Shown: piece after piece, positions 1 through 64,000 of the stretch
Layout: every line of letters starts with the position of its first letter
How positions within the stretch are numbered: position 1 is the stretch's first letter
Assembly (NCBI GenBank): GCA_964493305.1
Contig: CAZBLW010000002.1
Coordinates: forward strand, 258,521-322,520
Reading direction: 5' to 3'
Length of the DNA: 64,000 bases
Source: an uncultured Gammaproteobacteria bacterium
Lineage (GTDB): Bacteria; Patescibacteriota; Patescibacteriia; S139-126
Position numbers and translations under genes: made by a program
Notes under the pieces: generated by a model
Database searches by the model: none
Told to the model about the DNA's origin: nothing
The model's input: the letters and a program-made list of their open reading frames with translations, nothing else

Positions 1-1
1 A

Positions 2-2302
2 CGTATCAGGGCCGGTGCCAGCCAAGGGTCAAACAATTTATTTGAAATTCAAGATGCCACGGCCGCTTACGCTTTACTTTTTACTTCAACCCAAGAGTTA
101 CGCGTTTATGCCACCAGCTCCGGGCAGTATGTAGCTATGTTCCATGATGGCACCAATGGTAAAATCATTACCTCCAGTGGTGACTTGGAAATTGGTAGCG
201 GTGGTGGTGACTTACGCGTGTATGATAGTAGTGGAGTTGATTATATCCAAATCACCCATGATGGCACTGATGCCAACCTGGCACTCAATGCCGGAGTATT
301 CCGTATGAGTACCAGTACAGTCACTGATGGCACTATCAAGACTGGTGGTGGCAATGCCCAAGGTTATAACTCTTTTGGTACAGGTAGCCCTGGTCAAGCT
401 GCTATTGCCTCGAGCTCTGATGTTTATGTAGCGGGTGAATTGGAAGTGGATGGCGTAGCTTATCTGTCCGGTGGTACTGCTTGGACACAAGGTGACTTTG
501 CCGAACGAGTAACAATTTTTGAAGCTTCGGCTTTACCTGGTGATTTGATTGTGGCCAATGATTTAGGTGGAGAGGCCAGAGGTAGGTTATCTTATAGTGC
601 CAATTCCAACAAAATATTGGGTGTCATTTCAACAGCGCCAGCAGGAATTTTGAAAAATGATGCGCCCGGTGAACCACTTGCTCTCACTGGAACTGTACCA
701 GTCAAAGTTACTATAGAAAATGGTAATATCCGCCGCGGTGATCAACTAACCTCTTCTGCCAGTGTGCCGGGTGCTGCTATGAAAGCGACTACTTCCTCAG
801 CTGGAACTGTAGGTATTGCTTTGGAAGATTATACAGCAAGCTCTACTGGTTATGTGACTATACTTCTAAATATCAACAATAAGTTTGATCCTATTTCACA
901 ACTGGCTCAAGCTGACAAACAAACTACTACCAGTACTGATAGCACTGCCAGCTCAACCGCATCCACCACCTTGGTTGTTATCAACAATTCCACCACCACG
1001 ATTGCCACTACTACCATTCAAGTCATCAACAACACCACCAACAACAACACGCAAATCGTAGTAATTGATTATGAAGAGTTAGCTAATATCAAAGTAATGG
1101 GCCAAGCAGTCTTTGCCGGTTTAGTAAAAGTAGTGGATGCTGAGTTTTCCGGTCGGGTAATGGTGAAGGGTGACATAATTGTAGCAGGGGACATTGATTT
1201 GTCTGGTGCTGTTACTACTTGGTTCTGGCAAGATATAGCTACTTCTACTTTGGTAACATCTAGCGAACAAATCCAGTTGGGCGATGCCGTAGCGATTATG
1301 GGCGAAAATACAGTGGTGCCAATGTGGGCTAATACTTATGAGTTTAAACCCGCAGTTGGTATAGCTGTGGCCCTTAAACCTTTTGCTTCACTATCGAATG
1401 AAGAAATTGCGGCAATGCCAGAAGGATTGAAAGTAAAATACCAACAAATTTTGGATGAGTTAATAGCGGCAAATACCGCTACTTCCAGTACTTCCACACA
1501 AAACATTGTTATTCGTACTGACAACCCAGCCTTTAGTGATTTCCGAATGGTCAAAGTGGCTATCAGCGGTATAGTTAAAGGTTATCAAAATTTGATTCCA
1601 GGTAGTAGATATTATCTGGCCTTGGATGAAGATATTTCTCGGCAAAAAGCAGTAATAGATACGGGTGATAATGAGTTGATTGATTTGATAAATCAAACCG
1701 AGGCATTACTCAGTGAGGCCAGTGCTTTGACTGGCACTTCAACTACTAGCACTACTGGTACAGTTGCCGGAGAAGAAGAAGTAGTTGATAATAGTTTAGC
1801 CAAAGTCAGTCGCACCATAACATATCTGGAACCAGCCGAGCAGGATGCTAAGTTGCAGGTGATTGGTATTGCCAAATCACGCAGTGAACTACTGATACAG
1901 CCCAGCTTCAATTACTCTACTTACAGAGATGGTTATTTATCCTGGGATTATGGTTCTCTCTCAACTGCCACTGCTACACCAACCAGTTCAACTCCATTTG
2001 TAAACAATCAACCGATTGTGCCGGTTTATATTCCTATTATTACTCCAACTCCTACGCCTACATCCAGCCCGACTAGTACTGCCAGTACCACCACTTCAAC
2101 TACTACTTCTACTACTACATCAACCACTGGCACTTCAACTGAGGAAATAATAGAAGACGTAGTAGTAGATGATAATGCCAACCCAGTTGGAGAAACAACC
2201 AGTATAGAAACCACGACCACCACTGATACAACCAGTAGTACCACTAGTGGTGATTCCAATTTATTGCAACCAGCTGGTGGGGGAATACAGGGAAGTATAT
2301 AA
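2..2302 (+). CDS. 5'-partial gene. The reading frame is open from window position 2, and the first ATG is at 137. Encodes a Ser/Thr-rich, probably secreted cell-surface protein with S/T/N low-complexity linkers.
   Basis: No stop in frame 2 from nt 2 up to the ORF-track start at 137. Long ORF with poly-Thr/Ser linkers (TTTSTDSTASSTASTT, TSTTTSTTTSTTG). Antisense ORFs in this span are low-complexity artefacts. Confidence 0.55.
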   Translation, partial: RIRAGASQGSNNLFEIQDATAAYALLFTSTQELRVYATSSGQYVAMFHDGTNGKIITSSGDLEIGSGGGDLRVYDSSGVDYIQITHDGTDANLALNAGVFRMSTSTVTDGTIKTGGGNAQGYNSFGTGSPGQAAIASSSDVYVAGELEVDGVAYLSGGTAWTQGDFAERVTIFEASALPGDLIVANDLGGEARGRLSYSANSNKILGVISTAPAGILKNDAPGEPLALTGTVPVKVTIENGNIRRGDQLTSSASVPGAAMKATTSSAGTVGIALEDYTASSTGYVTILLNINNKFDPISQLAQADKQTTTSTDSTASSTASTTLVVINNSTTTIATTTIQVINNTTNNNTQIVVIDYEELANIKVMGQAVFAGLVKVVDAEFSGRVMVKGDIIVAGDIDLSGAVTTWFWQDIATSTLVTSSEQIQLGDAVAIMGENTVVPMWANTYEFKPAVGIAVALKPFASLSNEEIAAMPEGLKVKYQQILDELIAANTATSSTSTQNIVIRTDNPAFSDFRMVKVAISGIVKGYQNLIPGSRYYLALDEDISRQKAVIDTGDNELIDLINQTEALLSEASALTGTSTTSTTGTVAGEEEVVDNSLAKVSRTITYLEPAEQDAKLQVIGIAKSRSELLIQPSFNYSTYRDGYLSWDYGSLSTATATPTSSTPFVNNQPIVPVYIPIITPTPTPTSSPTSTASTTTSTTTSTTTSTTGTSTEEIIEDVVVDDNANPVGETTSIETTTTTDTTSSTTSGDSNLLQPAGGGIQGSI

Positions 2303-2352
2303 AAATTATAAATTATAAATTGTAAATTATAAATTAATTATCAAAAAAACAA

Positions 2353-2433
2353 TTGTCATTCTCGTGTAAACGGGAATCTAAAAACAAAAAATTATTTATT
2401 TTTTTGGATTCCTGACTAAATCAGGAATGACAA
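2353..2433. repeat. MITE-like element (TTGTCATTCC...GGAATGACAA termini, two internal hairpins)
   Basis: ttgtcattctcgtgtaaacgggaatctaaaaacaaaaaattatttatttttttggattcctgactaaatcaggaatgacaa. Confidence 0.7.
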
Positions 2434-2460
2434 ATAAAGAAATTTAAAGTTTAGAAAGTA

Positions 2461-2952
2461 ATGTTTTTTTCCAAAAAAAATAAAAAATATATACTAATAG
2501 TTATTCTAGTTCTGATATTTTTATTATCTACATGGCTGATTATTTATTTATTTCCACCAATAAGTAAAAATTTACCACCTCTACCTACAAATCCAGTTTC
2601 CATAAAAACAAGTAATAAAATTTATGATCCAGCCAGTAAACATAGTTGCGAAGTAGTGCCATTTTCCCAATCTTTTACAAATGAACAGATTGTTTACCAG
2701 GTTAATTTATTTCCTTCAAATAAAAATTTTAGTTATCAACTAGAATTAGGAGAGCTACCGTTGGGTATAGTAGGGAATATCAACCCAATTTTAGGTAAAG
2801 GTAAAACGTCTGTAAATTTATATTTAAACAATATAACCAAGCAAACTGAAGGTTCCTTTACCATCCCCTTAGTTTATCATGAATATCAGTTGGGAAAATT
2901 CAAATGGCTGACCAACTATTGTTTGTTCAATGTGATTTTACCGGAAAATTAA
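2461..2952 (+). CDS. hypothetical protein with an N-terminal signal-anchor
   Basis: 163-aa ORF. After the basic start MFFSKKNKK there is a hydrophobic helix ILIVILVLIFLLSTWLIIYLF. It is tightly packed against the next gene. Confidence 0.5.
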   Translation: MFFSKKNKKYILIVILVLIFLLSTWLIIYLFPPISKNLPPLPTNPVSIKTSNKIYDPASKHSCEVVPFSQSFTNEQIVYQVNLFPSNKNFSYQLELGELPLGIVGNINPILGKGKTSVNLYLNNITKQTEGSFTIPLVYHEYQLGKFKWLTNYCLFNVILPEN

Positions 2953-2958
2953 TAAAAT

Positions 2959-3930
2959 ATGATATTTAGTAAAAAGAAAAAAATTACGAAAGATTACATT
3001 TATCTCCTGGTGATATTAGGGTTGGTAATTTTCAATATATTTTGCTTGAGTAGATTATCCAATCCGGAAATTTTTATAGATAAATATGGAAAGTTGTATC
3101 CTTTTATTGATTTTTCCCGCAATTTTATACCGCAAGAGTTTTATTTGTCCAATCTGCAACCTTTGAGAAATAGTTTAAACGAACTAGTCAGCCAAGAACA
3201 GTCCCAAGGCAATCAAGTAAGTATTTATTTTGAGTATTTAAATACCGGCGGCAATATTTCCATCAATCAAAATTTGCAGCTGATTCCGGCCAGTCTCAAT
3301 AAACTACCAGTGGCGATGGCGGCGTTGGATAAAGTGGAAAAGGGTGAATGGTCTCTGACTGACAGGTTGGTATTATTGCCGGAAGATGTGGATTCTAATT
3401 TTGGCACATTACACCAAGAACCACTAAATAGCAGTTTTACCATAGAATTTTTACTGAAAGAGATGTTGCAAAAATCAGACAATACTGCTCTCAATATTTT
3501 ACTGAGAAATGTGACGGTTGACGGGGTGATAAAAATTTTAGATGAAATTGGTTTGCAGGAATTATTTGACGAGCGGGGAAATATTACGGCCAAAGAATAT
3601 TCGCAATTATTTCGTTCTTTATATACGGCAAATTTATTGAACCGCGAGTATTCGCAACTTTTATTGTCCTGGCTGACCCAGACCGAGTTTAATGAGTTTA
3701 TTTCCCATAATATTCCGGCAGAAGTTCCGGTGGCGCATAAGTTTGGTTTGAACATGGATTATTTGGTTTTTGCTGATTCCGGAATTGTCTATTTACCAAA
3801 CCAGCCTTACCTACTGACAGTTTTAGTCAATCCTGAAAACAGTATCACGGCCGATAGTGCTCTTGGGGAAGCTGGAGAAATAATGAATGAAATTTCAGTC
3901 ATTATTTATAAATTTTTAAATGAACAATAA
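2959..3930 (+). CDS. membrane-anchored class A beta-lactamase-like serine hydrolase (PenP/penicillin-binding fold)
   Basis: N-terminal TM helix. Motifs in class A order and spacing: S-x-x-K (ASLNKLPVAMAA), SDN (QKSDNTALNILL, compare SDNTAANLLL in TEM), a Glu-containing omega-loop-like TEFNEF, and KFG in place of KTG (VAHKFGLN). Confidence 0.65.
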   Translation: MIFSKKKKITKDYIYLLVILGLVIFNIFCLSRLSNPEIFIDKYGKLYPFIDFSRNFIPQEFYLSNLQPLRNSLNELVSQEQSQGNQVSIYFEYLNTGGNISINQNLQLIPASLNKLPVAMAALDKVEKGEWSLTDRLVLLPEDVDSNFGTLHQEPLNSSFTIEFLLKEMLQKSDNTALNILLRNVTVDGVIKILDEIGLQELFDERGNITAKEYSQLFRSLYTANLLNREYSQLLLSWLTQTEFNEFISHNIPAEVPVAHKFGLNMDYLVFADSGIVYLPNQPYLLTVLVNPENSITADSALGEAGEIMNEISVIIYKFLNEQ

Positions 3931-6900
3931 TTTCAAAAAAATTAAATATTTTTTTGTTCCGGTATTGGTTTTTTTGATGTTGATTACCGGTATTCCTTTG
4001 GATGTGCAGTTGAATGAGCGCGGGCGCATCGTGGACACCATGTATTTAGCAATGAAAGGCCAAGTCAATTTTTCTGATTTTTATTTTGGTAATACCGCCC
4101 GCGCCGAGACCAAAACCATTATTTTGAATTTTACCCAAACGATTTTGACCGAAGGCAATACCTGGACCGTGCCGCTTGATTGGGATAATGCATCCAATAC
4201 CATAGAAGTAATTGGCGGCGGCGGCGCGGGGTGGACGGATACGGCCGGTACCAATGGCGCTGGCGGCGGTGGCGGTGGGGCATATTCCAAGTCGGTCAAT
4301 GTCACTTTAAGTGCCGGAGCGACTGTTAGTTATAATATAGGTAATGGTGGCAATGTTTATTCAGTAAATGGTGGGGATACTTATTTTTGTAACTCCACCA
4401 CCAATTGTGCTTCTATCGGTGGTAGTGCGGTAGTAGTTGGTGCTAAAGGTGGCTTGGGCGCAATCAATGCCACTGGTGCGCAAGGCGGGGCAACTTCAAC
4501 AGGAGTAGCAACCGGAACTGGCTCTGTAAAATATAAAGGAGGTAATGGTGGAACAGGTAATGGTCGCGGTGATTCTGGTGGTGGTGGAGGTGGGGCCGCA
4601 GGCCCCAATGGCAACGGTGGTAATGGCGGTGATGGTAATAGTAATACTACCTATGGTCATGGCGGCGGCGGCGGCGGAAATGGCGGCGGCGCAAATGGCG
4701 CTTCAGTGAGTGGCAATCCGCCCAGCCCAAATCAAAGTGGTGCCGGGGGAAATAATTATTTAAATACTGGTGGCGGTGCAGGTGTAACTAGTGGTGATGG
4801 TACCAATGGTACAGCTGGCGGTGGCGGTGCAGGTGGTTTTGATTCCAATGACGGAGGCAACGGCGGTGATGGTCAGGAATGGGGAGAAGTTGGCTCTGGC
4901 GGCGGCGGTGGTGGAACCGGGGATACTTCAAGCACAGTTGGTTACGGTGGTGATGCCGGTTTTTACGGCGCGGGTGGTGGTGGCGGACTTATTGGAGGAC
5001 GTGGTGCTCCAGGTATAATTATTATTACTTATGGTTATAACCAACCAACCAAAACTATTTGGACTGTTCCAAGTGATTGGAACAATGCTTCCAACACCAT
5101 AGAAGTAATTGGTGCTGGTGGGGCTGGGTATACAGCAGTTGACAGCGGTGGTGCTGCCGCTGGTGGCGGTGGCGGTTATTCCAAATCTATCAATGTATCT
5201 CTAACTGCTAATACACAAGTAGCTTATCAAATTGGCAATGGTGGTAGAAAAAATGGGCGAGGTAGTGCTATAGCTGGATTGTCAGGAGGTGATACTTATT
5301 TTTGTAATGCTACTTCAAACTGTACAACGATTGCAGGTAGTGCAGTTCGAGTAGGTGCCAAAGGTGGCACGGGTGGTACCAGTGCAACCACTGGCGGAAG
5401 AACTGGTGGTGCAGCTGCTAGTGGAGTTGCTTATGCAAATGAAGTATTAAATGGTAGTGGTAGCCAAAAGTATAGCGGTGGTACGGGAGGAGCTGGTACT
5501 GGTACTGGTGATAATGGTGGTGGCGGTGGTGGTGCAGCTGGCCCCAATGGCAATGCCGGTGCTGGTGGAAGTGGTACCAATACTGCAACTTATGGTGGTG
5601 GTGGTGGTGGTGGTGCTGGTGGCACAGCTTGTAGTGGTTCACCGTGTGCTGGTAGTGGTCCAAATACCACTACAGGTGGTGCGGGAGGTAATGGTCCGGC
5701 TGGTACTGGCGGTGGCGCTGGAGGTAATCCTGGTCAAAATGGTGGTTCTGGTACAGGTGGTGGAGCGGGAGGTGGAAATAATATTTCCGGTGGAGGCTTT
5801 GGTGGCAGTGGAAGTGAGTGGACTATTGCCGGTGCCGGTGGTGGTGGTGGTGGTGTTGGTGATAACTCAGGTGCTGAAACCACTGGTGGTAATGGTGGTT
5901 TGTTTGGTGCTGGTGGCGGTGGTGGTAAATGGGGAGGTTGGGGAGCTAACGGTTTAATAGTTATTACTTATGTGCCCGCCGTATTTAGTCAATCGGCTTA
6001 TCGATTTTTTAACAATACAAATTCTACTGTTGTGGGAGCGCCTTTTACAACTCAAAATACAACCACAACAATTCCTTATAATTCTCAGTTTCGTTTACGT
6101 ATATTGATTCATGTAGCTGATGCACCTTTGGGTACCAGTGGTCGTGATTTTAAGTTACAATTTGTTGATATGGGCACCGGTACTTGTGCTGCTCCTAGCG
6201 GCGGTAGCCCGTCAAGTTATACTGATGTCACTTCTACTACAGCCATAGCTTATTTTAATAACCCCACACCAGTAGATGGAGATGCTTTAACTAGTACCAC
6301 TACCGACCCTACTCATAGTGGACATTCGTTGGTGAATCAAACATATGAAGAAGCTAATAATTTTACCAATTCTCAATCGCAGATTGATCCTGATTCGTAT
6401 GATGGTCTTTGGGATTTTTCTTTAGATGATTATAATGCTGAAATTGGTAAGACTTATTGTTTTCGTGCAGTTGAAGCAAATAGTAAACTTTTATCTAGTT
6501 ATAATATTTATCCTGCTGTGACTTTTATTAATTTCCCTCCTACCATCACGTCTGCTACGGACGCTCCTGATCCAGTGAACGCTGGTTCCAATATTACTTT
6601 TACGGTTGATTGGTCAGATGAAAATGCTGATAATACTCGTTCGTTTATCTGTAAAACCAATTCTTTTACTTCATCAACTCTTACTTGCCCTGGGGGAGCT
6701 TGGGCATCATCAACTTCTTTTGCTACCACTGACCCGGTTGATATGGTATATACCACGCAAGTAGCTGATGGTGGTACCAACAATTACTATGCCTTTACTT
6801 GTGATAATGATAATGCTTGTTCGTCTGGTAGCCCTGGTACTTTTACCGTTAATCGCTACCCAAGTATTACTTCGGTTAATGACGCTCCTGACCCAGTGAA

Positions 6901-7903
6901 CGCTGGTTCCAATATTACTTTTACGGTTGATTGGTCAGATGCTGATGCCGGCGATTTAACCCGTTCGTTTATCTGTAAAACCAATTCCTTTACTTCCTCG
7001 ACACTTACTTGTGATGGTGGTTGGTGGTCATCAAGTACCGCATTCGCTACTACTGATCCGGTAGATGTTATTTATACTACCCAAGGAGGGGATATTGGCA
7101 CCAATAACTACTATGCTTTTACTTGTGATAATGACAATGCCTGTTCGTCTGGCAGTCCTGGTACTTTTGATGTCAATTCAGGTAATTCCGCCCCAACTAT
7201 AAATTCAGCTACTGATTATCCCGACCCAGTCAGTGTTGGCAGTGCAGTTACTTTCACAGTTAATTGGTCAGACGCTGACACTGGTGATTTAACGCGCACT
7301 TTTATTTGTAAAACCAATTCTTTTACTTCATCTACTTTGACTTGTGACGGCGGGTCTTGGGCGTCAAGTACATCTTTTAGCTCTATTAATATAACAGAAG
7401 TTTTCTATACCGCTTTACTAGGTGATTTAGGAACCAAAAACTATTTTGCATTTGTGTGTGATGATAGTAATGCTTGTTCCAATGGTAGTGCTGGTACTTT
7501 TACAGTGGTTAAGAGTGCACCAATTATAAATTCAGTTATTGATGCCCCTGATCCAGTAGTCGCTAGTAATAATATTACCTTTACAGTTAATTGGACTGAT
7601 CCGGAAGGGGACAATGCTAGGTCTTTTATTTGTAAAACCAATGTTATTACCACTTCAACCCTAACTTGTCCAGGTGGTTGGTATGCTTCCAGTACTTCCA
7701 TGGCTGCCACCAATCCAGTGCAAATATCCTATACCGCTCAAGCTGGGGATGCTGGACCTAGGAGTTATTATGCTTTTGTCTGTGATAGTGATAATAAATG
7801 TTCTACAGCTACAGTTGGTTCATTTTTGGTCAACTTAACTAGTTCAGTCAGTGGATATATTGAAGGGATATTCAATATCCTTGGTGATGTATTATTTAGA
7901 TAA
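3920..7903 (+). CDS. giant glycine-rich membrane-anchored surface protein. It has two ~370-aa Gly-rich modules (phage-tail-fibre-like glycine-rich domain) followed by four ~110-aa Cys-containing tandem repeats.
   Basis: 1327-aa ORF with an N-terminal TM. Each Gly-rich module starts WTVPxDWxNASNTIEVIGxGGAG..GGGGG(A)YSKS and ends GAPGIIIITYGY / GANGLIVITYVP. This matches the T-V-P...VIGGGGGG...RIIW architecture I recall for the phage tail-fibre glycine-rich domain. C-terminal repeats: DAPDPVNAGSNITFTVDWSD..RSFICKTNSFTSSTLTC..YYAFTCDNDNACSSGSPGTFTV, four copies. Confidence 0.75.
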   Translation: MNNNFKKIKYFFVPVLVFLMLITGIPLDVQLNERGRIVDTMYLAMKGQVNFSDFYFGNTARAETKTIILNFTQTILTEGNTWTVPLDWDNASNTIEVIGGGGAGWTDTAGTNGAGGGGGGAYSKSVNVTLSAGATVSYNIGNGGNVYSVNGGDTYFCNSTTNCASIGGSAVVVGAKGGLGAINATGAQGGATSTGVATGTGSVKYKGGNGGTGNGRGDSGGGGGGAAGPNGNGGNGGDGNSNTTYGHGGGGGGNGGGANGASVSGNPPSPNQSGAGGNNYLNTGGGAGVTSGDGTNGTAGGGGAGGFDSNDGGNGGDGQEWGEVGSGGGGGGTGDTSSTVGYGGDAGFYGAGGGGGLIGGRGAPGIIIITYGYNQPTKTIWTVPSDWNNASNTIEVIGAGGAGYTAVDSGGAAAGGGGGYSKSINVSLTANTQVAYQIGNGGRKNGRGSAIAGLSGGDTYFCNATSNCTTIAGSAVRVGAKGGTGGTSATTGGRTGGAAASGVAYANEVLNGSGSQKYSGGTGGAGTGTGDNGGGGGGAAGPNGNAGAGGSGTNTATYGGGGGGGAGGTACSGSPCAGSGPNTTTGGAGGNGPAGTGGGAGGNPGQNGGSGTGGGAGGGNNISGGGFGGSGSEWTIAGAGGGGGGVGDNSGAETTGGNGGLFGAGGGGGKWGGWGANGLIVITYVPAVFSQSAYRFFNNTNSTVVGAPFTTQNTTTTIPYNSQFRLRILIHVADAPLGTSGRDFKLQFVDMGTGTCAAPSGGSPSSYTDVTSTTAIAYFNNPTPVDGDALTSTTTDPTHSGHSLVNQTYEEANNFTNSQSQIDPDSYDGLWDFSLDDYNAEIGKTYCFRAVEANSKLLSSYNIYPAVTFINFPPTITSATDAPDPVNAGSNITFTVDWSDENADNTRSFICKTNSFTSSTLTCPGGAWASSTSFATTDPVDMVYTTQVADGGTNNYYAFTCDNDNACSSGSPGTFTVNRYPSITSVNDAPDPVNAGSNITFTVDWSDADAGDLTRSFICKTNSFTSSTLTCDGGWWSSSTAFATTDPVDVIYTTQGGDIGTNNYYAFTCDNDNACSSGSPGTFDVNSGNSAPTINSATDYPDPVSVGSAVTFTVNWSDADTGDLTRTFICKTNSFTSSTLTCDGGSWASSTSFSSINITEVFYTALLGDLGTKNYFAFVCDDSNACSNGSAGTFTVVKSAPIINSVIDAPDPVVASNNITFTVNWTDPEGDNARSFICKTNVITTSTLTCPGGWYASSTSMAATNPVQISYTAQAGDAGPRSYYAFVCDSDNKCSTATVGSFLVNLTSSVSGYIEGIFNILGDVLFR
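6538..7830 (+). repeat. four in-frame tandem repeats (~321-335 bp each) inside the 3920-7903 gene. Repeats 1 and 2 are almost identical at the nucleotide level.
   Basis: 'acgctcctgacccagtgaacgctggttccaatattacttttacggttgattggtcagatg' recurs at 6561 and 6882. Diverged copies start at ~7217 and ~7541. Confidence 0.8.
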
Positions 7904-7906
7904 TTC

Positions 7907-10900
7907 ATGAACAAAAAATTTGTACAATTTATCGCCAATAAATATTTTCTGATTTTGATTTTCATCTTTTTAGTGCTGTCTGGGGCAATTTTTGCCTGGC
8001 AAATTTTTACCAATAACTCACAAATGAGTTTGCAGGTTAGTGTGCCGGACAACTATCAAGATAAGATTGTTTACTCCTACCAAGGACAGTCTTTTGCTAT
8101 TCAACCAATTGCTGCCAGTAGCGTCAATGTGAAAAAGAAATTTTTTGCTGAGGAGTATGATTATCAAGATCCTTATAGTAAGGTTGATGTTAAGCGGTTA
8201 GTATCAGAAACCGGAGTCAAAGAAGATATTGTTTTACGCGAACCAGGACATCCTATGCAGTTTAAGTTTCAGCTTGATTTGGGTGAGTTTGATTATGTCA
8301 AAGATTTGACTGGAAATATTACTTTGACCAGCAAAACAGATAAACTCGAGGAAAAAGATTTACAACGAAAATTTTTCTTGCCCGCACCGTTTTTTATTGA
8401 TGCCGCTGGTAAGCAGAGTGATACTAGTGCAATTGATTTACGAATAGATGATAAAGGTATTATTACTTATACCTTAAATGAGTCGTGGTTAGCGCAAGCT
8501 CAGTACCCAGTTGTACTTGACCCGTCAGTGGAATTGGTAATTTTAAATGTGCACTCTTATCCGCAAACCGGTGATGAATGGGTGGTTGATTTTACCACCC
8601 AAGGCACGGCTGATTTAATCATTTCTCCAGCTGATCAAGCCACGATTGATGATGACAGGTTTGTTGGACTTTATTGTGATGGTGAGGAAAGATTGCCAGA
8701 AATATACAAAAATGACGTAATTTTTTATGCCAATTGGTCGTGTGCTGGTGTGGGTAGAGTAGTTCATTTTACTGAGTATGCTGGTAAACACACTTTAAAG
8801 TTTGAATTTGCAGGACAAGTGGCTTATGCCTACAACTCTGATTGGTGGAATCCGTCTTGGACTAAGCGCAAAAAAATATTTTTTGATACTACTACTTCAG
8901 CTACCACTTCCAATTTGATTGATTTTCCTTTGAGTGTGCAGTTGAATTCTACCAGAGTTGACTATACTGCCACACAAAATAGCGGTCAGGATATTCGGTT
9001 TGTAGATACTGACGGTACCGAACTACCTTATGAAATAGAGTCCTGGAATGAGTCGGGCACTTCTACTTTGTGGGTAAAAGTACCTCAGGTAAATCAAAAC
9101 ACTACGGCCGATTATATGTGGATGTATTATGGTAACTCAACGGCAGCTGATAATTCAACAACTACAGGAGTGTGGGATAATAATTATAAACTAGTGCAAC
9201 ATATGGATAATACCGTTACTAGTACTGACAGCTTTGTTGATTCTACCAAAAATTATAATCACGGTACTGGTTTTGGTGGAGGTTCATTGGCAGCAACTAG
9301 CAGTGGAAAGATAAATGGAGCTTTTAATTTTGACGGTACTGACGATTATGTTGAAGTATCCAATGATAGTAGTCTAAGCGGAATGAATGAACTCAGTATG
9401 TCAGCTTGGATTTATCTTGATCAACTACCTACAACCGTAGCGCATGATGTTGAAATTTTAGTGAAAAGACATAGTACTACCCCTTGGAACTCATATTATT
9501 TTTATATTGTGGGTACAGCTTGTACAAATGATAATGTTATGTATGTCTCATTGAAAAATGAATTGGAAGCAGCGGAATATCGTTGCGCCAGTTCAAGTTT
9601 AGCCGTCGGTCAGTGGTACCATGTTGCGGTTACTTGGGATGGATCAGATCTTCATTTTTATCTAAATGGCTCATATGATGATGAGGGGGCTACCAATTTT
9701 TCTGGTACTAGTGTTTTTTCTTCTGATGGTTCCTTTTATATAAATGGTGAAGATAGTGGGCCGGGTAGAATGGATGGCAAGATTGATGAAGTACGTATAT
9801 CAAGTATTGACCGGGGAGTAAATTGGATAAAATTTGAATATTGTAATCAAACTGATAGTTGTACCACTTATGGAACGGAGGAAACTGATGTGTGGTGGAA
9901 TACCAAGTGGTTGAAGCGGAAAAAGATTATGTTTGATACCACTACCTCAGCTACTACCACTAGTTTAGTAGATTTTCCCGTAGCTGTGCAGTTAAATAGT
10001 TCACGTATTGATTATGCTTATACCAAACCATATGGTGAAGATATTCGTTTTATTGACTCTGATGGCAAAACTTCACTGTCATATGAAATAGAAAAATGGG
10101 ACAAAACCGCCACCTCTACTTTTTGGGTGAAAGTACCAACCATTGATCGCAATTCCAACTCCGATCATATCTGGCTTTATTACAACAATCCTAACGCTTT
10201 GGATAACTCCACTACCACAGGAGTGTGGACCAATGGTTTTGTCGGTGTCTGGCATATGAACAACGCATACAATGCCTCAACCACTGATTCAACCAAAAAT
10301 GCTTTGCATGGCATTTCCAGAAATCTCGCAGCCACTTCTACTTATATGGTTGGTAGTGCTTTACAGTTCAACGGTTCAACTGCTGATGTAAAATTGCCAA
10401 TCAGTACACTACTCAATCCCGAATACACTTTAACCATAGAAGCTTGGGCCAGAACCAATTCATTGTCAGGTGAACAATCAATTCTTGGTCGAACTTTATC
10501 ATATGAACTTTTAGCCATGAGAACTTGGGCGCCAACTGGCAGACCATTGGCTCCAATTTATTATGCTTATGATACCTCAATGGATTTGGAATCAGCTACC
10601 GCACTAACTCCAGGACAGTTTACCTATTTGGCAGCTACTTACAATGGCACTACTACGGGAAAAGCGATTTTATATCAAGATACTATTATTAAACATACTA
10701 TCACTACCACCACCCCAGAAAGTTTATATCAAAATTCGGCTAACACTTATATTGGTGATTCGCAGTGGGATGATAATTCTGGCTTCAGTGGTGTAATTGA
10801 TGAAGTAAGAATTTCTGATACAGACAGAACTAAAAGTTGGATAAATTTTACTTATTGTAATATTAAAGAAACTTGTAATACTTACGGCAAAGAACAAACC

Positions 10901-13900
10901 TATGGTTGGTGGGATACAAGGTGGCAAAAACGAAAACCTATTTATTTTGATACCACCACTTCTGCTACTACTTCAGATTTAGCCAACTTTACTGCTCTAG
11001 TAAGGCTGAATTCCTCGCGGATAAATTATACCTATACCCAAAACAGCGGTCAGGATATTAGGTTTGTAGATGCTGATGGATTGACCGAGCTACCTTATGA
11101 GATTGAAAATTGGAATGAGTCAGGCGAGTCAATTGTCTGGGTGAAAGTGCCAAAGATTGATAAAAATTCTAAGACTGATCATATTTGGATGTACTATGAT
11201 AACCCCTTGGCTAGTGATAATTCTACTACCACTGGTACTTGGAATAGTAACTATGTTATTGTCCAACATTTACAAGAGACAACAACCGGAGCAAGTGATT
11301 TTAAAGATTCAACTAGCTATGGAAATGATTCAGTTGCTGTCACTTTTGGTGGTACTGGTTCTAATCCTGATGCAGTAGGTAAAATAAATGGTGCTATCCA
11401 ATTTGATGGTACTGATGACACTATCAGTTTTGGTGATAGTGATGATTTTAGCGCTACCAATGGAGTAACTGACCGGCCGATATCAGTTTCGTTTTGGGTA
11501 AAACCCGATACATTTGGTGCTGGTGGTCAAGATAGAATTATGCAGAAGTATGATAGTAGTGGAGAGTGGGAAATTTGGAATAGTGACACTGGAGCGGTCA
11601 ATTTTGCCTTCTTTGATCAAACAACCTATGACAACGGTATTGGTCGAGCGGTTGATTTTGCACTTACTGAAGGTCAGTGGGATTATCTGACTATGACCTA
11701 CAATGGTAATGAAACCAATTCCGGGATAAAAATTTTTAGAAATGGTGTAAGAATTGATGATGCTGATTATGCCAACGGCACTTATCCTGGTTCTTCCAAT
11801 ACTGATTCACAATTTAGAATGGGTTGGAATTATGGCTCTGATTATTGGGATGGATTTTTAGATGAAGTAAGAATTGCCAATATAGAATTGGACCCCAATT
11901 GGATTACTTTTGAATATTGTAATATGAATGATGCTTGTGCATCATTTGGTGCTGAAGAAGCTCAAGCTATCAAGATTTATCGCAGTATGGGTTTCAATAA
12001 CACTTCTCCCTTAGCTTCGGGTTCGAGTACGGTTGAGCTTACTATCAGCGGATTTGACGCCACTTTTAGCGCTGGTATGCCAATGAGAGTTGGAGTAGGA
12101 GATGCGATTCAATATGACTCTGATAGTAACGGTTCAGTTGATAGTATTGTATTTATTCATAAAAGAGTTTCTTCAACTCAATATGAAATAAGAACTGCCA
12201 ATGGCACTTCCACACCCACCGCCGTAACGGCTGATAAAGATTGGCGAATTTATCGGGCTTATACAACTTCAGATAATGCGGTTTCGGGAGTGGAAAATAC
12301 CGGTATTGCTTCAGCTTTGAGAAATTTTGATACTTGGTCGTTGGGTGATGATTTAGTTACCAAAAATTACCAATGGAATATCGCTCTCTATGCTGATGCA
12401 GTAGAAGTTGTCACCACCACAAGTCTTATAGATACATCCAATTGGACAACTGGACCAAAAAATTATCTTAGATTTTTTACACCAGTTAATAAAAATGAGG
12501 TTGGTGTATCCCAAAGGCATAATGGACGTCTGACTGACACTGCTTATAAAATATTAATTAATGTCGCGGGTGATTATCAAGATGTATACCAACAGCAAGC
12601 TAATTATATTAGAATCGAAGGTATTCAGTGTGAAATTTCTAGCCCCACTGCTTATATTGGAATACACTGTATAAATTTAAATCGGTCAACCGGCGCAGCT
12701 TATATTAGCGAAAATATTTTTAAAGGAGAAAGCGGGGTAATACCTTACCAAGGAGGTATTAAGTTTTATCATTCTGCTCCAGCAGGCATAACCGCTTATA
12801 TTTGGAATAATATTTTTTATGATTTTAGATATCCATCTGGTACTGAAGCTTATGGAATATCTATTAATCAAGCTGATTCTATAGGTTATGTTTATAACAA
12901 TACTTTTTACAACTGTAACGAAGCAATTCACGGAAGACTTTTGTTAATTCAGATTACTAACAATATCATGCAAAACACAAATACTTGTTATAGTACTTGG
13001 AATGGTTCCAACGCTTATACGGATTATAATATGTGTGACAATAGCAATGGTTCGCCTGGTTCTCATTCTTTAAACAATGTAACAGTAAGTTTTGTCAGTT
13101 CTACTGCCAGTGATTTTCGTCTCAAGTCTAGTGATTCAGTTGCCAGGGATAAGGGTAAAGATATGTCAGGGGACGTTAACTTACCTTTTAACAATGATAT
13201 TGAAAATCAAACTAGACAGGGTCCTTGGGATATTGGTGCTGATGAATATGTTGTCACATCACTTGGTACGCAAGGTTGGTGGCAATCTGCTTGGAAGAAT
13301 CGCATGAAGATAACTATTGATAACTCTTCCCAAAGTGAAACCCTGACCAATTTTCCTTTGGTGGTGACTTTATACTCCAGCAGAATTGATTACACTCAAA
13401 CCCAAAACAGTGGTCAGGATATTAGGTTTGTAGCTTCAGATGGCACGGAACTTCCTTATGAAATTGAAAAATGGGATGAAGCAGCAACTTCTACTGTCTG
13501 GGTGAAAGTACCCCAAATAAATGGTGGGTCAAATGCCGGATATATTTGGATGTATTATGGAAATCCTGATGCTGCTGACAATCAATCTCCCAATGACGTT
13601 TGGGATACGAACTATAAATTTGTTCACCACTTGGAAGAAAGTCCAGATGACACAGTGGCTGGTCATTTTGACTCCACTAGCAACAATGCCACTGGCACAC
13701 CTTACAATTTTCAAACTGGTGGCACGGGTACTACCAACGCCACTGGTAAACTGGATGGCGCGGATTATTTTAGTGTTACTACCAACAATGACTATGTAAC
13801 TATTCCAAGCCTAGCCAGTCAGCAGTTGACTGCTTCTGGTACGTTGGAAGCATGGGTGAAGCCAGATTTAACTACTGGGCGAATAGTTACCCATGGTCAA

Positions 13901-14377
13901 CAAAATGGTTTTTGGTTGGGCTATGTATCTTCTAAGTTTAATGTGAATTTATTTAATGGCGCCTTAAACGCCGCTACAACTTCTTATGTAATTTCAGGTA
14001 CTGATTGGTATTATGTAGTTGGTACATTTGGTTATGATGGTGCAACTAAGTATTTACGTCTTTATGTAAATGGATTACTGCAAGATTCGGTTGCTTTATC
14101 AACCAATAATATTAATTATGAAAGCGCTGATTATAGAAGTTGTATAAATGCTTATGGTGATTGTAGTGGTGGTTTTGGTCAGCATACTATTGATGAAGTT
14201 AGGTTATCAAATGTCACTCGGAGTGCTGATTGGATTAAGTTTTCTTATTGTAATATGAATGATAGTTGTTTGGATTATACCCAAAGTGAAGCATTTGGTG
14301 ATAGTACTGCTAGTAGCGGAGGGTCTAGTAAAGTGAAAGGCGGGATACAGATTAAAGGTGGAATTAGGTTTAAGTAA
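7907..14377 (+). CDS. giant (2156 aa) membrane-anchored surface protein: four DUF2341-like plus LamG-like (Laminin_G_3 / concanavalin-A-like) units and a right-handed parallel beta-helix (pectate-lyase-like) segment
   Basis: N-terminal TM (YFLILIFIFLVLSGAIFAW). Recurrent W(W)NxxWxKRKKIxFDTTTSATT..L.DFP..VQLNS.RIDY....SGQDIRF.D.DG.ELPYEIE.W.E...ST.WVKVP.....T.D.IWMYYGN (DUF2341-like), each followed by a jelly-roll ending IDEVRIS...R...WI.F.YCN (LamG-like). Residues ~1600-1760: NNIFYDFRY..YNNTFYNCNEAIHG..ITNNIMQN...SDFRLKSSDS, typical of PbH1 beta-helix ends. Confidence 0.8.
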   Translation: MNKKFVQFIANKYFLILIFIFLVLSGAIFAWQIFTNNSQMSLQVSVPDNYQDKIVYSYQGQSFAIQPIAASSVNVKKKFFAEEYDYQDPYSKVDVKRLVSETGVKEDIVLREPGHPMQFKFQLDLGEFDYVKDLTGNITLTSKTDKLEEKDLQRKFFLPAPFFIDAAGKQSDTSAIDLRIDDKGIITYTLNESWLAQAQYPVVLDPSVELVILNVHSYPQTGDEWVVDFTTQGTADLIISPADQATIDDDRFVGLYCDGEERLPEIYKNDVIFYANWSCAGVGRVVHFTEYAGKHTLKFEFAGQVAYAYNSDWWNPSWTKRKKIFFDTTTSATTSNLIDFPLSVQLNSTRVDYTATQNSGQDIRFVDTDGTELPYEIESWNESGTSTLWVKVPQVNQNTTADYMWMYYGNSTAADNSTTTGVWDNNYKLVQHMDNTVTSTDSFVDSTKNYNHGTGFGGGSLAATSSGKINGAFNFDGTDDYVEVSNDSSLSGMNELSMSAWIYLDQLPTTVAHDVEILVKRHSTTPWNSYYFYIVGTACTNDNVMYVSLKNELEAAEYRCASSSLAVGQWYHVAVTWDGSDLHFYLNGSYDDEGATNFSGTSVFSSDGSFYINGEDSGPGRMDGKIDEVRISSIDRGVNWIKFEYCNQTDSCTTYGTEETDVWWNTKWLKRKKIMFDTTTSATTTSLVDFPVAVQLNSSRIDYAYTKPYGEDIRFIDSDGKTSLSYEIEKWDKTATSTFWVKVPTIDRNSNSDHIWLYYNNPNALDNSTTTGVWTNGFVGVWHMNNAYNASTTDSTKNALHGISRNLAATSTYMVGSALQFNGSTADVKLPISTLLNPEYTLTIEAWARTNSLSGEQSILGRTLSYELLAMRTWAPTGRPLAPIYYAYDTSMDLESATALTPGQFTYLAATYNGTTTGKAILYQDTIIKHTITTTTPESLYQNSANTYIGDSQWDDNSGFSGVIDEVRISDTDRTKSWINFTYCNIKETCNTYGKEQTYGWWDTRWQKRKPIYFDTTTSATTSDLANFTALVRLNSSRINYTYTQNSGQDIRFVDADGLTELPYEIENWNESGESIVWVKVPKIDKNSKTDHIWMYYDNPLASDNSTTTGTWNSNYVIVQHLQETTTGASDFKDSTSYGNDSVAVTFGGTGSNPDAVGKINGAIQFDGTDDTISFGDSDDFSATNGVTDRPISVSFWVKPDTFGAGGQDRIMQKYDSSGEWEIWNSDTGAVNFAFFDQTTYDNGIGRAVDFALTEGQWDYLTMTYNGNETNSGIKIFRNGVRIDDADYANGTYPGSSNTDSQFRMGWNYGSDYWDGFLDEVRIANIELDPNWITFEYCNMNDACASFGAEEAQAIKIYRSMGFNNTSPLASGSSTVELTISGFDATFSAGMPMRVGVGDAIQYDSDSNGSVDSIVFIHKRVSSTQYEIRTANGTSTPTAVTADKDWRIYRAYTTSDNAVSGVENTGIASALRNFDTWSLGDDLVTKNYQWNIALYADAVEVVTTTSLIDTSNWTTGPKNYLRFFTPVNKNEVGVSQRHNGRLTDTAYKILINVAGDYQDVYQQQANYIRIEGIQCEISSPTAYIGIHCINLNRSTGAAYISENIFKGESGVIPYQGGIKFYHSAPAGITAYIWNNIFYDFRYPSGTEAYGISINQADSIGYVYNNTFYNCNEAIHGRLLLIQITNNIMQNTNTCYSTWNGSNAYTDYNMCDNSNGSPGSHSLNNVTVSFVSSTASDFRLKSSDSVARDKGKDMSGDVNLPFNNDIENQTRQGPWDIGADEYVVTSLGTQGWWQSAWKNRMKITIDNSSQSETLTNFPLVVTLYSSRIDYTQTQNSGQDIRFVASDGTELPYEIEKWDEAATSTVWVKVPQINGGSNAGYIWMYYGNPDAADNQSPNDVWDTNYKFVHHLEESPDDTVAGHFDSTSNNATGTPYNFQTGGTGTTNATGKLDGADYFSVTTNNDYVTIPSLASQQLTASGTLEAWVKPDLTTGRIVTHGQQNGFWLGYVSSKFNVNLFNGALNAATTSYVISGTDWYYVVGTFGYDGATKYLRLYVNGLLQDSVALSTNNINYESADYRSCINAYGDCSGGFGQHTIDEVRLSNVTRSADWIKFSYCNMNDSCLDYTQSEAFGDSTASSGGSSKVKGGIQIKGGIRFK

Positions 14378-14465
14378 TTATAATGATTTAAGATTTAAGA
14401 ATAAAGATTTAAGAATTTACCCTTATTTAATTGCCTTGCACCTTAGACAGAAATTAAAAATAAAA

Positions 14466-14650
14466 TGTTTTACCTCTATTTTTTGTCAGTCCCGCGGACG
14501 CGGGATAGCAAAAACTGCCGACCAGCGCTTCCGTTCAGGTAAAATTGCCAACCGTTCGCGCGCCTCTCAAAATCTCTTACGCTTTAGTTGAGAGGCGTAA
14601 CCGCTCACTACTTGGCAATATTTACACTTCAGGAAGCGGAAGGTCGGAAA
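14466..14650. ncRNA. candidate structured RNA / conserved structured element, copy A
   Basis: Second copy at 44052-44250. Shared T-rich leader, GC hairpin, outer stem CCGACC...GGTCGG, conserved stem aattgccaa...ttggcaat, inner stem gcctctcaa...ttgagaggc. Confidence 0.35.
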
Positions 14651-14725
14651 GAAATTCAAAATAAAAATTATAAAATTAAAAAATTCATTAGTTATTAGTA
14701 ATTAGAAATTAGTAATTAAAATATT

Positions 14726-14814
14726 TGTCATTCCGTGCTTGACACGGAATCCAGAAACAAAAATAGATTCCTGCTCGAGTTTATCCCGCACTTGATGCGG
14801 GACAGGAATGACAA
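14726..14814. repeat. MITE-like element, full copy
   Basis: tgtcattccgtgcttgacacggaatccagaaacaaaaatagattcctgctcgagtttatcccgcacttgatgcgggacaggaatgacaa. Confidence 0.7.
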
Positions 14815-14897
14815 GGATAAAAGTTTAAAAATTCAGATTTATTTAAAAATTACAAAATTAAAAATTAAAAAATTCATTAGTTATTAGTAATTAAAAA

Positions 14898-15004
14898 ATG
14901 AAGTTTTCTTTTCCCCAACTAAATATATTAAAGTCCTTAAAACGAGTTCCAGGTAACAAGGAATATAATTGTCATTCCGAACTTGTTTCGGAATCTAAAA
15001 AATA
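14898..15004 (+). pseudogene. orphan duplicated 5' end (about 21 codons, out of frame) of the giant-protein gene family, interrupted by a half MITE
   Basis: atgaagttttcttttccccaactaaatatattaaagtccttaaaacga encodes MKFSFPQLNILKSLKR, homologous to the N-termini at 15005 (MKLKFSKLNIVKTLKR) and 20946 (MHFSFPQLNILNALKR). It is followed by ttgtcattccgaacttgtttcggaatc and a stop, then the real start at 15005. 15005 minus 14898 is not a multiple of 3. Confidence 0.5.
14970..15000. repeat. MITE half-element (first hairpin only)
   Basis: ttgtcattccgaacttgtttcggaatctaaaaaat. Confidence 0.6.
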
Positions 15005-18000
15005 ATGAAATTAAAATTTTCAAAACTAAATATAGTAAAGACCCTGAAAAGATTTCAGGGTGACAAGCGGACTTGGTTAGCTGTATTGGCCGTAGTGGTT
15101 TTGGCAATGGCTGCGTCATTTTATTTTTTCCGCAATCAGTCACCAGAGGCAGTAGCCGGGTGGTGGGATGAGGATTGGCATTATCGGATGAAAATGACAG
15201 TTGATGCCACCAAGATTGACTCTGATTTAACCAATTTTCCTGTAGCCATAGTTTTGACCACTAGTAACTTCACTTATGCCAATGCACAAAGTGCTGGACA
15301 AGATATAAGGTTTACTGACGCCAATGGCAATACCTTATATCACGAAATAGAAAAATGGAACTCTAGTGCTACTTCAACTATTTGGGTAAAAGTACCAATG
15401 GTTGATGATACAACTGATACCACTTTATATATGTATTATGGCAATTTAGCTGTGGCTGACGGGCAAAATAAAACTGCGGTGTGGGATGAGGGTTTTGTCA
15501 TGGTCCAGCATATGAACAATACCGCTACTGGCACAGATAGTTTTGTTGATGCAACCAAATACAATAATCACGGTACAGGGGCTGGTAGTGGTACATCTTT
15601 AGTTGCTACCAGTAGTGGTATAATAGATGGGGCTTTTGAAGTTGACGGAATTGATGACCGCGTGGAAGTGCCTAATGATAGTAGTCTTAGTGGCATGTCC
15701 CAATTAACTATGTCTGGTTGGGTATATTTTGATCAGCTGCCATCAGTTATTGGTCATGAAGGTTTATTGATGGTAAAAAGGCATGAGGGTGAACCTTATG
15801 ATTCATATTATTTGGATATTGTGGGGTCTTCAGGTTGTGCTAGTCCCAATGTAATGTTGGCGACAATAAAAAATCAAGTAGAAGGTACAGATTATAAGTG
15901 TGCTAACACTAGTTTGACTGCCAACCAATGGTACTATATAGCTTCTACTTGGGACGGTTCAAATATTCATTTTTATCTCAACGGAGTCAATGATGATTAT
16001 GGTGATACCACTTTTAGTGGAACTAGTGTATTTGTTTCTGATGGTATTTTATATATCAATTCCGATGATAGTACTGGTGGCAGAATTGATGGCAAGATTG
16101 ATGATGTACGAATTTCCAAAATTGCTAGACCAGCCGCTTGGTTGAGAGCGGATTATTACAACGGGATAAATAATTTATTAACCTTAGCAGCCGAAGAAAA
16201 AGGCCCGGGTCCAGTGGCGTATTGGGGTTTTGAAGAAGGTTATGGTAATAGTATCGCTGATTTGAGTGGCAATGGACACACCTTAACCGCCAGTAGTACG
16301 GTTTGGAAAACAGATAGTGAATGTTTGCGCGGTAAGTGTTTGTATTTTGATGGAACTACCAGTGTGGCGACTACCACCAATACCAATGCTTTGAATATTT
16401 CTGGCAGTGAGATTACTCTAACTTCTTGGTTTAAGCCAATTACTTTTTCTGGAAAAAAAATGCTGCTGGATAAAGGTTCTTATGCGGTGCACTGGAATTA
16501 TGGATTTGGCTTGAATAATTCAGGGTTATTGATGCGTCACAATAACGGTGATAAAACAACTAACAATGTAACCTTAGGTTTAAATGAATGGCATCAATTC
16601 ACAGCAGTGTATTCGGGTGGAAATGATTATTTTTATATTGATGGTGTACTGGTGGAAAGCATGTCAGATACGAGTTGGTCAGAAAATACAGGGACACAAC
16701 AATTAACCTTAGGCGCCGCTTGGCAAGACGGAGTAGGGTATAGTGAATTTTTTCACGGCTATTTAGATGAGGTTAAAGTTTACAATTATGCCAAGACCGC
16801 TGATCAAGTAAAAACTGATTACAATAAAAATATGGCCGTTATGTTAGGCACTAATGAGTATACTAGTTTGTCGGATGGATTATTGCTACAGTGGCAGATG
16901 GACGAACAAACTTGGAACGGAACAAGTGGTGAGGTAAAAGATTCTTCTGGTTCTGGCAATCACGGCACAGCCGATAGTGCTTTGGCCACTTCAACTGCCA
17001 AATTCAATCGAGCGGGAAATTTGGATGGTGATACAGACATGGTAAATATTAATCCAGCTGGAACAAATTTAGCTAATCTTGCAACATCAAGCGTTACGAT
17101 GTCAATCTGGCTTAAAACCAATACAGTCGTCAAAAGTTTTGCGGATATTTCTAATACTGGTGGTTCAACACAATTCTTACATTTAGTTAATGATCACGAT
17201 ATTGTTCGTGCTTATTTTTATTTAAATGGTGATGGTACTCAAAAAGTACTTGAATCTGATTCAGGTTCTATTACTGTTGGTCAGTGGTATCATATGGCAG
17301 TAACCAGAGATTATCAAACCGGGGATACTATATTATATTTAGACGGGGTAGAAGTGGACCGCTTGCAGGCAATTGGTACAACTGGTTATGCCCCGACAAA
17401 TATAGGTTTGGGAAATGGTAGTAATTATTGTTTTGACGGACAGTTGGATGATTTTCGTATTTACAACCGCGCCTTGTCACCTGATGAAGTCAGACGCTTG
17501 TCTGAATGGGCACCGGGACCAGTGACTCATTGGAAAATGGATGAGACAAGTTGGAACGGAACGACTAACGAAGTCAAAGATAGTTCAGTAAATGGTTTAC
17601 ACGGTGAATCTACAGGTAGTGGTACTTATGTATCACCACTTGGTAAATATGGTAGTGCTGGATATTTTGATGGCACTAGTTATCTGGATTTTGGCAATCC
17701 TAGCGGTGAAGTTTTGGATCCAGGCATGCGTAATTTTACTTTTTCAACTTGGATAAAAACCAGCAATACAGCCAATGCCAGAATTTTTGAAAAGAGAGCT
17801 AGCGGATATGACGGGTTCGAATTTGGTATTGGGACAGGGGGTAATTGGATGTATTTTATAGGTGATAATACCAATAGAAGTTGGAGTGATAGTTTAGGAA
17901 CAGCCGGTATTTTATCAGATGACCAGTGGCATCATGTGGCTTATGTGGTTGATAGAAAAAATAGCATAATATCTTTTTATAAAGATGGTATTTTAAATAC

Positions 18001-20806
18001 TACTTCCAGTATTTCTATTGTGACTGGTCATGTGTCATCTACGGCTAATTTTATTTTGGGCACAGGTTTTACCAATGATTATATCGGTAAACTTGATGAT
18101 GTTAGAATTTATAATTATGCGCGCAATCAGCGGCAAATACTTGAAGACATGAATGCTGGGCGAAAAAACAATCCGATTGGGTATTGGAGTTTTGATGAAG
18201 GACAGGGAGGTACAGCACATGATAGTAGTTATTTAGCTGCACTTGGTTCGGGAAATAATGGTACATTGATTAATATGACAACCAGTGGCCCAAGTTCTGT
18301 TTGGTCGCCAAGTGGTAAAGCTGGCAAAGCTTTGCAGTTTGATGGGTCAGATGATGTTGTAACCATAACCAATAATAACATTACCAACTATAATCAAAGT
18401 CGTTCAGTTAGTTTGTGGTTTAAAACAAATACTTTAGGCAGTCAAAAAGGTATAATTGGCACAGGCAATACAGTTTTAGAATCTGCGCCTTTTTGGTTAC
18501 TTACTCAAAGTGATAGTAATAAAATATCACTTTATCATTCAGGCTATTATGATGGGACTACTACTTTAGAAAGAAACAAGTGGTATCATTTGGTTTATAC
18601 TTACGATCGCCCTAGAAATTATTTGGTTTTGTATTTAGATGGGAAAGTTGAATATGCAGGCACTGCGAATGAAGCTGATAATAATAAAAATAATATTTAT
18701 ATTGGTGGGGGCTGGGGAGGGTATTTCAATGGCCAGATTGATGAAGTGAAAATATACAATTATCCCATCACTGTTGATGAAATCAGACAAAATTACAATG
18801 TTGGTCAGCAGATTGTTTTGTCACGTAGTGCCAATGACAATTTGACCGACGGACTACTGGCTTATTGGCCGATGGATGGTGACCTGACTGATGCCAGTGG
18901 CAATGGCAATACGGGAACAGCTTCAGGAGCAACAGCAACAACTTCAGCCATGTTTGGCCAAGCTTATGCAATCAATGCTGGGACAAATTATATTTCAGTT
19001 CCCACTTCTGCTTCACTTGATTCCTATACTGATAAATTAACAGTGTCAGGGTGGTATTATTTTAATACCCTTGCTCCTACCCAGCAATGGTTATTTGATA
19101 AAGGTTTAAATTATTATTTACGAGTAACCAGCGCCGGTGGATTTACCAACTATCTATTTGGTATCAACAATGAAGATTATTGGTCAACTCAAAATAGTTT
19201 AGTTACAGCTGGTGAGTGGTATTATATTGTTTTTACTTATGATGGCCAGGAACGAAAATTGTATATTAATGGTGAATTAAAAGAGAGTAAAGCAGATACT
19301 GGCACTATAGATAACGGTGGTAATTTGACTATTGGCAATCGTGCTGGGCATAGTGAGCCAATGGACGGGCAGGTAGATGATATAAAAATTTATAATCGCG
19401 TACTGTCAGCTGATGAAATTGCGCAAAATTATGTAAATACTCCAGGACCGGTGGCTTATTGGAAAATGGATGAAGGAACAGGGCAAACGTCAAATGATAG
19501 TAGTAATTACAATAATACTTTACGACTCGGTTTGGATAGCCGCAGCCCAAGTTGGCAACCAATAGGTAAAATTGGTAGCGCTTTAAATTTCAATGATGCC
19601 AATCCCGAAGATTGGGCTGGTGCATCAAGTACTGATAGTTTGAATATTGCCGGGAAAATTACTTTGGAGGCTTGGGTACGTTTACGAAGTTATGATGGCT
19701 ATTTTATGGATGTTGTCTCCAAAGACAATAGTTCCAATTTTTCTTATTGGCTGGGGATTGATAATGTTACTGCTCGACCGATGATGATATTGACCAATGA
19801 TGGTTCTACTCAGTACCAAGCTTATGGCGCAGAGGCATTGGAAGAAAATAAATGGTATCATCTGGCCGGTGTTTATGATGGTTCGCAAATGAGAGTTTAT
19901 GTAAATGGAGTTTTAGCTTCCAACGGCTCTAGCAATCCCAGATCATATTCATCTGGTATTTATCAAAATGTCAATTCAGATGTCAATGTTGGTTACAGTC
20001 AATCATGGGCGAATAACGGTTGGGATGGTGATATTGATGAGGTAAAAATTTACAATTATGCTCGTACGCAGCGGCAAATTTTGGAAGATATGAATGCTGG
20101 TCGAAAAAATAACCCAGTTGCCTATTGGAAATTTGATGAGGGTTCAGGAGAAGTAATTCATGATTTTTCTGGCAACAGTCACAATGGTACTTTGATAGTA
20201 GGCAGTGGTGGCACTCAGTCAGCTACCAGTTCCATTTGGACCAATGGTTTATCAGGTAAAATAAATGGTTCACTTAATTTTGATGGTACTGACGATATTG
20301 TCAATATGGGAACAAGTACAGCATTCAATATTGCCACTGGTACTGTATCGGTTTGGTTTAATTTAAATAGCCACACTATACTTGATAAAACAATTATTGG
20401 TAAAGATTTAAGTGGAGGTAATAATGGTGATTTTAATTTACGAGTAGCTGAATCTGATGATGCCACCAATCCCAGTAAGATAGAATTTAAGACTGAGAAT
20501 GGTGGCTCAAGTTATTATGTTGCCAGTGATAATATTGCCCCTACCAATGAATGGGTTCATGTGGCTGTTTTGTTTGGTGATGGTGGGATGAGAATGTATG
20601 TTAATGGAATTTTACAAAAATCTACTGCCTCACAAGTTTATGGTATGACTAATGCTTCTGCAAATTTATTTATAAGTGCTTCAGCTACCGGTAATACTGA
20701 TTATTTTAATGGTAAAATAGATGAAGCGAAGATTTACAATTATCATCTTACCCCTGAAGAAATCAAACAAGAATACAATGGGGGGTTTAGTAGTTATTTT
20801 AGATAA
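15005..20806 (+). CDS. giant (1933 aa) membrane-anchored surface protein: DUF2341-like module plus about nine LamG-like jelly-roll modules
   Basis: N-terminal TM (WLAVLAVVVLAMAASFYFF), then WWDEDWHYRMKMTVDATKIDSDLTNFPVAIVL (DUF2341-like). Repeated LamG hallmark endings: YLDEVKVYNYAKTADQV, LDDFRIYNRALSPDEVRRLSEW, LDDVRIYNYARNQRQILEDM, IDEVKIYNY, VDDIKIYNRVLSADEIAQNY, IDEAKIYNYHLTPEEIKQEY. Confidence 0.8.
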   Translation: MKLKFSKLNIVKTLKRFQGDKRTWLAVLAVVVLAMAASFYFFRNQSPEAVAGWWDEDWHYRMKMTVDATKIDSDLTNFPVAIVLTTSNFTYANAQSAGQDIRFTDANGNTLYHEIEKWNSSATSTIWVKVPMVDDTTDTTLYMYYGNLAVADGQNKTAVWDEGFVMVQHMNNTATGTDSFVDATKYNNHGTGAGSGTSLVATSSGIIDGAFEVDGIDDRVEVPNDSSLSGMSQLTMSGWVYFDQLPSVIGHEGLLMVKRHEGEPYDSYYLDIVGSSGCASPNVMLATIKNQVEGTDYKCANTSLTANQWYYIASTWDGSNIHFYLNGVNDDYGDTTFSGTSVFVSDGILYINSDDSTGGRIDGKIDDVRISKIARPAAWLRADYYNGINNLLTLAAEEKGPGPVAYWGFEEGYGNSIADLSGNGHTLTASSTVWKTDSECLRGKCLYFDGTTSVATTTNTNALNISGSEITLTSWFKPITFSGKKMLLDKGSYAVHWNYGFGLNNSGLLMRHNNGDKTTNNVTLGLNEWHQFTAVYSGGNDYFYIDGVLVESMSDTSWSENTGTQQLTLGAAWQDGVGYSEFFHGYLDEVKVYNYAKTADQVKTDYNKNMAVMLGTNEYTSLSDGLLLQWQMDEQTWNGTSGEVKDSSGSGNHGTADSALATSTAKFNRAGNLDGDTDMVNINPAGTNLANLATSSVTMSIWLKTNTVVKSFADISNTGGSTQFLHLVNDHDIVRAYFYLNGDGTQKVLESDSGSITVGQWYHMAVTRDYQTGDTILYLDGVEVDRLQAIGTTGYAPTNIGLGNGSNYCFDGQLDDFRIYNRALSPDEVRRLSEWAPGPVTHWKMDETSWNGTTNEVKDSSVNGLHGESTGSGTYVSPLGKYGSAGYFDGTSYLDFGNPSGEVLDPGMRNFTFSTWIKTSNTANARIFEKRASGYDGFEFGIGTGGNWMYFIGDNTNRSWSDSLGTAGILSDDQWHHVAYVVDRKNSIISFYKDGILNTTSSISIVTGHVSSTANFILGTGFTNDYIGKLDDVRIYNYARNQRQILEDMNAGRKNNPIGYWSFDEGQGGTAHDSSYLAALGSGNNGTLINMTTSGPSSVWSPSGKAGKALQFDGSDDVVTITNNNITNYNQSRSVSLWFKTNTLGSQKGIIGTGNTVLESAPFWLLTQSDSNKISLYHSGYYDGTTTLERNKWYHLVYTYDRPRNYLVLYLDGKVEYAGTANEADNNKNNIYIGGGWGGYFNGQIDEVKIYNYPITVDEIRQNYNVGQQIVLSRSANDNLTDGLLAYWPMDGDLTDASGNGNTGTASGATATTSAMFGQAYAINAGTNYISVPTSASLDSYTDKLTVSGWYYFNTLAPTQQWLFDKGLNYYLRVTSAGGFTNYLFGINNEDYWSTQNSLVTAGEWYYIVFTYDGQERKLYINGELKESKADTGTIDNGGNLTIGNRAGHSEPMDGQVDDIKIYNRVLSADEIAQNYVNTPGPVAYWKMDEGTGQTSNDSSNYNNTLRLGLDSRSPSWQPIGKIGSALNFNDANPEDWAGASSTDSLNIAGKITLEAWVRLRSYDGYFMDVVSKDNSSNFSYWLGIDNVTARPMMILTNDGSTQYQAYGAEALEENKWYHLAGVYDGSQMRVYVNGVLASNGSSNPRSYSSGIYQNVNSDVNVGYSQSWANNGWDGDIDEVKIYNYARTQRQILEDMNAGRKNNPVAYWKFDEGSGEVIHDFSGNSHNGTLIVGSGGTQSATSSIWTNGLSGKINGSLNFDGTDDIVNMGTSTAFNIATGTVSVWFNLNSHTILDKTIIGKDLSGGNNGDFNLRVAESDDATNPSKIEFKTENGGSSYYVASDNIAPTNEWVHVAVLFGDGGMRMYVNGILQKSTASQVYGMTNASANLFISASATGNTDYFNGKIDEAKIYNYHLTPEEIKQEYNGGFSSYFR

Positions 20807-20862
20807 AAAATGTTAATTATAAATTGTAAATTTTAAATTATAAATGAATTATAAAATTACAA

Positions 20863-20882
20863 CCTGCCTGCCGGCAGGCAGG
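20863..20882. repeat. perfect 20-bp palindrome cctgcctgccggcaggcagg in the intergenic region between two giant genes
   Basis: Read directly from the sequence. Related to the second hairpin of the MITE (gattcctgc...gcaggaatc). Confidence 0.6.
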
Positions 20883-20945
20883 AATTAAAAATTATAAAAT
20901 TAGTAATTCATTAGTTATTAGTAATTAGTCATTAGTAATTTATCC

Positions 20946-23900
20946 ATGCATTTTTCTTTTCCCCAACTAAATATATTAAATGCCTTAAAACGAACCAAAG
21001 TTAACAAAGGTACTTGGTTGGCTATTTTTGCAGTAGTGGTTTTGGTTTTGGCTAGTTCTTTTTACTTCTTTCGTAAAGATTCCCCAGAAGCAGAAGCTTC
21101 TTGGTGGGATGAAGGTTGGTATTATCGTAAAGCCTTAGTAGTTGACTATACCAAAGTAGATAGTGAATTAACCAACTTTCCCATAGCTGTCCAGTTTAAC
21201 ACCACCAACAATATCTATAATAATACCAATAGTGATGGCTCTGATCTTAGGTTTACTGATAACAATGGTAATCTCTTAAACTATGAGATAGAAAAGTGGA
21301 ATGAATCAGGCACTTCTACTGTTTGGGTAAAACTACCCACTGTTTATGCTACTGCTTCTACTACTTTTTATATCTACTATGGCAATCCTACTGCCACTGA
21401 TGCTCAAACACCTACTGAAGTCTGGGATGATAACTTTGTGGGGGTGTGGCATATGGCGCAAGATCCATCAATTGCTGGTGCCAGTATTTTAGATTCTACC
21501 AGCAAGCAAAGCAACGGCTCACCCCTGGGGTCGATGACTACTGATGATTTGATAGATGGCCAGTTGGGTCAAGCTTTGGATTTTGATGGTTCAAATGACA
21601 CAATCAATTTTGGCAATGGAACTGATTTCAATTTGACTAGTGAATATACTTTTTCAGCGTGGATAAATTATAAACGAACCCTACTTCAAACTTTATTTGC
21701 CAAAAGTAGTTCTTATCGTTGCCGCGTACAAGCTACTAGTGATACTTTGAGTATTTACAATTTTACCGATACGACCGATACCAATGTCAATGCCATATTG
21801 ACCGTACCAAAAAACGAATGGTCATATGTGTCTTGTGTTTATGATAGTACCAATGGTGGTAAAGCATATTTAAACACCAGCACCAACACCGGACCTACTC
21901 CAGGCAGTGGTAATCTTGATCAAACAAGCGAAAATGTTTATTTAGCTTCTTTGAACAATAGTAGTAGGTTTATGCAAGCCTTTATAGATGAGGCTAGACT
22001 TTCCAAAGTCAGAAGAAGTGATGCCTGGATAAAAGCCGATTATTATAGCGGTTTAGGTACACTTTATACCCAATTGTCTGAAGAACAAGGTCCAGGGCCG
22101 GTGGCTTATTGGAGTTTTGATGAAGGGTATGGGACTACTGCCAATGACTATTCAACTGGCGGTAATAACGGCACTATCACCGGCGCTACTTGGAAAGATA
22201 GTTCAGAGTGCGTAAAAGGTAAATGTTTATTTTTTAATGACAACGGCTATGTTCAGATGAATACTACCACGACATTGGCAAAAAACAATTTTACGATTTC
22301 AGCATGGTTTAAAACTGATAGCACTGCTGATGATAAGATTATTTCTTTTGGTACATCATACCATCCTTTGCAGATTTTAAATGGCAATTTTCGTGTTTGT
22401 ATGAATGGTTGCTCAGTTGGCACTCGTATATTTAATGATAATATATGGCATCACGCACTTATTGTCGGAGATCAATCTTCTATCCGAGTATATGTTGATG
22501 GACAATTAGAAATAACTCAAGGGGTAACAAGTGGTGATATGGCTGGTATTTTACGTATTGGTGCTGTCGGTGCAGATGGTGGTGGTACGAGTCCTACTTA
22601 TTATTTTAAAGGTTATATTGATGAAGTAAAAGTTTATAACTACGCTCGCAGTGCTGATCAAATCAGACAAGATTACAATAAAGGTTTTAACATCGCTTTA
22701 GGACAAGCCAATCAATACAATAGTTTGTCAGATGGTTTGGTTGGGTGGTGGCCCATGGATGAACAAACTTGGAATGGAACCTCTGGTGAAGTACTTGATA
22801 TGAGTGGCAATAACACCACCGGTACAGCTACCAATGCCAATACCACATCCACCGCTAGATTTGGTAGAGCTGGAAGTTTTGATGGTGATAGTGATTATGT
22901 TGAGTTGAATAATAATTCTAAAATTGCCAATTTAAACTCATCTAGCTTCACTATGGCTGGCTGGATTAGAACCACTGATATTACAAAAGAATGGCAAGGT
23001 ATTTTTGGTACTGACAACAGTCTTAGTTTTTTCGCAATTTATTTGCAAAGTGATGTCTATGCCTATACCTATATGGATGGACAGGTTGGAAATATTCGTA
23101 CACTTCACTCTGGCGCCAATTCTATAAAAAATAATACTTGGTATCATATTGCCGCCACCAGAGATTATCAAACTGGAGTTACTAATTTGTATTTAGACGG
23201 TAAATTGGTAGATACTTTTACAGCTTTAGGTAATGCTGGTGATCCACAAAATGGACTATATTTGTCTGTGGATGGTGCCAATAGCTTCAAAGGACAACTT
23301 GATGATATGCGTATATATAACCGCGCACTATCAGCTGATGAAGTCAGGCGTTTGTCTGAGTGGGCACCAGGGCCAGTATTATATATGCCTTTAGATGAAG
23401 CATCTGGAAGTAGTGTGTATGATAAAAGTGGAAATAATTTAAGTACAACGACAATCGGTTCACCAACTTGGTTAGACGGAAAATATGGTTCAGCTTTGCA
23501 TTTCAATGGTTCTACCCAAAAAATTGATTTAGGTAATAGTTCAAATTTACAATTAACAAATGGAACAGTTGAAGCCTGGATTAAAACCAGTGATGCCGGA
23601 ACGACGTATCGAGGTATTGTGGCCAAACAAAATGCCTATGGTATGTTTTTAAATGATAATGTTTTTGGAATATATGATTGGGGTGGAAGTGGGTGGCACA
23701 CGTCTGGCGTTAGTTTAAATGATAATCAGTGGCACCATGTCGCTTTTTCTTTTCAGAGTGGAATTGCCAGCGGTACTATTTTATATATCGATGGTATTCC
23801 TAAGTTGATAACAACAATGACAGTATCCAATCAAACTGCTTCATTGCAAATTGGTGAAGCAAATTCTAATCAGTATTTTGCAGGAGAAATTGATGATATA

Positions 23901-25949
23901 AAAATATACAATTATGTTCGTAACCAGCGGCAGATACTTGAAGATATGAACGCTGGTCGACCAAACAATCCGGTAGCGTATTGGAGTTTTGATGAAGGTC
24001 AAGGAAGTTATGCTAATGACTATAGTGGTTATAATCATCGAGGGACTTTAGGTTGCTCAGGTACAGGTTGTTCGTTACCTGAATGGAAAACTGGTGTAAG
24101 AAATACTGCTTTTTACTCAGATCCAGCAACAACTACAGAAAAACAATGCGTCTCACTTACTACTACAAATTTGAATATTTCTAGTGCTACCGGGACATCT
24201 GTTAGTATGTCGGTTTGGTTGAATGCTTCCACAACTCAGATAAGTAGTGGTGGGGGTTGGGTGCTTCGTCGGGGTTCAGGAACTGATGAAAATTATAGTA
24301 TGATTTTAGTTGCCAGTGGAGGAAAATATAAAGTTAAGCTGGAAGGTTATGATGGTATTACCTTTAGAAGCGGAACTTCCAATGGTGCTTATATAACACC
24401 TGGCGAGTGGACTCATGTCGTGATGATTTATAAACAAGGGATTGGTTTTGATCTGTATATCAATGGTGTATTTAAGGAAACTGTCAGTTATCCCTATATC
24501 AATTTGACTGGCACAAGTTTTGCGATTGCTTGTGGTGGTGGTAGTAATCAGTCTTACAATGGTTATATTGATGAATTGAAAATATATTTGTATGAGCTGA
24601 CCATGGATGAAATCAGAAAAGATTATAATTTTGGTTTACAAAATGTTTTAAGTCAGCCAGCGGTAAATACTCAAAGTGCTCCGACTTCTTCTTTAGCATA
24701 TTGGAAGTTTGATGATATGACAGGAACTACAGCTGTGGATAGTACTGGTAATGGTAAAAGTGGTAATTTTGGTGGTAGTCCGACGTGGACAGTTGAAGGT
24801 AAAAATGGCGGTGCTTTGTCTTTCAATGGCAGTAGTGATTATGTATCAGTCACAAATGATAGCGATTTAAATTTTGGTACCAGCAGTTTCTCAATAAGTT
24901 ATTGGACCAAATCAAATTATCCTTCAGGCACCAGAGGTTTTATTCAAAAAGGATCTGGACCTTTCAATACTGCTGGCACTGGTTGGCAACTGCGTCAAAA
25001 TGGAACTTTATTTGAATTTGCCCGTAATAATGGTGGTGCTAATCCAACCCGTTTATCAACCAGTTTATCTGCCTGGTCAGGCAAATGGGTAAATGTAATT
25101 GTGACTTACAATTATAGTACTGGTGATGCCAAGCTTTATGTCAATGGAAGTTATATTGATACAGTAAATTATACTGGTGACTATGTAGATTCTTATAATT
25201 TAGAAATAGGGCGAGGTAATGATGGATATTTCAGTGGCATGATTGATGATGTAAAACTTTATAACTATGTTTTAACTGACAGAGATATTATTATGGAATA
25301 CAATGGTGGCGCGCCAGTGGGTTATTGGAGTTTTGATGAAGGTCAAGGCGAAACCGTATTTGATAGGAGCGGCAATGGCAATAATGGCACATTAATTGTG
25401 GGTTCAGGTGGCACTCAGTCAGCTACTAGTTCCGCCTGGGCCAATGGCGTGGCAGGTAAAATAAATAGTTCTCTTAGTTTTGATGGTAGTAATGATGAAG
25501 TTATAATGCAAGGTCCTGAGCTATCTGTTAATGCTACTATAAGTGGATGGTTTTATTGGGTGGGTGGTGTCACTAGTTTAATAAGAGATAACACTGGAGG
25601 TAATGGTTGGATATTGGGTTATAACAGTGGTGATATTTTAAGATATCGGGTTGGTGGGATTGAGTTTAACACCAATATAAATGTTAGTAGCTTGCAAAAT
25701 AAATGGGTTCATTATGCTGTTACAAAAAATGCGAGTACAACAAATTATTATATTGATGGTGTTTTAAAATTTACAGGAACAACCGCAGCTAATGTTACTA
25801 GTACTATGCCATGGCATATAATGAGAAATGGCACAATTGCAAGTTATATATCTGGTAAAGCAGACGAAATAAAAATTTGGAATTATGCCTTAACTTCAGA
25901 TGAAATCAAACAAGAGTATAATGGAGGGTTTAGTAGTTTTTTTAGATAA
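20946..25949 (+). CDS. giant (1667 aa) membrane-anchored surface protein, paralog of the 15005-20806 gene (DUF2341-like plus about eight LamG-like modules)
   Basis: N-terminus, linker peptides (YNYARSADQIRQDYNKGF; NRALSADEVRRLSEWAPGPV; NYVRNQRQILEDMNAGRPNNPVAYWSFDEGQG) and the C-terminal ..EIKQEYNGGFSSFFR are near-identical to the previous gene. The two share stretches of DNA identity. Confidence 0.8.
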   Translation: MHFSFPQLNILNALKRTKVNKGTWLAIFAVVVLVLASSFYFFRKDSPEAEASWWDEGWYYRKALVVDYTKVDSELTNFPIAVQFNTTNNIYNNTNSDGSDLRFTDNNGNLLNYEIEKWNESGTSTVWVKLPTVYATASTTFYIYYGNPTATDAQTPTEVWDDNFVGVWHMAQDPSIAGASILDSTSKQSNGSPLGSMTTDDLIDGQLGQALDFDGSNDTINFGNGTDFNLTSEYTFSAWINYKRTLLQTLFAKSSSYRCRVQATSDTLSIYNFTDTTDTNVNAILTVPKNEWSYVSCVYDSTNGGKAYLNTSTNTGPTPGSGNLDQTSENVYLASLNNSSRFMQAFIDEARLSKVRRSDAWIKADYYSGLGTLYTQLSEEQGPGPVAYWSFDEGYGTTANDYSTGGNNGTITGATWKDSSECVKGKCLFFNDNGYVQMNTTTTLAKNNFTISAWFKTDSTADDKIISFGTSYHPLQILNGNFRVCMNGCSVGTRIFNDNIWHHALIVGDQSSIRVYVDGQLEITQGVTSGDMAGILRIGAVGADGGGTSPTYYFKGYIDEVKVYNYARSADQIRQDYNKGFNIALGQANQYNSLSDGLVGWWPMDEQTWNGTSGEVLDMSGNNTTGTATNANTTSTARFGRAGSFDGDSDYVELNNNSKIANLNSSSFTMAGWIRTTDITKEWQGIFGTDNSLSFFAIYLQSDVYAYTYMDGQVGNIRTLHSGANSIKNNTWYHIAATRDYQTGVTNLYLDGKLVDTFTALGNAGDPQNGLYLSVDGANSFKGQLDDMRIYNRALSADEVRRLSEWAPGPVLYMPLDEASGSSVYDKSGNNLSTTTIGSPTWLDGKYGSALHFNGSTQKIDLGNSSNLQLTNGTVEAWIKTSDAGTTYRGIVAKQNAYGMFLNDNVFGIYDWGGSGWHTSGVSLNDNQWHHVAFSFQSGIASGTILYIDGIPKLITTMTVSNQTASLQIGEANSNQYFAGEIDDIKIYNYVRNQRQILEDMNAGRPNNPVAYWSFDEGQGSYANDYSGYNHRGTLGCSGTGCSLPEWKTGVRNTAFYSDPATTTEKQCVSLTTTNLNISSATGTSVSMSVWLNASTTQISSGGGWVLRRGSGTDENYSMILVASGGKYKVKLEGYDGITFRSGTSNGAYITPGEWTHVVMIYKQGIGFDLYINGVFKETVSYPYINLTGTSFAIACGGGSNQSYNGYIDELKIYLYELTMDEIRKDYNFGLQNVLSQPAVNTQSAPTSSLAYWKFDDMTGTTAVDSTGNGKSGNFGGSPTWTVEGKNGGALSFNGSSDYVSVTNDSDLNFGTSSFSISYWTKSNYPSGTRGFIQKGSGPFNTAGTGWQLRQNGTLFEFARNNGGANPTRLSTSLSAWSGKWVNVIVTYNYSTGDAKLYVNGSYIDTVNYTGDYVDSYNLEIGRGNDGYFSGMIDDVKLYNYVLTDRDIIMEYNGGAPVGYWSFDEGQGETVFDRSGNGNNGTLIVGSGGTQSATSSAWANGVAGKINSSLSFDGSNDEVIMQGPELSVNATISGWFYWVGGVTSLIRDNTGGNGWILGYNSGDILRYRVGGIEFNTNINVSSLQNKWVHYAVTKNASTTNYYIDGVLKFTGTTAANVTSTMPWHIMRNGTIASYISGKADEIKIWNYALTSDEIKQEYNGGFSSFFR

Positions 25950-25990
25950 AAAAAATGAACACTGATTTATAACAGATAAACACGGATATT

Positions 25991-26401
25991 ATGACAGAAT
26001 TACTATATGAAGAGTTGAGTTATAAAATTAGAGGATGTTGTTTTACTATTTATAATACTCTTGGCTTTGGTCATAAAGAAGATATATATCAAAAAGCCTT
26101 AGAGATTGAATTAGCTAAACAAAAAGTTAGATATGAAGCACAAAAAAGTTTAGCTATATATTATGATGATAAAAAAGTTGGCAACTATAGACCAGATTTA
26201 ATTATTGATGATAAAATAATTATTGAAATTAAAGCAGTTGAGTTTATTCCAAAAAAGTTTGAACAACAGTTAATATATTATTTAAGGGGAATTAATTTCA
26301 AACTTGGATTTTTAGTAAATTTTGGAAGTTCAAAACTATATATTAAACGTCTTATTTGGTCGACAAATTATCAGCGTAAATCTGCCATTAATCCGTTGTA
26401 A
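25991..26401 (+). CDS. GxxExxY family protein (PD-(D/E)xK-like small protein)
   Basis: 136 aa. N-terminal LSYKIRGCCFTIYNTLGFGHKEDIYQKALEIEL carries the G-H-K-E-D-I-Y (GxxExxY) signature and the ALxxEL helix typical of TIGR04256-like proteins. Confidence 0.75.
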   Translation: MTELLYEELSYKIRGCCFTIYNTLGFGHKEDIYQKALEIELAKQKVRYEAQKSLAIYYDDKKVGNYRPDLIIDDKIIIEIKAVEFIPKKFEQQLIYYLRGINFKLGFLVNFGSSKLYIKRLIWSTNYQRKSAINPL

Positions 26402-26406
26402 CTATT

Positions 26407-27519
26407 ATGAAGTTGAGTAGAAAAAAAATATTATTTATTATAATCGCAATTGTTTGGGCTATCCCAGCTCTAGCAGATGACTATGCCTCTTCTACTTACA
26501 TCATCCGTGATCCGATTATTAGTGAGGGTGGAACACATTATTCTTCCTCAACCAATTTTGAAGTCAGATCAACTATTGGTGGTGTTGAAGCAATTGGAGT
26601 TTCCACTAGTACCAGTTATGAGGTAAGAAGTGGTTTTCAGTATTATGATGACTCTGGTCCGGATATAACAGCAGCAGTAGTTAATGATGGACCAGGAGCT
26701 GATCTTGATCAGCAGTCATCAATCAATACTTTAAGTGCCAATTGGTCAGGATTTGTTGACAATGAGTCAGGCCTACGGCCAACCAATACTTATGCTTATG
26801 CTCTCAGGCGAACACCTGACAATTATTATTGGAACGCTACTACCACCACCTGGCAAGCAGGTGAGGCTTGGTATTATACCAGCAATGCTTATGCCACGGT
26901 TACACCGGTATATTTGCGTACCTCCCAAACTTTTTATGTTTCAGTCAAAGCCTACAACAATTTAGATATTGCTTCACTGCCAGTCAATTCTGACGGAGTA
27001 AAGGTAATTGAAACTTTGACATTTTCTTTGAGTTCGTTTTCCGCTAGTTTCAATACTTTGGATCCGGGAAATAATTTTACGGCACTCAGTTACACTACTA
27101 CTACCGTTTCCACCAATGCCTACAATGGTTATGTAATAACTGCCTGGGAAACAGGCCCGATGACCCACCAAATCAATAACTTTTTTACTATTTCTGATTG
27201 GCCAGGTACCAATGCCGTGCCCACCGCCTGGGCGGGGACCTGTCAGGGAAATGATGAGTGCGGTTTTGGTTACAAAACTAGTGATACTAGCTTGTCCGGT
27301 GGAACTGCCAATCGGTTCGCCAGTGGCAATGATTATGCGGGTTTTGTCCAAACCGGAGCGGGAGACCCGGTAGCTGATCACACTGCCAATATCGACGGTT
27401 CTACAGGTGAAGTCGTAAATCAGCAGTTTTTGATAACTTATAAAATTTCTTCCAATGCCAGTCAAGCAGCTGGTCCATATGCTACTACCGTGGTGTATGT
27501 AGCAACGGCAAATTATTAG
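26407..27519 (+). CDS. secreted protein (type A of an A/B paralog pair). Signal peptide, internally duplicated SSTNFEVRSTIGG / STSYEVRSGF motif, Cys-pair region.
   Basis: 370 aa with a signal peptide (IIIAIVWAIPALA). The C-terminus (QAAGPYATTVVYVATANY) and the C..C..F..YxxFASG block are shared with the 28788 protein (SGDYSNTVVYITTAQFD; HTCFGLDCVGAYSSGTNYRQFAS). Confidence 0.6.
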   Translation: MKLSRKKILFIIIAIVWAIPALADDYASSTYIIRDPIISEGGTHYSSSTNFEVRSTIGGVEAIGVSTSTSYEVRSGFQYYDDSGPDITAAVVNDGPGADLDQQSSINTLSANWSGFVDNESGLRPTNTYAYALRRTPDNYYWNATTTTWQAGEAWYYTSNAYATVTPVYLRTSQTFYVSVKAYNNLDIASLPVNSDGVKVIETLTFSLSSFSASFNTLDPGNNFTALSYTTTTVSTNAYNGYVITAWETGPMTHQINNFFTISDWPGTNAVPTAWAGTCQGNDECGFGYKTSDTSLSGGTANRFASGNDYAGFVQTGAGDPVADHTANIDGSTGEVVNQQFLITYKISSNASQAAGPYATTVVYVATANY

Positions 27520-27520
27520 A

Positions 27521-27590
27521 ATAAGATTTAAGATGTAAGATTTAAGAATTAAGAATTCATAAATCATACTTCATAAATCAGAAATCATTT
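27521..27590. repeat. 'gatttaagatttaagaat ... attcataaatcatacttcata' intergenic repeat. Second copy at 59048-59118, partial copy at 14381-14420.
   Basis: The 21-mer attcataaatcatacttcata is present at 27545 and 59086, both preceded by gatttaag iterations. Confidence 0.6.
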
Positions 27591-27594
27591 TTAG

Positions 27595-28653
27595 ATGAAA
27601 AAAATTTTTTTTCTAATTATTACTACGTTTTTACTTTGGCCTGTTTTAACCAGCGCCCAAGTCAAAGAAGCACCGACTATTACCGTCAGTCCTGGTACTT
27701 TTGAACTTGATGTTTTGGGGGGAGAGAGTATAACTAGAGAAATTTTATTACGCAACGAAACCAACCTACCCCTACCGATAAAAGTTAAAACGATTACCTT
27801 TGATGCGGCTGATGAAACTGGTGGTATGACTTTTTTTGATGACACCAGTGCTGGTGAGTTATCAGCACAAAATTGGCTGAAACCAGACAGAAAAGAATTT
27901 ATCCTGGATGCTAAGCAAACAATTTTTTTACCAGTCACCGTTGCAGTTCCCACTGAAGCTTTGCCGGGCGGACATTATGTAGTGATGTTGTTTGAACCAC
28001 AACTACCTTCATTTTATTTTGCCGACAATGCCACCAAAGTAGTGCCAGTGGTTGGGGTGTTGTTTTTATTTAACGTACAAAAAGATTCCTTGAGTCGGCA
28101 GGTGGGTGATTTTTTATCCATTGTTAGTATTAACTGGCAAGACCAAACCGCTGATTTTTTACAAGGTTTGTCTAGGGTTTTAGAAAAATCTCTGGCCTGG
28201 TTATTACCCCAAAGAGTACTGGCTGCTGCCAATCCCATGGTTTATATTGACCCGCCAGAAGAGTTTGTAATGCGTCTGAAAAACAATCAGTTATGGCATA
28301 TCAAGCCCAGTGGCTATGTGAGAGTGCATAATATTTTCAACCATCTAGTAACTGAGACTGAAGTAAAACAATTTACTATTCTACCGGGTAGAATTAGGGA
28401 AGTCCCAGTGACTTTAGGTTGGAAAAATTTGGATAATTTTTGGCCACACGTTTTTGGCCGCTATGTGGTAGAAGTATCACTTAGCACCAAAGAAGGTTAT
28501 GTTTTCAACCAGTGGCAGGTTTTGTGGATCTTACCCTGGCAGTATATGTTATCCACATTTATTTTAGCTGGACTTTTCTTGTTTTTTGTGTTACAATTTA
28601 AAGGTAGAATAAGGAGATTTTTAATGGTTTTATTCACAGGCAAGACAGAATAG
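27595..28653 (+). CDS. cell-surface protein with N-terminal signal and C-terminal TM anchor (type B; DUF916/DUF3324-like topology as in the Firmicute WxL-locus protein CscA)
   Basis: 352 aa with a signal peptide and a beta-rich ectodomain carrying ..LPVTVAVPTEALPGGHYVVMLFEP (compare the GxYLGGI block of DUF916). C-terminal TM LSTFILAGLFLFFVLQF followed by the basic tail KGRIRRF. Paralog of 29977. Confidence 0.55.
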   Translation: MKKIFFLIITTFLLWPVLTSAQVKEAPTITVSPGTFELDVLGGESITREILLRNETNLPLPIKVKTITFDAADETGGMTFFDDTSAGELSAQNWLKPDRKEFILDAKQTIFLPVTVAVPTEALPGGHYVVMLFEPQLPSFYFADNATKVVPVVGVLFLFNVQKDSLSRQVGDFLSIVSINWQDQTADFLQGLSRVLEKSLAWLLPQRVLAAANPMVYIDPPEEFVMRLKNNQLWHIKPSGYVRVHNIFNHLVTETEVKQFTILPGRIREVPVTLGWKNLDNFWPHVFGRYVVEVSLSTKEGYVFNQWQVLWILPWQYMLSTFILAGLFLFFVLQFKGRIRRFLMVLFTGKTE

Positions 28654-28787
28654 AGAATTACGAATTAGGTATTACGAATTAAGAATAAATGAAAAATCCT
28701 TATAAATTAGTCATTTTTATCAGTAATTAGTTATTAGTAATTAGTCATTAATTAATATATTCCCCATTAATAAAATTAATCAAACAT

Positions 28788-29924
28788 ATGAAACTTAGAA
28801 AATTTTTCATGCCCAACTGGTATAAATGTCGACGTAATTTATACTTAGTTTTGGTTTTAGTTTTGTTGTTTACCACTTGGATGGTACAACCAGCCCGAGC
28901 TGATTTGACCAATGTCAAAGACACTTTGTCTGATTCCAGGCCCAGCCTTGGTGCCAATCATACTATCCAGTTTACCTTGTCTGGTGCCAACAATATCTCT
29001 ACTTCAGATACTATTGTAGTGACTTTTCCCGCAGGTTTTACAATTGGCTCAGTTGATTATACTGATATAGATCTTTCTGGATCAAGTGCCAGTGAACAAA
29101 CTTTGGCGGCCTCAGCTACTGCTTCTGATTGGGGAGCGGTTTTTTCCGGACAAGTGCTAACTTTGACTGCTCCGTCTGGTGCTGGACCTTTTATTGCCGG
29201 TGGTGAAACTGTGACCATCGAGATTGGCACCAATGCCACAGCTGGAGCTACGGGTGATCAACAAATACAAAATCCGACCGCTGCTAGTTATACAATTAGC
29301 ATAGCCGCCAATGGTGATAGTGCCGAAACCGGTGCTTTGGTGGTTGCTATAATTTCTGGGGTGACAGTGTCAGCTACTATTGCTGAATCTTTGACTTTTT
29401 CAATTACTGGTGTGAGCAACACCGCTTGTACTTTGGGTAATGCCGTAACTGCTGTGACAACTACAGCCACCGCCGTTCCTTTTGCTTCAATGAATGCCAA
29501 TACCTTTAAAAAAGGTTGTCAGATTTTGACAGTCAATACCAACGCCGGTGATGGTTATACTATGACCTCACAAGAAACTGATCAATTGACCAATGCTGGT
29601 TCACAAACTATTCCGGATACTACTTGTGATACTGGTACTTGTACCGAAAGCACAGCTGCTGCTTGGGCAACAGCCACTGCCAACCATGGACTTGGTCATA
29701 CTTGCTTTGGTCTTGATTGTGTAGGTGCTTATTCTTCCGGTACCAATTATCGCCAGTTTGCTTCAATTGCCGATACAGAAACCGCGCAAACTATTATGTC
29801 TTCATCAACGCCGGTAACCAATTCTACTTCTACCGTAGTTTATCAATTATCTGTTTCAGGATCACAATCATCTGGTGACTATTCCAATACCGTTGTCTAT
29901 ATCACTACTGCTCAATTTGATTGA
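28788..29924 (+). CDS. secreted protein (type A', paralog of 26407)
   Basis: 378 aa with a signal peptide (LVLVLVLLFTTWMVQPARA). Ala/Thr/Ser/Gly-rich, beta-rich. Shares the C-terminal blocks of the 26407 protein. Confidence 0.6.
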   Translation: MKLRKFFMPNWYKCRRNLYLVLVLVLLFTTWMVQPARADLTNVKDTLSDSRPSLGANHTIQFTLSGANNISTSDTIVVTFPAGFTIGSVDYTDIDLSGSSASEQTLAASATASDWGAVFSGQVLTLTAPSGAGPFIAGGETVTIEIGTNATAGATGDQQIQNPTAASYTISIAANGDSAETGALVVAIISGVTVSATIAESLTFSITGVSNTACTLGNAVTAVTTTATAVPFASMNANTFKKGCQILTVNTNAGDGYTMTSQETDQLTNAGSQTIPDTTCDTGTCTESTAAAWATATANHGLGHTCFGLDCVGAYSSGTNYRQFASIADTETAQTIMSSSTPVTNSTSTVVYQLSVSGSQSSGDYSNTVVYITTAQFD

Positions 29925-29976
29925 TCATTTTAGCAATCGAAAAATGTAAATTCACCCAAGTAGAATTTGGTCATGC

Positions 29977-30966
29977 TTGGGTGATATTTTTGCTCATATT
30001 AATGATTCCTTTGTGAAAAAATTTCGTAACAATTTAGTACGAATTATTAGCTTAGTATTTTTATTAGTTGTTGGATTGAATATACCTTTTGGTCAAGCCC
30101 AAGAGTTGTCCGATGATACACGTTCAATTACTATTTCACCTTTAACCTATGAACTTTCCGCCAACCCCGGTGAGCAAATTAGCAATAAAATTAAAGTAAT
30201 AAATACCAGTCCGCAGCCGATATTTGTCACTATGGAAGTAGAGGATTTTACCGCTGTTGGTGAAGGTGGTGGAGTGGTGGTCCAAGAACAGGATAATCAA
30301 ACTTTTTCTTTGGCTAGTTGGGTGGCTTTGTCGGAAACTCAGTTTACCTTAGCACCAGCTGAACAAAAAATTATTGATTTTACCGTGAGTGTTCCAGCAG
30401 ATGGGGAGCCGGGCGGTCATTATGGTTCTATTTTGGCAGTGGTATCACCACCTGATGTTTTAGCCGGTGGTGGTAGTGGCGTAGCTCAAAAGGTTGGTTC
30501 ACTTTTACTTTTGTCAGTTGCCGGAGAAGTCAAAGAAAATCTAATAGTCAAAGAATTTTCCGCACCAGTATTTTTTGAAAAACCACCAATTGATTTTATA
30601 TTACGTTTTGAAAACAAAGGCACCGTGCACGTAAGACCCAGGGGTTTTGTGTCCATAACCAATATGTTCGGAAAAAAAGAAGTAGATATTCCATTTCCCC
30701 AGAAAAATGTTTTGCCTGCATCGATCAGAAAAGTAGATGTCAGGTGGGATCCATCCTTGGCAATTGGTAAATATACTGCTACTTTGGTTGCCAATTATGG
30801 CACCGAAAATACCCCGCTGGTTTCCAGTTTTGTTTTTTGGGTATTTCCTTGGAAATTAGCTTTACTGGTATTTGTGGGATTGGTTATTGTTATTACTTTA
30901 CTTATCAAATCACGCCGGCGTTTGCGACTGGCTTTACGTATATTGTTTAGAGGAGATAAATCATAA
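29977..30966 (+). CDS. cell-surface protein with signal peptide and C-terminal TM anchor (type B', paralog of 27595; DUF916-like)
   Basis: 329 aa. ITISPLTYELSANPGEQISNKIKVINTSPQPIFV...VSVPADGEPGGHYGSILAVVSPP parallels the 27595 protein. C-terminal TM LALLVFVGLVIVITLLI followed by KSRRRLRL. Confidence 0.55.
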   Translation: MGDIFAHINDSFVKKFRNNLVRIISLVFLLVVGLNIPFGQAQELSDDTRSITISPLTYELSANPGEQISNKIKVINTSPQPIFVTMEVEDFTAVGEGGGVVVQEQDNQTFSLASWVALSETQFTLAPAEQKIIDFTVSVPADGEPGGHYGSILAVVSPPDVLAGGGSGVAQKVGSLLLLSVAGEVKENLIVKEFSAPVFFEKPPIDFILRFENKGTVHVRPRGFVSITNMFGKKEVDIPFPQKNVLPASIRKVDVRWDPSLAIGKYTATLVANYGTENTPLVSSFVFWVFPWKLALLVFVGLVIVITLLIKSRRRLRLALRILFRGDKS

Positions 30967-30975
30967 ATTAAATCC

Positions 30976-32070
30976 ATGCATAGTTGGGTAAAACTAGCGT
31001 GGATAATCTTGATTGGAATTATTTTAATTCCAATTTTTGTATTGGCCCAAACCACTACCGTTACTTCTACTAGAAATATCATCGTTTCGGTGCAAGTGAT
31101 TGGCCCACAAGTTTGTGGCAATAATTACATCGAACCACCCGAAGAGTGTGATGATGGCAATTTGGTAAATGGTGATGGTTGTTCGGATCAATGTTTATTG
31201 GAACAGATTTGTGGTGATGGTATAGTGCAAACACCCGAAGAATGCGATGATGGCAATTTGGTAAATGGCGATGGTTGTTCGGATCAATGTTTACTGGAAC
31301 AGATTACGCCAACCAGTACACCACCAGTAGGTTGGAGTGGTGGCAAAACCCTGACTACGGTTGAGTTTTTTGGTGTGACTTCTCCTTCTGCTCTGGTTAG
31401 TCTTACCAAATTTGGTCGAGTAGTGGCCATCACCCAAGCAGATCAGACGGGAAATTTTGTTTTTAGATTGTCCGCTTTGCCGATTGGTACTTATGATTTT
31501 GGTTTGTTTGCTGAGGATAGATTTGGTAGATATACCCTAACCACCAATTTTAGTCTGAGCTTGGTTGCCCGTAGCATCACTACTGTTGAGAATATATTTC
31601 TTACTCCGACAATATCAATTTCTCGTCGCGATATAATTCCTGGGCAAAAAATGATGGTTTTTGGTGAGACTGCTCCCAATGCTTTGGTGGAGGTTTATTT
31701 AGGCAGTACTCGTCTAGATCAAGTGGTTTATAGTGACGCTAACGGTTTTTGGCAACTAGAGCTAGATTCAACCAATCTACCGGCTGGTCCACAAAGTATC
31801 AAAACTAAGGCCTTGACTAGCGATGGATTGGAGAGTAATTTTTCCGAAAGTTTATATTTTGAGGTAGTACCGGCGCCAATTCCTCAAGGTCAGTGTGCTG
31901 GGCCGGATTTAAATTTTGATGGTTGGGTAAATATCTTTGATTTATCAATTTTACTAAATTATTGGCGACAAACTAACCCCGAGTTTGTCTGTGCTGATAT
32001 CAATCAAGACGGCATAGTGGATATAGTTGATTTTTCCATCATGCTGTATTGGTGGAGTGAAAGTTTTTAG
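30976..32070 (+). CDS. secreted protein with two Myxococcus-type cysteine-rich repeats and a C-terminal type-I dockerin domain
   Basis: Signal peptide. CGNNYIEPPEECDDGNLVNGDGCSDQCLLEQI occurs twice (CxxGxxEECDDGNxxxGDGCSxxC). C-terminus has two Ca-binding dockerin segments: DLNFDGWVNIFDLSILLNYW and DINQDGIVDIVDFSIMLYWW (DxNxDGxVNxxD + helix). Confidence 0.7.
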   Translation: MHSWVKLAWIILIGIILIPIFVLAQTTTVTSTRNIIVSVQVIGPQVCGNNYIEPPEECDDGNLVNGDGCSDQCLLEQICGDGIVQTPEECDDGNLVNGDGCSDQCLLEQITPTSTPPVGWSGGKTLTTVEFFGVTSPSALVSLTKFGRVVAITQADQTGNFVFRLSALPIGTYDFGLFAEDRFGRYTLTTNFSLSLVARSITTVENIFLTPTISISRRDIIPGQKMMVFGETAPNALVEVYLGSTRLDQVVYSDANGFWQLELDSTNLPAGPQSIKTKALTSDGLESNFSESLYFEVVPAPIPQGQCAGPDLNFDGWVNIFDLSILLNYWRQTNPEFVCADINQDGIVDIVDFSIMLYWWSESF

Positions 32071-32175
32071 TTAAAGCATTTCACTAATTATCGATTTTAT
32101 TGTATAATATAGGCAGGCATATACAGATGTCATGGCCGTCTTTTGTTGTATTAAGCTATTATCTTTATTTCAAAT

Positions 32176-33309
32176 TTGAAGTTCCTTTTCGGTATGTTTA
32201 AAAAATTTTTATTTTTATTCGTTCTACTTGTTTTATTTTTTCCTCTTGCCAGTAAAGCAGCGGAACTTTATTTATGGCCTCAAGGTTTAGCAGTCAGCCA
32301 ACAGGAAACATTTTTGGTTGATTTGCGTATCAATAGTTCAGATCCGATCAATGCTCTTGACACGGAAGTGTTTTGGTTACCCGAAGAATTGGAACTTGTG
32401 TCAGTTAGTACTGGTGACAGTGTATTTGATTTATGGGTATCTGATCCCAATAAATTTTCTTTGGGTAGTATTAGACTTATAGCTGGCGCCAGCAAACCCT
32501 GGCAAGGCAATGGGGGAAAAGTAGTAACTTTTTTATTTAAAGCCCTAGTCAGTCGCGAACAAGTGCAGATTGGTATTGATGATGATACTAAATTGGTCGG
32601 TTACGGTGGTAGTGGCGAAGAGTTGCCAGTTGATTTATTACCAACCAACGTAGCTGTCAATCCCACCGGTCAGGGAGAACCGGTGCTTAGTTCAACCAGG
32701 ATACCCGATGAAGATTCGTGGTATGCGGTCAATGTATTTGATATCAATTGGGAAGTTAAACCAAACCTGGAGTATAGTTATCTCCTGACCATGGATCCCA
32801 CGCAATTACCTGATGACAATCCAGAATCGCTCCTAGCTAATATTCAATACGAAGGATTAGCTGACGGGATTTATTATTTTGTTTTACGCTATCGACCACA
32901 AGGAGGTGATTGGCAGGGAAAAGTCATGCGCCGAGCAATGATTGACACCACTCCGCCAACTTTCAATGAGCTAAGGCTAATTGAAAAAAGTGATGCTTAT
33001 GGTTTGGAACAGAATTTATTTTTTGCCGCCACTGACAATGCTGCGGGTATTTCCGAGTATACTTTGAGTATCAACGGACAATTGCCACAAATCGTGACTA
33101 GTCCTTGGCGTGTTCCCAAGCGCTGGTTGGTGAGTCAAAATTTAGAAATCAGAGCTATTGATGCGGCAGGTAATTGGCAAAGCAAAAGTTTGACTTTGTC
33201 GGCAGTCATACCACTATGGGTCTGGCTGATCGTCTTATTTATCATTATAATTATTATAGGTTTGTATTTGTACCGTTTATGGAGAGTAAAAAAACCAAAA
33301 TCATCTTAA
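32176..33309 (+). CDS. type-I membrane protein with an N-terminal cohesin-like domain (putative dockerin receptor)
   Basis: Signal peptide, then AELYLWPQGLAVSQQETFLVDLRINSSDPINALDTEVFWLPEELELVSVSTGDSVFD...GKVVTFLFKALVSREQVQIGI. This resembles the cohesin beta-sandwich signature (..sgdtvtvpv...dlkyDpsvLe.v.v..G......gtlatltFkaka.G). C-terminal TM IPLWVWLIVLFIIIIIIGLYLY followed by RLWRVKK. Confidence 0.55.
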   Translation: MKFLFGMFKKFLFLFVLLVLFFPLASKAAELYLWPQGLAVSQQETFLVDLRINSSDPINALDTEVFWLPEELELVSVSTGDSVFDLWVSDPNKFSLGSIRLIAGASKPWQGNGGKVVTFLFKALVSREQVQIGIDDDTKLVGYGGSGEELPVDLLPTNVAVNPTGQGEPVLSSTRIPDEDSWYAVNVFDINWEVKPNLEYSYLLTMDPTQLPDDNPESLLANIQYEGLADGIYYFVLRYRPQGGDWQGKVMRRAMIDTTPPTFNELRLIEKSDAYGLEQNLFFAATDNAAGISEYTLSINGQLPQIVTSPWRVPKRWLVSQNLEIRAIDAAGNWQSKSLTLSAVIPLWVWLIVLFIIIIIIGLYLYRLWRVKKPKSS

Positions 33310-34739
33310 TAGCACTTTTGACATTACTGATTGTTTTACCAGCTAGGGCGGGTGAATTTAGTTTTGGTTTTGCACCCTCGCAAAAAAGCGTTTTAGTCGG
33401 AGAAGAGTTTAGTGTAGATTTTGTAATTAGTGCCACCGAAAATATCAATGCCGCCAGGTCACAATATACTTTTGATAGTGACTATTTGGAACTGCTAAAT
33501 TTAACTACTTCTGATTCACTATTTACTCAGTGGCCAGCTAAACCCCAAGTCACTGGCAGTAGGATAGAATTTTCTGGTGGTCTACCTGATCCAGGATTTA
33601 CCGGGGATAATGGCAAGATATTAACGATGTTATTTCGGGCAAAAAAACCCGGTAGTGCTAAATTGCAATTTATTTCTGGTTCACTACATGCCAATGACGG
33701 TCAAGGTACCAATGTTTTAACTGGTATGAATGGTGCAATTTTTATGATTCAACCGCCTGGTACTTTGCCAGAAGGTATTTCCGCTGAAGAGTTGACCGCC
33801 ACACTGCCGGCAGCTACAATTTCTTCACCAACTCATCCTGATCAAACAGCCTGGTATCGGCAGTCACAGACAGTTTTTACTTGGCAACTGCCCCAACGAG
33901 CTGATCGATTATACTATGAAATAGACAGTAAACCCAATACCTATCCACAAAAATTACTTAGCTCACCACTCAACTATAGCCATTCGTTTTTAGAAAATGG
34001 TATTTGGTATTTCCATTTGCGTTATGAAAGCGGAACTGAGCGCAGTCGTACGGCTCATTTTAAAGTCCAGTTTGACGATACGCCACCGCGAGATTTTAAA
34101 ATTGAAATAACCAAGGATGATAAAACCGGTGCTTACAACATGTCTTTTCCCACTCAGGATGATTTGTCAGGAGTGAATTACTATGAAGTAAGTATTGATG
34201 ATGATAAGTATTTTATCCGTACCTCGCAAGCCAGTTATGAAATTGCCACTTTACCAACCGGTTCGCATCCGATTGTAGTTAGTGCCGTTGATAAAGCGGG
34301 GAACAATCGGGCGGTGAGAGCGGTGGTGGATGTAGAAACTTTGACTTTTGCTCCGCAAGTTTTGGTTAAAATGTTTTCACCTGATATTTTACCGTTGGAA
34401 ATGCGATTGTCGTTTTATTATGGTTTGATGTTTTTGGTATTTTTGTTTTTACTTTTGTTTATCATTTTGTGGTTTAGAAGAGCCAAACGCAGACAAGACA
34501 GAAAATTTTCTCAAGAGGTGGGGGAACTTGCAGCCAGTGTTGATTTTGGTTTCCAGACCCTGAGGCGAGATATTTTAGTGCAGATTGAAGAGATTTACAA
34601 AAAACAAAAAGCCATTGGTTTAGACGATAAGGAAAAGGACAACTTGAAAAAATTGGAAGCTGATCTTGATATTATTGAAACTTATATTAAAAAAGAACTG
34701 AAAGACGTCTCTGATTTTGATAAATATAAAACGAAATAG
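33279..34739 (+). CDS. type-I membrane protein with an N-terminal cohesin-like domain and a ~90-aa cytoplasmic coiled-coil tail. Start chosen at the internal ATG, MESKKTKII.
   Basis: The ORF track starts at 33174 and overlaps the previous gene by 136 nt. The ATG at 33279 gives a clean signal peptide (KIILIALLTLLIVLPARAGEF). Cohesin-like block FSFGFAPSQKSVLVGEEFSVDFVIS...YTFDSDYLELLNLTTSDSLF...GKILTMLFRAKKPGSAKLQFISG. TM MFLVFLFLLLFIILWF followed by RRAKRR and a K/E-rich tail. Confidence 0.55.
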   Translation: MESKKTKIILIALLTLLIVLPARAGEFSFGFAPSQKSVLVGEEFSVDFVISATENINAARSQYTFDSDYLELLNLTTSDSLFTQWPAKPQVTGSRIEFSGGLPDPGFTGDNGKILTMLFRAKKPGSAKLQFISGSLHANDGQGTNVLTGMNGAIFMIQPPGTLPEGISAEELTATLPAATISSPTHPDQTAWYRQSQTVFTWQLPQRADRLYYEIDSKPNTYPQKLLSSPLNYSHSFLENGIWYFHLRYESGTERSRTAHFKVQFDDTPPRDFKIEITKDDKTGAYNMSFPTQDDLSGVNYYEVSIDDDKYFIRTSQASYEIATLPTGSHPIVVSAVDKAGNNRAVRAVVDVETLTFAPQVLVKMFSPDILPLEMRLSFYYGLMFLVFLFLLLFIILWFRRAKRRQDRKFSQEVGELAASVDFGFQTLRRDILVQIEEIYKKQKAIGLDDKEKDNLKKLEADLDIIETYIKKELKDVSDFDKYKTK

Positions 34740-35011
34740 AATAAAGAATTAAGAAGTAAGAATAAAGTATAAATTCCAAATTCAAAACACTAAATACTAA
34801 ACAAATTCAAAATTATAAAATCAAATGTTCAAAATATTTTAGTTAGTTTTGATTTAAAAAATTTGAATTTAGATATTATTTAGAATTTAGGGTTTAGTGC
34901 TTAGGATTTATTTTTATTGTGGATAATTAATTTGCCAAAAATTAAAATATATTTTAATCTCAAGCTCAAGTAAGAGCTTTTTTGTTTTTTAATAATTATA
35001 TAGGAGGAATC

Positions 35012-35194
35012 ATGTTTGGTTTAAATGAAATAGTAGCTATCAACAATATACCTGAGGCAAAAACAAAATTTATGAAAGGTGGCCTTAATGCCACACTCAA
35101 TATGGGCTTCGGCTCGAAAACTTATCCAGAAGGATTAAAAAAAGACCAACCCAAAAAAGAAAAAATTAAAAATAAGCAAATAAAACCCGAATAA
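35012..35194 (+). CDS. small (60 aa) Lys-rich protein of unknown function, with a strong RBS and an intrinsic terminator
   Basis: taggaggaatcATG at 35012. The ORF-track start at 34982 lacks an RBS. The stop codon sits inside the loop of the terminator hairpin aaacccgaaTAActtcgggttttttt. Confidence 0.4.
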   Translation: MFGLNEIVAINNIPEAKTKFMKGGLNATLNMGFGSKTYPEGLKKDQPKKEKIKNKQIKPE

Positions 35195-35208
35195 CTTCGG
35201 GTTTTTTT
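35183..35208 (+). terminator. rho-independent terminator
   Basis: aaacccgaa-taa-cttcgggttt stem followed by a T7 run. Confidence 0.7.
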
Positions 35209-35283
35209 ATTGTTGAATTTATGATAAAATAAAAATATCCAAATCATGCCGATTGGTTAATTATTAAGTGTCAATATTTCCCC

Positions 35284-37026
35284 ATGCAAACCAATGACTT
35301 TAACTGGAAAATAGGTGGTGAAGCCGGTTTTGGTATTATGTCATCAGGAATGATGTTTGCCAAAATTTGTACCCGATCAGGACTATTTATCCATGATTAT
35401 AGTGAATATCCCTCATTGATCAGAGGTGGACACAATACTTATCAAGTTTATGTAAATAGTAAACATATCCATAGCCAACGACGAGTGGTTAATTTGTTAG
35501 TTGCCCTAAATACCCAAACGATTACTGAGCACCTGGCTGAGTTGGTTGCGGGTAGCGGTTTGATTTGTGATAGTTCTCGGGTCCAAGTGCCTAAAGCAGT
35601 ACTGCAAAAGAAAAAAATTGAACTCTATGATTTACCGCTCAACAATATTGCCAAAGAAGTGGGTGGTGATGAAGTTATGCGTAATACTGTTGCTCTTGGT
35701 GCAACTATGGCCTTGATCAAACTGGAGTTTAAAATTTTGGAAAATATTATCAAGGAACAATTTGCCCACAAAGACGAACAGGTGGCGGTACAAAATATCA
35801 AAGCAGCTAAAAGTGGTTATGAATATATCAAGTCCCATTACCAAGTAGATAATTTTGGTTTTAAATTGCAGGCACAAACAAATAAAGAGCAGATTGTGTT
35901 GACCGCCAATGACGCAGCAGCTCTCGGAGCAATTGCTGCTGGTTGTAAATTTTATGCTGCCTATCCCATGACACCGGCTTCATCCATTTTGCACACCTTA
36001 GCAGAGATAGGTCCGAAATACGGGATGGTAGTTAGACATGCTGAAGATGAAATATCAGTTATCAATATGGTAGCTGGTGCTGCGACAGCTGGAGTGAGAG
36101 CGATGTTGGGAACTTCTGGTGGTGGTTGGGCATTGATGAACGAAGGTTATTCGTTGGCCGGTATTACAGAAACGCCTATGGTGATTATTATGTCCCAACG
36201 ACCGGGTCCAGCTACTGGACTACCAACTTGGACTGAACAGGGGGATTTGAAATTTATCTTAAATTCTGGTCACGGTGAATTTCCTCGTATTGTCCTAACA
36301 CCCGGTGATCAGGAAGAGGCGTTTTATTTAACACAACTTGCTTTCAATCTAGCTGAGCTTATTCAGAATCCAGTGATAGTGTTGTTGGATAAATATTTAT
36401 CCGAAAGTCATATTTCTTGCCCACCATTTGTTTGGCAAAAATTACCAATTAAGCGAGGTAAAATCTTAACCAATGTCGAGGCTAAAAAGCTAGGTGATAA
36501 ATATCGTCGTTTTAAAGTAACAGCCGATGGCATCTCACCCCGGGCATTACCCGGCCAAGCTGGACCGATTGTTTTTATCAATTCTGATGAACATGATGAA
36601 ATGGGTTTTAGTGAAGAATCAGCAGAAAATCGTATTAAGCAAGTAGAAAAAAGAGCCAAGAAAATAAAATCTATAAGTAAAGATTTGCCTCAAGCTAAAG
36701 TCTATGGTCCAAAATCAGCTCCTTTGACTTTAGTAGGTTGGGGCAGTGTTAAGGGCCCAGTTTTGGATGCACTACAAAGTCAAAAGTTGAGAAACAAATT
36801 AAATTTTATCCATCTTCCTTTATTGTCACCTCTGCCCAGCAACGCAACTAAATTATTGAAAGCTAGTAAACGTTTAGTATTGGTGGAAAACAATTCCACT
36901 GGACAGTTGGCAGATATTTTACGTGCCAATTTTAGTGTTGAATTTAAGCATAAAATATTGCGTTACGACGGCAGACCTTTTTATAGTGAAGATTTGGTTA
37001 CAGAGATAAATAAAATTAAATTATAA
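35284..37026 (+). CDS. korA: 2-oxoacid:ferredoxin oxidoreductase, alpha subunit (fused gamma/alpha type)
   Basis: 580 aa. Family-typical blocks GGEAGFGIMSSG, AAYPMTPAS, GxxGGGWALMNEG. Immediately followed by the TPP-binding beta subunit. Confidence 0.8.
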   Translation: MQTNDFNWKIGGEAGFGIMSSGMMFAKICTRSGLFIHDYSEYPSLIRGGHNTYQVYVNSKHIHSQRRVVNLLVALNTQTITEHLAELVAGSGLICDSSRVQVPKAVLQKKKIELYDLPLNNIAKEVGGDEVMRNTVALGATMALIKLEFKILENIIKEQFAHKDEQVAVQNIKAAKSGYEYIKSHYQVDNFGFKLQAQTNKEQIVLTANDAAALGAIAAGCKFYAAYPMTPASSILHTLAEIGPKYGMVVRHAEDEISVINMVAGAATAGVRAMLGTSGGGWALMNEGYSLAGITETPMVIIMSQRPGPATGLPTWTEQGDLKFILNSGHGEFPRIVLTPGDQEEAFYLTQLAFNLAELIQNPVIVLLDKYLSESHISCPPFVWQKLPIKRGKILTNVEAKKLGDKYRRFKVTADGISPRALPGQAGPIVFINSDEHDEMGFSEESAENRIKQVEKRAKKIKSISKDLPQAKVYGPKSAPLTLVGWGSVKGPVLDALQSQKLRNKLNFIHLPLLSPLPSNATKLLKASKRLVLVENNSTGQLADILRANFSVEFKHKILRYDGRPFYSEDLVTEINKIKL

Positions 37027-37093
37027 ATTATCAATCATAAATTATAAATCAATTTTTAAAATTTAAAATTTAAAATTTATAATTAATACAACT

Positions 37094-37951
37094 ATGTCCA
37101 CTGATAATAATTTTATAACTTCCTATGATCCTACCTGGTGTCCGGGGTGTGGCAACTACGGACTTTGGGGTGCTTTGAAAAAAACTTTAGCCGAAATTGA
37201 TATTCCGCGTGAACAGATCATGGCTGTTTATGGTATCGGTTGTAGTGGCAATGGTTTCAATTTTACGAAAGTAAATGCCTTCCATGGCTTACACGGCCGA
37301 GCGCTACCAGTAGCTGAAGGACTAAAACTAGCCAATCATAAATTAACAGTTATTGCTTTAGGGGGTGATGGTGATGGTTATGGCGAAGGAGGAAATCATT
37401 TTTTACATGCCTGTCGGGCCAATCATGATATTGCTTATTTTGTCCACAACAACCAAACCTATGGACTTACTACCGGTCAAACTTCACCCACATCTGAACA
37501 AGGAATTAAATCAAAATCCAATCCTACCGGTGGAGTTGATAAACCCGTCAATCCGGTCGCGCTAGCCATTACTGCCGGGGCAACTTTTGTAGCCCGAGGG
37601 TTTACTGGCGATATTAACCATTTATCCGAAATGATGAAGTTAGCTATCAAACATAAAGGTTTTGCTTTGTTGGATATTTTGCAACCTTGCTTTACTTTCA
37701 ATAAGCACAATACTTATCAGTATTTTAGGCAAAGAATATATAAACCCGACAATCATCAAGCAAACGATTGGGAAGCTGCATTGCATTTGGCGTGGCAGTG
37801 GGAAAGGGAAGATAAAATTCCTTTGGGAGTAATTTATCAAACTGAAGATCGGCCGGCGTTTCATGAAAATTTTCCTCAAATTGAAAAACAGGTTTTGAAA
37901 GACCAACCATTAAAACACAACTTAACGGCTGATTTAAAAAGTTTCGTTTAA
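37094..37951 (+). CDS. korB: 2-oxoacid:ferredoxin oxidoreductase, beta subunit (TPP-binding)
   Basis: TWCPGCGNYG Cys motif, GIGCSGNG, GGDGDGYGEGGNH TPP-binding loop. 285 aa. Confidence 0.85.
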   Translation: MSTDNNFITSYDPTWCPGCGNYGLWGALKKTLAEIDIPREQIMAVYGIGCSGNGFNFTKVNAFHGLHGRALPVAEGLKLANHKLTVIALGGDGDGYGEGGNHFLHACRANHDIAYFVHNNQTYGLTTGQTSPTSEQGIKSKSNPTGGVDKPVNPVALAITAGATFVARGFTGDINHLSEMMKLAIKHKGFALLDILQPCFTFNKHNTYQYFRQRIYKPDNHQANDWEAALHLAWQWEREDKIPLGVIYQTEDRPAFHENFPQIEKQVLKDQPLKHNLTADLKSFV

Positions 37952-37957
37952 TCGTAT

Positions 37958-38425
37958 ATGAAATTGACCATTCTAGTAGTTGGTAAGACCAAACAACAAT
38001 TTTTACAAACCGGGGAGGGGATTTATTTGAAAAAAATATCCCCTTTTTTTCAGGTGGAGATTAAAACAATTAAATCTTTGGCTGATATAAAAAATCAAAC
38101 TAAAGATAAAATCGTGGTCAAAGAAGGCGAACTAATTATGCAAAAAATTTCTCCCTTGTCCCACGTAGTCTCTTTGGATAGAACCGGCAAAAAAATAAAT
38201 TCCGAACAAATGGCGAGACAAATCGCCACTTGGTTAAGTTTAGGTAAAGATATCACAATAGTAATTGGCGGGGCTTTTGGTTTGTCCGAACAAGTAAAAA
38301 AAAGATCACAAGTAATTTTAAGTTTGTCAGATCTAACCTTTACTCACGAAATGGTGCGTTTAATACTTCTTGAGCAGCTTTACCGTGGTTTTACAATTAT
38401 CAAGGGCGTTCCTTATCATTATTAA
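37958..38425 (+). CDS. rlmH: 23S rRNA (pseudouridine1915-N3)-methyltransferase RlmH (SPOUT family)
   Basis: 155 aa. C-terminal HEMVRLILLEQLYRGFTIIKGVPYH matches the RlmH signature (..H.laR..L.EQlYRa..I..g.PYH). Confidence 0.85.
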   Translation: MKLTILVVGKTKQQFLQTGEGIYLKKISPFFQVEIKTIKSLADIKNQTKDKIVVKEGELIMQKISPLSHVVSLDRTGKKINSEQMARQIATWLSLGKDITIVIGGAFGLSEQVKKRSQVILSLSDLTFTHEMVRLILLEQLYRGFTIIKGVPYHY

Positions 38426-38428
38426 AAA

Positions 38429-38455
38429 AACTGTCTCGAGAGACAGTTTAAAATT
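38429..38455. terminator. bidirectional intrinsic terminator between convergent rlmH (+) and a small basic-protein gene (-)
   Basis: aactgtctcgagagacagtt palindrome flanked by an A-run on the left and a T-run on the right. Confidence 0.65.
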
Positions 38456-38457
38456 TT

Positions 38458-38634
38458 TTAGTTATCAATTGGTTTAACCTTGGGGTTAGTGTTGCAGGAT
38501 TTATGAGTGATTTTTCTTCGGATAATAATTTTGCCTTTACGGGGAGTGTGATTGTTTAATTTTTTGTTTTGATTGCTGATAACACCTTGGTTATGATTTT
38601 TTACGGAAAGAAATTTGGTGAAGAGACTGATCAT
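38458..38634 (-). CDS. small (58 aa) very basic protein, possibly a ribosomal or nucleic-acid-binding small protein. Start chosen at the internal ATG that has a consensus RBS.
   Basis: Minus-strand atcaggaggttacaaATG (AGGAGG RBS). Product MISLFTKFLSVKNHNQGVISNQNKKLNNHTPRKGKIIIRRKITHKSCNTNPKVKPIDN. I could not assign it to a known r-protein family by eye. Confidence 0.4.
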   Translation of the reverse strand: MISLFTKFLSVKNHNQGVISNQNKKLNNHTPRKGKIIIRRKITHKSCNTNPKVKPIDN

Positions 38635-38797
38635 TTGTAACCTCCTGATAATTAATAAGAATAAATTATTTAAGAACAATTTATTTAATATAAGCTAAAT
38701 TATCTATTTTGTCAAGGTTATTTTGATTAAAGATTTAAGTTGTAAGTTATAAGTCGTAATTCGTAATTATTAATTCCTAATTCCTAATTCTATTTAC

Positions 38798-40186
38798 ATG
38801 AAACTAACATTTTACGGAGCAGCCAAAGAAGTTACCGGGTCCAAACACTTATTGGAAGTAAAAGGAAAAAAAATACTACTGGATTGTGGTATGTTTCAAG
38901 GACACCGTAAAGAAGCGGAAAAGAAAAATAGAGAGTTACCTTTTCGGGCGGCAGAAATTGATGCTGTAATTTTGTCGCACGCTCATTTAGATCACTGTGG
39001 TAGCTTACCAACTATGTGGTCGCAAGGTTTTCGAGGAAAAGTGTATTGTACACCAGCTACCAGAGATGTGACTGAGTTGATATTGCTTGATAGTGCTCAT
39101 GTCCAGGAATCAGACAATACTCATATCGCTCAAGTAAAAAATCAAATTGAACCAGAATTGCCACTTTATACCGAGAAGGAAGTTTATGCGGTTTTACAAC
39201 AATTTGTCACCGTACCTTATCACCAAGAGTTTACTTTGTTTAATAATGTCAAAGCAAAATTTAGCGATGCCGGTCATATTTTAGGATCAGCCCAAATTGA
39301 ACTGACTGTCAAAGATTTATGGCGACAAGTAAAAATTGGTTTTACCGGTGATCTAGGTAGATATCAGATGCCTATTTTAAAAGATCCTGAACAGATGCAG
39401 GATTTGGATATTTTAATAACCGAATCAACTTATGGCAATAGAACCCACGAAAGTTTTATTGAGGCTAAGAGAATTATAAAAAAATATATACTGACCGCGG
39501 TCGAACGTCAAGCCAAAATTGTTGTACCATCTTTTGCCTTGGGTCGTACTCAAGAGCTGGTCTATTTGTTACACGAGCTAACCGACGCTGGTGAAATACC
39601 CAGATTTCCTATTTATGTTGATTCGCCTTTAGCGATAAATTTAACCAATATATTTAAAAACCATCCGGAGTGTTTTGACAAGGAAACTTTTTTGACCTTT
39701 AGCGCCAGTGACAACCCGTTTGGTTTTAGAAATTTGACCTATACCTATACTACCGCTGATTCGATTGCCCTCAACAACAAACCAGGGCCTATGATGATTA
39801 TCTCTGCAGCTGGTATGTGTGAAGGTGGGCGTATTAGACATCATTTGAAAAATACCTTAGAAAATCGTAATAACATGATTTTGGTTACTGGTTTTATGGC
39901 CAAACACACCTTGGGTAGAAAAATTGTTGAGCAAGAACCAATGATAAAAATATTTGATAATATGTACCGTCTGCAAGCCCAAGTAGTAGTAGTCAATGCC
40001 CTGTCTGCACACGCTGATTCAGTTGATTTGCTCAATTATGTTGAAAGGGTGGGAGAGCGTTTGCAAAAGGTTTTTATTGTTCACGGCGAAGAGACACAAA
40101 GCGCGGTTTTTCAAGGAAGAATCAAAGAGAGATTTCAGTCACTGCAGGCAATTATCCCAGATTTTGCGCAATCATTTAAAATATAA
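38798..40186 (+). CDS. metallo-beta-lactamase / beta-CASP family ribonuclease (RNase J-like)
   Basis: HAHLDHCGSLP (HxHxDH motif 2), preceded by a D-C-G block, with downstream beta-CASP-like Asp/His motifs. 462 aa. Confidence 0.75.
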   Translation: MKLTFYGAAKEVTGSKHLLEVKGKKILLDCGMFQGHRKEAEKKNRELPFRAAEIDAVILSHAHLDHCGSLPTMWSQGFRGKVYCTPATRDVTELILLDSAHVQESDNTHIAQVKNQIEPELPLYTEKEVYAVLQQFVTVPYHQEFTLFNNVKAKFSDAGHILGSAQIELTVKDLWRQVKIGFTGDLGRYQMPILKDPEQMQDLDILITESTYGNRTHESFIEAKRIIKKYILTAVERQAKIVVPSFALGRTQELVYLLHELTDAGEIPRFPIYVDSPLAINLTNIFKNHPECFDKETFLTFSASDNPFGFRNLTYTYTTADSIALNNKPGPMMIISAAGMCEGGRIRHHLKNTLENRNNMILVTGFMAKHTLGRKIVEQEPMIKIFDNMYRLQAQVVVVNALSAHADSVDLLNYVERVGERLQKVFIVHGEETQSAVFQGRIKERFQSLQAIIPDFAQSFKI

Positions 40187-40207
40187 AAGCTCACCGTATG
40201 GGGTGAG

Positions 40208-40498
40208 CTAAAGGTAATCTGCTTGTAGTTCTTCTTTGATTTTTTGGATAATTTCCTTGAGAGTATATAATTTCATTTTAAAGAAAAGACTGGCTAAAGT
40301 TATTAGTATTAGGCAAATAATTATTTGCGAGACAATATTGGGATGAGGTTTTATTTGAATAATAACAATAGCGCTAATAGCAGCAAAGAAGGTAATGACT
40401 GATAAGGTCGCAAAAAAATAGTATCTCATAGTTATCCATTTTGTTATTGAATTTTTAAAGTAGATATATATTATAAGGAGGGTTTGTCCTTTTGTCAA
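40208..40498 (-). CDS. small two-TM membrane protein, hypothetical
   Basis: 96-aa ORF with hydrophobic helices (FFATLSVITFFAAISAIVII; IIICLILITLASLFF). Confidence 0.4.
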   Translation of the reverse strand: MTKGQTLLIIYIYFKNSITKWITMRYYFFATLSVITFFAAISAIVIIQIKPHPNIVSQIIICLILITLASLFFKMKLYTLKEIIQKIKEELQADYL

Positions 40499-40707
40499 TA
40501 GAAATTTTATCCAGGACGGGTTATTGAGAAAAAAATCAGATAATTATTTATTATCGTGATCTCAAATTTATGGTTAAACGGGTTATTTTGGATCCTCCGC
40601 GTAGAACCGCAAACGCCTTAGATGCGTTTTCTCAACCAAGATAATTGATCGTTTTTTGGGGTTGAGATACCCCTGCCAACTGTCCTGATAATTTTTAAAT
40701 TAATTCT

Positions 40708-40734
40708 AAAACCACTCTAAAAGAGTGGTTTTTT
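40708..40734. terminator. palindromic intrinsic terminator adjacent to the tRNA
   Basis: aaaccactctaaaagagtggtttttt. Confidence 0.55.
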
Positions 40735-40753
40735 ATTGAGCAAAAATTTAATC

Positions 40754-40830
40754 TGGTCGGGGTGAGAGGACTTGAACCTCCGACCTCGTCGTCCCGAACG
40801 ACGCGCGCTAGCCAACTGCGCTACACCCCG
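40754..40830 (-). tRNA. tRNA-Pro (anticodon CGG), with encoded CCA
   Basis: Reverse complement CGGGGTG-TA-GCGC-AGTTGGCTA-GCGC-G-CGTCG-TTCGGGA-CGACG-AGGTC-GGAGG-TTCAAGT-CCTCT-CACCCCG-ACCA. Cloverleaf with a 7-bp acceptor, T-loop TTCAAGT, anticodon loop uuCGGga with G37. Confidence 0.85.
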
Positions 40831-40912
40831 TTGATTTTTAAAAATATTTTAATCCGCACTAGCCAGCCCCGGGCCTATGGTCCCCGGGCCTAATGGCCCG
40901 TTAGGGCCAGGC

Positions 40913-40927
40913 CTGCGCTACACCCCG
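40913..40927 (-). repeat. 15-nt duplicate of the tRNA-Pro 5' end (ctgcgctacaccccg), preceded by GC-rich hairpins (40853-40912)
   Basis: Exact 15-mer match to 40816-40830. The adjacent ccccgggcctatgg / ccccgggcctaatgg / ggcccgttagggcc form stems. It does not fold into a complete tRNA. Confidence 0.5.
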
Positions 40928-41046
40928 ATTAGACAATTATAAATTGTAAATTATAAATTGTAAATTATTAATTTATTTTAATTCTTAATTTATGATACTT
41001 TATTCCAATTTAGCCTTTCTTTTTTGTCAAATTTATGGTATAATAT

Positions 41047-41574
41047 TTGTATATGAAAAAACTTTTTTGGGGAAAGAAAATAAAAGTCTTAAGTGAAAAA
41101 TATGAAGGCTTACGTTTTAGTTTATATATAGCCAGTTTTTTGCTGGTGATATTTTTATTGGTGGAAATGGTATTGTTGTTATATTGGTCAATGTTGTCAT
41201 TTTATTCTCCAGGAGAATTGGAAAAATCAGCCAATTTTCAATCAGCCCCAGTAACCATGACCAATAGTCCGCAAAGATTGAAAATAAATTATTTAACCCA
41301 AATTGAAACTTTGACCAACAATTTAAATCAAGCTGATTTGGATATCTCTAATTATCAAACAATCAAAGCTGATTTGTTAGAAATTTATGTGCCTAAAGAA
41401 TATTTAGATTGGCATTTTCGATTGGTAGTCGCAGTTGATAAGATTCTTGAGTTTATGATTTTACAATCATCTTCTCCCAGTTTGGAACACGAACAATTGG
41501 TATCCAGTCAAGCAGCTTATATTAGTCAATATTTAACTACTATCAATCATGTCACTAGCGGCACTAATGAATAG
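41047..41574 (+). CDS. hypothetical membrane-anchored protein
   Basis: 175 aa with an N-terminal TM (LYIASFLLVIFLLVEMVLLLYW). Confidence 0.45.
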   Translation: MYMKKLFWGKKIKVLSEKYEGLRFSLYIASFLLVIFLLVEMVLLLYWSMLSFYSPGELEKSANFQSAPVTMTNSPQRLKINYLTQIETLTNNLNQADLDISNYQTIKADLLEIYVPKEYLDWHFRLVVAVDKILEFMILQSSSPSLEHEQLVSSQAAYISQYLTTINHVTSGTNE

Positions 41575-42337
41575 TAAAATCATTTCTCAGGTCACTATAG
41601 TTGTCTATTTATTGTGTTTGGCAGCTTTTGGTTGGTGGGCTTCAAGTTATCCGCAGTGGTTACTGCCGGTTGCCTTGGTTTTGTTTTTGGGATTGATACT
41701 GCTTATTAAATTTATTGTTGTTTTATCCTGGCGCGATGTAAATTTTTATAAACAGTTGGTTGCCCCAGGATTTTTTTTGCTGGGATCTATTTTATTTTAT
41801 GTATTTTTCAACACGCTAGTTTTGCAAAAGATATTTTGGATACTAGTCTGTTTAGCTTTGTATTTTTATTTGTATAATTTGTGGCTTTTTTATCGCAATC
41901 CCGCCAATTATCAAGCTTTTACTTTGGAAAATTTTTCTTGGTATTTACACTTGGCTGGCGGTTGGTTTATGGTCAGTTCTATTTATGGATTGATTATATT
42001 TATTGATTTCAAATTATATTATGCCTTACCTCTGCTTTTAGGCTATGTTAGTTTGGTTTTTTGGCAGATGTGGTGGATTCAGAAGTTAGAGCACCGATTT
42101 AAATGGTGGTGGTATGTTACTTTATTGATGGTTTGTTTTCAAGCATTTGTTACTTTGTTGCTACTGCCTTTGAGTTTTTATTTATTGGGTTTTTGGTGGA
42201 TAGTAATTTGGTATCTAGCTACTACTTTTATCTTTCAGAACATCAAGGAAACTTTTATTTGGAAAAAATATCTATCTACCGCTGGGATTATTTTACTGGT
42301 GGCGATTGGACTTACCTTTAGTGCAAAAATATTTTGA
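41549..42337 (+). CDS. polytopic integral membrane protein, hypothetical
   Basis: 262 aa with 7-8 hydrophobic helices. Overlaps the previous gene by 26 nt. Confidence 0.5.
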   Translation: MSLAALMNSKIISQVTIVVYLLCLAAFGWWASSYPQWLLPVALVLFLGLILLIKFIVVLSWRDVNFYKQLVAPGFFLLGSILFYVFFNTLVLQKIFWILVCLALYFYLYNLWLFYRNPANYQAFTLENFSWYLHLAGGWFMVSSIYGLIIFIDFKLYYALPLLLGYVSLVFWQMWWIQKLEHRFKWWWYVTLLMVCFQAFVTLLLLPLSFYLLGFWWIVIWYLATTFIFQNIKETFIWKKYLSTAGIILLVAIGLTFSAKIF

Positions 42338-42353
42338 TTATTAATTTTTATAT

Positions 42354-43649
42354 ATGGCCAAAAATAAAACTACCAACGAAACTGAAACAATCGGTCAAAC
42401 CACGACCGAAGGTATTGAAGATTTTTATGAAAAAGAACCCACTGTATTTAAGCGTCCTTTGTTGGAACATTTAGGATTTATTCGGGTTTATTATTTTTTA
42501 GTTTGTTTGATCGTTGGTATAGCTGGTGGTATTTTAGGTGAATTATTTGTCAACAATTATTTTTCCTCACAGGGACTGACATTGACTGCTTTGTGGCAAC
42601 CAGCTAGTGAAATCAGCAACAATGACAAACAACAAGTAATAATCTTGCGAACCAATGAAATCAATCAACCCGAATCAACTGCCATAGGTAGTTTGGTGGA
42701 AGCGGCTGGAGCTAGTGTGGTAGGTATTTTTCCCAAAAAAGAAACCAATGAAACTATTTGGGATACAATTTATTTACCCCAAGAACAACTTGGCAATGGT
42801 TTAATTTTGACAGCCGACGGTTGGATAGTAACCTCCAATCAAGTGGTAAATACTGATAGCAAAGATTTGGTGGTGGTGATGTCAGATAAATCTATCGCTG
42901 ATGTGGAATCAATAGTAACTGATCCAGCCTCGGGCGCGGTTTTTATCAAAGCCAAAGCTCAAGGTTTAAAAGTAGTTAAATTTGGCACCAACCAAATCTG
43001 GTCTCCGGGCGAGCAATTATTGGTACTGGCTAACTCTGTTACCAATGGCGGATATAAAACAATTTTGACCAATTTAGAAAAGCTTAATTATCAATCCTTA
43101 ACCAAAGGTCAAGATCTTTTGCAAAATACCGAAAGTTATAAAAAACGTATATTATTGAAAGACAGTTTAAGCAAAGAATTTTTTGGTAGTCCAGCAGTGA
43201 ATCTCAAAGGTGAGATTATCGGTATCTTATATGGTGGCGCTGATGGCAATATTTTGTTGCCCGAAAGTTATTTTTCTCAAGCCATGAAAAGTTTATTAGC
43301 CAACGGTCAGGTGGACAGACCTTATTTGGGAGTCAATTATCTGGATTTGGCTCACGTGGTGGGACTTGATAGTGCTATTAGTGAGGGGAGACAGTTTGGG
43401 GCGGTGCTTTATGGTGAAAAAGGAACTCTACCAGCAGTAATAGCTTCTAGCCCAGCAGCCAAAGCAGGGCTTAAGGCTGGTGATATAATCATCAAAGTAA
43501 ACAACGAACCAATCGATGCCAATCACTCACTGACTGAATTAATTCAACAATACAAAGTAGGGGATGTAGTAAAATTGACTGTTGTATTTCAGGGAACAGA
43601 AAGAGAGGTTGAAGCTGCTTTGGAAACCAAGCCAGCAGTCAAAGAATAG
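42354..43649 (+). CDS. HtrA/DegP-like PDZ-domain protein with N-terminal TM. The trypsin-like domain appears to lack the catalytic His (and possibly Asp), so it may be a pseudoprotease.
   Basis: ILTADGWIVTSNQVV aligns to DegP ..YVVTNNHVV with H replaced by Q. FFGSPAVNLKGEIIGI aligns to GNSGGPLVNLNGEVIGI. C-terminal PDZ: LGVNYLDL...AAKAGLKAGDIIIKVNNEPI. Confidence 0.65.
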   Translation: MAKNKTTNETETIGQTTTEGIEDFYEKEPTVFKRPLLEHLGFIRVYYFLVCLIVGIAGGILGELFVNNYFSSQGLTLTALWQPASEISNNDKQQVIILRTNEINQPESTAIGSLVEAAGASVVGIFPKKETNETIWDTIYLPQEQLGNGLILTADGWIVTSNQVVNTDSKDLVVVMSDKSIADVESIVTDPASGAVFIKAKAQGLKVVKFGTNQIWSPGEQLLVLANSVTNGGYKTILTNLEKLNYQSLTKGQDLLQNTESYKKRILLKDSLSKEFFGSPAVNLKGEIIGILYGGADGNILLPESYFSQAMKSLLANGQVDRPYLGVNYLDLAHVVGLDSAISEGRQFGAVLYGEKGTLPAVIASSPAAKAGLKAGDIIIKVNNEPIDANHSLTELIQQYKVGDVVKLTVVFQGTEREVEAALETKPAVKE

Positions 43650-43677
43650 AATTTAAAATCTATAGTCTTCAAAATAT

Positions 43678-43706
43678 AAAACCTCGGCATTTGCCGAGGT
43701 TTTTTA
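43678..43706 (+). terminator. rho-independent terminator
   Basis: aaacctcggcatttgccgaggtttttt. Confidence 0.75.
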
Positions 43707-43846
43707 GGGGATAGATTTGAGTAAGAAATAGGAAAGAATAATTACCAATTATTAATAACTAATTACTAAGCAATGATTAAATTTAAAAATTATCTAATTA
43801 GTAATTCATTAGTTATTAGTAATTAGAAATTAGTAATTAAAATATT

Positions 43847-43913
43847 TGTCATTCCGTGCTTGACACGGAATCTAAAAAATAAAAATGGATTCCTGCTTTC
43901 GCAGGAATGACAA
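43847..43913. repeat. MITE-like element, full copy
   Basis: tgtcattccgtgcttgacacggaatctaaaaaataaaaatggattcctgctttcgcaggaatgacaa. Confidence 0.7.
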
Positions 43914-44006
43914 TGATAAAAATTTAAAAATTTAGATTTATTTACAAATTTAAAAAATTTAAAATTGATTAGTTATTAGTAATTAGTCATTAGTAATTAA
44001 AACAGT

Positions 44007-44040
44007 TGTCATTCCTGATTTAGTCAGGAATCCAGAAACA
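44007..44040. repeat. MITE half-element
   Basis: tgtcattcctgatttagtcaggaatccagaaaca. Confidence 0.6.
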
Positions 44041-44051
44041 AAAATAAAAAT

Positions 44052-44250
44052 TTTATCTCTACTTTTTTGTTAACCTGCCTCGTCGGCAAGGCGGGCAAAA
44101 AAGTAACAAAAAATTGCGGCCAGTGCTTTGGTTCAGGCAAAATTGCCAATTCGCTCGTGTGTCTCTCAAAATCGCTAAACGCTTGAGTTGAGAGACTAAA
44201 TTCACTCGCTCCTTGGCAATATTTGCACTTCACAAATCAAATGGCCGAAT
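44052..44250. ncRNA. candidate structured RNA / conserved structured element, copy B
   Basis: Outer stem CGGCC...GGCCG. Inner stem gtctctcaa...ttgagagac, compensatory to copy A. The same aattgccaa...ttggcaat stem. Confidence 0.35.
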
Positions 44251-44359
44251 AAAAATAATAAGTTTTGAATTTAAATATTTGAATTTAGATATTATTTAGT
44301 ATTTAGTGCTTCGAATTTATAATTTCTTACATCTAGATTCAATATTCAAACTTCTAAAT

Positions 44360-44647
44360 TCAAGATTCACTTTCTTTTTCCACCAGCTCTTGGGAGGGGG
44401 AATATTTACGATTACGAATTTTCCACAAGTCAGAATACTGTCCCAGACCCTGTGTATAAAATTGGTTTTTACGACGGGTGCTTTTTTGCGACCATTCGAG
44501 AACTGAGGAAAAGTTTAATTTATATCTTCCTCTTACCACAATATATTTTATCTCTTGGTTTTTAATTGCCTGGCGGATGGTCTTACCGCTTACCCCAAAG
44601 AGGTGAGAAGCTTGGGTAATTGAAATACGAATAATTTTTTCTGTCAT
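44360..44647 (-). CDS. small helix-turn-helix DNA-binding protein (excisionase/MerR-like HTH)
   Basis: ITQASHLFGVSGKTIRQAIKNQEIKYIVVRGRYKL is the classic HTH_17/Xis-like arrangement. 95 aa. Confidence 0.5.
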   Translation of the reverse strand: MTEKIIRISITQASHLFGVSGKTIRQAIKNQEIKYIVVRGRYKLNFSSVLEWSQKSTRRKNQFYTQGLGQYSDLWKIRNRKYSPSQELVEKESES

Positions 44648-45030
44648 ATAAGTTATAGAATATTCTATACTTTATTGTATATTTTATACTTATTTTAGTC
44701 AAGATTTGTTACTTTTTTTTATAAAATTCGTATTTATGGTTAGGAGCGTTTAATATTTAAATCCCGTATTCTAAACATTATTTAATTTAATAATTAAATA
44801 ATTACTAATTCATTAGTAATTAATCATTAGTAATTAGTTATTATTCAGGGGCTATTTACATTTCCCAAACTATTAGCTAGTATAAGTTTATGCTAAATTT
44901 AGACTAATTTTCCCGAAAATTTATATAGTTTGTAGGGTTAATTAGTTTTTTTTATGGTTAATTTTATTTATTACTTGTAAATATTAAGCTTATTTAGTGT
45001 AATATATATTCCTTTTCTTCGTCTTATTAT

Positions 45031-45594
45031 ATGAACGCATTTAAAAAAATAAGAGAATCACTACTGCTGGAGCGGTTAAAAAACGGCGATCAAGACGCTT
45101 TTTCTCAAGTGTATGACCAGTATGTAGATCATATTTATCGTTATATTTTTTTCAAGGTTTCTGACCAGCATTTAGCCGAAGATCTGACCAGTAATACTTT
45201 TTTGAAATGTTGGGAGTATATCAGAGATGAGCAAAAAATGATTGATAATATCCGGGCATTTTTGTATCGAGTCGCTCGCAATTTAGTGATTGACCACTAT
45301 CGTACTAGGACGGATACTACTGATTTGACAACCGTAGCGGGACTGGATGATCAACAATTGCCCTTGCCGGATGAACTGATATCAATTAGTCAGGATAGCA
45401 AAATATTGATTAAAGATTTGGCCAAGCTACCTGATGATTACAACGATATTATTACCTTGCGTTATATTGAAGAATATTCAGTCAAAGAAATATCTAACCT
45501 TTTGGGTAAAACCGAAAACAATGTTCGTGTAACCTTGCACCGAGCCATACAAGCTTTGAAAAATAAAACCAATCTACCAACTGATAAAAAATAA
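45031..45594 (+). CDS. RNA polymerase sigma-70 family (ECF-type) sigma factor
   Basis: Region 2 (FLKCWEYIRDE, YRVARNLVIDHYR) and region 4 HTH (YIEEYSVKEISNLLGKTENNVRVTLHRAIQALK). 187 aa. Confidence 0.8.
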   Translation: MNAFKKIRESLLLERLKNGDQDAFSQVYDQYVDHIYRYIFFKVSDQHLAEDLTSNTFLKCWEYIRDEQKMIDNIRAFLYRVARNLVIDHYRTRTDTTDLTTVAGLDDQQLPLPDELISISQDSKILIKDLAKLPDDYNDIITLRYIEEYSVKEISNLLGKTENNVRVTLHRAIQALKNKTNLPTDKK

Positions 45595-46598
45595 TGGACC
45601 AATTGAAAAACAATTTAAAGAGCTTACAACAGATTAAAATGGACCAACGAGCCAAAGATTTGGGTCGGGAAGTTTTGCTTAGTAGCTTACCAAAAGAAAC
45701 TCAATCATATTCTTCTTTTCGGTATTTTGTATCTCATCCTTTAGTATTGAAACCGCTTACCTATATAGTAGCGGTAGTTTTGGTAATGTTGGCTGGTTCT
45801 TCTTATACTTTTTCAGCAACCCTGTCGGCTCTGCCTGGCAATGCTTTTTATCCGGTGAAATTGCAACTAGAAAAGTTGCAAGTTACTATGAGTGCTGATC
45901 AATTATCCAAGACCAAAAAACAGATTGAATATACTGACAGAAGATGGCAAGAATTTCAAACTGTGTCTGAGTTGGCAACTGACAATATGGATAAACCGGA
46001 ACAAGTAGCTCGTGCCGCTAGGCATTTCAATGAATCTTTGCAGGTTATAAAAAATAGTTTAAACGAGGTTAATAATCAAGAGCAAGTTGTCAGTGAGCAA
46101 GCAATCGATATTGCTAAAATGGTCAATGATAAAACCAGTCAGTATGAACAAAAGCTAGCTGGTGAGTATGTTGATTTACCCACCTCGGTTAAATCAGTGA
46201 TAGCCCAAGAAGTTGAGGAAATAAAGTTTCAGTCATTGGAGATGCTAGTAGCTAAATACGTGCAAGGTAGTGGTGGTATTTCTCAAGAGGTTTTAGAGAC
46301 TCAGTTGCAAAATAAATTAATGTCCTTGGTAGAAAAAGCTAGTGCTATGTCTGACGAGCAACAAAAGTTGGCCTTGGTACAACTAGATAAAATACAGGAA
46401 GCATTTGAAAATAAAAAATATTCTGAAGTTGTAGGTTTGATAAAAAATTACGAACAATGGTTAGCTGAGGAAAAAGCCAAAGCTGAAGCTGAAATTGAAG
46501 ATTCCAGTAGCACAGGTGAAGTTTTGGGCGAAGAAGAAGTGGTAGAGTCAGTAACTGATGTTAGTAACAATACTTCCACGGAGAAAACAATTGAGTAA
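45594..46598 (+). CDS. putative anti-sigma factor: single-TM protein with a coiled-coil extracytoplasmic domain, translationally coupled to the sigma factor
   Basis: The start codon overlaps the sigma-factor stop (taATGg). TM LTYIVAVVLVMLAG. Gene order is typical of ECF sigma / anti-sigma pairs. Confidence 0.5.
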   Translation: MDQLKNNLKSLQQIKMDQRAKDLGREVLLSSLPKETQSYSSFRYFVSHPLVLKPLTYIVAVVLVMLAGSSYTFSATLSALPGNAFYPVKLQLEKLQVTMSADQLSKTKKQIEYTDRRWQEFQTVSELATDNMDKPEQVARAARHFNESLQVIKNSLNEVNNQEQVVSEQAIDIAKMVNDKTSQYEQKLAGEYVDLPTSVKSVIAQEVEEIKFQSLEMLVAKYVQGSGGISQEVLETQLQNKLMSLVEKASAMSDEQQKLALVQLDKIQEAFENKKYSEVVGLIKNYEQWLAEEKAKAEAEIEDSSSTGEVLGEEEVVESVTDVSNNTSTEKTIE

Positions 46599-46730
46599 AA
46601 TTATAAATTATCAATTTTAAATTATAAATAAATTATAAATTTAAAATTAAAAAATTCATTAAAAATTTACAATTTATAATTTAAAATTACTTTCCCTGGT
46701 ATTCTGAAAATAGTATTTAAAAAAATGTAT

Positions 46731-46795
46731 TGTCATTCCCGCGTAGGCGGGAATCCAGAAACAAAAATAGATTCCTGCTTTCGCAGGAATGACAA
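46731..46795. repeat. MITE-like element, full copy
   Basis: tgtcattcccgcgtaggcgggaatccagaaacaaaaatagattcctgctttcgcaggaatgacaa. Confidence 0.7.
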
Positions 46796-47177
46796 GAATA
46801 AATGTTTAAAAATTTTAAATGTTTGAAATTTGTAGATTTAAGTCTACAGCTTTCAGACTTTTAAAGTCTGTGTCCCGCGCACGCGGGATAAAGTAGATCT
46901 TTGTTAGAACTTTGAATCATTTGGCCCTTCGTGTTATTTCACGTTTGGGGACTTTGGCGGAAGTGAACAAGCAGACGATTCCAGGTCAGCCTAGAAATAG
47001 GCTAGACAGGCTGCTTGTTCTAGACGGGTAGCCAGCGGAAAAATTTGTTTAGTTCGCTTGCACACCGCTTTTTGTCAAAGGTCGGACCGGCGTTATTGGT
47101 AACCAAGACCAGCCAGTTGGTTCTTTCGTTGCAATGAGTTCTAGCAAGACCTAATTATTAAAAAACACAAACACTGT

Positions 47178-50100
47178 ATGAAAAAGTTTTTGATCGGCAG
47201 TTTGACAGTCATGACCGTAGTTTGGGCCATGGGTTTGTCTGCTTTTGTAGCAACCCCAGCCTCAGCTGCAGTTGGTGATCTTGTTAAATCTGCTTCATCT
47301 AGCACAGTCTATGTAGTAAAGGCAGACGGTGTCACTATTTGTCAGTTCCCACATGCCAATGTTTACAAGTCATGGGGATACCCATCAAATTTCAGCACCG
47401 TTATGACTAAGGACCTCTCCAGCTACACTGTAGGATCTAACATCGAATTTAGAGATGCTTCCTTAGTGAAGGGAGATGGTCCAGCTGTATACCTCGTATA
47501 CAACAACATGAAGAGACCTATCATTTCTGATGTGGTCTTCTTGGGTTTAGGTTATGACTGGGATGATATTACCTGGTTATCCGATGCATTTTTAGCTGAT
47601 TACACCACTGGCGCTGTAGTTGATTCTTCAACTATGCACCCAGACGGTCAAATTGTTAAATATGCTGGTAGCCCAGCAGTTTATCTCATTGATAACGGTA
47701 TGAAGCGCCCGTTCGCTTCAGGTGCGGCTTTTGAAGCCAATCGTTATTCTTGGGGTGATATTATCACTATCCCTGATACCGAAACCTATCCAAATGGCTC
47801 AGCCATTTCTGGATATGAACAAGCTTTATCCTTACCAAATTGTATTGGTACATCAGCTGTTCCAGCTGGTAGTGGTTTGACCGTAGCTTTGTCTCCTTCA
47901 ACCCCAATGGCTGGCAGTATTATTACTGATTCTTCCAATGGTGGTCAGGCTTTAGCTGCTTTCACCACTGTTAACTTCACTGCCTCTTCAGACGGTGATG
48001 TTAAAGTAACCAATTTGAAATTCAAGAGAACAGGTGTATCATCTGATACTTCACTTGATAACATGTATCTCTATGATGGTAATACCAAACTAACTGATGG
48101 TGGTTCACTATCCAGTGGTATGGTTACCTTCAACAATGCTAATGGTTTATTCACAGTTCCAGCCGGCACTACCAAGTCCATTACTGTCAAAGGTGATGTG
48201 TCTACCACTGCTACCGCTGGTCAAACTATTGGTTTTGAATTATCCGGTTCTGCTTGGGTCACCACCAACGGTGCATCCGTCATGGGTAGTTTCCCAGCCA
48301 CTGGTAATTTAATGACCGTAGCTTCTGTGTCAGATTTGGCCAAAGTTGGTGTCGCTACAACTTCTGTAGCAACAACTGTTGATCCTGACTCCACTGATGT
48401 AGTGGTCTGGCAGGGTACAGTTTATACCACCAACCAAACTGTGGCTTTGCACTATGTCAAGTTTACTTCTTTGGGCAGTATTCAATATGATGACTTGAAA
48501 AACTTCAAGTTATATGATGGTGGCACTTTGGTTTCCTCAGTTGCCAGCATGACTTCTGACCGACAAGTAATGTTTGATTTAGGTAGCAGCCCAGTAAATT
48601 TCACAGTTGGTCAATCCAAGACTTTCAAAGTTATGGCTGATGTAGTCAAGGGTTCTACCCGCACTTATAATTTCACTATCCAAGAAGCTACTGATGTAGT
48701 TGCCAAGGATACCAATTATAATGTGTATGTTACTTCCAAAGTAACTAGCTCTTATGCCAATTGGGTAGTCTTGAAGATGAATTCTGATACTACTATCAAT
48801 TCCGGTGATTTAACTATTACCAAAGCCAATACCTCACCAACTGGCAATGTGGCTCAAAATGGTACCAATGTAAAAGTTGCTACCTTTGAACTAAAAGCTA
48901 CTGGTGAAGATATGAAGGTAAAAGATTTGAACGTCAAGGCTGATTTCTCTTCAGGTTATGAAGGTGGTCTTGACAATGGTAAAGTATTCTTCAATGGCGT
49001 CCAAGTTGGTTCTACCAAGGACTTAACTGAAGCTGGTACCATCAACTTTACCTTTGGTTCAAGTTTGATCGTTACAGCCGGTACTACTGGTGTATTAGAT
49101 ATCTATGCTGACATTCGTTCAGCTACAGGTACCACAATCACCGATGGTTCTGACGTTACTGTTTCTTTGGAGGCAGGTAGTTCCAATGTCCAAAAGATGT
49201 CATCTCTTGGCTATACTAGTGCTCCAAGTGCTTCAGTTCCAGCTAATAGCTTAAATGTAACTGCTGGATCATTAAGTATTTCTGAATATTCGGCTTATAC
49301 TAACCAAACTATGGTTGCTGGTAGCAATAACGTCAAAGTTGGTAGTGCTGTCTTTACAGCTGGTTCAGCTGAAGGCGTCAACGTGACTTCTATCACTGTT
49401 GATTTGTCAGCTGCTGAAGCTGGTAGTTCCACCAACATGTATTTGATGAAGGATGGTGTACAAATTGGTGTTACCAAGCCAACCTTGTCAACTTCCAACA
49501 TTTTCTCAGTCAATTTCAGCATTCCAGCTTCTGGCAGTCAGATTATTGATCTATATGCTAGTTTGAAGAGTAATGCTGGTATGGGAACATGGGAAGCCAC
49601 CATGTCAGCTGAAGGTGTCGGTTTAGTTACCAACAATACCGTAACTGCCTCATCTCAAGCTCTACAAGATATCACTATTGGTACTGGTTCATTAACTGCT
49701 ACAGCTGATGCTTCCAAACCAGATGCTGATATTATCTTAGCTGGCACAACTAAAGTCTTCATGAATGCTGTTAAGTTTACTGCTCAATATGAAGACTTCA
49801 ATGTCCAAGAATTAACCTTTATTGCTGATTCCGGCATTCAACCACATACTGGTGCTGTCACTTTAGAATATCCAGTACAAGGTGGTGGTACAGGAACTGC
49901 AATTGGTTATATGGCTTCAGGTGCAGTTACCTTCACTAATCTAAACATGTATGTAGCTAGAGACACTTCAGCCGTGTTGAAAGTTTATATTGATGTTCCA
50001 ACATTATCTTCCGGTACCATCTCAGGTGGTACAGGTGGTATTGATTGGGATGTTTCTGCCACTTATAAGCATGTTGGACTTGGTTCTGGTTTAACTGGAA

Positions 50101-50675
50101 CTACTGGTACAGCTGTTTCAGCATCAGACGTTACCGGTAATAATATGATTGTCCGCAAGACCAGACCAACAGTAACCTTAGTTTCTTTACCAGCTACTAC
50201 TTTGACTGCTGGTGATAAGACTATTTCCAAGTTTACTGTAGCCGCTGATGCTAAGGGTTCAATTGAACTCTTTGAATTGAATTGGGACGTTGCCACCTCA
50301 GGTGTAGCATTTACTAGCCCGAGATTGTACAACGATGCCAATCCAAGCACAGTGCTAACTGCTTCTGGTACCCCAGTATTTACAACTACTGGACTTGAGT
50401 ATAAACTCAACACCCCAGAACAGATTGCTGCTGGATCAAGTAAGACTTATATCTTAGTTGGTTTAGCCGGCGCTGTATCTAATCCAGCTAGTATTTCTAC
50501 CAACTTGGATGCTGATTCAAGTGGTGATACTAACGACCTTGACAGTTTATCTGCTACCTTTATTTGGTCAGATATGTCAGCGGTTCCACATGTCCTAGGC
50601 TCAGCTGATTGGGCAGGTGGTCTATATGTGAAGACTTTGCCATCTGGCACTCAAACATTATATTATCCTAATTAA
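47178..50675 (+). CDS. very large (1165 aa) secreted S-layer-like / surface array protein
   Basis: Signal peptide (MTVVWAMGLSAFVATPASA). No Cys, rich in T/S/G/V/A, with repeated ~100-aa beta-rich modules (..TV.GD.S..AT.GQTI.F.LSG..). Long structured 5' leader and two tandem terminators downstream. Confidence 0.65.
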   Translation: MKKFLIGSLTVMTVVWAMGLSAFVATPASAAVGDLVKSASSSTVYVVKADGVTICQFPHANVYKSWGYPSNFSTVMTKDLSSYTVGSNIEFRDASLVKGDGPAVYLVYNNMKRPIISDVVFLGLGYDWDDITWLSDAFLADYTTGAVVDSSTMHPDGQIVKYAGSPAVYLIDNGMKRPFASGAAFEANRYSWGDIITIPDTETYPNGSAISGYEQALSLPNCIGTSAVPAGSGLTVALSPSTPMAGSIITDSSNGGQALAAFTTVNFTASSDGDVKVTNLKFKRTGVSSDTSLDNMYLYDGNTKLTDGGSLSSGMVTFNNANGLFTVPAGTTKSITVKGDVSTTATAGQTIGFELSGSAWVTTNGASVMGSFPATGNLMTVASVSDLAKVGVATTSVATTVDPDSTDVVVWQGTVYTTNQTVALHYVKFTSLGSIQYDDLKNFKLYDGGTLVSSVASMTSDRQVMFDLGSSPVNFTVGQSKTFKVMADVVKGSTRTYNFTIQEATDVVAKDTNYNVYVTSKVTSSYANWVVLKMNSDTTINSGDLTITKANTSPTGNVAQNGTNVKVATFELKATGEDMKVKDLNVKADFSSGYEGGLDNGKVFFNGVQVGSTKDLTEAGTINFTFGSSLIVTAGTTGVLDIYADIRSATGTTITDGSDVTVSLEAGSSNVQKMSSLGYTSAPSASVPANSLNVTAGSLSISEYSAYTNQTMVAGSNNVKVGSAVFTAGSAEGVNVTSITVDLSAAEAGSSTNMYLMKDGVQIGVTKPTLSTSNIFSVNFSIPASGSQIIDLYASLKSNAGMGTWEATMSAEGVGLVTNNTVTASSQALQDITIGTGSLTATADASKPDADIILAGTTKVFMNAVKFTAQYEDFNVQELTFIADSGIQPHTGAVTLEYPVQGGGTGTAIGYMASGAVTFTNLNMYVARDTSAVLKVYIDVPTLSSGTISGGTGGIDWDVSATYKHVGLGSGLTGTTGTAVSASDVTGNNMIVRKTRPTVTLVSLPATTLTAGDKTISKFTVAADAKGSIELFELNWDVATSGVAFTSPRLYNDANPSTVLTASGTPVFTTTGLEYKLNTPEQIAAGSSKTYILVGLAGAVSNPASISTNLDADSSGDTNDLDSLSATFIWSDMSAVPHVLGSADWAGGLYVKTLPSGTQTLYYPN

Positions 50676-50719
50676 TCTTTGAGTTTAGTTAGATAGTAAA
50701 AAGTACTTCATAACGCTTT

Positions 50720-50757
50720 CCACCCCCTGTTCCTATGGCAGGGGGTGGATTGTTTTT
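50720..50757 (+). terminator. rho-independent terminator (first of two in tandem)
   Basis: ccaccccctgttcctatggcagggggtgg followed by a T-run. Confidence 0.75.
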
Positions 50758-50783
50758 AGCTCCGCTAAAAATAATATTTTGCT

Positions 50784-50815
50784 AAAAACCCCGCCGCATG
50801 GCGGGGTATTTGGGC
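50784..50815 (+). terminator. second hairpin/terminator
   Basis: aaaaaccccgccgcatggcggggtattt. Confidence 0.55.
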
Positions 50816-51139
50816 AGGATTTAGGAAATAGGATAAAGGGTAGAGGGTAGATAAAATTATTACCATATCCTAACTCCTATATCCTCAAACCCATCTCTAA
50901 TTAGTATTTTTTATTGGTTTTTGTTATAATTTTTATAGTTTATTTATAATTTTTAGCTGGTATTTGTTATTTAGATTATTGAACAAAAGGTTAAAAAAGT
51001 TTTATTATTTGTTATTTATAAGAAATTTTGTAATTTTTTAATTTTGTAATTTTATAAACAAAAGAATATAAATTTTTAAACATTTGAAATTAAAAATTAT
51101 TTAAAAATTAGAAAATTTAAAAATTAAAAATTATATAAT

Positions 51140-51943
51140 ATGAACAACCAACCAGACAATATTCAAACTAATCAGCCGGTGAGTGAAAATAAAAACCAAA
51201 ACCGTATTTGGTATTTGCTGATAATTATCGTAGTTTTGGCAATAGTTTCTTGGTTAGTTTATAACAACACCAAAGATAAAACCCCAACAGTCAGTGAAGA
51301 GCCAACCAATGGACAAGTATTGGTGGGTGGGCAAGATTTGTCACAATATTTCAAAAACGAAGACAAAAAACTATCTCCCGATGTATTACCACCAGAGGAA
51401 ATAAAGGCCAGATTTGAAGCTGATTTGGCAGCAGCGCGTCAGTATATAATTGATGAAGAGGCTAAAGGAGATGGCAATGAGTATCAGGGGTATATGGGAG
51501 TAGCCAATTCTTTACGTGCTTTGGGTGATTATCCTGCAGCTGAGCAAGCTTATTTTGATATGATAGCTAAATATCCGGATGATGAACTTATTTATCACAA
51601 CTTGGGTGTTTTGTATGAAGATATGCATCAGTATTTGGAGGCAGCTAAGGCCTATACAACTTCAATTGCCAAAAAACCAGAAGAGCTTATTGCTTATCTG
51701 AAACTAGCAGATCTTTATGTTAAACATTCAAGTCAGTCTGCCAAAGCCAAAGAAGTTTATCTCAAAGCCTTGGAAGCAACCAACAATCATCCGGAAATGT
51801 TGAAAGCTTATGCTAGTTATTTAGAAAATGATGAAAAAAATTTGCCTGAAGCTTTACTGTATTGGCAAGAAGTGTTGAAAGTAAATCCCGATAATCAAGC
51901 GGTGAAGGAGAGAGTGGAAGAGTTGGAAAAAAAGTTGAATTAA
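51140..51943 (+). CDS. TPR-repeat protein with N-terminal TM
   Basis: TM WYLLIIIVVLAIVSWLVY. TPR-like helical repeats (ANSLRALGDYPAAEQAYFDMIAKYPDDELIYHNLGVLYEDMHQYLEAAKAY...). Confidence 0.6.
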   Translation: MNNQPDNIQTNQPVSENKNQNRIWYLLIIIVVLAIVSWLVYNNTKDKTPTVSEEPTNGQVLVGGQDLSQYFKNEDKKLSPDVLPPEEIKARFEADLAAARQYIIDEEAKGDGNEYQGYMGVANSLRALGDYPAAEQAYFDMIAKYPDDELIYHNLGVLYEDMHQYLEAAKAYTTSIAKKPEELIAYLKLADLYVKHSSQSAKAKEVYLKALEATNNHPEMLKAYASYLENDEKNLPEALLYWQEVLKVNPDNQAVKERVEELEKKLN

Positions 51944-52415
51944 TTTTAAATTATAAATTATAAATTTTAAATCAATTTTTTAATTTTTAAATCAAAATAT
52001 ATGAGAGGAGAGAGTCATATTTTTGACCTTGAAGAAAGGACAGCTAAATTTGGCGAAGATGTATTGAAATTTTTAAAAGAAATAAAAGTAACAGTTAAAA
52101 ATCAGTCAATTATTAATCAACTTATAAAGTCAGCTACTTCCATTGGCGCCAATTATATGGAGGCAACAGGTGCAGAGTCAAAAAAAGACTTTAAACACAA
52201 AATTGGTATATGCAAAAAAGAAACCAGAGAAACAAAGCATTGGCTAAGGATGATTGCAATTTTCCAACCTGATAGCAAACCCCAAATTAAAACACTCTGG
52301 CAGGAAGCACATGAACTTATTTTAATATTTTCTAAGATAATCAGAACTTGTAAAAATTAAATAATTTATAATTAAGTTTTCATTTATAATTTAAAATTTA
52401 TAATTTATAATTTAA
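51937..52415 (+). repeat. ~480-bp direct repeat, copy 1 (carries the four-helix-bundle gene plus ATAAATT-tract flanks)
   Basis: Essentially identical to 54607-55085 including the ORF and both AT-rich flanks. The two copies bracket the 52422-54614 gene. Confidence 0.85.
52001..52360 (+). CDS. four-helix-bundle protein (TIGR02436 / 23S-rRNA-intervening-sequence protein family), copy 1
   Basis: 119 aa. SIGANYMEATGAESKKDFKHKIGICKKETRETKHWLRM matches the S-I-x-AN-I-A-EG...E..YWL signature of the family. Confidence 0.8.
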   Translation: MRGESHIFDLEERTAKFGEDVLKFLKEIKVTVKNQSIINQLIKSATSIGANYMEATGAESKKDFKHKIGICKKETRETKHWLRMIAIFQPDSKPQIKTLWQEAHELILIFSKIIRTCKN

Positions 52416-52421
52416 AACCCA

Positions 52422-54614
52422 ATGTCCCAAAATACCTTAAAACGAATTATTCAATCAGGACTAGCTGCAGTGCTGTTTGTACCAATATTAATTAGCGGAA
52501 AATTTTTGTTTCCTTATATCCATCTCAAAAATGCCTCATTTCGAGTGATTGTGACAGTACTTCTGGTGCTTGCGATTTGGTATTTGTGGCGACAAGGCGA
52601 GATTTATGGACGGAAAAATTATGTACTGTATGCATTTACGGGTATTTTTTTGGTAGAAATTATTGCTGGTATTTTTGGGCTAAATCCTTATAACAGTTTT
52701 TGGAGTAATTATGAGCGGATGGATGGGATTGTGCTGTTTTTCCATCTACTGCTTTATTTGTGGTTGTTGATACAATTTTTTCAAACCAAAGATGAGTGGT
52801 TATGGTTATTGCGTTCATCACTGGTAGTAGCTCTGATTTTATCGATTTATGGACTGGCCCAACGAGCAGGGGTAAGTAATGCTTGGATTTTGCCCAATGA
52901 CGCTCCTCGGATTGCTTCTACTATAGGTAACCCAGCTTATTTTGGTGGGTATTTACTGTTTCATGTATTTTTTTCGGGTATTTTACTTTATTTAGACCGT
53001 GTCAGATGGCGACAGGTGATTTATGCTTTGGGGGTAATATTTTTTACCTATATGATGTATGCCACTGGAACCCGCGGTCCTTTTTTGGGTTTTGTGGTGG
53101 GACTGGCTGTCATGGGGGCAATGTATTTTAAACATGCTGGTCAAAAACTAAAAATTGGCATAGCTATTGGTCTACTACTCATACCTTTGTCTGGAATATT
53201 TTTGTATACACAAAGAAACTCTGAGTGGTTGAAAAATTATTCTACTTTTCATCGTATTGCCAATATCAACTTGAAAGATTTGACTACCATTGATCGTATC
53301 AATACCTATGTGACTTCCTGGCATGCTTATACTGACCGGCCATTGTTTGGCTATGGACCAGAAAATTATCGTTATGGTTTCAATAAATATTACAATCCGG
53401 ATTTACATGAACAATGGTTTGACCGAGCGCACAATGTAATTTTTGATTATCTAAATTTAGGCGGACCCCTGGCATTGCTATTTTATCTGTCACTACTTGG
53501 AGCAGCAGTGTATTATCTTTGGCAGGCAAGAGGAGATGATTATTTTTTAAGTGTTTTGCTAATCAGTTTAGTATCAGCTTATTTTTTCCAAAATTTATTT
53601 GTCTTTGATTCTTTAAACACTTATTTGCCGCTTTTAGTAACTCTAGCTATGTCAGCTTGGCTTTATTTGCGCAATCAAAAGCATAGTTGGCAATTGTCTA
53701 ATAGTGCCCGAGCGTGGCAAATGCCACTAGTTGCAGCTAGTATAATTTTTGTTCTACTTAGTAATTATTTTATTGTTATCAAACCAGCGCAAGCCAATCT
53801 TATATCAATTGAAGCTTTTCGCTACACCCAAGCTGATCCCGCTAAATCTTTGGAACTTTTCGAGCAAGCAATCGATATGAATACTTATGGCAGTAGGGAA
53901 ATCATGTTACAACTTAATAATTTTGCTTCTGCAATAGTGCGTGATCAAAATCAAACTCAGGAATTACGGCAAAATGTTTTTAATACCAATCGGCGTTATG
54001 CCTTGGCGCATCTAGAAAAAGATCCTGGTGATATCCAATTTCGCATGTTGCTGGCAAATACTTATTTGAATTACTCGTCTATAGATAGTAGTTATTTACA
54101 AAAAACCGTTGATTTGTTGGAACCACATATTGCTGACTCACCGGATAGGTTGGAGTTGTATTTTACTTTGGTGCAGGCCTATCTGGGGATGAACAATTTA
54201 GACAAAGCCGGACTTTATGCCAAGACTGCTTTTTCCAAAACCCAAAGTAAGCCCTCAGTGTATCTCAATTTGATGAATTACTATGCGGCAGCCAAAGATG
54301 GTGATAATTTTATGAAAACCGCTGATGAGTATGAAACCAAATTTGATTTAGGACTGGCTGATTGGCAGCAGTTGGCTGAGTTTTATTACAACGTTGGATT
54401 GTATGATCGGGCTGAGCGTATTTTAAGAGATAAAATAATTGCGCAAGATCCTAACAATTTACAAAATTATGCAGGTCTAGTGGCGGTTCTGCGTGGACAA
54501 GGTAGATTGGATGAGGCGATTGCCTTATTGGAGCAGTTAAAACAAGCCTTTCCAGCAGCTGCCAAAGATATAGAAAGTTATCAGAAACAGCTGGAAACAG
54601 AGATGGGTAATTAA
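52422..54614 (+). CDS. O-antigen-ligase-like (Wzy_C) polytopic membrane protein with a C-terminal TPR domain
   Basis: About 12 TM helices, with ATGTRGPFLGFVVGLAVMG in the Wzy_C-like periplasmic loop region. C-terminal ~280 aa are TPR-like (LANTYLNY..., AEFYYNVGLYDRAERIL, LVAVLRGQGRLDEAIALL). Confidence 0.65.
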   Translation: MSQNTLKRIIQSGLAAVLFVPILISGKFLFPYIHLKNASFRVIVTVLLVLAIWYLWRQGEIYGRKNYVLYAFTGIFLVEIIAGIFGLNPYNSFWSNYERMDGIVLFFHLLLYLWLLIQFFQTKDEWLWLLRSSLVVALILSIYGLAQRAGVSNAWILPNDAPRIASTIGNPAYFGGYLLFHVFFSGILLYLDRVRWRQVIYALGVIFFTYMMYATGTRGPFLGFVVGLAVMGAMYFKHAGQKLKIGIAIGLLLIPLSGIFLYTQRNSEWLKNYSTFHRIANINLKDLTTIDRINTYVTSWHAYTDRPLFGYGPENYRYGFNKYYNPDLHEQWFDRAHNVIFDYLNLGGPLALLFYLSLLGAAVYYLWQARGDDYFLSVLLISLVSAYFFQNLFVFDSLNTYLPLLVTLAMSAWLYLRNQKHSWQLSNSARAWQMPLVAASIIFVLLSNYFIVIKPAQANLISIEAFRYTQADPAKSLELFEQAIDMNTYGSREIMLQLNNFASAIVRDQNQTQELRQNVFNTNRRYALAHLEKDPGDIQFRMLLANTYLNYSSIDSSYLQKTVDLLEPHIADSPDRLELYFTLVQAYLGMNNLDKAGLYAKTAFSKTQSKPSVYLNLMNYYAAAKDGDNFMKTADEYETKFDLGLADWQQLAEFYYNVGLYDRAERILRDKIIAQDPNNLQNYAGLVAVLRGQGRLDEAIALLEQLKQAFPAAAKDIESYQKQLETEMGN

Positions 54615-55085
54615 TTTTAAATTATAAATTATAAATTTTAAATCAATTTTTTAATTTTTAAATCAAAATATATGAGAGGAGAGAGTCATATTTTTGACCT
54701 TGAAGAAAGGACAGCTAAATTTGGCGAAGATGTATTGAAATTTTTAAAAGAAATAAAAGTAACAGTTAAAAATCAGTCAATTATTAATCAACTTATAAAG
54801 TCAGCTACTTCCATTGGCGCCAATTATATGGAGGCAACAGGTGCAGAGTCAAAAAAAGACTTTAAACACAAAATTGGTATATGCAAAAAAGAAACCAGAG
54901 AAACAAAGCATTGGCTAAGGATGATTGCAATTTTCCAACCTGATAGCAAACCCCAAATTAAAACACTCTGGCAGGAAGCACATGAACTTATTTTAATATT
55001 TTCTAAGATAATCAGAACTTGTAAAAATTAAATAATTTATAATTAAGTTTTCATTTATAATTTACAATTTATAATTTATAATTAA
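54607..55085 (+). repeat. ~480-bp direct repeat, copy 2
   Basis: Identical to 51937-52415. Confidence 0.85.
54672..55031 (+). CDS. four-helix-bundle protein, copy 2 (identical to 52001-52360)
   Basis: 100% identical ORF. Confidence 0.8.
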   Translation: MRGESHIFDLEERTAKFGEDVLKFLKEIKVTVKNQSIINQLIKSATSIGANYMEATGAESKKDFKHKIGICKKETRETKHWLRMIAIFQPDSKPQIKTLWQEAHELILIFSKIIRTCKN

Positions 55086-55258
55086 ACAAAAAGTTATCCC
55101 CTTGCCAGATATAAAATATTTTTTATAATAAAAACAAAGTTAATTTGAACTAGGAAGGAGGGATAATTAGTAAAAAGTTTACCCTGTTAAATTGCTTTCG
55201 CACCGCCTGTGGCGGATTTAACAAGGGTTAAAGTTTATAAAGTAAAAAGTATAAAGTA

Positions 55259-55347
55259 TTGTCATTCCGCACTTGATGCGGAATCTAAAAACAAAAACAA
55301 AAATATTATTTATTTTTTTGGATTTCTGACTAAATCAGGAATGACAA
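55259..55347. repeat. MITE-like element, full copy (second half near-identical to the 2353-2433 copy)
   Basis: tgtcattccgcacttgatgcggaatctaaaaacaaaaacaaaaatattatttatttttttggatttctgactaaatcaggaatgacaa. Confidence 0.7.
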
Positions 55348-55401
55348 AATTCTTAAATCTTAATTCGTAATTCCTAATACTTAATACTTAATTCTAAAAA
55401 A

Positions 55402-57807
55402 ATGAGGAGAGAGAAACAAAACTTATTTTTGGTTTGTTTGGGTTATTTATTAGCCCGGATAAAGCTGTGTGTCCCAATTGTTGTTGGGATTTTTTTATTT
55501 TTGGCGGTAGCACCACCTGCTGAGGCTCAGTTTTTACCTCTAGTGACCATCACCGGGCAAGTAACAGATATAAATAGTGACAAACCACTATATAAAGCCA
55601 AGGTTATGGTGGTGCAACCTTGGGAAACTGAAGATTGTTTGACAGGTAATTATACAATTTTTGGTTGTTGGCAGGATAAACATGTAATTTCCGGCCTGGC
55701 TTATACAGATTTACAAGGCAATTATAAAGTTTATACTCATGATGCTTGGGTTGATATTTGGTTGATTGTTGAAATTTATGGTTATGATACTTATCAGGAA
55801 ACCAAAAATTATAACAATTATAACCATCTACTTGATATTGCTATGACTAAAAATCCGGAAATTTTAGATCCAGTGTTAATTGTGCCGGGGATTATGGCCA
55901 GTTGGAATCGGAACCTTTTAGATAAAAATTTAGAATACGCTGATGAGTGGGAGCTTGATCCGCATTTTCATACTTATGACGGTTTAATTGCTGATTTGGA
56001 AAATTATGGTGGCTATGTACAGGGTGAAACCTTGTTTACTTTTCCTTATGATTGGCGAAAATCAAATATTTTTACGGCCGAACTATTGCACGGTGAGATT
56101 CAAAAAATAAAAAATCAGACAGGCTCTCCTAGGGTTGATGTGGTAGCTCACTCGATGGGAGGATTAATAGCCAGACAGTATATCAGTACTAATTTATACC
56201 AATATGATATTGATCAGCTTATTTTCATCGCCACGCCCCAGCGTGGCGCGCCCAAAGCGTATTTGGCCTGGGAAGGAGGGTATTTGGGTACCACGGTAGT
56301 GTCAGACTTTATCAAAGAACTGTTGGTGGCAAAAATTGCCAAAACCGACGGGTACTGTGATTCTATTTTAGAAAGAAACAGGTGTGTTTATAACTATGTC
56401 CGAGGTTATCCCGTGTCAGCTTTGCACCAACTACTGCCGGACTATGACTATTTGCAATCAGGTATCACTGGAGAAGTATTTTCCTATCCGTCTAAACATC
56501 CTTATAGTAGTTTATTGTCAACGCTCAATGCCTGGTACAGTTTAGCTAAATTTTACAACTCCGGAGTAGAAGTAAGTACGATTTATAATTCTACTCCCAA
56601 TAGTACGGTCGGTACGATCCAAGTACTACCCAGAACTGATGAGCAAAAACCTTTTTGGTACTATGGTTATCCGGATGGGTTTTCTAGTTTGTTTCGGGAT
56701 AATGGCATGGTTTATACAGATGGTGATGAAACCGTTCCTTATTCCAGTGCGACTTTTATAAATAGTGAAAGATTTATTGCTAAATTAGATACAGATCATA
56801 CAAGAATAGTAAATAAATCTTCTAAGAATATATTAGAAATACTAAATAATCAATTTATTGATATCCAAGTAGTTGATCAGCCGGATGAATATATAATCGT
56901 GCAAGTGCATTCACCAGTGGATATTTTGGTCACTACACCCAGTGGCAAAAAAATCGGATATAATGCTCAGACCAATACTGATACCAATGAAATTAGCGGA
57001 GCGTATTATTCAGGATCAAGGGCTAGTAATGAATATATTCTGTTACCTGGTAAGGAAGCGGGGAATTATCAACTAGATTTAGTGGGTACTGGTGAAGGGG
57101 AATATCAGGTAGATATTAGTTTGGTTTCAGACAACGGTTTCGTAAGTCAGATTGTAGCTAGCACAACTCATATTGGTGAACAAACTAGAGTAGGAGCAAA
57201 ATTTGATTCAGGAGGTGTAGAAATAGTTGATTTGACTGATACTACTCCACCAGAGATAGTTATTAACTCCCCACAAAGTTTTGGCGAGTATGAAGCTCAT
57301 TTAGTACTGCCAATTGAGGTAAATGTAAGCGATGAAAATAGTGGGGTAGGTGAGGTAAAAATTTTAATTGATGGACAAGAGTATTTATCAGCAACTATTA
57401 ATCTATGGGATTGGTCATTTGAGAGACATGATTTGCAAGTAGTAGCGACTGATCTTGCAGGCAATCAGGCCGTCAAAGAAATACCTTTTTGGGTTTATGC
57501 CAATTTCAACAGTTTACGTGGCAGTATTGATAGATTGTGGCAAAGCGGTGATATAATAAATGAAGAAGTCAAGAATAAATTGTTATTGGAAGTTGATTGG
57601 TTGTATCGTTCTAAAGAGTTGGAAAAGTTGTTGGAAGAAAAAAATGAACCCCAAGGTGATAGTGTGTCAAATTGGCGCACCAGTATGTCAGATTATTTGA
57701 CTGATAAGTTAGTCAATCAAATGTATAATAAGAGTTATATTTCCCAGTTTGCTAAAGAAATTTTACTTAAACAATTTTATTTTGTAACTCGTAATATAAA
57801 ATTATGA
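55402..57807 (+). CDS. secreted alpha/beta-hydrolase (lipase / LCAT-PGAP1-like esterase) with an N-terminal CarboxypepD_reg-like beta-sandwich and C-terminal beta-rich domains
   Basis: Signal anchor. ITGQVTDINSDKPLYKAKVMVVQ (carboxypeptidase regulatory-like). Nucleophile elbow VDVVAHSMGGLIARQY (GHSMGG). 801 aa. Confidence 0.65.
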   Translation: MRREKQNLFLVCLGYLLARIKLCVPIVVGIFLFLAVAPPAEAQFLPLVTITGQVTDINSDKPLYKAKVMVVQPWETEDCLTGNYTIFGCWQDKHVISGLAYTDLQGNYKVYTHDAWVDIWLIVEIYGYDTYQETKNYNNYNHLLDIAMTKNPEILDPVLIVPGIMASWNRNLLDKNLEYADEWELDPHFHTYDGLIADLENYGGYVQGETLFTFPYDWRKSNIFTAELLHGEIQKIKNQTGSPRVDVVAHSMGGLIARQYISTNLYQYDIDQLIFIATPQRGAPKAYLAWEGGYLGTTVVSDFIKELLVAKIAKTDGYCDSILERNRCVYNYVRGYPVSALHQLLPDYDYLQSGITGEVFSYPSKHPYSSLLSTLNAWYSLAKFYNSGVEVSTIYNSTPNSTVGTIQVLPRTDEQKPFWYYGYPDGFSSLFRDNGMVYTDGDETVPYSSATFINSERFIAKLDTDHTRIVNKSSKNILEILNNQFIDIQVVDQPDEYIIVQVHSPVDILVTTPSGKKIGYNAQTNTDTNEISGAYYSGSRASNEYILLPGKEAGNYQLDLVGTGEGEYQVDISLVSDNGFVSQIVASTTHIGEQTRVGAKFDSGGVEIVDLTDTTPPEIVINSPQSFGEYEAHLVLPIEVNVSDENSGVGEVKILIDGQEYLSATINLWDWSFERHDLQVVATDLAGNQAVKEIPFWVYANFNSLRGSIDRLWQSGDIINEEVKNKLLLEVDWLYRSKELEKLLEEKNEPQGDSVSNWRTSMSDYLTDKLVNQMYNKSYISQFAKEILLKQFYFVTRNIKL

Positions 57808-58166
57808 AAAAAATATTTAAATTTATAGTAGTTTATTTAGTGATTATTGGCTTGGCAATAATTACTACTACTATAGGCAAAAATATTTACGGTTTATTTT
57901 TTCCGAGGCAATTAATGGCGGGTTGGGGCACATTTTTTACCCCAGGAATTATAGAAGGATTTGTTTTCATGTATTTATTTTGGCTAAGCACAGTATTTGT
58001 GCCGGTGTTTAAACAAAAGTGGTGGCAGTATGCTTTAGCACCGGGATTAATTGTTTGGTTACCAGTTGCACTGTTTTGGCCGGTAGGTTTGGTGGGGGTG
58101 ATATTTTGTGGAGTGGGGGTGGGATTGGGATATCTGGCGCTTTGGTTAAAGAGAAAAATAAGTTAA
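57804..58166 (+). CDS. small polytopic membrane protein, hypothetical. Overlaps the lipase gene stop (ATGA).
   Basis: 120 aa with 3-4 TM helices, translationally coupled. Confidence 0.5.
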   Translation: MKKIFKFIVVYLVIIGLAIITTTIGKNIYGLFFPRQLMAGWGTFFTPGIIEGFVFMYLFWLSTVFVPVFKQKWWQYALAPGLIVWLPVALFWPVGLVGVIFCGVGVGLGYLALWLKRKIS

Positions 58167-58198
58167 AAGTTTGTAAAATAATAAAGTTTATAAAGTAT

Positions 58199-58282
58199 TG
58201 TCATCCCTGACTTAATCAGGGATCCAGAAAAAAAATAAGATGGACTCTTGATATTTCGCTGACGCAAAATTCAGGAATGACA
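58199..58282. repeat. MITE-like element, degenerate second half
   Basis: tgtcatccctgacttaatcagggatccagaaaaaaaataagatggactcttgatatttcgctgacgcaaaattcaggaatgaca. Confidence 0.6.
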
Positions 58283-58301
58283 CTTAGAATAAAATAAAAA
58301 A

Positions 58302-58589
58302 ATGAAAGAGTATTTTGTATATATTATGGCCAGTAATAAAAATGGCACATTGTATATAGGTGTAACTTCAGATTTGAAGAAAAGGATATATGAACATAAA
58401 AATGATTTAGTACCAGGTTTTACCAATAGATATAAAGTACACAATTTGGTTTATTTTGAAGTAATCAATGACATCAGAGAAGCATTACTTAGAGAAAAAA
58501 GATTAAAAAAATGGAAAAGAGAATGGAAGATTAAGTTAATTGAAAAAAATAACCCAAGTTGGAAAGATTTATATGAAGGTTTATTTTAG
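58302..58589 (+). CDS. GIY-YIG nuclease-superfamily small protein (UPF0213/YhbQ-like)
   Basis: YFVYIMASNKNGTLYIGVTSDLKKRIYEHKN (G-T-L-Y-I-G ... R...H). 95 aa. Confidence 0.8.
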   Translation: MKEYFVYIMASNKNGTLYIGVTSDLKKRIYEHKNDLVPGFTNRYKVHNLVYFEVINDIREALLREKRLKKWKREWKIKLIEKNNPSWKDLYEGLF

Positions 58590-58596
58590 ATTTTTT

Positions 58597-58745
58597 GGAT
58601 TCCTGCCTACGCAGGAATGACAAGGAAAGAACTTATTGTCATTCCGTGCTTGACACGGAATCTAAAAAAATAAAAATGGATTCCTGCCTACGCAGGAATG
58701 ACATGGGAGAATGGATTTCTGCTGAAGTTTATCCCGCACTTGATG
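58597..58745. repeat. cluster of MITE pieces: a second-half fragment (58597-58623), a full copy (58637-58703) and a truncated fragment (58704-58745)
   Basis: ggattcctgcctacgcaggaatgaca ... ttgtcattccgtgcttgacacggaatctaaaaaaataaaaatggattcctgcctacgcaggaatgaca ... ggatttctgctgaagtttatcccgcacttgatg. Confidence 0.65.
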
Positions 58746-58860
58746 TCAAAATGAAAATTTCATTTAATTAGGATTTGTTTATAAAATTAGAAAATTTATT
58801 TACAACTTGTGATTTGGAAATTCTAATTTTTTTGAAAAATTAGACCTGTGGATAACTTTA

Positions 58861-58890
58861 TTGCCTTACGTTAAAATTAATTGCTATAAT
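58861..58890 (+). promoter_or_regulatory. sigma-70-like promoter (TTGCCT, 18 nt spacer, TATAAT) driving a short transcript
   Basis: ttgccttacgttaaaattaattgctataat. Confidence 0.45.
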
Positions 58891-58896
58891 ATTAGC

Positions 58897-58979
58897 GTAA
58901 AAGTGGATTTAATATTGAGTGAGAGTTTCACATATACTCTTAGGGGAGAGGAACGCCGCGCTGCAGCACGGCGTTTTTT
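58897..58979 (+). ncRNA. candidate ~83-nt small RNA bounded by a promoter and an intrinsic terminator
   Basis: No ORF. Internal gagtgagag / ctcttagg pairing. Terminator acgccgcgctgcagcacggcgtttttt at 58953-58979. Confidence 0.35.
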
Positions 58980-59149
58980 GATACAAAAAAAACAGACAGA
59001 CGTCTGATTTAGTTAAAAGTTAGTAAAGTTTGTAAAGTTAGAAAGTATAGATGATTTAAGATTTAAGATTTATGATTTAAGAATATTCATAAATCATACT
59101 TCATATGTCATAAATCTGGTAAATTATTTATAATTTACAATTTATAATT

Positions 59150-60292
59150 TTACCGAAGGTATATTTCTTTGGTTTTACTAATCATATTCTCGATATTGAT
59201 TTGTTTTCTCACTCGAGAAAGTTGTTGTTCATCAAGTGGGGTTTGATTGATAAGTTCAGAAATGGTTTGGGTAAGTGCCGCGGTGTCATTTGGTTCTACG
59301 AGGCGATAATGAGTTTGCGGATAAAATTCCAGCATTTCAAAAATACCTCCCACCCGGGTGGCTACAATCGGTAACCCTTGAGCCATAGCCTCCAGTAGAG
59401 TATAAGGTAAACCTTCTTTGACTGAAGGTAAAACAAAGATATCAAAAGCCGAAAGATAGTTTTTGGCATTTTGTATACTACCCAGTAAAAAAACTTTACT
59501 TTCCAGTTTTTTTTGCTTGATCATAACTTGTAAATTTTTCTTTTCCGGGCCTTCACCAATGATGGTAAAGATAGTATCAGAATTTGTTTTAATAATTGTC
59601 TCTGCAGCGGTAATCAGGGCTGGGAGATTTTTGGTGGGATAAAGGTTGGCTATGGAGCCAATGAAGAATTTGGCAGTTGCTAGTTGTAAATTTCCCGATA
59701 TAGATAATAGTTTTTCTCTGGCTAGTTGTTTGGTAAGATTGGAAGTATGGTTGATATCAATACCGTTGTGAATTGTCACAATCTTTGCCATGGGAAATTT
59801 ATTGAGCCGGGCGGCGGAGCGATCGTATTCTGATACACAGATTACTTTGTTTTTATGAAGCGCAGAAAATTTCTCTGCCCAGAGATATAGTTTTTTCAAA
59901 CCTTCAGCAATTGGTTCCAAAAATACCCAACCGTGGGCAGTGTAGATAACTTTTTTATTTAAGCCCCAAGCGGCTAGCGATCCTAAAATACTTATCTTAC
60001 TGCTATTTAAATGGATAATATCAGGATTTAGGTTTTTGATTAGCTTTCTAATCTCAAATATTGCCAGCAAGTCAAAATGAGGTAAAATTGAACGTTTAAC
60101 ATATTTCAGTTGATACCAAGGAATTGAGTTGTCTTTCAATTTCAAAGGTAGCCAATCAGTATTGATTCCACCCGAGGCAACTGAGATATCAAGCTCATCT
60201 TTTAAGTGAGTAGCTAAATCAAGTACATAAGCTTGGGCGCCACCTGCTTCGGGTAAAGTAATCAAGTATAAGATTTTATTTTTTGTTGACAC
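59150..60292 (-). CDS. glycosyltransferase family 4 (GT-B, retaining)
   Basis: EGLPYTLLEAMAQGLPIVATRVGG (E-x7-E motif region) and N-terminal GGAQAYVLDLA. 380 aa. Confidence 0.8.
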   Translation of the reverse strand: MSTKNKILYLITLPEAGGAQAYVLDLATHLKDELDISVASGGINTDWLPLKLKDNSIPWYQLKYVKRSILPHFDLLAIFEIRKLIKNLNPDIIHLNSSKISILGSLAAWGLNKKVIYTAHGWVFLEPIAEGLKKLYLWAEKFSALHKNKVICVSEYDRSAARLNKFPMAKIVTIHNGIDINHTSNLTKQLAREKLLSISGNLQLATAKFFIGSIANLYPTKNLPALITAAETIIKTNSDTIFTIIGEGPEKKNLQVMIKQKKLESKVFLLGSIQNAKNYLSAFDIFVLPSVKEGLPYTLLEAMAQGLPIVATRVGGIFEMLEFYPQTHYRLVEPNDTAALTQTISELINQTPLDEQQLSRVRKQINIENMISKTKEIYLR

Positions 60293-60396
60293 AAAAATTA
60301 ATTATAAATTATTAATTGTAAATTATAAATGAATTTTCAATTATTCAATTCAAAAATTTTATAATTGATTTAAAATTGATAATTTAAAATTTAAAA
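60293..60396. repeat. AT-only tandem tract of ATAAATT / TTATAAATT units (representative of about 13 such intergenic tracts)
   Basis: aattaattataaattattaattgtaaattataaatgaatttt.... Similar tracts at 2298-2340, 20815-20860, 37024-37092, 40935-40975, 46598-46690, 51944-51990, 52360-52420, 54610-54660, 55030-55080, 59130-59160, 61168-61282, 62965-63000. Confidence 0.7.
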
Positions 60397-61167
60397 TTAT
60401 TTTAGTAATTTCTTAACTAGATATCTAACTACGCGACGTAAGTAAGCACCCAAAAATCCAGAATAATCTTTTCTGTATTTCACAATCAAACTGATATTCA
60501 TCTTCATCATAGCAAGGATTTTTTGCTTGGTCACGTTGCTAGAGTGCTTTCGGTATTTGGTCATATATTCTGGCAGATTGCCAATTTTCCACATCACTGC
60601 CATCCGTAACCACAGATCATAATCTTCCAAAAAAGGTAAACTCTCATCATAACCTTTCAAATGATCAATTCCAGCCGTACGCATCAAAACACTTGAGTGG
60701 GCCAGAGGATTTTTGTAGAGAATTGATTGTTTAATTTTTGCTGAATCGGTTTGGTTTTGGTAGCGGTTTATTTCCTGGCTTTGTTCATCAATTACAATCA
60801 CGCCGGTGCCAACCACCGCACAATCAGGGTGAGTGTCTAGATATTCAATTTGTTTAGCAAGTTTTTCTTGGTCAGACCATAAGTCATCACTATCAAGTAC
60901 TGCTAAAAATTCTCCTTTGGCAGCTTTTAGGCCGATGTTGCGCGCGGCACTAATACCAGGATCGGTTTCATTTTTGATATAAATAAAACGTTTATCATCT
61001 TTGGCTAATTCGGTGATGATTTTTTCATTAGCATCATAATCACCATTGTCCACGACAATAAGTTCCCAATCAGTCAGGGTTTGATTTTTTACACTTTGAA
61101 TCATCTCAGGGAGGAATTTTTCCCGCCCTTGGTGGGTAAGGGTGATAATGGAAACCTTGGGTAACAT
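60397..61167 (-). CDS. glycosyltransferase family 2
   Basis: VSIITLTHQGREKFLPEMIQSVKNQT..ELIVVDNGDYD..LAVLDSDD (GT-A DxD). 256 aa. Confidence 0.8.
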   Translation of the reverse strand: MLPKVSIITLTHQGREKFLPEMIQSVKNQTLTDWELIVVDNGDYDANEKIITELAKDDKRFIYIKNETDPGISAARNIGLKAAKGEFLAVLDSDDLWSDQEKLAKQIEYLDTHPDCAVVGTGVIVIDEQSQEINRYQNQTDSAKIKQSILYKNPLAHSSVLMRTAGIDHLKGYDESLPFLEDYDLWLRMAVMWKIGNLPEYMTKYRKHSSNVTKQKILAMMKMNISLIVKYRKDYSGFLGAYLRRVVRYLVKKLLK

Positions 61168-61282
61168 AAAATAATTTTGTAATTTTATAATTTTGTAATT
61201 TTTAAATAATTTTTAATTTTAAATGTTTAAAAATTTAAGTTTATGATTTATTTATAAAATTCAATAATTAAAAATTAAAAAT

Positions 61283-62122
61283 TTATAAAACATCCCATTC
61301 TTGCGGTAGTAGATGCTGGTAGTGCCCCTGGTATTTATTGTTCCATTTTTTGGGAGCAATGACAATTTTATTTGTATTTTGGTTTAAGTAAGCTGCCCAC
61401 CAGGAAAAAGTACTATTTGATATAATTTGGTGCTGGCATTGGCTCATCAATATCAACTCTTGTGTAGCTTCACTATTTTTTTCCGGTGAAACATATATAT
61501 TCTGTCCGTTGGTTTTTAAATTTGTTTTAACCCAAGCAATGTCATCTGAAAAAATGAAGAATATAGGATTTGTTATTTTTGTATTTATTAACTCCAGTGC
61601 TTTTTTAAAATAATCAATATTTATGGTTTGGTGAATCGATTTTATTTTTTGATTGTCAGCAAAGTCACCCCGTCTGATGTGGATAGCAACTGAATTTGAA
61701 TTTTTTATTTGACTGCTAATTTGTTGATAATAATCAGTAAACGGATTTTTCAAAGTGATTTCTTGTAGTAATTTATCTTTGATAGGATCAAGATATAGAT
61801 AGCTTTGCCAGTAGCCTTCAAAATAGTTTTTTTGCGAAGTTAACAAATGCGGTTGCCAACCAATATTAAATTCACGAAATATTTTTTGTTTGAAAAATCT
61901 GGCAAAAGCCGAGGGTGCGTACTTTTGTATTTCCTCTGTACTAGCAATTCCTGTTTTAATATTAAATTTATCCAAAACATACTTTCGTTTGGTATCTTTG
62001 GCACTTCCCATAGAAGATATATCCAATTTGAGTTGCTCGTTTCTTTTATTTGCTAAAAACCTTCCAAAGCCGTATTGGAAGAGTTGATTACCTAAACCTC
62101 CTTTTAATTTTACAATTAACAT
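61283..62122 (-). CDS. alpha-1,2-fucosyltransferase (GT11 family)
   Basis: The N-terminal LKGGLGNQLFQYGFG matches the GT11 signature (GGLGNQMFQYA). HxRRGD-like IHIRRGDF motif present. 279 aa. Confidence 0.75.
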   Translation of the reverse strand: MLIVKLKGGLGNQLFQYGFGRFLANKRNEQLKLDISSMGSAKDTKRKYVLDKFNIKTGIASTEEIQKYAPSAFARFFKQKIFREFNIGWQPHLLTSQKNYFEGYWQSYLYLDPIKDKLLQEITLKNPFTDYYQQISSQIKNSNSVAIHIRRGDFADNQKIKSIHQTINIDYFKKALELINTKITNPIFFIFSDDIAWVKTNLKTNGQNIYVSPEKNSEATQELILMSQCQHQIISNSTFSWWAAYLNQNTNKIVIAPKKWNNKYQGHYQHLLPQEWDVL

Positions 62123-62155
62123 ATTTGGTTAGCTTATAGCTGTCAGCTTTTAATT

Positions 62156-62881
62156 TTATTTAATAAACCAAAAACACCCGCAATCATAATTTCCTAATCT
62201 CAAATTATTAACATCAGGATTTTTTAGCATTGGACCATGGTATTCGGGGATAAGGCTAAATTCATGCAAACTTAAATCAGAAAATAGATTTTTTATCATT
62301 TCATAAGTATAAATCCGGTGGGCATTGAACATAATTTTTGCCTTTTTGCCAATAGGAACAACAAAGAGTAAATTTCCCCCAGGTGCTAAAACCCTGACCA
62401 ACTCTTTGATCGCTTTAATATCACCTTCAGGATCAAGTTGATCACCATAACGCCTTAAGCCAATATGTTCCACTGTGTGCATACAAGAAAGGGAGGAGAC
62501 ACTATTATCAGGCCAAGGAAGTTTCGTAATATCAATAGATTTAGTATTGAGATTTGAAAGTTGTAAATCAGCCGGTCTATAGTCATAGAAATCAACTGGC
62601 ACAAAAGCTGAAACAATTCCAGAAAAGTATAAGCTAGAAGCAATATCAATATGTTTTACCGGATTGATTTCTTTGACACATCTTGCTGCCCAAGCGGTGT
62701 GATAAATATAATGTCTATCAAAACCAGTAAGTATAGTTTTATCAAACGGTTGGGGATAGAAGTCTTTTAGTTGTGTAGAAAACCTTTTTTCCTTGTCTAT
62801 ATTTTTGAAATTTTTAAAATCCTGCCAAATCAAAGGAGTCAGCAACGTGTTTCTAATTAGTTTGTAGAGTTTTTTTAACAT
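62156..62881 (-). CDS. putative SAM-dependent methyltransferase-like protein (DUF268-like), in the glycan operon
   Basis: 241 aa. Rossmann-like stretch VRVLAPGGNLLFVVPIG. Assignment to DUF268 is from memory and tentative. Confidence 0.35.
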   Translation of the reverse strand: MLKKLYKLIRNTLLTPLIWQDFKNFKNIDKEKRFSTQLKDFYPQPFDKTILTGFDRHYIYHTAWAARCVKEINPVKHIDIASSLYFSGIVSAFVPVDFYDYRPADLQLSNLNTKSIDITKLPWPDNSVSSLSCMHTVEHIGLRRYGDQLDPEGDIKAIKELVRVLAPGGNLLFVVPIGKKAKIMFNAHRIYTYEMIKNLFSDLSLHEFSLIPEYHGPMLKNPDVNNLRLGNYDCGCFWFIK

Positions 62882-62889
62882 TTTTTTCT

Positions 62890-62962
62890 TGTCATTCTCG
62901 CGTAAGCGGGAATCCAGAAAGAATTTTTTATTTCTAGATTCCGTATCAAGTACGGAATGACA
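62890..62962. repeat. MITE-like element inside the minus-strand glycan operon (between two co-directional genes)
   Basis: tgtcattctcgcgtaagcgggaatccagaaagaattttttatttctagattccgtatcaagtacggaatgaca. Confidence 0.65.
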
Positions 62963-62985
62963 GTTAATTTATTTATAATTTAAAA

Positions 62986-63885
62986 TTAATAATTTATAAT
63001 TTTAAGGAATTTTTCAGCACTCTTTTTGTGCGTAAAATTTTCTAAAGCGTATTCACGTGGACTAAAGCTTTTTAAATTATTTAACATTTGTTCTAGCTTT
63101 ATTCCAAATTCTTCAATAGAACTAAAAAATATTCCACATTTATCAGTCAAGTAGGGACTGGAAATTTTTTTATCAGTCCAGCTGTATTCATTGTACTGCC
63201 ATTTGCCTGGATTCCAAACCAGTGTGGTTACATCACATATCCAGGCTTCTTGCTGGGCAATGCCTTGGCTTTCTGATTGAGTAAGAAATATGGCTAGTTT
63301 TGTTTGTTTTAATTTATTAAAATAGTCAGTTTGTTTGTATTTACCGTAAGTTATAATATCAATTTTATTATTTTCAATTTTTAATTTTTGGATAATTTTA
63401 TTTAACAGATCATTCGGTGCGTTTTTTTGATAAATCAAAATAGTGTCACGTTTATTAATCGGAGTTGGTTCACCTGGATTATCAACGCCAGCTGGCCAAA
63501 TATATATTTTATTTTGTAAAACAGGGGATTGACTGAGCCAAAAATCTTTAACCCATTGCGAAGGTACTAAAATTTTATCTATCAATGGATTGGTTGATAA
63601 ATTCCCAAAATCATTTGGTGTAACAGCAATATTTGGTCCAGCTAGAAGCTGTTTGATTTTCCCTTGTTTTTTTTGATCAATCGCATAACTTAGTGCTTTG
63701 GGATTTTGTAAAACAGCTACTGTATCAGTAAAATAGTTTGGATTAAATAGATAATTAAAATTCAATTCAGCTAATCCTTTTTGTAAACTTGTAGCTACCA
63801 TCTGAGGACCTCGCGCTGGTCTTAAGATCTCCTTTATATAATCAATTGGGGATAATGGTGGTTTAGTTAGTAGGGTGAGATCCAT
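62986..63885 (-). CDS. hypothetical protein of the surface-glycan operon (possibly a glycosyltransferase-associated protein)
   Basis: 299-aa ORF, co-directional and tightly linked with the GT genes. No motif recognised. Confidence 0.45.
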   Translation of the reverse strand: MDLTLLTKPPLSPIDYIKEILRPARGPQMVATSLQKGLAELNFNYLFNPNYFTDTVAVLQNPKALSYAIDQKKQGKIKQLLAGPNIAVTPNDFGNLSTNPLIDKILVPSQWVKDFWLSQSPVLQNKIYIWPAGVDNPGEPTPINKRDTILIYQKNAPNDLLNKIIQKLKIENNKIDIITYGKYKQTDYFNKLKQTKLAIFLTQSESQGIAQQEAWICDVTTLVWNPGKWQYNEYSWTDKKISSPYLTDKCGIFFSSIEEFGIKLEQMLNNLKSFSPREYALENFTHKKSAEKFLKIINY

Positions 63886-64000
63886 AAAATTTTTCTAAAG
63901 ATTCATCTATCCAAGTTTCAAATTTATTTATATTATTTTCTATCAGAAAAAGCTTGTCAGCTTTGGCTTTAGCTATTTTCCCCATTTCAACCAGTTCTCC
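63851..64000 (-). CDS. 3' end of a further minus-strand gene that runs off the window end (partial)
   Basis: Open frame on the minus strand from 64000 down to the TAA at ~63851 (..GELVEMGKIAKAKADKLFLIENNINKFETWIDESLEKFYGSHPTN*), overlapping the next gene's start. Confidence 0.3.

Follow-up and report, generated by a model that had tools for sequence, protein, structure and literature searches.

Convergent hairpin repeats around a predicted Ssn nuclease gene in a probable Patescibacteria genome very probably belong to the NTS/SRM family

The NTS/SRM repeats and the Ssn nuclease were described in 2025, when Chenal et al. redefined the dRS3/NIME family of Neisseria (Nat Commun 2025; PMC11893778). 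The nuclease, SsnA, is a 94-aa GIY-YIG enzyme that binds single-stranded DNA hairpins and cuts a few bases upstream (PMC11893778). It binds the hairpin as single-stranded DNA only and not in its RNA form, and such exclusive binding and cutting was tested on four Ssn proteins, a set that does not include the protein discussed here (PMC11893778). For the Neisseria NTS, the GTC upstream and the C right after the palindrome matter, a changed palindrome that retains the hairpin abolishes SsnA activity, and 2% of NTS lie inside genes (PMC11893778). At the N. gonorrhoeae ssnA locus we count 11 NTS, 10/11 of them in convergent pairs whose starts are 78-83 bp apart.

We analyzed a 64-kb stretch of DNA (the window) from a low-GC uncultured lineage, probably Patescibacteria, and find that its conspicuous repeats belong to this family. 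The taxonomic placement is not firm: it derives from a 2-oxoacid oxidoreductase that is about 50% identical to Patescibacteria proteins, its hits also including some from DPANN archaea. The elements are very probably Ssn-related motifs (SRM/NTS, Neisseria dRS3/NIME included), with a predicted Ssn encoded at 58302-58589 that would cut single-stranded units. Support comes from the match in sequence and architecture, from the enzyme (its homology and its catalytic residues), from the linkage between ssn and the repeats, and from covariation, intergenic placement and turnover. New are the occurrence of the family in a probable Patescibacteria genome, the kept, decayed and absent copies, one compensatory change, a unit at a duplication breakpoint and a low synonymous divergence of ssn.

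The repeat family with terminal inverted repeats reported in an initial annotation is real: TTGTCATTCC with at most one mismatch occurs 21 times in the window against 5.7 expected, a count reached in 0/100 shuffles, and four perfect TTGTCATTCC-N40-70-GGAATGACAA elements are present against 0 expected. Every position at which that annotation placed a copy holds an element as it was described. The strict published SRM string gave two units only, after which we adopted a relaxed pattern with a pairing filter (at least eight consecutive base pairs in each unit). This yields 16 well-formed hairpin units, (T)TGTCATTCC-stem/loop-GGAATC-YAGAAA, in addition to several further units that have decayed. 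Each unit has the form of an oriented hairpin with an 8-bp stem (ATTCC plus three variable pairs), a loop of 4-5 nt, TGTC on its 5' side and C-YAG-AAA on its 3' side. All 16 units carry the 5' TGTC and a C immediately 3' of the palindrome; 13/16 have YAGAAA or YAAAAA as their 3' flank, the remaining three having CATTTT (twice) or TATTTT.

Similar to the NTS/SRM, the window units are thus oriented hairpins with the signature (C/T)GTCATTCC...GGAATC-YRG, and both systems form intergenic clusters adjoining surface-protein genes and occur in many phyla. However, the window units are mostly ATTCC-N10/11-GGAAT rather than ATTCCC-N8-GGGAAT, have varied inner stems and include a second loop class (YTTRA). 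The published string HGTCWYN(0-2)YYVSBRHN(0-5)WNVSBRGN(0-2)RNCYNB matches 2/16 units (46731 and 62890) against 0.14 expected in shuffles, while the other 14 depart from it in the inner stem or in loop length. Exact ATTCC-N-GGAAT hairpins number 13 in the window, and the exact 20-bp ATTCCC-N8-GGGAAT that defines dRS3/NIME has a single match, at 46735-46754. Two positions separate unit 46731 from the Neisseria NTS consensus. We note that our reading assumes a single Ssn that accepts at least eight different inner stems in this genome, which counts against it. The varied inner stems are natural substrate variants for the study of Ssn specificity and may be of use to developers of tools that cut single-stranded DNA.

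The units are spread over 13 loci, and most form convergent pairs 66-90 bp long. The "MITE-like" elements of this length are two units placed face to face, and what had been taken for a distinct second hairpin is the same unit as the first in the opposite orientation. Such inverted pairs of a palindrome around a short spacer are also seen in dRS3/NIME, whereas the spacers are about 13-35 nt and A-rich in the window and roughly 58 bp in Neisseria. One convergent pair (2353..2433; left unit 2354-2378 on the + strand, right unit 2407-2432 on the - strand) lies between two + strand genes and folds as DNA with z = -5.2. In the pair at 14725..14814, the left unit (14726-14751) is joined by a right unit whose expanded loop holds a nested hairpin (GAGTTTATCCCGCACTTGATGCGGGA), a long-loop form also present in L052 and L124. 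Further pairs are found at 43846..43913 (units 43847-43872, +, and 43888-43912, -; fold z = -5.6 and -6.1), at 46730..46795, where the left unit TGTCATTCCCGCGTAGGCGGGAATCCAG fits the published SRM search string, at 55259..55347, with a longer A/T spacer, and at 62889..62963, between two - strand genes. Solitary units on the + strand are located at 14969..14995 and, from the unit scan, at 44006..44032. Overall, DNA folds reach z = -5.0 to -6.9 in eight of nine cases, and the half-decayed pair at 58198 reaches z = -2.6.

None of the 13 loci lies within a gene, and the coding fraction of the window is 89%. The earlier placement of copies at gene boundaries therefore stands, except that the 14969 unit, assigned to the 5' end of a giant gene, is not inside that gene: a 35-codon 5' remnant ORF precedes it, and the ATG of a 1933-aa gene, at 15005, follows 9 nt downstream. 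Intergenic position of every copy, and the calling of three right-hand units as terminator-like (a hairpin followed by a T-rich tail), would also suit intrinsic transcription terminators between genes. We dropped this reading, which we consider highly improbable, because the T-tails lie on the wrong strand: the three calls are on the - strand and the flanking genes on the + strand, and on the coding strand A-runs come after the hairpins. Nor does it account for solitary units or for those that precede start codons, and clear terminators of different sequence are present in the window (e.g., 50719-50749 and 43703-43678).

Careful analysis of the stems reveals that the interior varies while remaining self-complementary, as the initial annotation had proposed. 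Among 123 units from other genomes, retrieved by a pattern that leaves the interior free, 113 have at least three additional inner pairs (mean 2.81 vs 0.54 in shuffles), and pair counting over 40 distinct units gives 28 double-change cells vs 6.7 in shuffles (0/500 reaching this value). Together with a compensatory change from C:G to T:A in the left stem of the orthologous copy of pair 55259..55347, found in a related genome, this covariation of the inner stem bears out a hairpin structure kept through compensatory changes. A DNA hairpin recognized by a protein, one of two explanations offered earlier, fits these observations better than random decay does.

The other explanation was a structured RNA, with the pairs being small RNA genes or parts of them and the covariation arising from selection on RNA folding. 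The window pairs align end to end with the Rfam models of FtrB (RF02748, Francisella) and WsnRNA46 (RF02625, Wolbachia), two experimentally detected sRNAs whose consensus sequences both contain unit pairs, and the Northern probe for FtrB includes GTCATTCCCGCGTAGGCGGGAATC (PMC3091763), so unit pairs can be transcribed. However, the scores are far under the gathering cut-offs (FtrB 38.0 vs 66 bits for pair 43846..43913; WsnRNA46 34.1 vs 65.3 bits), which makes the window pairs non-members, and at these thresholds the only Rfam hit in the window is tRNA-Pro. DNA hairpins predict identical covariation, the conserved flanks GTC and C are the positions that the protein contacts in the DNA system, and copies are decayed or lost in relatives. 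Moreover, deletion of ftrB had no phenotype in stress-sensitivity, macrophage-multiplication and mouse-virulence assays (PMC3091763). The RNA reading is further weakened because characterized SsnA recognizes the hairpin in single-stranded DNA only (PMC11893778), and we regard it as improbable. While the two Rfam entries describe RNAs, the constraint in the window is best explained at the DNA level, and the FtrB and WsnRNA46 sRNAs appear to be transcripts of unit pairs.

The partner expected of an NTS/SRM system is present in the window. The ssn gene (58302..58589, +) encodes a 95-aa single-domain protein in which PF01541 (GIY-YIG) covers residues 4-77 (E 1.4e-17), no other domain being meaningfully above cut-off. 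Aligned over 86 aa, its product shares 58% identity with the SsnA orthologue of N. gonorrhoeae (L129:1489-1770; pairwise E 4e-38), and Y7, Y18 and E65 align with the catalytic Y6, Y17 and E64 of SsnA. From its sequence, 58302-58589 is predicted to encode the cognate nuclease of the window repeats. Ssn nucleases fall under the CDD model cd10448 (GIY-YIG_unchar_3), as opposed to UPF0213 (cd10456). A PDB sequence search returned no Ssn structure and only weak UPF0213 (1zg2, E 0.02; 1ywl, E 0.14) and UvrC matches.

The placement of this single ssn copy in the 64-kb window is that of the described systems, in which a gene for a 94-95 aa single-domain GIY-YIG protein lies between repeats. Directly upstream, at 58198..58283, are a left unit with the stem variant ATCCC/GGGAT and a decayed right unit; downstream, a solitary - strand unit (58593..58623) adjoins the stop codon, completes the unit-ssn-unit arrangement and is kept in relative L124. 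The gene is thereby bracketed by units 58199-58224 (+) and 58598-58622 (-), as it also is in L124, and at loci of other phyla 5/5 full-length ssn genes lie between convergent units. A pair without a gene has the ssn-flanking layout minus the gene, and NTS units in Neisseria are arranged likewise. We find 7057 Ssn homologues, and the same paired architecture in at least 120 loci of many phyla. The initial annotation had overlooked both the dRS3/NIME/NTS identity of the repeats and the ssn gene. Its statement that no transposase was found and that the element is non-autonomous is wrong, since a cognate nuclease gene is located between the units.

That annotation had also favored a REP/MITE-type element and named IS200/IS605 as a possible source of its transposase. 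On this reading, the units would be mobilized in trans by a Y1 (RAYT, IS200/IS605) or DDE transposase whose gene lies outside the window. Like REP/BIME, the units are hairpin repeats clustered intergenically, and the searchable part of the genome is 64 kb. The REP/BIME-RAYT and IS200/IS605 systems also share a hairpin-recognizing single-stranded-DNA nuclease, a gene bracketed by its own repeats and massive intergenic amplification, but their enzymes have the HUH/Y1 fold instead of GIY-YIG and their two hairpins lie on the same strand, not on opposite strands. No Y1 transposase, TnpB or other transposase domain was detected by Pfam in the 36 largest, mostly non-overlapping ORFs of the window (nested short ORFs excluded), and target-site duplications of at least 4 nt occur in 51 pairs no more often than expected by chance. 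We rejected a classical MITE on these two grounds despite the terminal inverted repeats, and a REP/BIME-RAYT element because Y1_Tnp has no match in the 36 ORFs and the flanked gene is GIY-YIG. With a sequence that is that of the Neisseria NTS, Ssn as the demonstrated partner, and ssn flanked by units here and in other phyla, movement by such a transposase is extremely improbable.

Comparison with relatives shows that copies at matching sites are in some cases kept, in some decayed and in some gone. L127 has nothing at the site of pair 43846..43913, the copy at 46730..46795 has decayed in L125 and is gone from L128, and the pair at 62889..62963 is missing in L124, where the neighboring gene is different. 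The pair at 58636..58704 lies inside an 81-bp segment that is absent from L124 and contains a repeat of the preceding right unit; a truncated long-loop right unit is located at 58713..58745. Two unit-level insertions or deletions are found directly beside a pre-existing unit. In addition, the segment 14836..14968 (+) duplicates 20876-21010, namely an AT-rich upstream motif and the first ~24 codons of a 1667-aa gene, and the copied 5' end, that of the gene at 20946, breaks off exactly at the solitary unit 14969. A unit that coincides exactly with the breakpoint of a gene-end duplication shows past rearrangement and not present activity; the earlier description of the elements as actively remodeling the locus was overstated.

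Under the Ssn reading, the unit hairpin would form when DNA becomes single-stranded (during replication, in repair, or in incoming transforming DNA), and Ssn would bind it and nick the strand that carries it, a few bases to the 5' side of the unit. Cutting of single-stranded DNA at the repeats may then shape recombination around the flanked genes, among them surface and glycosylation loci, and the repeats and ssn have probably spread by an Ssn-linked process as well. The repeats of an uncultured, probably episymbiotic lineage are in this way assigned to a system whose biochemical basis is known, and one small protein with defined hairpin substrates offers a direct experimental handle.

The assignment touches the question of whether Ssn/NTS is a domesticated system of recombination control or a selfish element, on which the paired layout from Neisseria to candidate phyla, the two "sRNAs", the breakpoint unit and the low ssn dS all bear. 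Relative to L124, ssn has a dN of 0.031 and a dS of 0.20, while eight syntenic neighbors have dS values of 1.01-1.52; this suggests recent exchange, with a single 95-codon gene pair as its basis. The low dS could also be due in part to selection acting on the DNA sequence as such.

It is possible, though we doubt it, that unit-ssn-unit is a selfish mobile element that is still active and resembles an insertion sequence or a homing element, in which a Ssn nick would initiate copying or insertion beside existing units. This overlaps with the Ssn reading and differs in taking present-day mobility as the main reason for the repeats. Inverted-repeat ends that are near-identical, and Ssn proteins ~70% identical, across many phyla are consistent with it, as are the low ssn dS, the presence and absence of copies between relatives, the two changes adjoining an existing unit and the insertion-sequence analogy raised by the authors of PMC11893778. 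However, the 51 pairs have no target-site duplication, a precise empty site was not recovered among the relatives compared, ssn holds the identical syntenic position in the window genome and its relative, and one orthologous pair is old (roughly 75% DNA identity). One nick per strand is insufficient alone for excision, and transposition has been shown for no Ssn. Relatives of ssn are absent from the viral contigs and phage records searched, and its plasmid matches are mostly very large or mislabeled chromosomal replicons, including the two mislabeled Neisseria chromosomes from which the SsnA orthologue sequence was taken.

Tentatively, and at odds we hold to be clearly unfavorable, unit-ssn-unit might thus represent an undemonstrated kind of mobile element: a 95-aa GIY-YIG nickase that leaves no target-site duplication, seeds copies beside units and moves between phyla, with gene-less pairs as its non-autonomous progeny. 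If so, the at least five-fold synonymous deficit of ssn against its eight syntenic neighbors would have been left by a recent re-invasion of a fixed site or by conversion there.

We note, lastly, that a further match at 14483 (TTGTCAGTCC...) is unlikely to be a unit and resembles a variable hairpin in the 5' part of another structured element, for which 20/23 metagenome pattern matches are unrelated chance matches.

Read by eye and with a relaxed scan that included a pairing filter, the window holds 16 well-formed units, each an oriented single hairpin, together with several more decayed ones. The family of repeats is genuine, as the initial annotation had claimed: with at most one mismatch, TTGTCATTCC occurs 21 times in the window versus 5.7 expected, and four perfect TTGTCATTCC-N40-70-GGAATGACAA elements are observed versus zero expected. 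All 16 units share the same anatomy, namely TGTC, a stem of at least 8 bp, a loop of 4-5 nt, and then GGAAT-C. The stem usually starts with ATTCC (ATTCT in two units, ATCCC in one, at 58199), the loop of unit 43847 reads CTTGA, and 13/16 have YAGAAA or YAAAAA as their 3' flank. We find eight convergent pairs (at 2353, 14725, 43846, 46730, 55259, 58198, 58636, and 62889), three solitary units (14969, 44006, and 58593), and one truncated long-loop unit (58713). The proposed "hairpin 2" is not a separate hairpin, but the same unit on the opposite strand. A thirteenth counted locus, a one-mismatch match to TTGTCATTCC at 14483, is probably no unit and part of another structured element instead. All 13 counted loci, 14483 included, are intergenic, in a window that is 89% coding.

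As single-stranded DNA, the pairs are predicted to fold as two hairpins or one long hairpin, with z-scores of -5.0 to -6.9 against shuffled sequence in eight of nine folds; the half-decayed 58198 pair scores -2.6. Two conventional identities were rejected: a classical MITE, as target-site duplications are lacking in 51 pairs, and a transcription terminator, as the sole terminator-like calls fall on the strand opposite the flanking genes. In a long-loop form (14774-14814 and 58713-58745), a nested hairpin (..GAGTTTATCC(C)GC...GCGGG..) lies within the loop. The same form is present in L052, a unit-bearing locus from a distant phylum, and in the related genome GCA_964620905.1 (its syntenic stretch L124, about 10326-10378); the form is thus a conserved variant and no local accident.

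Judged by sequence, these repeats are NTS/SRM repeats with an Ssn nuclease, of the dRS3/NIME family; the initial annotation thus described a real feature and partly mis-assigned it. NTS is defined as CGTCATTCCCGCGMAVGCGGGAATCYRG, its degenerate form being SRM (Chenal et al. 2025, PMC11893778). In that study SsnA, a GIY-YIG protein of 94 aa with a single domain, binds NTS solely as ssDNA and solely on one strand, cuts a few nucleotides upstream of it, and accepts neither RNA nor duplex DNA as substrate; the critical positions are the base triplet upstream of the palindrome and the C that immediately follows it, and SRMs typically flank ssn genes (PMC11893778). These critical positions are retained in 16/16 window units, and unit 46731 differs from NTS at two positions. 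The published SRM string is satisfied by 2/16, because in most window units the inner stem differs and the loop is 5 nt long. The unit consensus in cross-phyla loci, among the matches listed, is GTCATTCCCGCGAAAGCGGGAATCCAG, which includes the Neisseria dRS3 palindrome. The predicted Ssn would cut upstream of the unit, at a distance of a few nucleotides, and only on the strand that carries GTCATTCC...GGAATC.

The partner gene, ssn, is the ORF at 58302-58589, which encodes a 95-aa protein with one GIY-YIG domain. The claim that the window lacks a transposase holds for the 36 largest, mostly non-overlapping ORFs, which were scanned against Pfam and none of which carries a transposase domain, but it overlooked this nuclease gene. 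The protein has 7057 homologues, ~70% identical even between phyla. In the N. gonorrhoeae chromosome used as Neisseria reference (filed as a plasmid in PLSDB), the ssnA orthologue (L129:1489-1773, 94 aa) shares 58% identity with the window protein, whose Y7, Y18, and E65 line up with Y6, Y17, and E64 of the orthologue. Eleven NTS surround the orthologue, ten of them forming convergent pairs whose starts lie 78-83 bp from each other; the MITE-like elements of the window share this paired layout. The window ssn is bracketed by a + unit at 58199 and a - unit at 58598; the arrangement recurs in GCA_964620905.1 and in all five full-length ssn genes at loci of other phyla, among the matches listed. 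Neither viral contigs nor phage records yielded an ssn. We consider it rather unlikely that unit-ssn-unit is a mobile element.

A scan of one genome per species with TTGTCATTCC-N9-13-GGAATCYARAAA, its outer parts fixed and its interior free, returned at least 120 loci. Hosts among the matches listed include Desulfobacterota, Bacteroidota, Planctomycetota, Omnitrophota, Nitrospirota, Patescibacteria, Rickettsiaceae, and many others. Among the 123 units listed, 113 form at least three further pairs in the interior, which the pattern left unconstrained, with a mean of 2.81 interior pairs versus 0.54 in shuffled interiors and 16 different complementary inner triplets. Across the three inner pairs of 40 distinct units, 28 double-change cells were counted versus 6.7 in shuffles (0/500 reach this value), and the signal is lost when partner columns are slid out of register. 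Since the free interior still pairs and double changes exceed shuffles, what is conserved is the structure, and the sequence of the inner stem varies, as originally proposed.

Such constraint could also reflect RNA function, with the pairs acting as structured RNAs. Window pairs match the Rfam families FtrB (38 vs 66 bits) and WsnRNA46 (34.1 vs 65.3 bits), both sub-threshold, and the published FtrB Northern probe includes GTCATTCCCGCGTAGGCGGGAATC (PMC3091763), so that SRM-type pairs can be transcribed; the RNAs of both families resemble transcripts of SRM pairs. Yet deletion of ftrB gave no phenotype in stress, macrophage, or mouse assays (PMC3091763), and SsnA does not bind the RNA form (PMC11893778). 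An RNA function therefore does not best account for the constraint.

Returning to the NTS/SRM repeats, we compared sites one by one with the 20-kb syntenic stretch of GCA_964620905.1 (L124) and four syntenic loci from relatives (L125-L128). The 55259 pair has an orthologous copy in L124, with a compensatory C:G to T:A change in the left stem and an extra unit alongside. The 46730 pair is decayed in L125 and absent from L128, nothing is present in L127 at the site of 43846 and 44006, and the 62889 pair is absent in L124, where the adjacent gene differs. Beside ssn, an 81-bp unit-containing segment of the window is missing from L124. Segment 14836-14968 duplicates the motif upstream of the giant gene at 20946 together with the first ~24 codons of that gene, and ends exactly at unit 14969; the repeats thus mark past rearrangement at the giant-surface-protein locus, which sustains that part of the proposed active remodelling and not current activity. 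Against L124, ssn has a dS of 0.20 and a dN of 0.031, while eight syntenic neighbours have dS of 1.01-1.52. The gene is under purifying selection; either its exchange or conversion is far more recent than the split of the genomes, or its DNA sequence itself is under constraint. The divergence of ssn, the turnover of sites, and the connection with FtrB and WsnRNA46 merit attention.

The host is uncultured. Among named organisms, the best matches to its 2-oxoacid oxidoreductase subunit come from Patescibacteria (~50% identity), and some DPANN archaea match as well; the giant Laminin_G_3/DUF2341 proteins are consistent with a Patescibacteria host, and no proof of it.

Other elements were noted in the non-coding sequence. 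A structured element of ~170 nt has two window copies (14478-14650 and 44053-44250, 81% identical), both near SRM units; its consensus fold has 44 pairs, 10 of which keep pairing through changes on both sides. It has no Rfam match at E <= 1, its other copies are confined to close relatives (L128 2480-2662, L132, L138, and L144; two on one 33-kb contig), and it may represent a small RNA of unknown type present in several copies. Upstream of the 1165-aa gene at 47178, a non-coding stretch of ~300 nt (46838-47177, with its core at about 46880-47150) is near-identical in three genomes whose flanking proteins are just ~70% identical. It contains two variable-length hairpin insertions, its predicted fold has 94 pairs, and no Rfam family matches it; it resembles a structured RNA or leader that has gone unrecognised. 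An AT-rich motif (TTCATTAGTTATTAGTAATTAG...) stands upstream of several genes, giant ones included (14682-14722, 14866-14895, 20900-20941, 28715-28757, 43803-43843, 43963-44003, and 44800-44850), and TAAATTA-type periodic repeats occur in most intergenic regions; both are possibly promoter or leader elements of the lineage.

We also note several genes. An excisionase-family helix-turn-helix gene (44360-44647, - strand), with no integrase seen nearby, keeps its position in L126, L127, and L128. A GxxExxY / PD-(D/E)XK_3 small nuclease-family gene (25991-26401) lies directly behind the giant genes, with no SRM units alongside. A 1327-aa ORF without Pfam match (3920-7903) contains glycine-rich GGT/GGC repeats at about 4200-5950, where local GC is 52% and GC skew +0.34. 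A small gene for a 119-aa "23S rRNA intervening sequence protein" occurs twice (52001-52360 and 54672-55031), once on each side of the Wzy_C gene, and its copies are 100% identical over at least 300 nt (51938-52237 vs 54609-54908). L124 lacks both copies at these sites, has an SRM unit at the second one, and carries a gene of this kind elsewhere. The gene apparently moves or duplicates.

Follow-up and report, generated by a model that had tools for sequence, protein, structure and literature searches.

The window analysed here, a stretch of 64,000 nucleotides whose host, an ultrasmall bacterium, is assigned by sequence to the Patescibacteria (CPR), codes for a heterogeneous block of four giant proteins. 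Gene 1 occupies a conserved CPR slot, while genes 2, 3 and 4 make up a lineage-specific insertion, the number of giants at this place being zero, one, two or three among close relatives. Genes 2-4 probably code for exported modular proteins that bind glycans or a partner and are under diversification. Giant lectin-like surface genes are a known CPR theme; here their number and single domains are swapped between close strains, as expected for recognition molecules. The adhesin idea itself is the standard hypothesis of the CPR literature, where giant DUF2341 or lectin proteins were proposed as adhesins (PMC11809585, PMC8080830, PMC12911398), and is no new inference.

The four genes are consecutive on the + strand, as the first-pass annotation of the window had described: gene 1 (positions 3920-7903, 1327 amino acids), gene 2 (7907-14377, 2156 amino acids), gene 3 (15005-20806, 1933 amino acids) and gene 4 (20946-25949, 1667 amino acids), for a total of 7083 amino acids. 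Each protein was said to have a single amino-terminal transmembrane segment. One Kyte-Doolittle hydrophobic segment is indeed found close to the amino terminus in all four, but a cleavable signal peptide could fit it in place of an anchor, and the terms "membrane-anchored" and "long stalks" were assumptions. The concern that repeated modules might reflect faulty assembly is put aside because the LamG modules of the array are divergent (pairwise identity of only 22-49%), its DNA repeats do not exceed 88% identity, gene 3 has identical coding on an independent Logan contig, and orthologous loci are present in several further assemblies. The genes are intact.

Gene 1 does not share the DUF2341, LamG and beta-helix modules that had been attributed to all four genes. 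It has no match to PF10102 or PF13385, nor any sequence match in Pfam, NCBIfam or PDB. Its hydrophobic amino terminus is followed by a conserved 'handle', two glycine-rich modules, a middle region and four Cys-paired repeats, and the protein ends in GDVLFR. The tandem glycine-rich modules (positions 4112-6019, +; approximately residues 65-385 and 386-700) appear to be divergent relatives of Gly_rich_2 (PF21722). They align to PF21722-annotated regions of homologs (BLASTP E 2e-21 and 54% identity for P0033), which often bear LamG and DUF2341 too, but neither gene 1 nor its modules match PF21722 at the gathering threshold of 24.3 bits; P0003, the positional ortholog, reaches 23.7 bits. The high local GC (52%) and GC skew (0.34) of this segment are due to GGN codons. 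The four repeats of about 108 amino acids (6557-7849, +; direct repeat families D3, D8 and D12) have four conserved Cys each. Cysteines are not restricted to gene 1, the only gene in which Cys-rich regions had been noted, since gene 2 has 19 compared to 24 in gene 1; those of gene 2 include conserved C-x5-C pairs at the ends of modules.

The gene preceding gene 1 (2959-3930, +) codes for a Beta-lactamase2-like serine hydrolase (PF13354, E 1.3e-41) with SxxK, SDN and KFG motifs identified by alignment. Its stop overlaps the start of gene 1 by 11 nt, as read directly in the DNA, and the two genes are translationally coupled. The hydrolase gene is syntenic with a large variable protein in 19 genomes and is, as judged from these sequences, its conserved CPR-wide partner. 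The slot of the 'bla-coupled large variable surface protein' was defined in this analysis and corresponds to no curated family. It comprises a gene that directly follows and overlaps a Beta-lactamase2-like gene and whose product has an amino-terminal transmembrane segment followed by the handle [G/N]xP[L/F]D ... [R/K]x[I/V]VD ... AxA. Gene 1 has both features and belongs to the slot, genes 2-4 do not. The handle is common to 14 of the 16 positional homologs of gene 1 that were aligned from related loci, the proteins of loci L011 and L013 being divergent.

Genes 2, 3 and 4 score above the Pfam gathering thresholds for both DUF2341 (PF10102, 23.4 bits) and Laminin_G_3 (PF13385, 27.6 bits), bearing out the domain assignment made at first sight. 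The Pfam module counts are reproduced by an HMM made from the modules of the window itself, and this HMM supplies the domain boundaries. A DUF2341 domain had been placed at the start of all three proteins; this is correct for genes 3 and 4 (residues 51-175) but not for gene 2, whose first DUF2341 begins at residue 311. In gene 2 the hydrophobic amino terminus is followed by a distinct domain of about 270 amino acids, the N-domain (residues 37-310; positions 8015-8836, +), which matches no Pfam family. It is widespread, being matched by 1182 cluster representatives at E<=1e-3, of which 160 reach E<=1e-30, and starts less than about 100 residues from the amino terminus in most of the 150 matches listed. 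Three DUF2341-LamG units come next (residues 311-648, 661-986 and 999-1340; positions 8837-11926, +), then a beta-helix module (residues 1341-1788; positions 11927-13270, +), a fourth DUF2341-LamG unit (residues 1789-2117; positions 13271-14257, +) and the cationic tail KVKGGIQIKGGIRFK, the units being delimited by Pfam and the window's HMM (gene 2 totals: DUF2341, E 6e-58, 193.7 bits, four stretches; Laminin_G_3, E 2e-65, 219.8 bits, four stretches).

The beta-helix module starts with a beta-barrel, continues as a right-handed parallel helix and ends with a WDIGADE cap motif. The pectate-lyase-like helix recognized earlier within gene 2 is present as a three-dimensional fold, while a search as permissive as E<=1 finds no PbH1/Beta_helix repeats (PF13229) in gene 2 or in residues 1341-1790 taken by themselves. 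PF13229 is present in a few homologs of the module. Identity to beta-helix lyases (PL6 BcAlyPL6, 7dmk; PL9 Pel9A, 1ru4; rhamnogalacturonan (RG) lyase, 5olq) and binders (PfbA, Rhombotarget A) is 7-15%; for the PL6/PL9 lyase families it is no more than 9-14%. The gene 2 module differs from these proteins by its additional amino-terminal beta-barrel, by having no Pfam Beta_helix match and by its location between DUF2341-LamG units, and its catalytic residues are putative. A polysaccharide-processing role of this module is equally open beside the lectin/adhesin reading.

Gene 3 codes for a hydrophobic amino terminus, the DUF2341 domain (E 1.5e-14, 54.7 bits) and eight LamG domains (residues 202-1927; Laminin_G_3, E 2e-191, 629.1 bits, eight stretches), and ends in GGFSSYFR. 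Gene 4, its collinear and diverged paralog (35% identity), has the DUF2341 domain (E 7e-16, 58.9 bits) followed by seven LamG domains (residues 202-1661; E 6.5e-139, 458.5 bits, seven stretches) and ends in GGFSSFFR; it was found in none of the relatives examined. Directly upstream of gene 3 lies a short ORF or remnant (MKFSFPQLNILKSLKR...; positions 14898-15005, +) that duplicates the 5' end of a paralog of gene 4 type; a palindromic element comes after it. This copy (repeat family D17) is 82% identical to the start of gene 4 and is kept in the relative L026. Gene 4 is separated from the conserved genes further downstream by a small PD-(D/E)XK gene (25991-26401, +; PDDEXK_3, PF13366, E 1.5e-36) that does not occur at the corresponding position in loci L006, L026 and L035. 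To the right, the variable insertion is bounded by a surface-protein cluster (26407-34739, +), characterized with Pfam, syntenic across CPR loci and 81-90% identical to L026. It codes for secreted proteins of 370 and 378 amino acids, WxLIP-like membrane proteins of 352 and 329 amino acids, a DUF4215 plus dockerin protein and two carboxyl-terminally anchored proteins.

The AF2 model of the DUF2341-LamG unit (pLDDT 89.9, pTM 0.91) indicates a single rigid two-sandwich unit. Its LamG part is predicted to be a jelly-roll beta-sandwich, with Foldseek probability 1.00 and E values of ~1e-9 to 1e-10 to the Hc-N receptor-binding domains of tetanus and botulinum neurotoxins, the carbohydrate-binding domain 4 of the GH43 protein AbnA and pentraxin, all of the ConA-like lectin/glucanase fold; the matches include trans-sialidase lectin domains. 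These best structural matches have TM ~0.45-0.5 over ~245 columns but only 11-17% sequence identity to the LamG part, and there is no toxin, GH43 or pentraxin context. No solved structure corresponding to the DUF2341 half is among the top Foldseek matches. The unit is also found between tail-fibre genes on the IMG/VR phage contigs L028 and L030. The same adjacent pair occurs in MshQ-named proteins, in archaeal type IV pilus (T4P)-locus proteins (arCOG03508, PMC4858521) and in MotA/ExbB fusions (PMC12505986). The giants differ from these systems by having no pilus operon, prepilin signal or MotA/ExbB channel domain, and by carrying the unit four times (gene 2) or with six to seven extra LamG domains (genes 3 and 4).

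The only NCBIfam match of the giants is to TafC (NF052521), the tip adhesin of haloarchaeal Tat-fimbriae, whose LamG domain was proposed to be adhesive (PMC11821415). Membership was rejected: the scores (240 and 191.6 bits) are below the curated cut-off of 410 and the match is confined to the LamG part of the profile, positions ~148-361. The match is explained by the shared LamG domain; the giants have neither the Tat signal nor the pilin-like donor-strand N-domain of TafC.

Comparison of related loci, which had been suggested as a check, revealed that both the presence of the giants and their modules differ among close relatives. These loci come nearly all from Patescibacteria MAGs, with homologs named for instance Paceibacterota and Moranbacteria. 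Between the gene 1 slot and the downstream cluster there is no giant in L005, L036 and L037, one in L006, L035 and L002-L004, two in L026, L027 and L038, and three in the window. Gene 2 has 73-90% nucleotide identity to its L026 ortholog, with sharp drops to 36-63% in three segments (residues 421-640, 1111-1310 and 1500-1770), flanking genes being 81-90% identical. At the module level LamG1 and LamG3 are 30% and 31% identical, the DUF2341 modules 87-97%, and the two LamG modules are hypervariable cassettes. LamG1 of gene 2, 30% identical to its positional ortholog, shares 77% identity with LamG1 of the L003 g3 gene; likewise, LamG7 of gene 3 is 71% identical to LamG2 of L003 g3 and LamG7 of gene 4 is 70% identical to LamG8 of L006 g3. 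Such identities show that a LamG module, or a piece of the beta-helix, can move as a cassette to another position, paralog or strain, with DUF2341 modules, amino and carboxyl termini and flanking genes conserved. The divergence could in part reflect relaxed constraint rather than selection.

Genes 2-4 would be exported by the Sec pathway to the cell surface, an exposure suggested by their single amino-terminal hydrophobic segment. The export or anchor segment is followed by DUF2341 packed rigidly on the LamG jelly-roll, to which gene 3 adds seven more divergent LamG domains, gene 4 six, and gene 2 three more DUF2341-LamG units and the pectate-lyase-fold beta-helix. Each LamG module may present a different ligand surface, the ligands being most likely glycans or glycoproteins found on the envelope of a partner or host cell or in a matrix, and the beta-helix might bind or cut polysaccharide. 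Variation would then diversify recognition specificity or provide escape from phages or hosts that target the giants. Dependence of the organism on a host or partner is assumed from its phylum. The earlier description as lectin or adhesin arrays would fit the predicted lectin-like fold, the phage tail-fibre use and the copy-number variation and cassette swaps, but does not extend to gene 1, a protein of another kind. The DUF2341/FhaB giants of Patescibacterium danicum (PMC11809585) and the giant membrane proteins of Vampirococcus (PMC8080830), of the same phylum and thousands of residues long, likewise start with a segment for membrane insertion or export and have DUF2341, lectin-like repeats or both; adhesion to a host was proposed for them from domains only. 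They exceed 4 kaa, compared to 1.7-2.2 kaa for genes 2-4, which have no FhaB or autotransporter parts and form a tandem paralog array at a defined insertion site with documented copy-number and cassette variation.

LamG_3 modules serve also as non-adhesive carbohydrate-binding appendages of enzymes. The giants might accordingly be an extracellular polysaccharide-processing machinery, with LamG as carbohydrate-binding modules and the gene 2 beta-helix as an active lyase or hydrolase, for harvesting sugars or cutting through capsule or EPS in a nutritional or invasive role. The near-invariant charged residues of the beta-helix module family (R19, D59, D64, R80, R110, R197, H198, D424, R430 and D439) and the presence of AbnA domain 4 and trans-sialidase lectin domains among the LamG matches speak for this role, which is nevertheless rather doubtful: neither Pfam nor the window's HMM reveals a candidate catalytic domain in genes 3 and 4, and no CAZy-type Pfam family is matched. 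It is improbable that the giants are T4P adhesins displayed on or assembled with pili in the manner of MshQ or archaeal DUF2341 proteins. None of the four matches the prepilin motif PF07963, seen in some homologs of the beta-helix module and LamG, and their amino termini are basic-hydrophobic with no G/FxxxE motif; nor is there a T4P gene among the window ORFs scanned, even if DUF2341 proteins were predicted as T4P components or adhesins (PMC4858521, PMC11809585) and one homolog is named MshQ at its source. Eight related CPR loci have ORFs of about 570 and 405 amino acids that precede the beta-lactamase-like gene by 1-3 kb, and the one pair checked, in L017, is pilB and pilC. However, loci with such a pair lack LamG/DUF2341 giants, and any T4P link is therefore to the bla/gene 1 slot and not to genes 2-4.

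An origin as phage-derived or prophage tail-fibre genes is most unlikely. LamG parts do match PHROG virion and tail families (phrog_8510, E 1e-95), DUF2341-LamG proteins lie within real phage tail modules and CPR phages have ConA-like lectin genes (PMC12911398), but the LamG domain alone accounts for the PHROG matches. Capsid, terminase, portal and integrase genes were not found in the block or adjoining it, the amino termini are hydrophobic export signals, and several relatives keep the same stable chromosomal place and flanking genes. Strong variation in copy number and in cassettes, the termini being conserved, is also a signature of phage-receptor escape, and the Vampirococcus giants were tied to a fibrous surface (PMC8080830), as if genes 2-4 built an S-layer-like fuzz or phage decoy varying under phage or predator pressure alone, with no specific ligand. 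Such a structural or protective coat has little probability, given that LamG/ConA-like folds and tail-fibre use of the DUF2341-LamG unit suggest binding and that Pfam finds no self-assembly or SLH-type domain in the four giants.

These cells have a cell wall and no outer membrane. All four giants end in Phe-Arg/Lys, a carboxyl terminus that none of the other window ORFs shares (54 ORFs of at least 100 amino acids in all). It is proposed that their short cationic tail with a hydrophobic-Phe-Arg/Lys end is an envelope-retention or sorting tag, for which no description was found in the literature; it may be made up of one, two or three short units, cationic and amphipathic, such as KVKGGIQIKGGIRFK or VRIKGGTRLKGGVRIK, with an exact carboxyl-terminal hydrophobic-[F/I/L/V]-[K/R]. 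Alternatively, the tail might form a structural strand and play no part in sorting. That the giants and a large CPR surface-protein superfamily carry such a tag, and that swapped LamG cassettes are episymbiont host-range determinants, is put forward tentatively; if true, the locus is a compact testable model of CPR partner switching. The F[RK] end is found in 19 of 149 representatives of unrelated length with the gene 2 N-domain, compared to 0.5 expected (P 7e-24), these proteins not being fully independent as they share the N-domain. Many further N-domain representatives end in tandem units like VRIKGGTRLKGGVRIK. The tail is degenerate in genes 1, 3 and 4, and the g1-like proteins of relatives end in a tail of the same kind.

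The four giant surface-protein genes are consecutive on the + strand and code for a total of 7083 amino acids within 22.0 kb. ORF listing gave the lengths reported in the first-pass annotation: gene 1 at 3920-7903 (1327 aa), gene 2 at 7907-14377 (2156 aa), gene 3 at 15005-20806 (1933 aa) and gene 4 at 20946-25949 (1667 aa). No frameshifts were detected. An artefact of assembly over frameshifted repeats is ruled out by the intact ORFs, by the divergence of the modules (pairwise identity among LamG modules of only 22-49%, DNA-level repeats in the array at most 88% identical), by an identical gene 3 on an independently assembled Logan contig and by orthologous loci in several other assemblies. 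Scans for sigma-70 promoters (92 vs 77±9 expected) and terminators (16 vs 12±3 expected) remained at chance level.

Pfam searches recovered both DUF2341 (193.7, 54.7 and 58.9 bits in genes 2, 3 and 4) and Laminin_G_3 (219.8 bits over 4 stretches, 629.1 over 8 and 458.5 over 7, respectively) with very large scores. The DUF2341 and LamG modules attributed to the giants are thereby confirmed for genes 2-4; gene 1 has no DUF2341, LamG or beta-helix module. Iterating an HMM on the modules of the window itself gave a full domain map. Genes 3 and 4 begin, as had been proposed for genes 2-4, with a DUF2341 module (aa 51-175 in both), combined with eight and seven LamG modules, respectively. Gene 2 is organized differently: its hydrophobic segment at the start is followed by an N-domain without assigned domain (aa 37-310), three DUF2341-LamG units, each an adjacent pair of the two modules (aa 311-648, 661-986 and 999-1340), a segment without assigned domain that is the beta-helix module (aa 1341-1788), a fourth unit (aa 1789-2117) and a tail. 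The N-domain has no Pfam family, giving noise only when searched alone at E<=1; at E<=1e-3 its matches comprise 1182 cluster representatives, and its start lies within ~100 residues of the N-terminus in most listed matches. Enrichment in cysteine is not a property of gene 1 only, as had been stated, since gene 2 has 19 cysteines, mostly in conserved YCNxxxxC pairs closing each DUF2341-LamG unit.

Each giant has one strongly hydrophobic segment, at its N-terminus, and no second one in a Kyte-Doolittle scan. This agrees with the single transmembrane segment described before; the membrane anchoring associated with it is only putative, as AxA-type sites come after the segments (e.g. ..SPEAVA/GWWDEDW in gene 3). 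The giants have an export-type N-terminus, and its hydrophobic segment may be a cleaved signal peptide instead of a membrane anchor.

The structure of gene 3 residues 45-395 was modelled from 47 sequences with a pLDDT of 89.9 and a pTM of 0.91, values at which the DUF2341 and LamG sandwiches are predicted to pack as one rigid unit. Foldseek matched the LamG half of the model, at E ~1e-9 to 1e-10, to the Hc-N domains of tetanus and botulinum toxins and also to carbohydrate-binding domain 4 of the arabinanase AbnA, to pentraxin and to trans-sialidase lectin domains. By sequence, the unit had no match in the PDB. Its sole NCBIfam match, TafC, was limited to the LamG domain of that family and reached 240 vs 410 bits, below threshold, which rules out membership. 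The unit is common across bacteria and archaea, occurring in proteins named MshQ by their sources and in MotA/ExbB fusions.

Gene 1 occupies a conserved slot of the group to which the host belongs, the Patescibacteria (CPR); genes 2-4 are outside this conserved plan. The slot was followed in 19 loci (L005-L023) from GTDB representative genomes, using as anchor bla, the Beta-lactamase2-like serine hydrolase gene upstream of gene 1 (2959-3930, +), whose product has SxxK, SDN and KFG motifs. The lineage labels of these loci are nearly all Patescibacteria, those named being Paceibacterota, Parcubacteria, Falkowbacteria, Moraniibacteriota, Gracilibacteria and 'Saccharibacteria'. A highly variable large protein (600-2140 aa) is coded 3' of bla, its start overlapping the bla stop or lying within ~45 nt of it, with the exception of L017, where a 370-aa ORF stands in between. 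In the window the overlap of bla and gene 1 is 11 nt long, and the start of gene 2 follows the end of gene 1 by 3 nt. Conserved WxLIP-like, DUF4215/dockerin and C-terminally anchored proteins are found 3' of the large protein. The bodies of the large proteins are wholly different (Kelch, BNR, FN3 or Gly-rich), and most have in common an N-terminal 'handle' (TM, [G/N]xP[L/F]D, [R/K]x[I/V]VD, AxA). The closest GTDB representative, L006 (CAZUKA010000001.1), has a bla gene 75% and a downstream gene 88% identical to those of the window. It is labelled 'uncultured Gammaproteobacteria bacterium' yet displays the same CPR-type gene order as the window, and the label is probably a taxonomic mislabel.

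Gene 1 retrieved nothing in Pfam, NCBIfam or PDB sequence searches, and its sub-regions searched alone against Pfam at E<=1 gave noise only. It is laid out as two tandem glycine-rich modules (~aa 65-385 and 386-700), then a middle region, then four repeats of ~108 aa that each have four Cys; the glycine-rich modules account for the GC content of 52% and the strong GC skew at 4-6 kb. Module 1 aligns (E 2e-21, 54% identity) with a region of the homologous protein P0033 called Gly_rich_2 (PF21722) by Pfam, and P0003, the positional ortholog of gene 1, scores just below the threshold of that family. By these two results gene 1 is probably a divergent Gly_rich_2-type protein. Further upstream, a 721-aa protein (137-2302) with a Thr/Ser-rich C-terminus had no match in Pfam or PHROG. 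It corresponds to the C-terminal part of a >1330-aa protein of the related locus L026 (1-4002, 83% identity; L011 and L013 are also cited for it), so that the window start probably truncates its gene.

Genes 2-4 are a variable insertion. In the interval from gene 1, or its equivalent, to the first conserved downstream gene (26407-27519), strains whose flanking genes are 78-90% identical hold 0-3 DUF2341-LamG giants. None is present in L005, L036 and L037, the latter two being close relatives of the window (downstream gene 78% identical). L006, L035 and L002-L004 have a single giant, of gene 3 type; L026/L027, with a gene 2 and a gene 3 type, and L038 have two, and the window has three (genes 2-4). 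Among the loci compared, gene 4 and the small PD-(D/E)XK nuclease-family (PDDEXK_3) gene that follows it (25991-26401) are found in the window only; the latter marks precisely the right-hand end of the variable array, a position at which L006, L026 and L035 lack it.

The spacer between genes 2 and 3 has three copies of a dispersed palindrome found between genes, which reads TTGTCATTCC-N(8-10)-GGAATC or the reverse complement of this and has at least 16 copies over the 64 kb (14727, 14805, 14971, 2424, 43848, 43904, 44008, 46732, 46786, 55261, 55338, 58274, 58614, 58638, 58695 and 62954). It looks like a REP/MITE-like repeat. A short ORF, MKFSFPQLNILKSLKR..., at 14898-15005, just upstream of gene 3 and followed by a palindromic element, reproduces the DNA next to the promoter and the first codons of a gene 4-type paralog. 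This ORF, a leader ORF or else the scar of a recombination, is kept in L026 (~16890-17003) despite gene 3 bodies only 37% identical.

The main new fact of the locus is the exchange of cassettes within the giants. L026, with its gene 2 and gene 3 types, has flanking genes 81-90% identical to those of the window and a gene 2 ortholog with 69% (BLASTP) or 70% (global alignment) identity. Nucleotide identity is 73-90% over most of gene 2 and falls abruptly to 36-63% at aa ~421-640 (LamG1), ~1111-1310 (LamG3) and ~1500-1770 (distal beta-helix). At the protein level the DUF2341 modules are 87-97% identical to the L026 ortholog, LamG2 88% and LamG4 83%, against 30% for LamG1, 31% for LamG3 and 60% for the beta-helix. 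Gene 3 and its L026 counterpart share only 37% identity overall, while their N-terminal ~100 and C-terminal residues are ~80% identical. Close relatives of the 'foreign' cassettes are found elsewhere: LamG1 of gene 2 is 77% identical to LamG1 of the L003 gene 3 ortholog, LamG7 of gene 3 is 71% identical to LamG2 of that ortholog, at a different position, and the last module of gene 4 shares 70% identity with that of L006 gene 3. These relationships indicate that LamG modules move from one position, paralog or strain to another, with the DUF2341 modules, the termini and the flanks retained, a pattern that would be expected for specificity-determining modules under diversifying pressure. A diversity-generating retroelement was set aside as source of the variability, the divergent segments being whole ~180-aa modules at ~30% identity and not A-specific changes in a short variable repeat; no reverse transcriptase was found among the window ORFs scanned.

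The four giants also have in common their C-terminal ends. They alone among the 54 window ORFs (stop-to-stop, >=100 aa) end in Phe-Arg/Lys: ..GDVLFR in gene 1 (7889-7900), ..GGIRFK in gene 2 (14330-14374), ..SSYFR in gene 3 (20789-20803) and ..SSFFR in gene 4 (25932-25946). The same ending is found in orthologs and neighbours of L002, L006, L026, L035 and L038. Upstream partial ORFs of L035-L037 and L039, which among window proteins match gene 1 best (at 45-50% identity along part of gene 1), end in ..LKGGSVQGGRLK, ..IKGGEIKGSRLK or ..KGGRLRGGVRLK. The motif is enriched among 149 cluster representatives related via the gene 2 N-domain and differing in length and other domains: 19 of them end in F[RK], where the internal dipeptide frequency predicts 0.5 (P 7e-24). 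Another 34 have K/R as their last residue, in many cases preceded by tandem amphipathic units (e.g. VRIKGGTRLKGGVRIK, IKLRSGTIKLR, ILKEKTILKKKTILK), and a strict two-unit pattern stands exactly at the C-terminus of 6 proteins vs 0.03 expected. The gene 2 tail, KVKGGIQIKGGIRFK, is a canonical case of the tandem cationic amphipathic motif, genes 1, 3 and 4 having reduced versions. No NCBIfam model matched the tail and no published description of it was found; it may be an envelope-retention, sorting or anchoring tag undescribed so far, and would then mediate retention of the giants. A link to the bla enzyme was abandoned as pure speculation; in distant CPR, bla pairs with proteins ending in ..TVVYTATAQY, another C-terminal domain.

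Patescibacteria account for much of bacterial diversity and are believed to live attached to other microbes; to our knowledge, almost nothing is known of what decides the choice of partner. Giant proteins with lectin domains are commonly suspected of this role, but genome papers as a rule do no more than list them. The giants studied here are probably modular surface-binding proteins with an adhesin or recognition function. They would be displayed on the cell surface, where individual LamG modules would bind a glycan or a partner and cassette exchange would switch specificity. Phages provide independent support for a binding role. An IMG/VR viral scan run with a single protein query found DUF2341-LamG proteins that share 30-35% identity with the unit of gene 3 in two host-recognition modules: flanked by a homolog of central tail fibre J and by tail-fibre proteins (L030, 4660-7344) and adjoining tape-measure-like and tail proteins (L028, 5887-7230). 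That the giants are themselves phage-derived, as this kinship could also be read, is very improbable; a prophage origin was rejected, no phage hallmark genes having been found in or beside the block. Pilus-borne adhesins are a somewhat less remote option, given the published connection of DUF2341 to pili (PMC4858521). ORFs of ~570 and ~405 aa lie 1-3 kb upstream of bla in eight loci, the pair of L017, the sole one checked, being pilB and pilC by Pfam. A passive coat or phage decoy is just as improbable as the pilus.

A role in polysaccharide processing is unlikely, though less so than these options, and bears on the beta-helix module of gene 2. The pectate-lyase-like beta-helix recognized there before holds at the level of fold, not at that of Pfam sequence families, aa 1341-1790 having no match even at E<=1. 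For this segment 173 homologs were found, in many phyla and mostly as stand-alone proteins of 430-790 aa; a few of them have PF13229, T9SS, cohesin or prepilin domains. Across the family a set of Arg, His and Asp residues is near-invariant, which hints at a conserved functional site. The module is a putative enzyme or a putative binder, and would have a polysaccharide-directed role in either case; genes 3 and 4 are mapped as DUF2341 and LamG modules. An 'N-domain + beta-helix' ancestor of gene 2 was dropped, its support being P0162, 1 of 120 beta-helix homologs.

The preferred adhesin interpretation is conventional and leaves the general picture unchanged: giant DUF2341/lectin-repeat proteins of Patescibacteria, with a proposed adhesive role, are already published (PMC11809585, PMC8080830, PMC12911398). 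The locus adds a defined chromosomal insertion site with 0-3 giants across strains, cassette exchange that singles out certain LamG modules, together with the beta-helix, as the parts that vary and would carry specificity, and a recurrent C-terminal cationic tail as possible anchoring or sorting signal. With its strain-level variation well resolved and a candidate C-terminal tag, the locus goes beyond the routine, and it supplies concrete constructs and comparisons for experiments on binding, localisation and host range.

The cluster downstream of the array (26407-34739, also in L040-L051) resembles Gram-positive WxL loci, WxLIP (29.7 bits) being the only Pfam support for this likeness. Secreted proteins ending in ..TVVY(V/I)ATA(N/Q)Y alternate there with WxLIP_PGBD-like membrane proteins, along with a DUF4215+dockerin protein; in distant CPR, the domain of the cluster's 370-aa protein stands at the C-terminal end of proteins of 1400-2900 aa. 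A Wzy_C+TPR gene (52422-54614) is bracketed by a perfect direct repeat of 456 nt (51938-52393 and 54609-55064), which may stem from a recent duplication, from a small mobile gene or from an assembly problem. Each copy codes an identical 119-aa 23S_rRNA_IVP (PF05635) four-helix-bundle protein, and a PF05635 gene is also present between genes 2 and 3 in L026.

What the first reader, a model, noticed from the sequence alone, without database searches (positions are those of the whole stretch)
3920..7903. Glycine-rich protein with two phage-tail-fibre-like Gly modules and a near-identical internal DNA duplication
Seen: two ~370-aa modules begin TW/TVP.DW.NASNTIEVIG.GGAG..GGGGG.YSKS.NV.L.A...V.Y.IGNGG and end ..GAPGIIIITYGY / GANGLIVITYVP. 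Established pattern recalled from phage annotations: the glycine-rich domain of many phage tail-fibre-like proteins has exactly this T-V-P..V.VIGGGGGG..(S).V.V..G....V.VG.GG........RIIW layout. Then come four ~110-aa Cys-containing repeats, of which repeats 1 and 2 share about 60 identical nucleotides in a row (6561 vs 6882). This implies recent duplication or gene conversion and a substrate for repeat-number variation. A phage-derived fibre module appears to have been recruited into a cellular surface protein, or the module is ancient and shared.
Basis: partly seen in the sequence, partly recalled or inferred. Interest (0 to 1): 0.6.

Follow-up and report, generated by a model that had tools for sequence, protein, structure and literature searches.

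The report
Phage-fibre-like glycine modules in surface protein
A large secreted or surface protein of a tiny uncultured (Patescibacteria/CPR) bacterium carries two copies of the glycine-lattice "tip" domain that phages use on their tail fibres, plus a variable stack of Ig-like repeats; it is a real but fairly ordinary new member of a large, already described domain family.

Summary
ORF 3920-7903 (+) encodes a 1,327-aa protein. It has an N-terminal hydrophobic leader, then two tandem glycine-rich modules. These are 292 and 306 aa (37% Gly, 57% identical), not ~370 aa. A ~185-aa beta-sandwich follows, then four 107-111-aa repeats with four Cys each, and a short conserved tail.

The phage link holds. 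A profile of the module family hits the cyanophage Pam3 tail-fibre protein gp24 (E=1.7e-8). The AlphaFold model (pLDDT 93.5) matches the Bxb1 tail tip, the Pam3 fibre and 144 predicted viral proteins. Nine of 31 family members hit Pfam Gly_rich_2 (PF21722).

The gene is cellular, not prophage. It sits in conserved synteny with a beta-lactamase-like gene and giant DUF2341/LamG proteins in a Patescibacteria genome.

The "near-identical duplication" is only a 61-nt tract (60/61 identical; 49 exact). Repeats 1 and 2 are otherwise 78% identical, so this looks like a short gene-conversion tract. Relatives carry 1, 3 or 4 repeats.

The family is large (>7,000 clusters at 50% identity) and multi-module proteins are common. 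Verdict: a new member of a known kind. The adhesin function is inferred, not shown.

The parts
3920..7903 (+). Whole gene: 1,327-aa multidomain secreted or surface protein
   Evidence: ORF list. Gapless alignment to ortholog P0122 over the first 690 aa, with pN/pS 0.17-0.29. The exact sequence is present in an NCBI 348-kb contig.
3920..4105 (+). N-terminal leader (aa 1-62): basic n-region, a hydrophobic segment (YFFVPVLVFLMLITGIPL), then a conserved 'FYFGNTARA|E' motif. Signal peptide or signal anchor.
   Evidence: Direct reading. The same leader occurs in P0122, P0248 and P0130; P0261 shares only the hydrophobic segment and an AQA|ETKTIIL junction, without the FYFG motif. These proteins carry different passenger domains. 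Cleavage is inferred, not tested.
4163..5038 (+). Gly module 1 (aa 82-373; 292 aa, 37% Gly): TNF-like beta-sandwich base plus a glycine-rich (polyglycine-II-type) lattice
   Evidence: AF2 pLDDT 93.5. Foldseek hits to the Bxb1 tail tip, the Pam3 fibre and ALK and to viral models. Profile hit to Pam3 gp24. 92% identical to the ortholog.
5054..5977 (+). Gly module 2 (aa 379-686; 306 aa, 37% Gly), an old paralogue of module 1
   Evidence: 57% identity to module 1 over 298 aligned residues. 82% identical to the ortholog's module 2 but about 56-59% to either module 1.
5978..6535 (+). Middle 'QSAYRFFNN' all-beta domain (aa 687-872)
   Evidence: More than 100 homologues at E<1e-25. AF2 pLDDT 97, all-beta. 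No Pfam or NCBIfam model hit. Only generic Ig/FnIII-type fold matches.
6536..6856 (+). Cys repeat R1 (107 aa, 4 Cys), Ig-like beta-sandwich
6857..7189 (+). Cys repeat R2 (111 aa); closest unit to R1 (84% aa, 78% nt)
7190..7516 (+). Cys repeat R3 (109 aa)
7517..7837 (+). Cys repeat R4 (107 aa), the terminal unit, orthologous to the last unit of P0121 (76% identity)
6560..6620 (+). First copy of the 61-nt near-identical tract (60/61; exact 49-mer from 6572)
   Evidence: Two independent short-read assemblies (L007, L008) are identical to the window except for one mismatch in L008, and both stop at 6601, inside this tract.
6881..6941 (+). Second copy of the 61-nt tract, in R2
7838..7900 (+). Conserved C-terminal tail TSSVSGYIEGIFNILGDVLFR, ending in hydrophobic plus basic residues
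   Evidence: Conserved in P0121 and P0122. Similar ends occur on the three following giant ORFs.
2959..3930 (+). Upstream beta-lactamase/PBP-like gene. It overlaps the target's start by 11 nt and is a probable operon partner.
   Evidence: PF13354, E=1.3e-41. The same gene order and 11-nt overlap occur in ortholog loci L001-L003.

Best explanation
This is a cellular gene of a Patescibacteria (CPR) bacterium. It encodes a large exported, probably cell-surface protein built from modules.

**Domain order**
- After a hydrophobic N-terminal leader come two tandem ~300-aa 'TG-type' modules. Each has a small TNF-like beta-sandwich formed by the first and last strands. From it projects a large lattice of extended glycine-rich strands.
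- This is the same domain (Pfam Gly_rich_2 type) that forms the distal, receptor-recognising end of the cyanophage Pam3 tail fibre. It also occurs in the Bxb1 tail tip. More distantly it resembles the ligand-binding domain of ALK/LTK.
- Next come one all-beta domain and four disulfide-capable Ig-like repeats. These most likely act as a spacer or stalk. Their number changes between lineages through unequal recombination and gene conversion.
- The protein ends in a short conserved tail that may be a sorting or anchoring tag.

**Proposed function**
The most likely function is binding of a ligand on another surface, for example the envelope of a host bacterium. The loops at the far end of the glycine lattices would be the contact surface.

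**Shown versus inferred**
- Shown: the domain boundaries, the homology and predicted fold, purifying selection, the cellular context, and repeat-number differences between relatives.
- Inferred: export, topology, oligomeric state, and the binding function.
For: **Domain identity**
- Module 1 finds 243 homologues, many carrying PF21722.
- Nine of 31 family members hit PF21722, best E 8e-11.
- The family profile hits Pam3 gp24 at E=1.7e-8.
- AF2 gives pLDDT 93.5 and pTM 0.92. Foldseek matches the Bxb1 tail tip, the Pam3 fibre and ALK and 144 viral models.
- Pam3 gp24 is described as a TNF-like domain plus a glycine-rich domain responsible for host recognition, resembling S16 gp38 and ALK (PMC9608196).

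**A folded, functional domain rather than low-complexity filler**
- There are no indels against the ortholog over 690 aa, and pN/pS is 0.17-0.29.

**Extracellular display**
- The protein has a hydrophobic leader and four conserved Cys per repeat.
- Some homologous modules are fused to prepilin N-terminal domains (PF07963; P0008, P0025, P0104) or sit in DUF6701/MshQ-like proteins.
- The neighbouring genes encode giant DUF2341/LamG proteins.

**Cellular origin**
- The window carries pyruvate:ferredoxin oxidoreductase (POR), a beta-CASP RNase and a tRNA gene.
- Housekeeping homologues are named Patescibacteria, Peregrinibacteria or Uhrbacteria.
- Synteny is conserved in three other metagenomes.

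**Repeat dynamics**
- Relatives have 1, 3 or 4 units. The terminal unit is orthologous across relatives, while the internal units are most similar within a protein.
- The 60/61-nt tract is specific to R1/R2 of this lineage.
Against: - No binding or localisation data exist.
- The window's own modules fail Pfam's gathering threshold (8.8 vs 24.3 bits). They gave no PHROG or NCBIfam hit and no tblastn hit in INPHARED phage genomes.
- The Gly modules are the most conserved part of the protein between orthologs: 92% and 82%, against 66% for the middle domain and 57% for the repeat. Phage fibre tips behave the opposite way and are hypervariable. This fits a conserved ligand or a structural role better than an arms-race receptor binder.
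- With an N-terminal anchor, the modules would be membrane-proximal and the Ig-like repeats distal. That is an odd geometry for a binding head.
- The Pam3 fibre is a trimer held by an N-terminal helical bundle, which this protein lacks.
Confidence: 0.6

Rival explanations
1. It is a structural envelope protein, for example part of a surface layer, sheath or matrix. The glycine lattices would serve as rigid, protease-resistant building blocks rather than as specific binding heads.
For: - The modules are the most conserved region between orthologs (92% and 82%) and have no indels.
- The gene lies in an island of giant surface proteins.
- It is coupled to a PBP/beta-lactamase-like enzyme that could act on the cell wall.
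- A conserved C-terminal tail is shared in kind with neighbouring giant proteins.
Against: - Every structurally characterised relative sits at a ligand- or host-recognising position (Pam3 gp24, S16 gp38, ALK: PMC9608196; Bxb1 tail tip).
- Fusion of the module to pilin N-termini in relatives suggests display at a tip rather than in a lattice.
Confidence: 0.25
2. It is a phage, prophage or tailocin tail-fibre gene that happens to lie in a bacterial contig.
For: The module is homologous to phage fibre domains. Some family members hit phrog_863, labelled 'tail fiber assembly'.
Against: - No phage structural, packaging or integrase genes were seen among those neighbours that were scanned.
- The protein has a signal-type leader instead of a virion-attachment domain.
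- The gene order with cellular genes is conserved in L001-L003.
- No adjacent fibre-chaperone gene was found.
- Thousands of related proteins, some over 3,000 aa, have non-phage architectures.
Confidence: 0.05
3. The 61-nt identical tract is not gene conversion. It would instead be chance, a nucleotide-level constraint, or an assembly chimera at a repeat.
For: - The statistical support is moderate (P~0.005).
- The tract encodes the most conserved peptide of the unit (DAPDPVNAGSNITFTVDWSD).
- Short-read assemblies break exactly here, so this is a place where a misjoin could occur.
Against: - The same peptide region in R3, R4 and in the units of two relatives is only 39-46/61 identical in DNA despite similar protein sequence. 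There is therefore no general nucleotide constraint.
- The flanking parts of R1 and R2 differ at ~22% of positions, which excludes a collapsed duplicate.
- Independent assemblies from two other samples reproduce the sequence up to the tract, with at most one mismatch.
Confidence: 0.15

Closest known systems
Cyanophage Pam3 tail fibre gp24 (PDB 7YFW/7YPX)
   Same: The domain layout is the same. Edge beta-strands form a TNF-like sandwich from which a lattice of glycine-rich motifs projects. The sequence motifs match at both ends: '..P.D....V.V.GGGG.G' and '..G.QGIIIV.Y'. The profile hit is E=1.7e-8 and Foldseek gives E 1e-4 to 1e-3.
   Different: - gp24 is a 280-aa virion protein with an N-terminal helical trimerisation and baseplate-docking domain, one ~200-aa module with 12 glycine motifs, and a dedicated chaperone gp25 (PMC9608196).
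- This protein has a signal-type leader, two ~300-aa modules in tandem, extra beta domains, and no chaperone gene nearby.
Pfam PF21722 Gly_rich_2 family and 'Glycine-rich domain-containing proteins' of uncultured Caudovirales
   Same: Close homologues of the module carry PF21722. Viral models align over ~330 columns with TM up to 0.75 and 33-39% identity. An IMG/VR contig encodes a 347-aa full-length homologue.
   Different: The window's modules score only 8.8 bits against the Pfam model, whose cut-off is 24.3 bits. They are longer than the 226-position model.
Mycobacteriophage Bxb1 tail-tip glycine-rich (PPII-bundle) domains (PDB 9D93)
   Same: This is the best PDB structural match (chain Qa, E=2e-5). 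The literature describes it as a PPII/polyglycine bundle at the tail tip (PMC13243192; PMC13252515).
   Different: 17-18% identity and TM 0.36-0.45. It is a virion component.
ALK/LTK extracellular TNF-like + glycine-rich (TG) ligand-binding domain
   Same: The supradomain idea is the same. Pam3 gp24 superposes on C. elegans ALK (PMC9608196). ALK and LTK entries appear in the Foldseek list.
   Different: The direct match is weak (E 0.06-0.5, TM ~0.2). ALK is a metazoan receptor kinase, and no sequence similarity was detected.
Ortholog and paralogs in other Patescibacteria metagenomes (P0122, P0248, P0261)
   Same: P0122 and P0248 share the same leader plus a two-module cassette, and P0261 has a shorter leader before the same two-module cassette. 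For P0122 the gene order is also the same, with the beta-lactamase-like gene upstream.
   Different: The C-terminal parts are swapped. P0122 has the middle domain plus one Cys repeat. P0248 and P0261 have other domains.

Membership tests
Pfam PF21722 (Gly_rich_2) glycine-rich domain | Scores above the Pfam gathering threshold | tested here: not met
   Module 1 scores E=2 and 8.8 bits against a cut-off of 24.3 bits, although the match spans profile positions 7-222 of 226. Module 2 and the whole protein give no hit.
Pfam PF21722 (Gly_rich_2) glycine-rich domain | Significant sequence homology to proteins that do pass the model | tested here: met
   P0007, P0009 and P0011 carry PF21722 and match module 1 at E 1e-30 to 1e-31. 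Nine of 31 members of alignment A1 hit PF21722, best E 8.3e-11.
Pfam PF21722 (Gly_rich_2) glycine-rich domain | Edge-strand motifs: N-terminal 'W.VP.DW..(N)TIEVIGGGG' and C-terminal 'G..G(I/L)I(V/I)ITY' enclosing the Gly-rich core | tested here: met
   Both modules have both motifs. The motifs are nearly invariant in A1 and align to the Pam3 gp24 edges.
TNF-like + polyglycine-lattice (TG) fold | Beta-sandwich base with a lattice of extended glycine-rich strands | tested here: met
   This rests on a prediction only. AF2 gives pLDDT 93.5 with 8 short strands, and the rest is non-helix/non-strand at high confidence. Best PDB hits are the Bxb1 tail tip and the Pam3 fibre. Coordinates could not be inspected for phi/psi angles.
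Phage tail fibre / receptor-binding protein | Encoded among phage tail or baseplate genes | tested here: not met
   The neighbours are a beta-lactamase-like gene, DUF2341/LamG giant proteins, WxLIP-like proteins and POR. There are no structural PHROG hits.
Phage tail fibre / receptor-binding protein | N-terminal virion-attachment or trimerisation domain and a nearby fibre chaperone | tested here: not met
   The N-terminus is a hydrophobic leader. The module-1 model (aa 74-375) has no helices. No chaperone-like gene is adjacent.
Phage tail fibre / receptor-binding protein | Binds a host-cell surface receptor | not testable with these tools
   This needs binding assays.
ALK/LTK TG supradomain | Significant structural superposition on the ALK/LTK glycine-rich domain | tested here: inconclusive
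   Foldseek gives E 0.06-0.5, probability 0.1-0.6 and TM ~0.2. The relationship rests on the published Pam3-ALK similarity (PMC9608196).
Ig-like / FnIII-like bacterial surface repeats | Beta-sandwich fold in tandem copies | tested here: met
   AF2 pLDDT 97, all-beta. There are 233 PDB matches at E<=1e-3 to tandem Ig/FnIII proteins such as RbmA, Siglecs and CbhA Fn3. No specific Pfam or NCBIfam family was matched.

The most novel reading that the evidence does not exclude
Patescibacteria, many of which live attached to other microbes, may use the same glycine-lattice recognition head as phages to recognise a host cell envelope. The conserved cassette of leader plus two TG modules, coupled to a PBP/beta-lactamase-like enzyme, would then be a dedicated host-attachment or envelope-engagement device. 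Its module would be exchanged between phages and episymbiotic bacteria.
Probability: 0.2. Interest if true: 0.65.

Novelty: new member of a known kind. Interest (0 to 1): 0.33.

Why it matters
The result shows that the glycine-lattice 'tip' domain, known structurally from phage fibres and from ALK/LTK, is abundant in cellular surface proteins. The family has more than 7,000 clusters at 50% identity. It includes tandem and multi-module giant proteins of candidate-phyla-radiation bacteria.

If these modules prove to be host-recognition heads, they would be candidate attachment factors for organisms whose host interactions are almost unknown. They would also be a case of phages and episymbionts sharing one recognition scaffold.

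In practical terms, the region illustrates three things:
- Compositional bias hides such domains from routine HMM annotation.
- A 49-nt exact repeat is enough to break short-read assemblies at this gene.
- Repeat copy number here should be checked with long reads.

Tried and rejected
- **Direct family scans.** Pfam, PHROGs and NCBIfam on the whole protein returned nothing. In pieces, only a sub-threshold PF21722 hit appeared. The leader, middle domain, repeats and C-terminal tails gave nothing in NCBIfam.
- **Single-sequence PDB searches.** The whole protein gave only a marginal Pam3 hit (E 0.057). Module 1 alone gave noise. A family profile was needed.
- **tblastn of module 1 against 50,697 phage genomes.** No match, probably because of low-complexity masking and divergence.
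- **The search for related loci with the family alignment.** It yielded only one genome locus (Bradyrhizobium, L004) and one viral locus (L005). Those scans therefore say little about distribution.
- **Exact look-up of the target protein in the contig index.** This failed. The upstream gene was used instead.
- **Organism name.** It could not be obtained from cluster look-ups. Placement rests on named homologues of one housekeeping protein.
- **Middle domain plus repeat.** PDB profile search gave nothing significant. Foldseek gave only generic Ig-like matches.
- **The Bxb1 structure paper** (PMC12124961) is not held.
- **Rejected readings.** A prophage origin is rejected because there is no phage context. 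Disordered low-complexity sequence is rejected because of pLDDT 93.5, the absence of indels, and purifying selection. An antifreeze-type role for the glycine lattice was considered but nothing supports it.
Full report
**What is in the sequence**

The region is one ORF, 3920-7903 on the + strand, encoding 1,327 aa. Its translation divides as follows.
- A basic and hydrophobic N-terminal leader, aa 1-~30, with a conserved motif FYFGNTARA|E ending at aa 61.
- Glycine-rich module 1, aa 82-373.
- Glycine-rich module 2, aa 379-686.
- An all-beta 'QSAYRFFNN' domain, aa 687-872.
- Four repeats of 107-111 aa, each with four conserved Cys, at aa 873-1306 (nt 6536-7837).
- A 21-aa tail ending ...GDVLFR.

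The local GC peak (0.52) and GC skew (0.34) at 4-6 kb come from the GGN glycine codons, and so do the spurious overlapping ORFs 5418-5663(-) and 5451-5957(+).

**Check of the observation**

They are 292 and 306 aa, each 37% Gly, not ~370 aa. They are 57% identical over 298 aligned positions and only 40% identical once Gly-Gly columns are excluded.

The four Cys repeats are confirmed.

The DNA identity is 60/61 nt, at 6560-6620 vs 6881-6941, with a 49-nt exact run. Overall R1 and R2 are 78% identical in DNA and 82% in protein. Third-codon positions are 60% identical. The title phrase 'near-identical internal DNA duplication' therefore applies to a short tract, not to a repeat unit.

The tract is unlikely to be chance. 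It contains 16 consecutive identical codons, with P~0.005 when synonymous states are shuffled among identical-residue codons. It is not a general nucleotide constraint either. The same peptide region in R3, R4 and the units of two relatives is only 39-46/61 identical in DNA. The best reading is a short gene-conversion tract between R1 and R2.

**What the glycine modules are**

Routine annotation fails. Pfam, PHROGs and NCBIfam give nothing for the whole protein. Module 1 alone gives only a sub-threshold PF21722 (Gly_rich_2) match, E=2, though it spans nearly the whole model.

Homology searching resolves this.
- Module 1 finds 243 proteins at E<=1e-3. The shared pattern is '..FLTSGTSWTVPSDWNSSNNTIEVIGGGG ... 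G.GAQGIIVITY', and many hits carry PF21722.
- Nine of the 31 sequences in the family alignment A1 hit PF21722 (best E 8e-11). Eight hit phrog_863.
- The A1 profile hits exactly one solved protein, reported as two PDB sequences (7YFW and 7YPX), the cyanophage Pam3 tail-fibre protein gp24. The score is E=1.7e-8, and both the N-terminal strands and the C-terminal 'GKQGIIIVQYFS' strand align.

The Pam3 paper describes gp24 as follows (PMC9608196).
- It has a TNF-like beta-sandwich.
- Its loops extend into a four-layer lattice of 12 glycine-rich motifs.
- That lattice is proposed to recognise the host through its variable distal tips.
- It is structurally similar to S16 gp38 and to the ALK ectodomain.

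AlphaFold2 on A1 gives a confident model of module 1 (pLDDT 93.5, pTM 0.92). It has a few short strands and otherwise non-helical, non-strand backbone. Fold searches with this model gave the following.
- Against the PDB, the top matches are the Bxb1 tail tip (9D93 Qa, E 2e-5) and the Pam3 fibre (E 1e-4). ALK and LTK glycine-rich domains follow weakly.
- Against predicted viral structures there are 144 matches at E<=1e-3. The best are from uncultured Caudovirales, with TM 0.72-0.75 and 33-39% identity. Many are named 'Glycine-rich domain-containing protein', and some 'tail fiber protein'.

An IMG/VR contig with a major-head-protein gene encodes a 347-aa full-length homologue (hhalign 99.9%, 47% identity).

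**Cellular, not phage**

The window also encodes pyruvate:ferredoxin oxidoreductase, a beta-CASP RNase and a tRNA-Pro. The RNase's named homologues, at 49-53% identity, come from Patescibacteria, Peregrinibacteria, Gracilibacteria and Uhrbacteria.

The gene's neighbours are these.
- Upstream is a membrane-anchored beta-lactamase/PBP-like gene at 2959-3930 (PF13354, E 1e-41). It overlaps the target's start by 11 nt.
- Downstream are three giant DUF2341/LamG proteins.
- Further on is a WxLIP-like and dockerin-containing cluster.

No phage structural families were found nearby.

An ortholog, P0122 (1,009 aa), occurs in three other metagenome assemblies with the same upstream gene, the same 11-nt overlap and a giant downstream gene. 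Against it, identities are 72% for the leader, 92% for module 1, 82% for module 2 and 66% for the middle domain. There are no indels over the first 690 aa, and pN/pS is 0.17-0.29. These are folded domains under purifying selection, not disordered low-complexity sequence.

**How common is this**

An exhaustive profile search of 1.84 billion cluster representatives finds 7,154 proteins at E<=1e-3 and 1,016 at E<=1e-30. Many top hits have 2-6 matched stretches in proteins up to 3,467 aa. The tandem arrangement is therefore not unusual.

The cassette of leader plus two modules recurs with different C-terminal domains in P0248 and, with a shorter leader, in P0261. In other relatives the module is attached to a prepilin N-terminal domain (PF07963). 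In still others it is followed, across the same junction, by the 'QSAYRxFNN' domain in DUF6701/MshQ-like proteins. Those contexts point to extracellular display.

**C-terminal half**

The middle domain has more than 100 homologues but no Pfam or NCBIfam model. AlphaFold2 models it together with repeat 1 as two beta-sandwiches (pLDDT 97). Fold matches are generic tandem Ig/FnIII proteins.

The number of repeat units differs between relatives: four here, three in P0121, one in P0122 and one in P0130. The last unit is orthologous across proteins (R4 vs P0121 unit 3, 76%). Internal units are most similar within a protein (R1 vs R2, 84%). This pattern indicates lineage-specific duplication or homogenisation.

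Two independent short-read assemblies are identical to the window over 4.0-4.3 kb except for one mismatch in L008. Both stop at position 6601, which is 30 nt into the 49-nt exact repeat. That is the behaviour expected of a k-mer graph branching at a true repeat. The tract is thus reproducible in other samples and is the weak point of the assembly. Copy number itself could not be verified.

**Mechanism**

The best-supported reading is an exported surface protein. Its two TG-type modules would be ligand-binding heads, and its Ig-like repeats a spacer of variable length. The fold and homology are shown. Export, topology, oligomeric state and binding are inferred from analogy and context.

Two observations argue for caution.
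- The modules are the most conserved part of the protein, whereas phage fibre tips are hypervariable.
- With an N-terminal anchor, the modules would lie next to the membrane.

A structural envelope role is therefore a serious rival. A prophage origin is unlikely.

**Verdict**

It describes a new member of a large, already catalogued domain family whose structure is known from phage fibres. Interest is moderate to low. It would rise if these modules were shown to mediate host attachment in Patescibacteria.

Noticed in passing
window 7838-7900, 14330-14374, 20780-20803, 25923-25946: Four consecutive giant ORFs end in a hydrophobic or aromatic residue followed by a basic one...GDVLFR...KVKGGIQIKGGIRFK...GGFSSYFR...GGFSSFFR. 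Of 374 related proteins fetched, 24 end in a hydrophobic residue followed by a basic one, and about a dozen of these show a repeated '[VI][KR]GG' motif before the end. No Pfam or NCBIfam model matches. This may be an undescribed C-terminal sorting or anchoring tag.
   Followed up: partly
window 3920-4105: The N-terminal leader has a hydrophobic segment, 'G(I/F)P(L/V)D', then 'FYFGN.A.A|E' about 40-60 aa from the start. It is shared by proteins with different passenger domains (P0122, P0248, P0130); P0261 has a shorter leader that lacks these two motifs but ends in an AQA|ETKTIIL junction. This suggests a common, unusually long export signal or pro-region.
   Followed up: partly
window 2959-3930: This is a membrane-anchored class-A beta-lactamase/PBP-like gene. 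SLNK, SDN and KFG motifs are visible in the translation. It overlaps the target's start codon by 11 nt, and the pairing is conserved in ortholog loci L001-L003.
   Followed up: partly
window 5978-6535: The 'QSAYRFFNN' all-beta domain has more than 100 homologues in Patescibacteria, DUF6701/MshQ-like, DUF2341/LamG and other large proteins. It matches no Pfam or NCBIfam model. It follows a Gly_rich_2 module across the same junction in P0164 and P0166.
   Followed up: partly
window 7907-25949: Three giant genes encode proteins of 2,156, 1,933 and 1,667 aa. They are made of repeated DUF2341 plus Laminin_G_3 units, with toxin-receptor-binding-like and sialidase-N-like segments.
   Followed up: no
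window 4163-5038 vs L001: Synonymous divergence of module 1 from the ortholog is about half that of the leader and module 2 (pS 0.28 vs 0.53-0.54). This could reflect codon constraint on the Gly runs or a more recent exchange of module 1 between lineages.
   Followed up: no
window 26407-34739: A cluster of secreted and membrane-anchored ORFs includes a WxL-interacting-protein peptidoglycan-binding domain (29977-30966) and a DUF4215/dockerin protein (30976-32070). Several ORFs end in '...VVY(V/I)(A/T)TA(N/Q)(Y/FD)'. The arrangement resembles Gram-positive WxL surface loci.
   Followed up: no
L007 and L008 (ends correspond to window 6601): Logan short-read contigs from SRR9016294 and SRR31189354 are identical to the window, apart from one mismatch in L008. 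Both terminate inside the 49-nt exact repeat. The same strain therefore occurs in several samples, and the repeat breaks k-mer assemblies.
   Followed up: yes
window 137-2302: This is a 721-aa Ser/Thr-rich ORF with long poly-T/S tracts. It matches no Pfam, PHROG or PDB sequence.
   Followed up: partly
L004 5866-11265 (Bradyrhizobium aeschynomenes NZ_JABFDM010000012.1): A 1,799-aa ORF in a cultivated alphaproteobacterium contains a relative of the module (52% identity over the first 91 residues). The family therefore also occurs outside candidate phyla.
   Followed up: no
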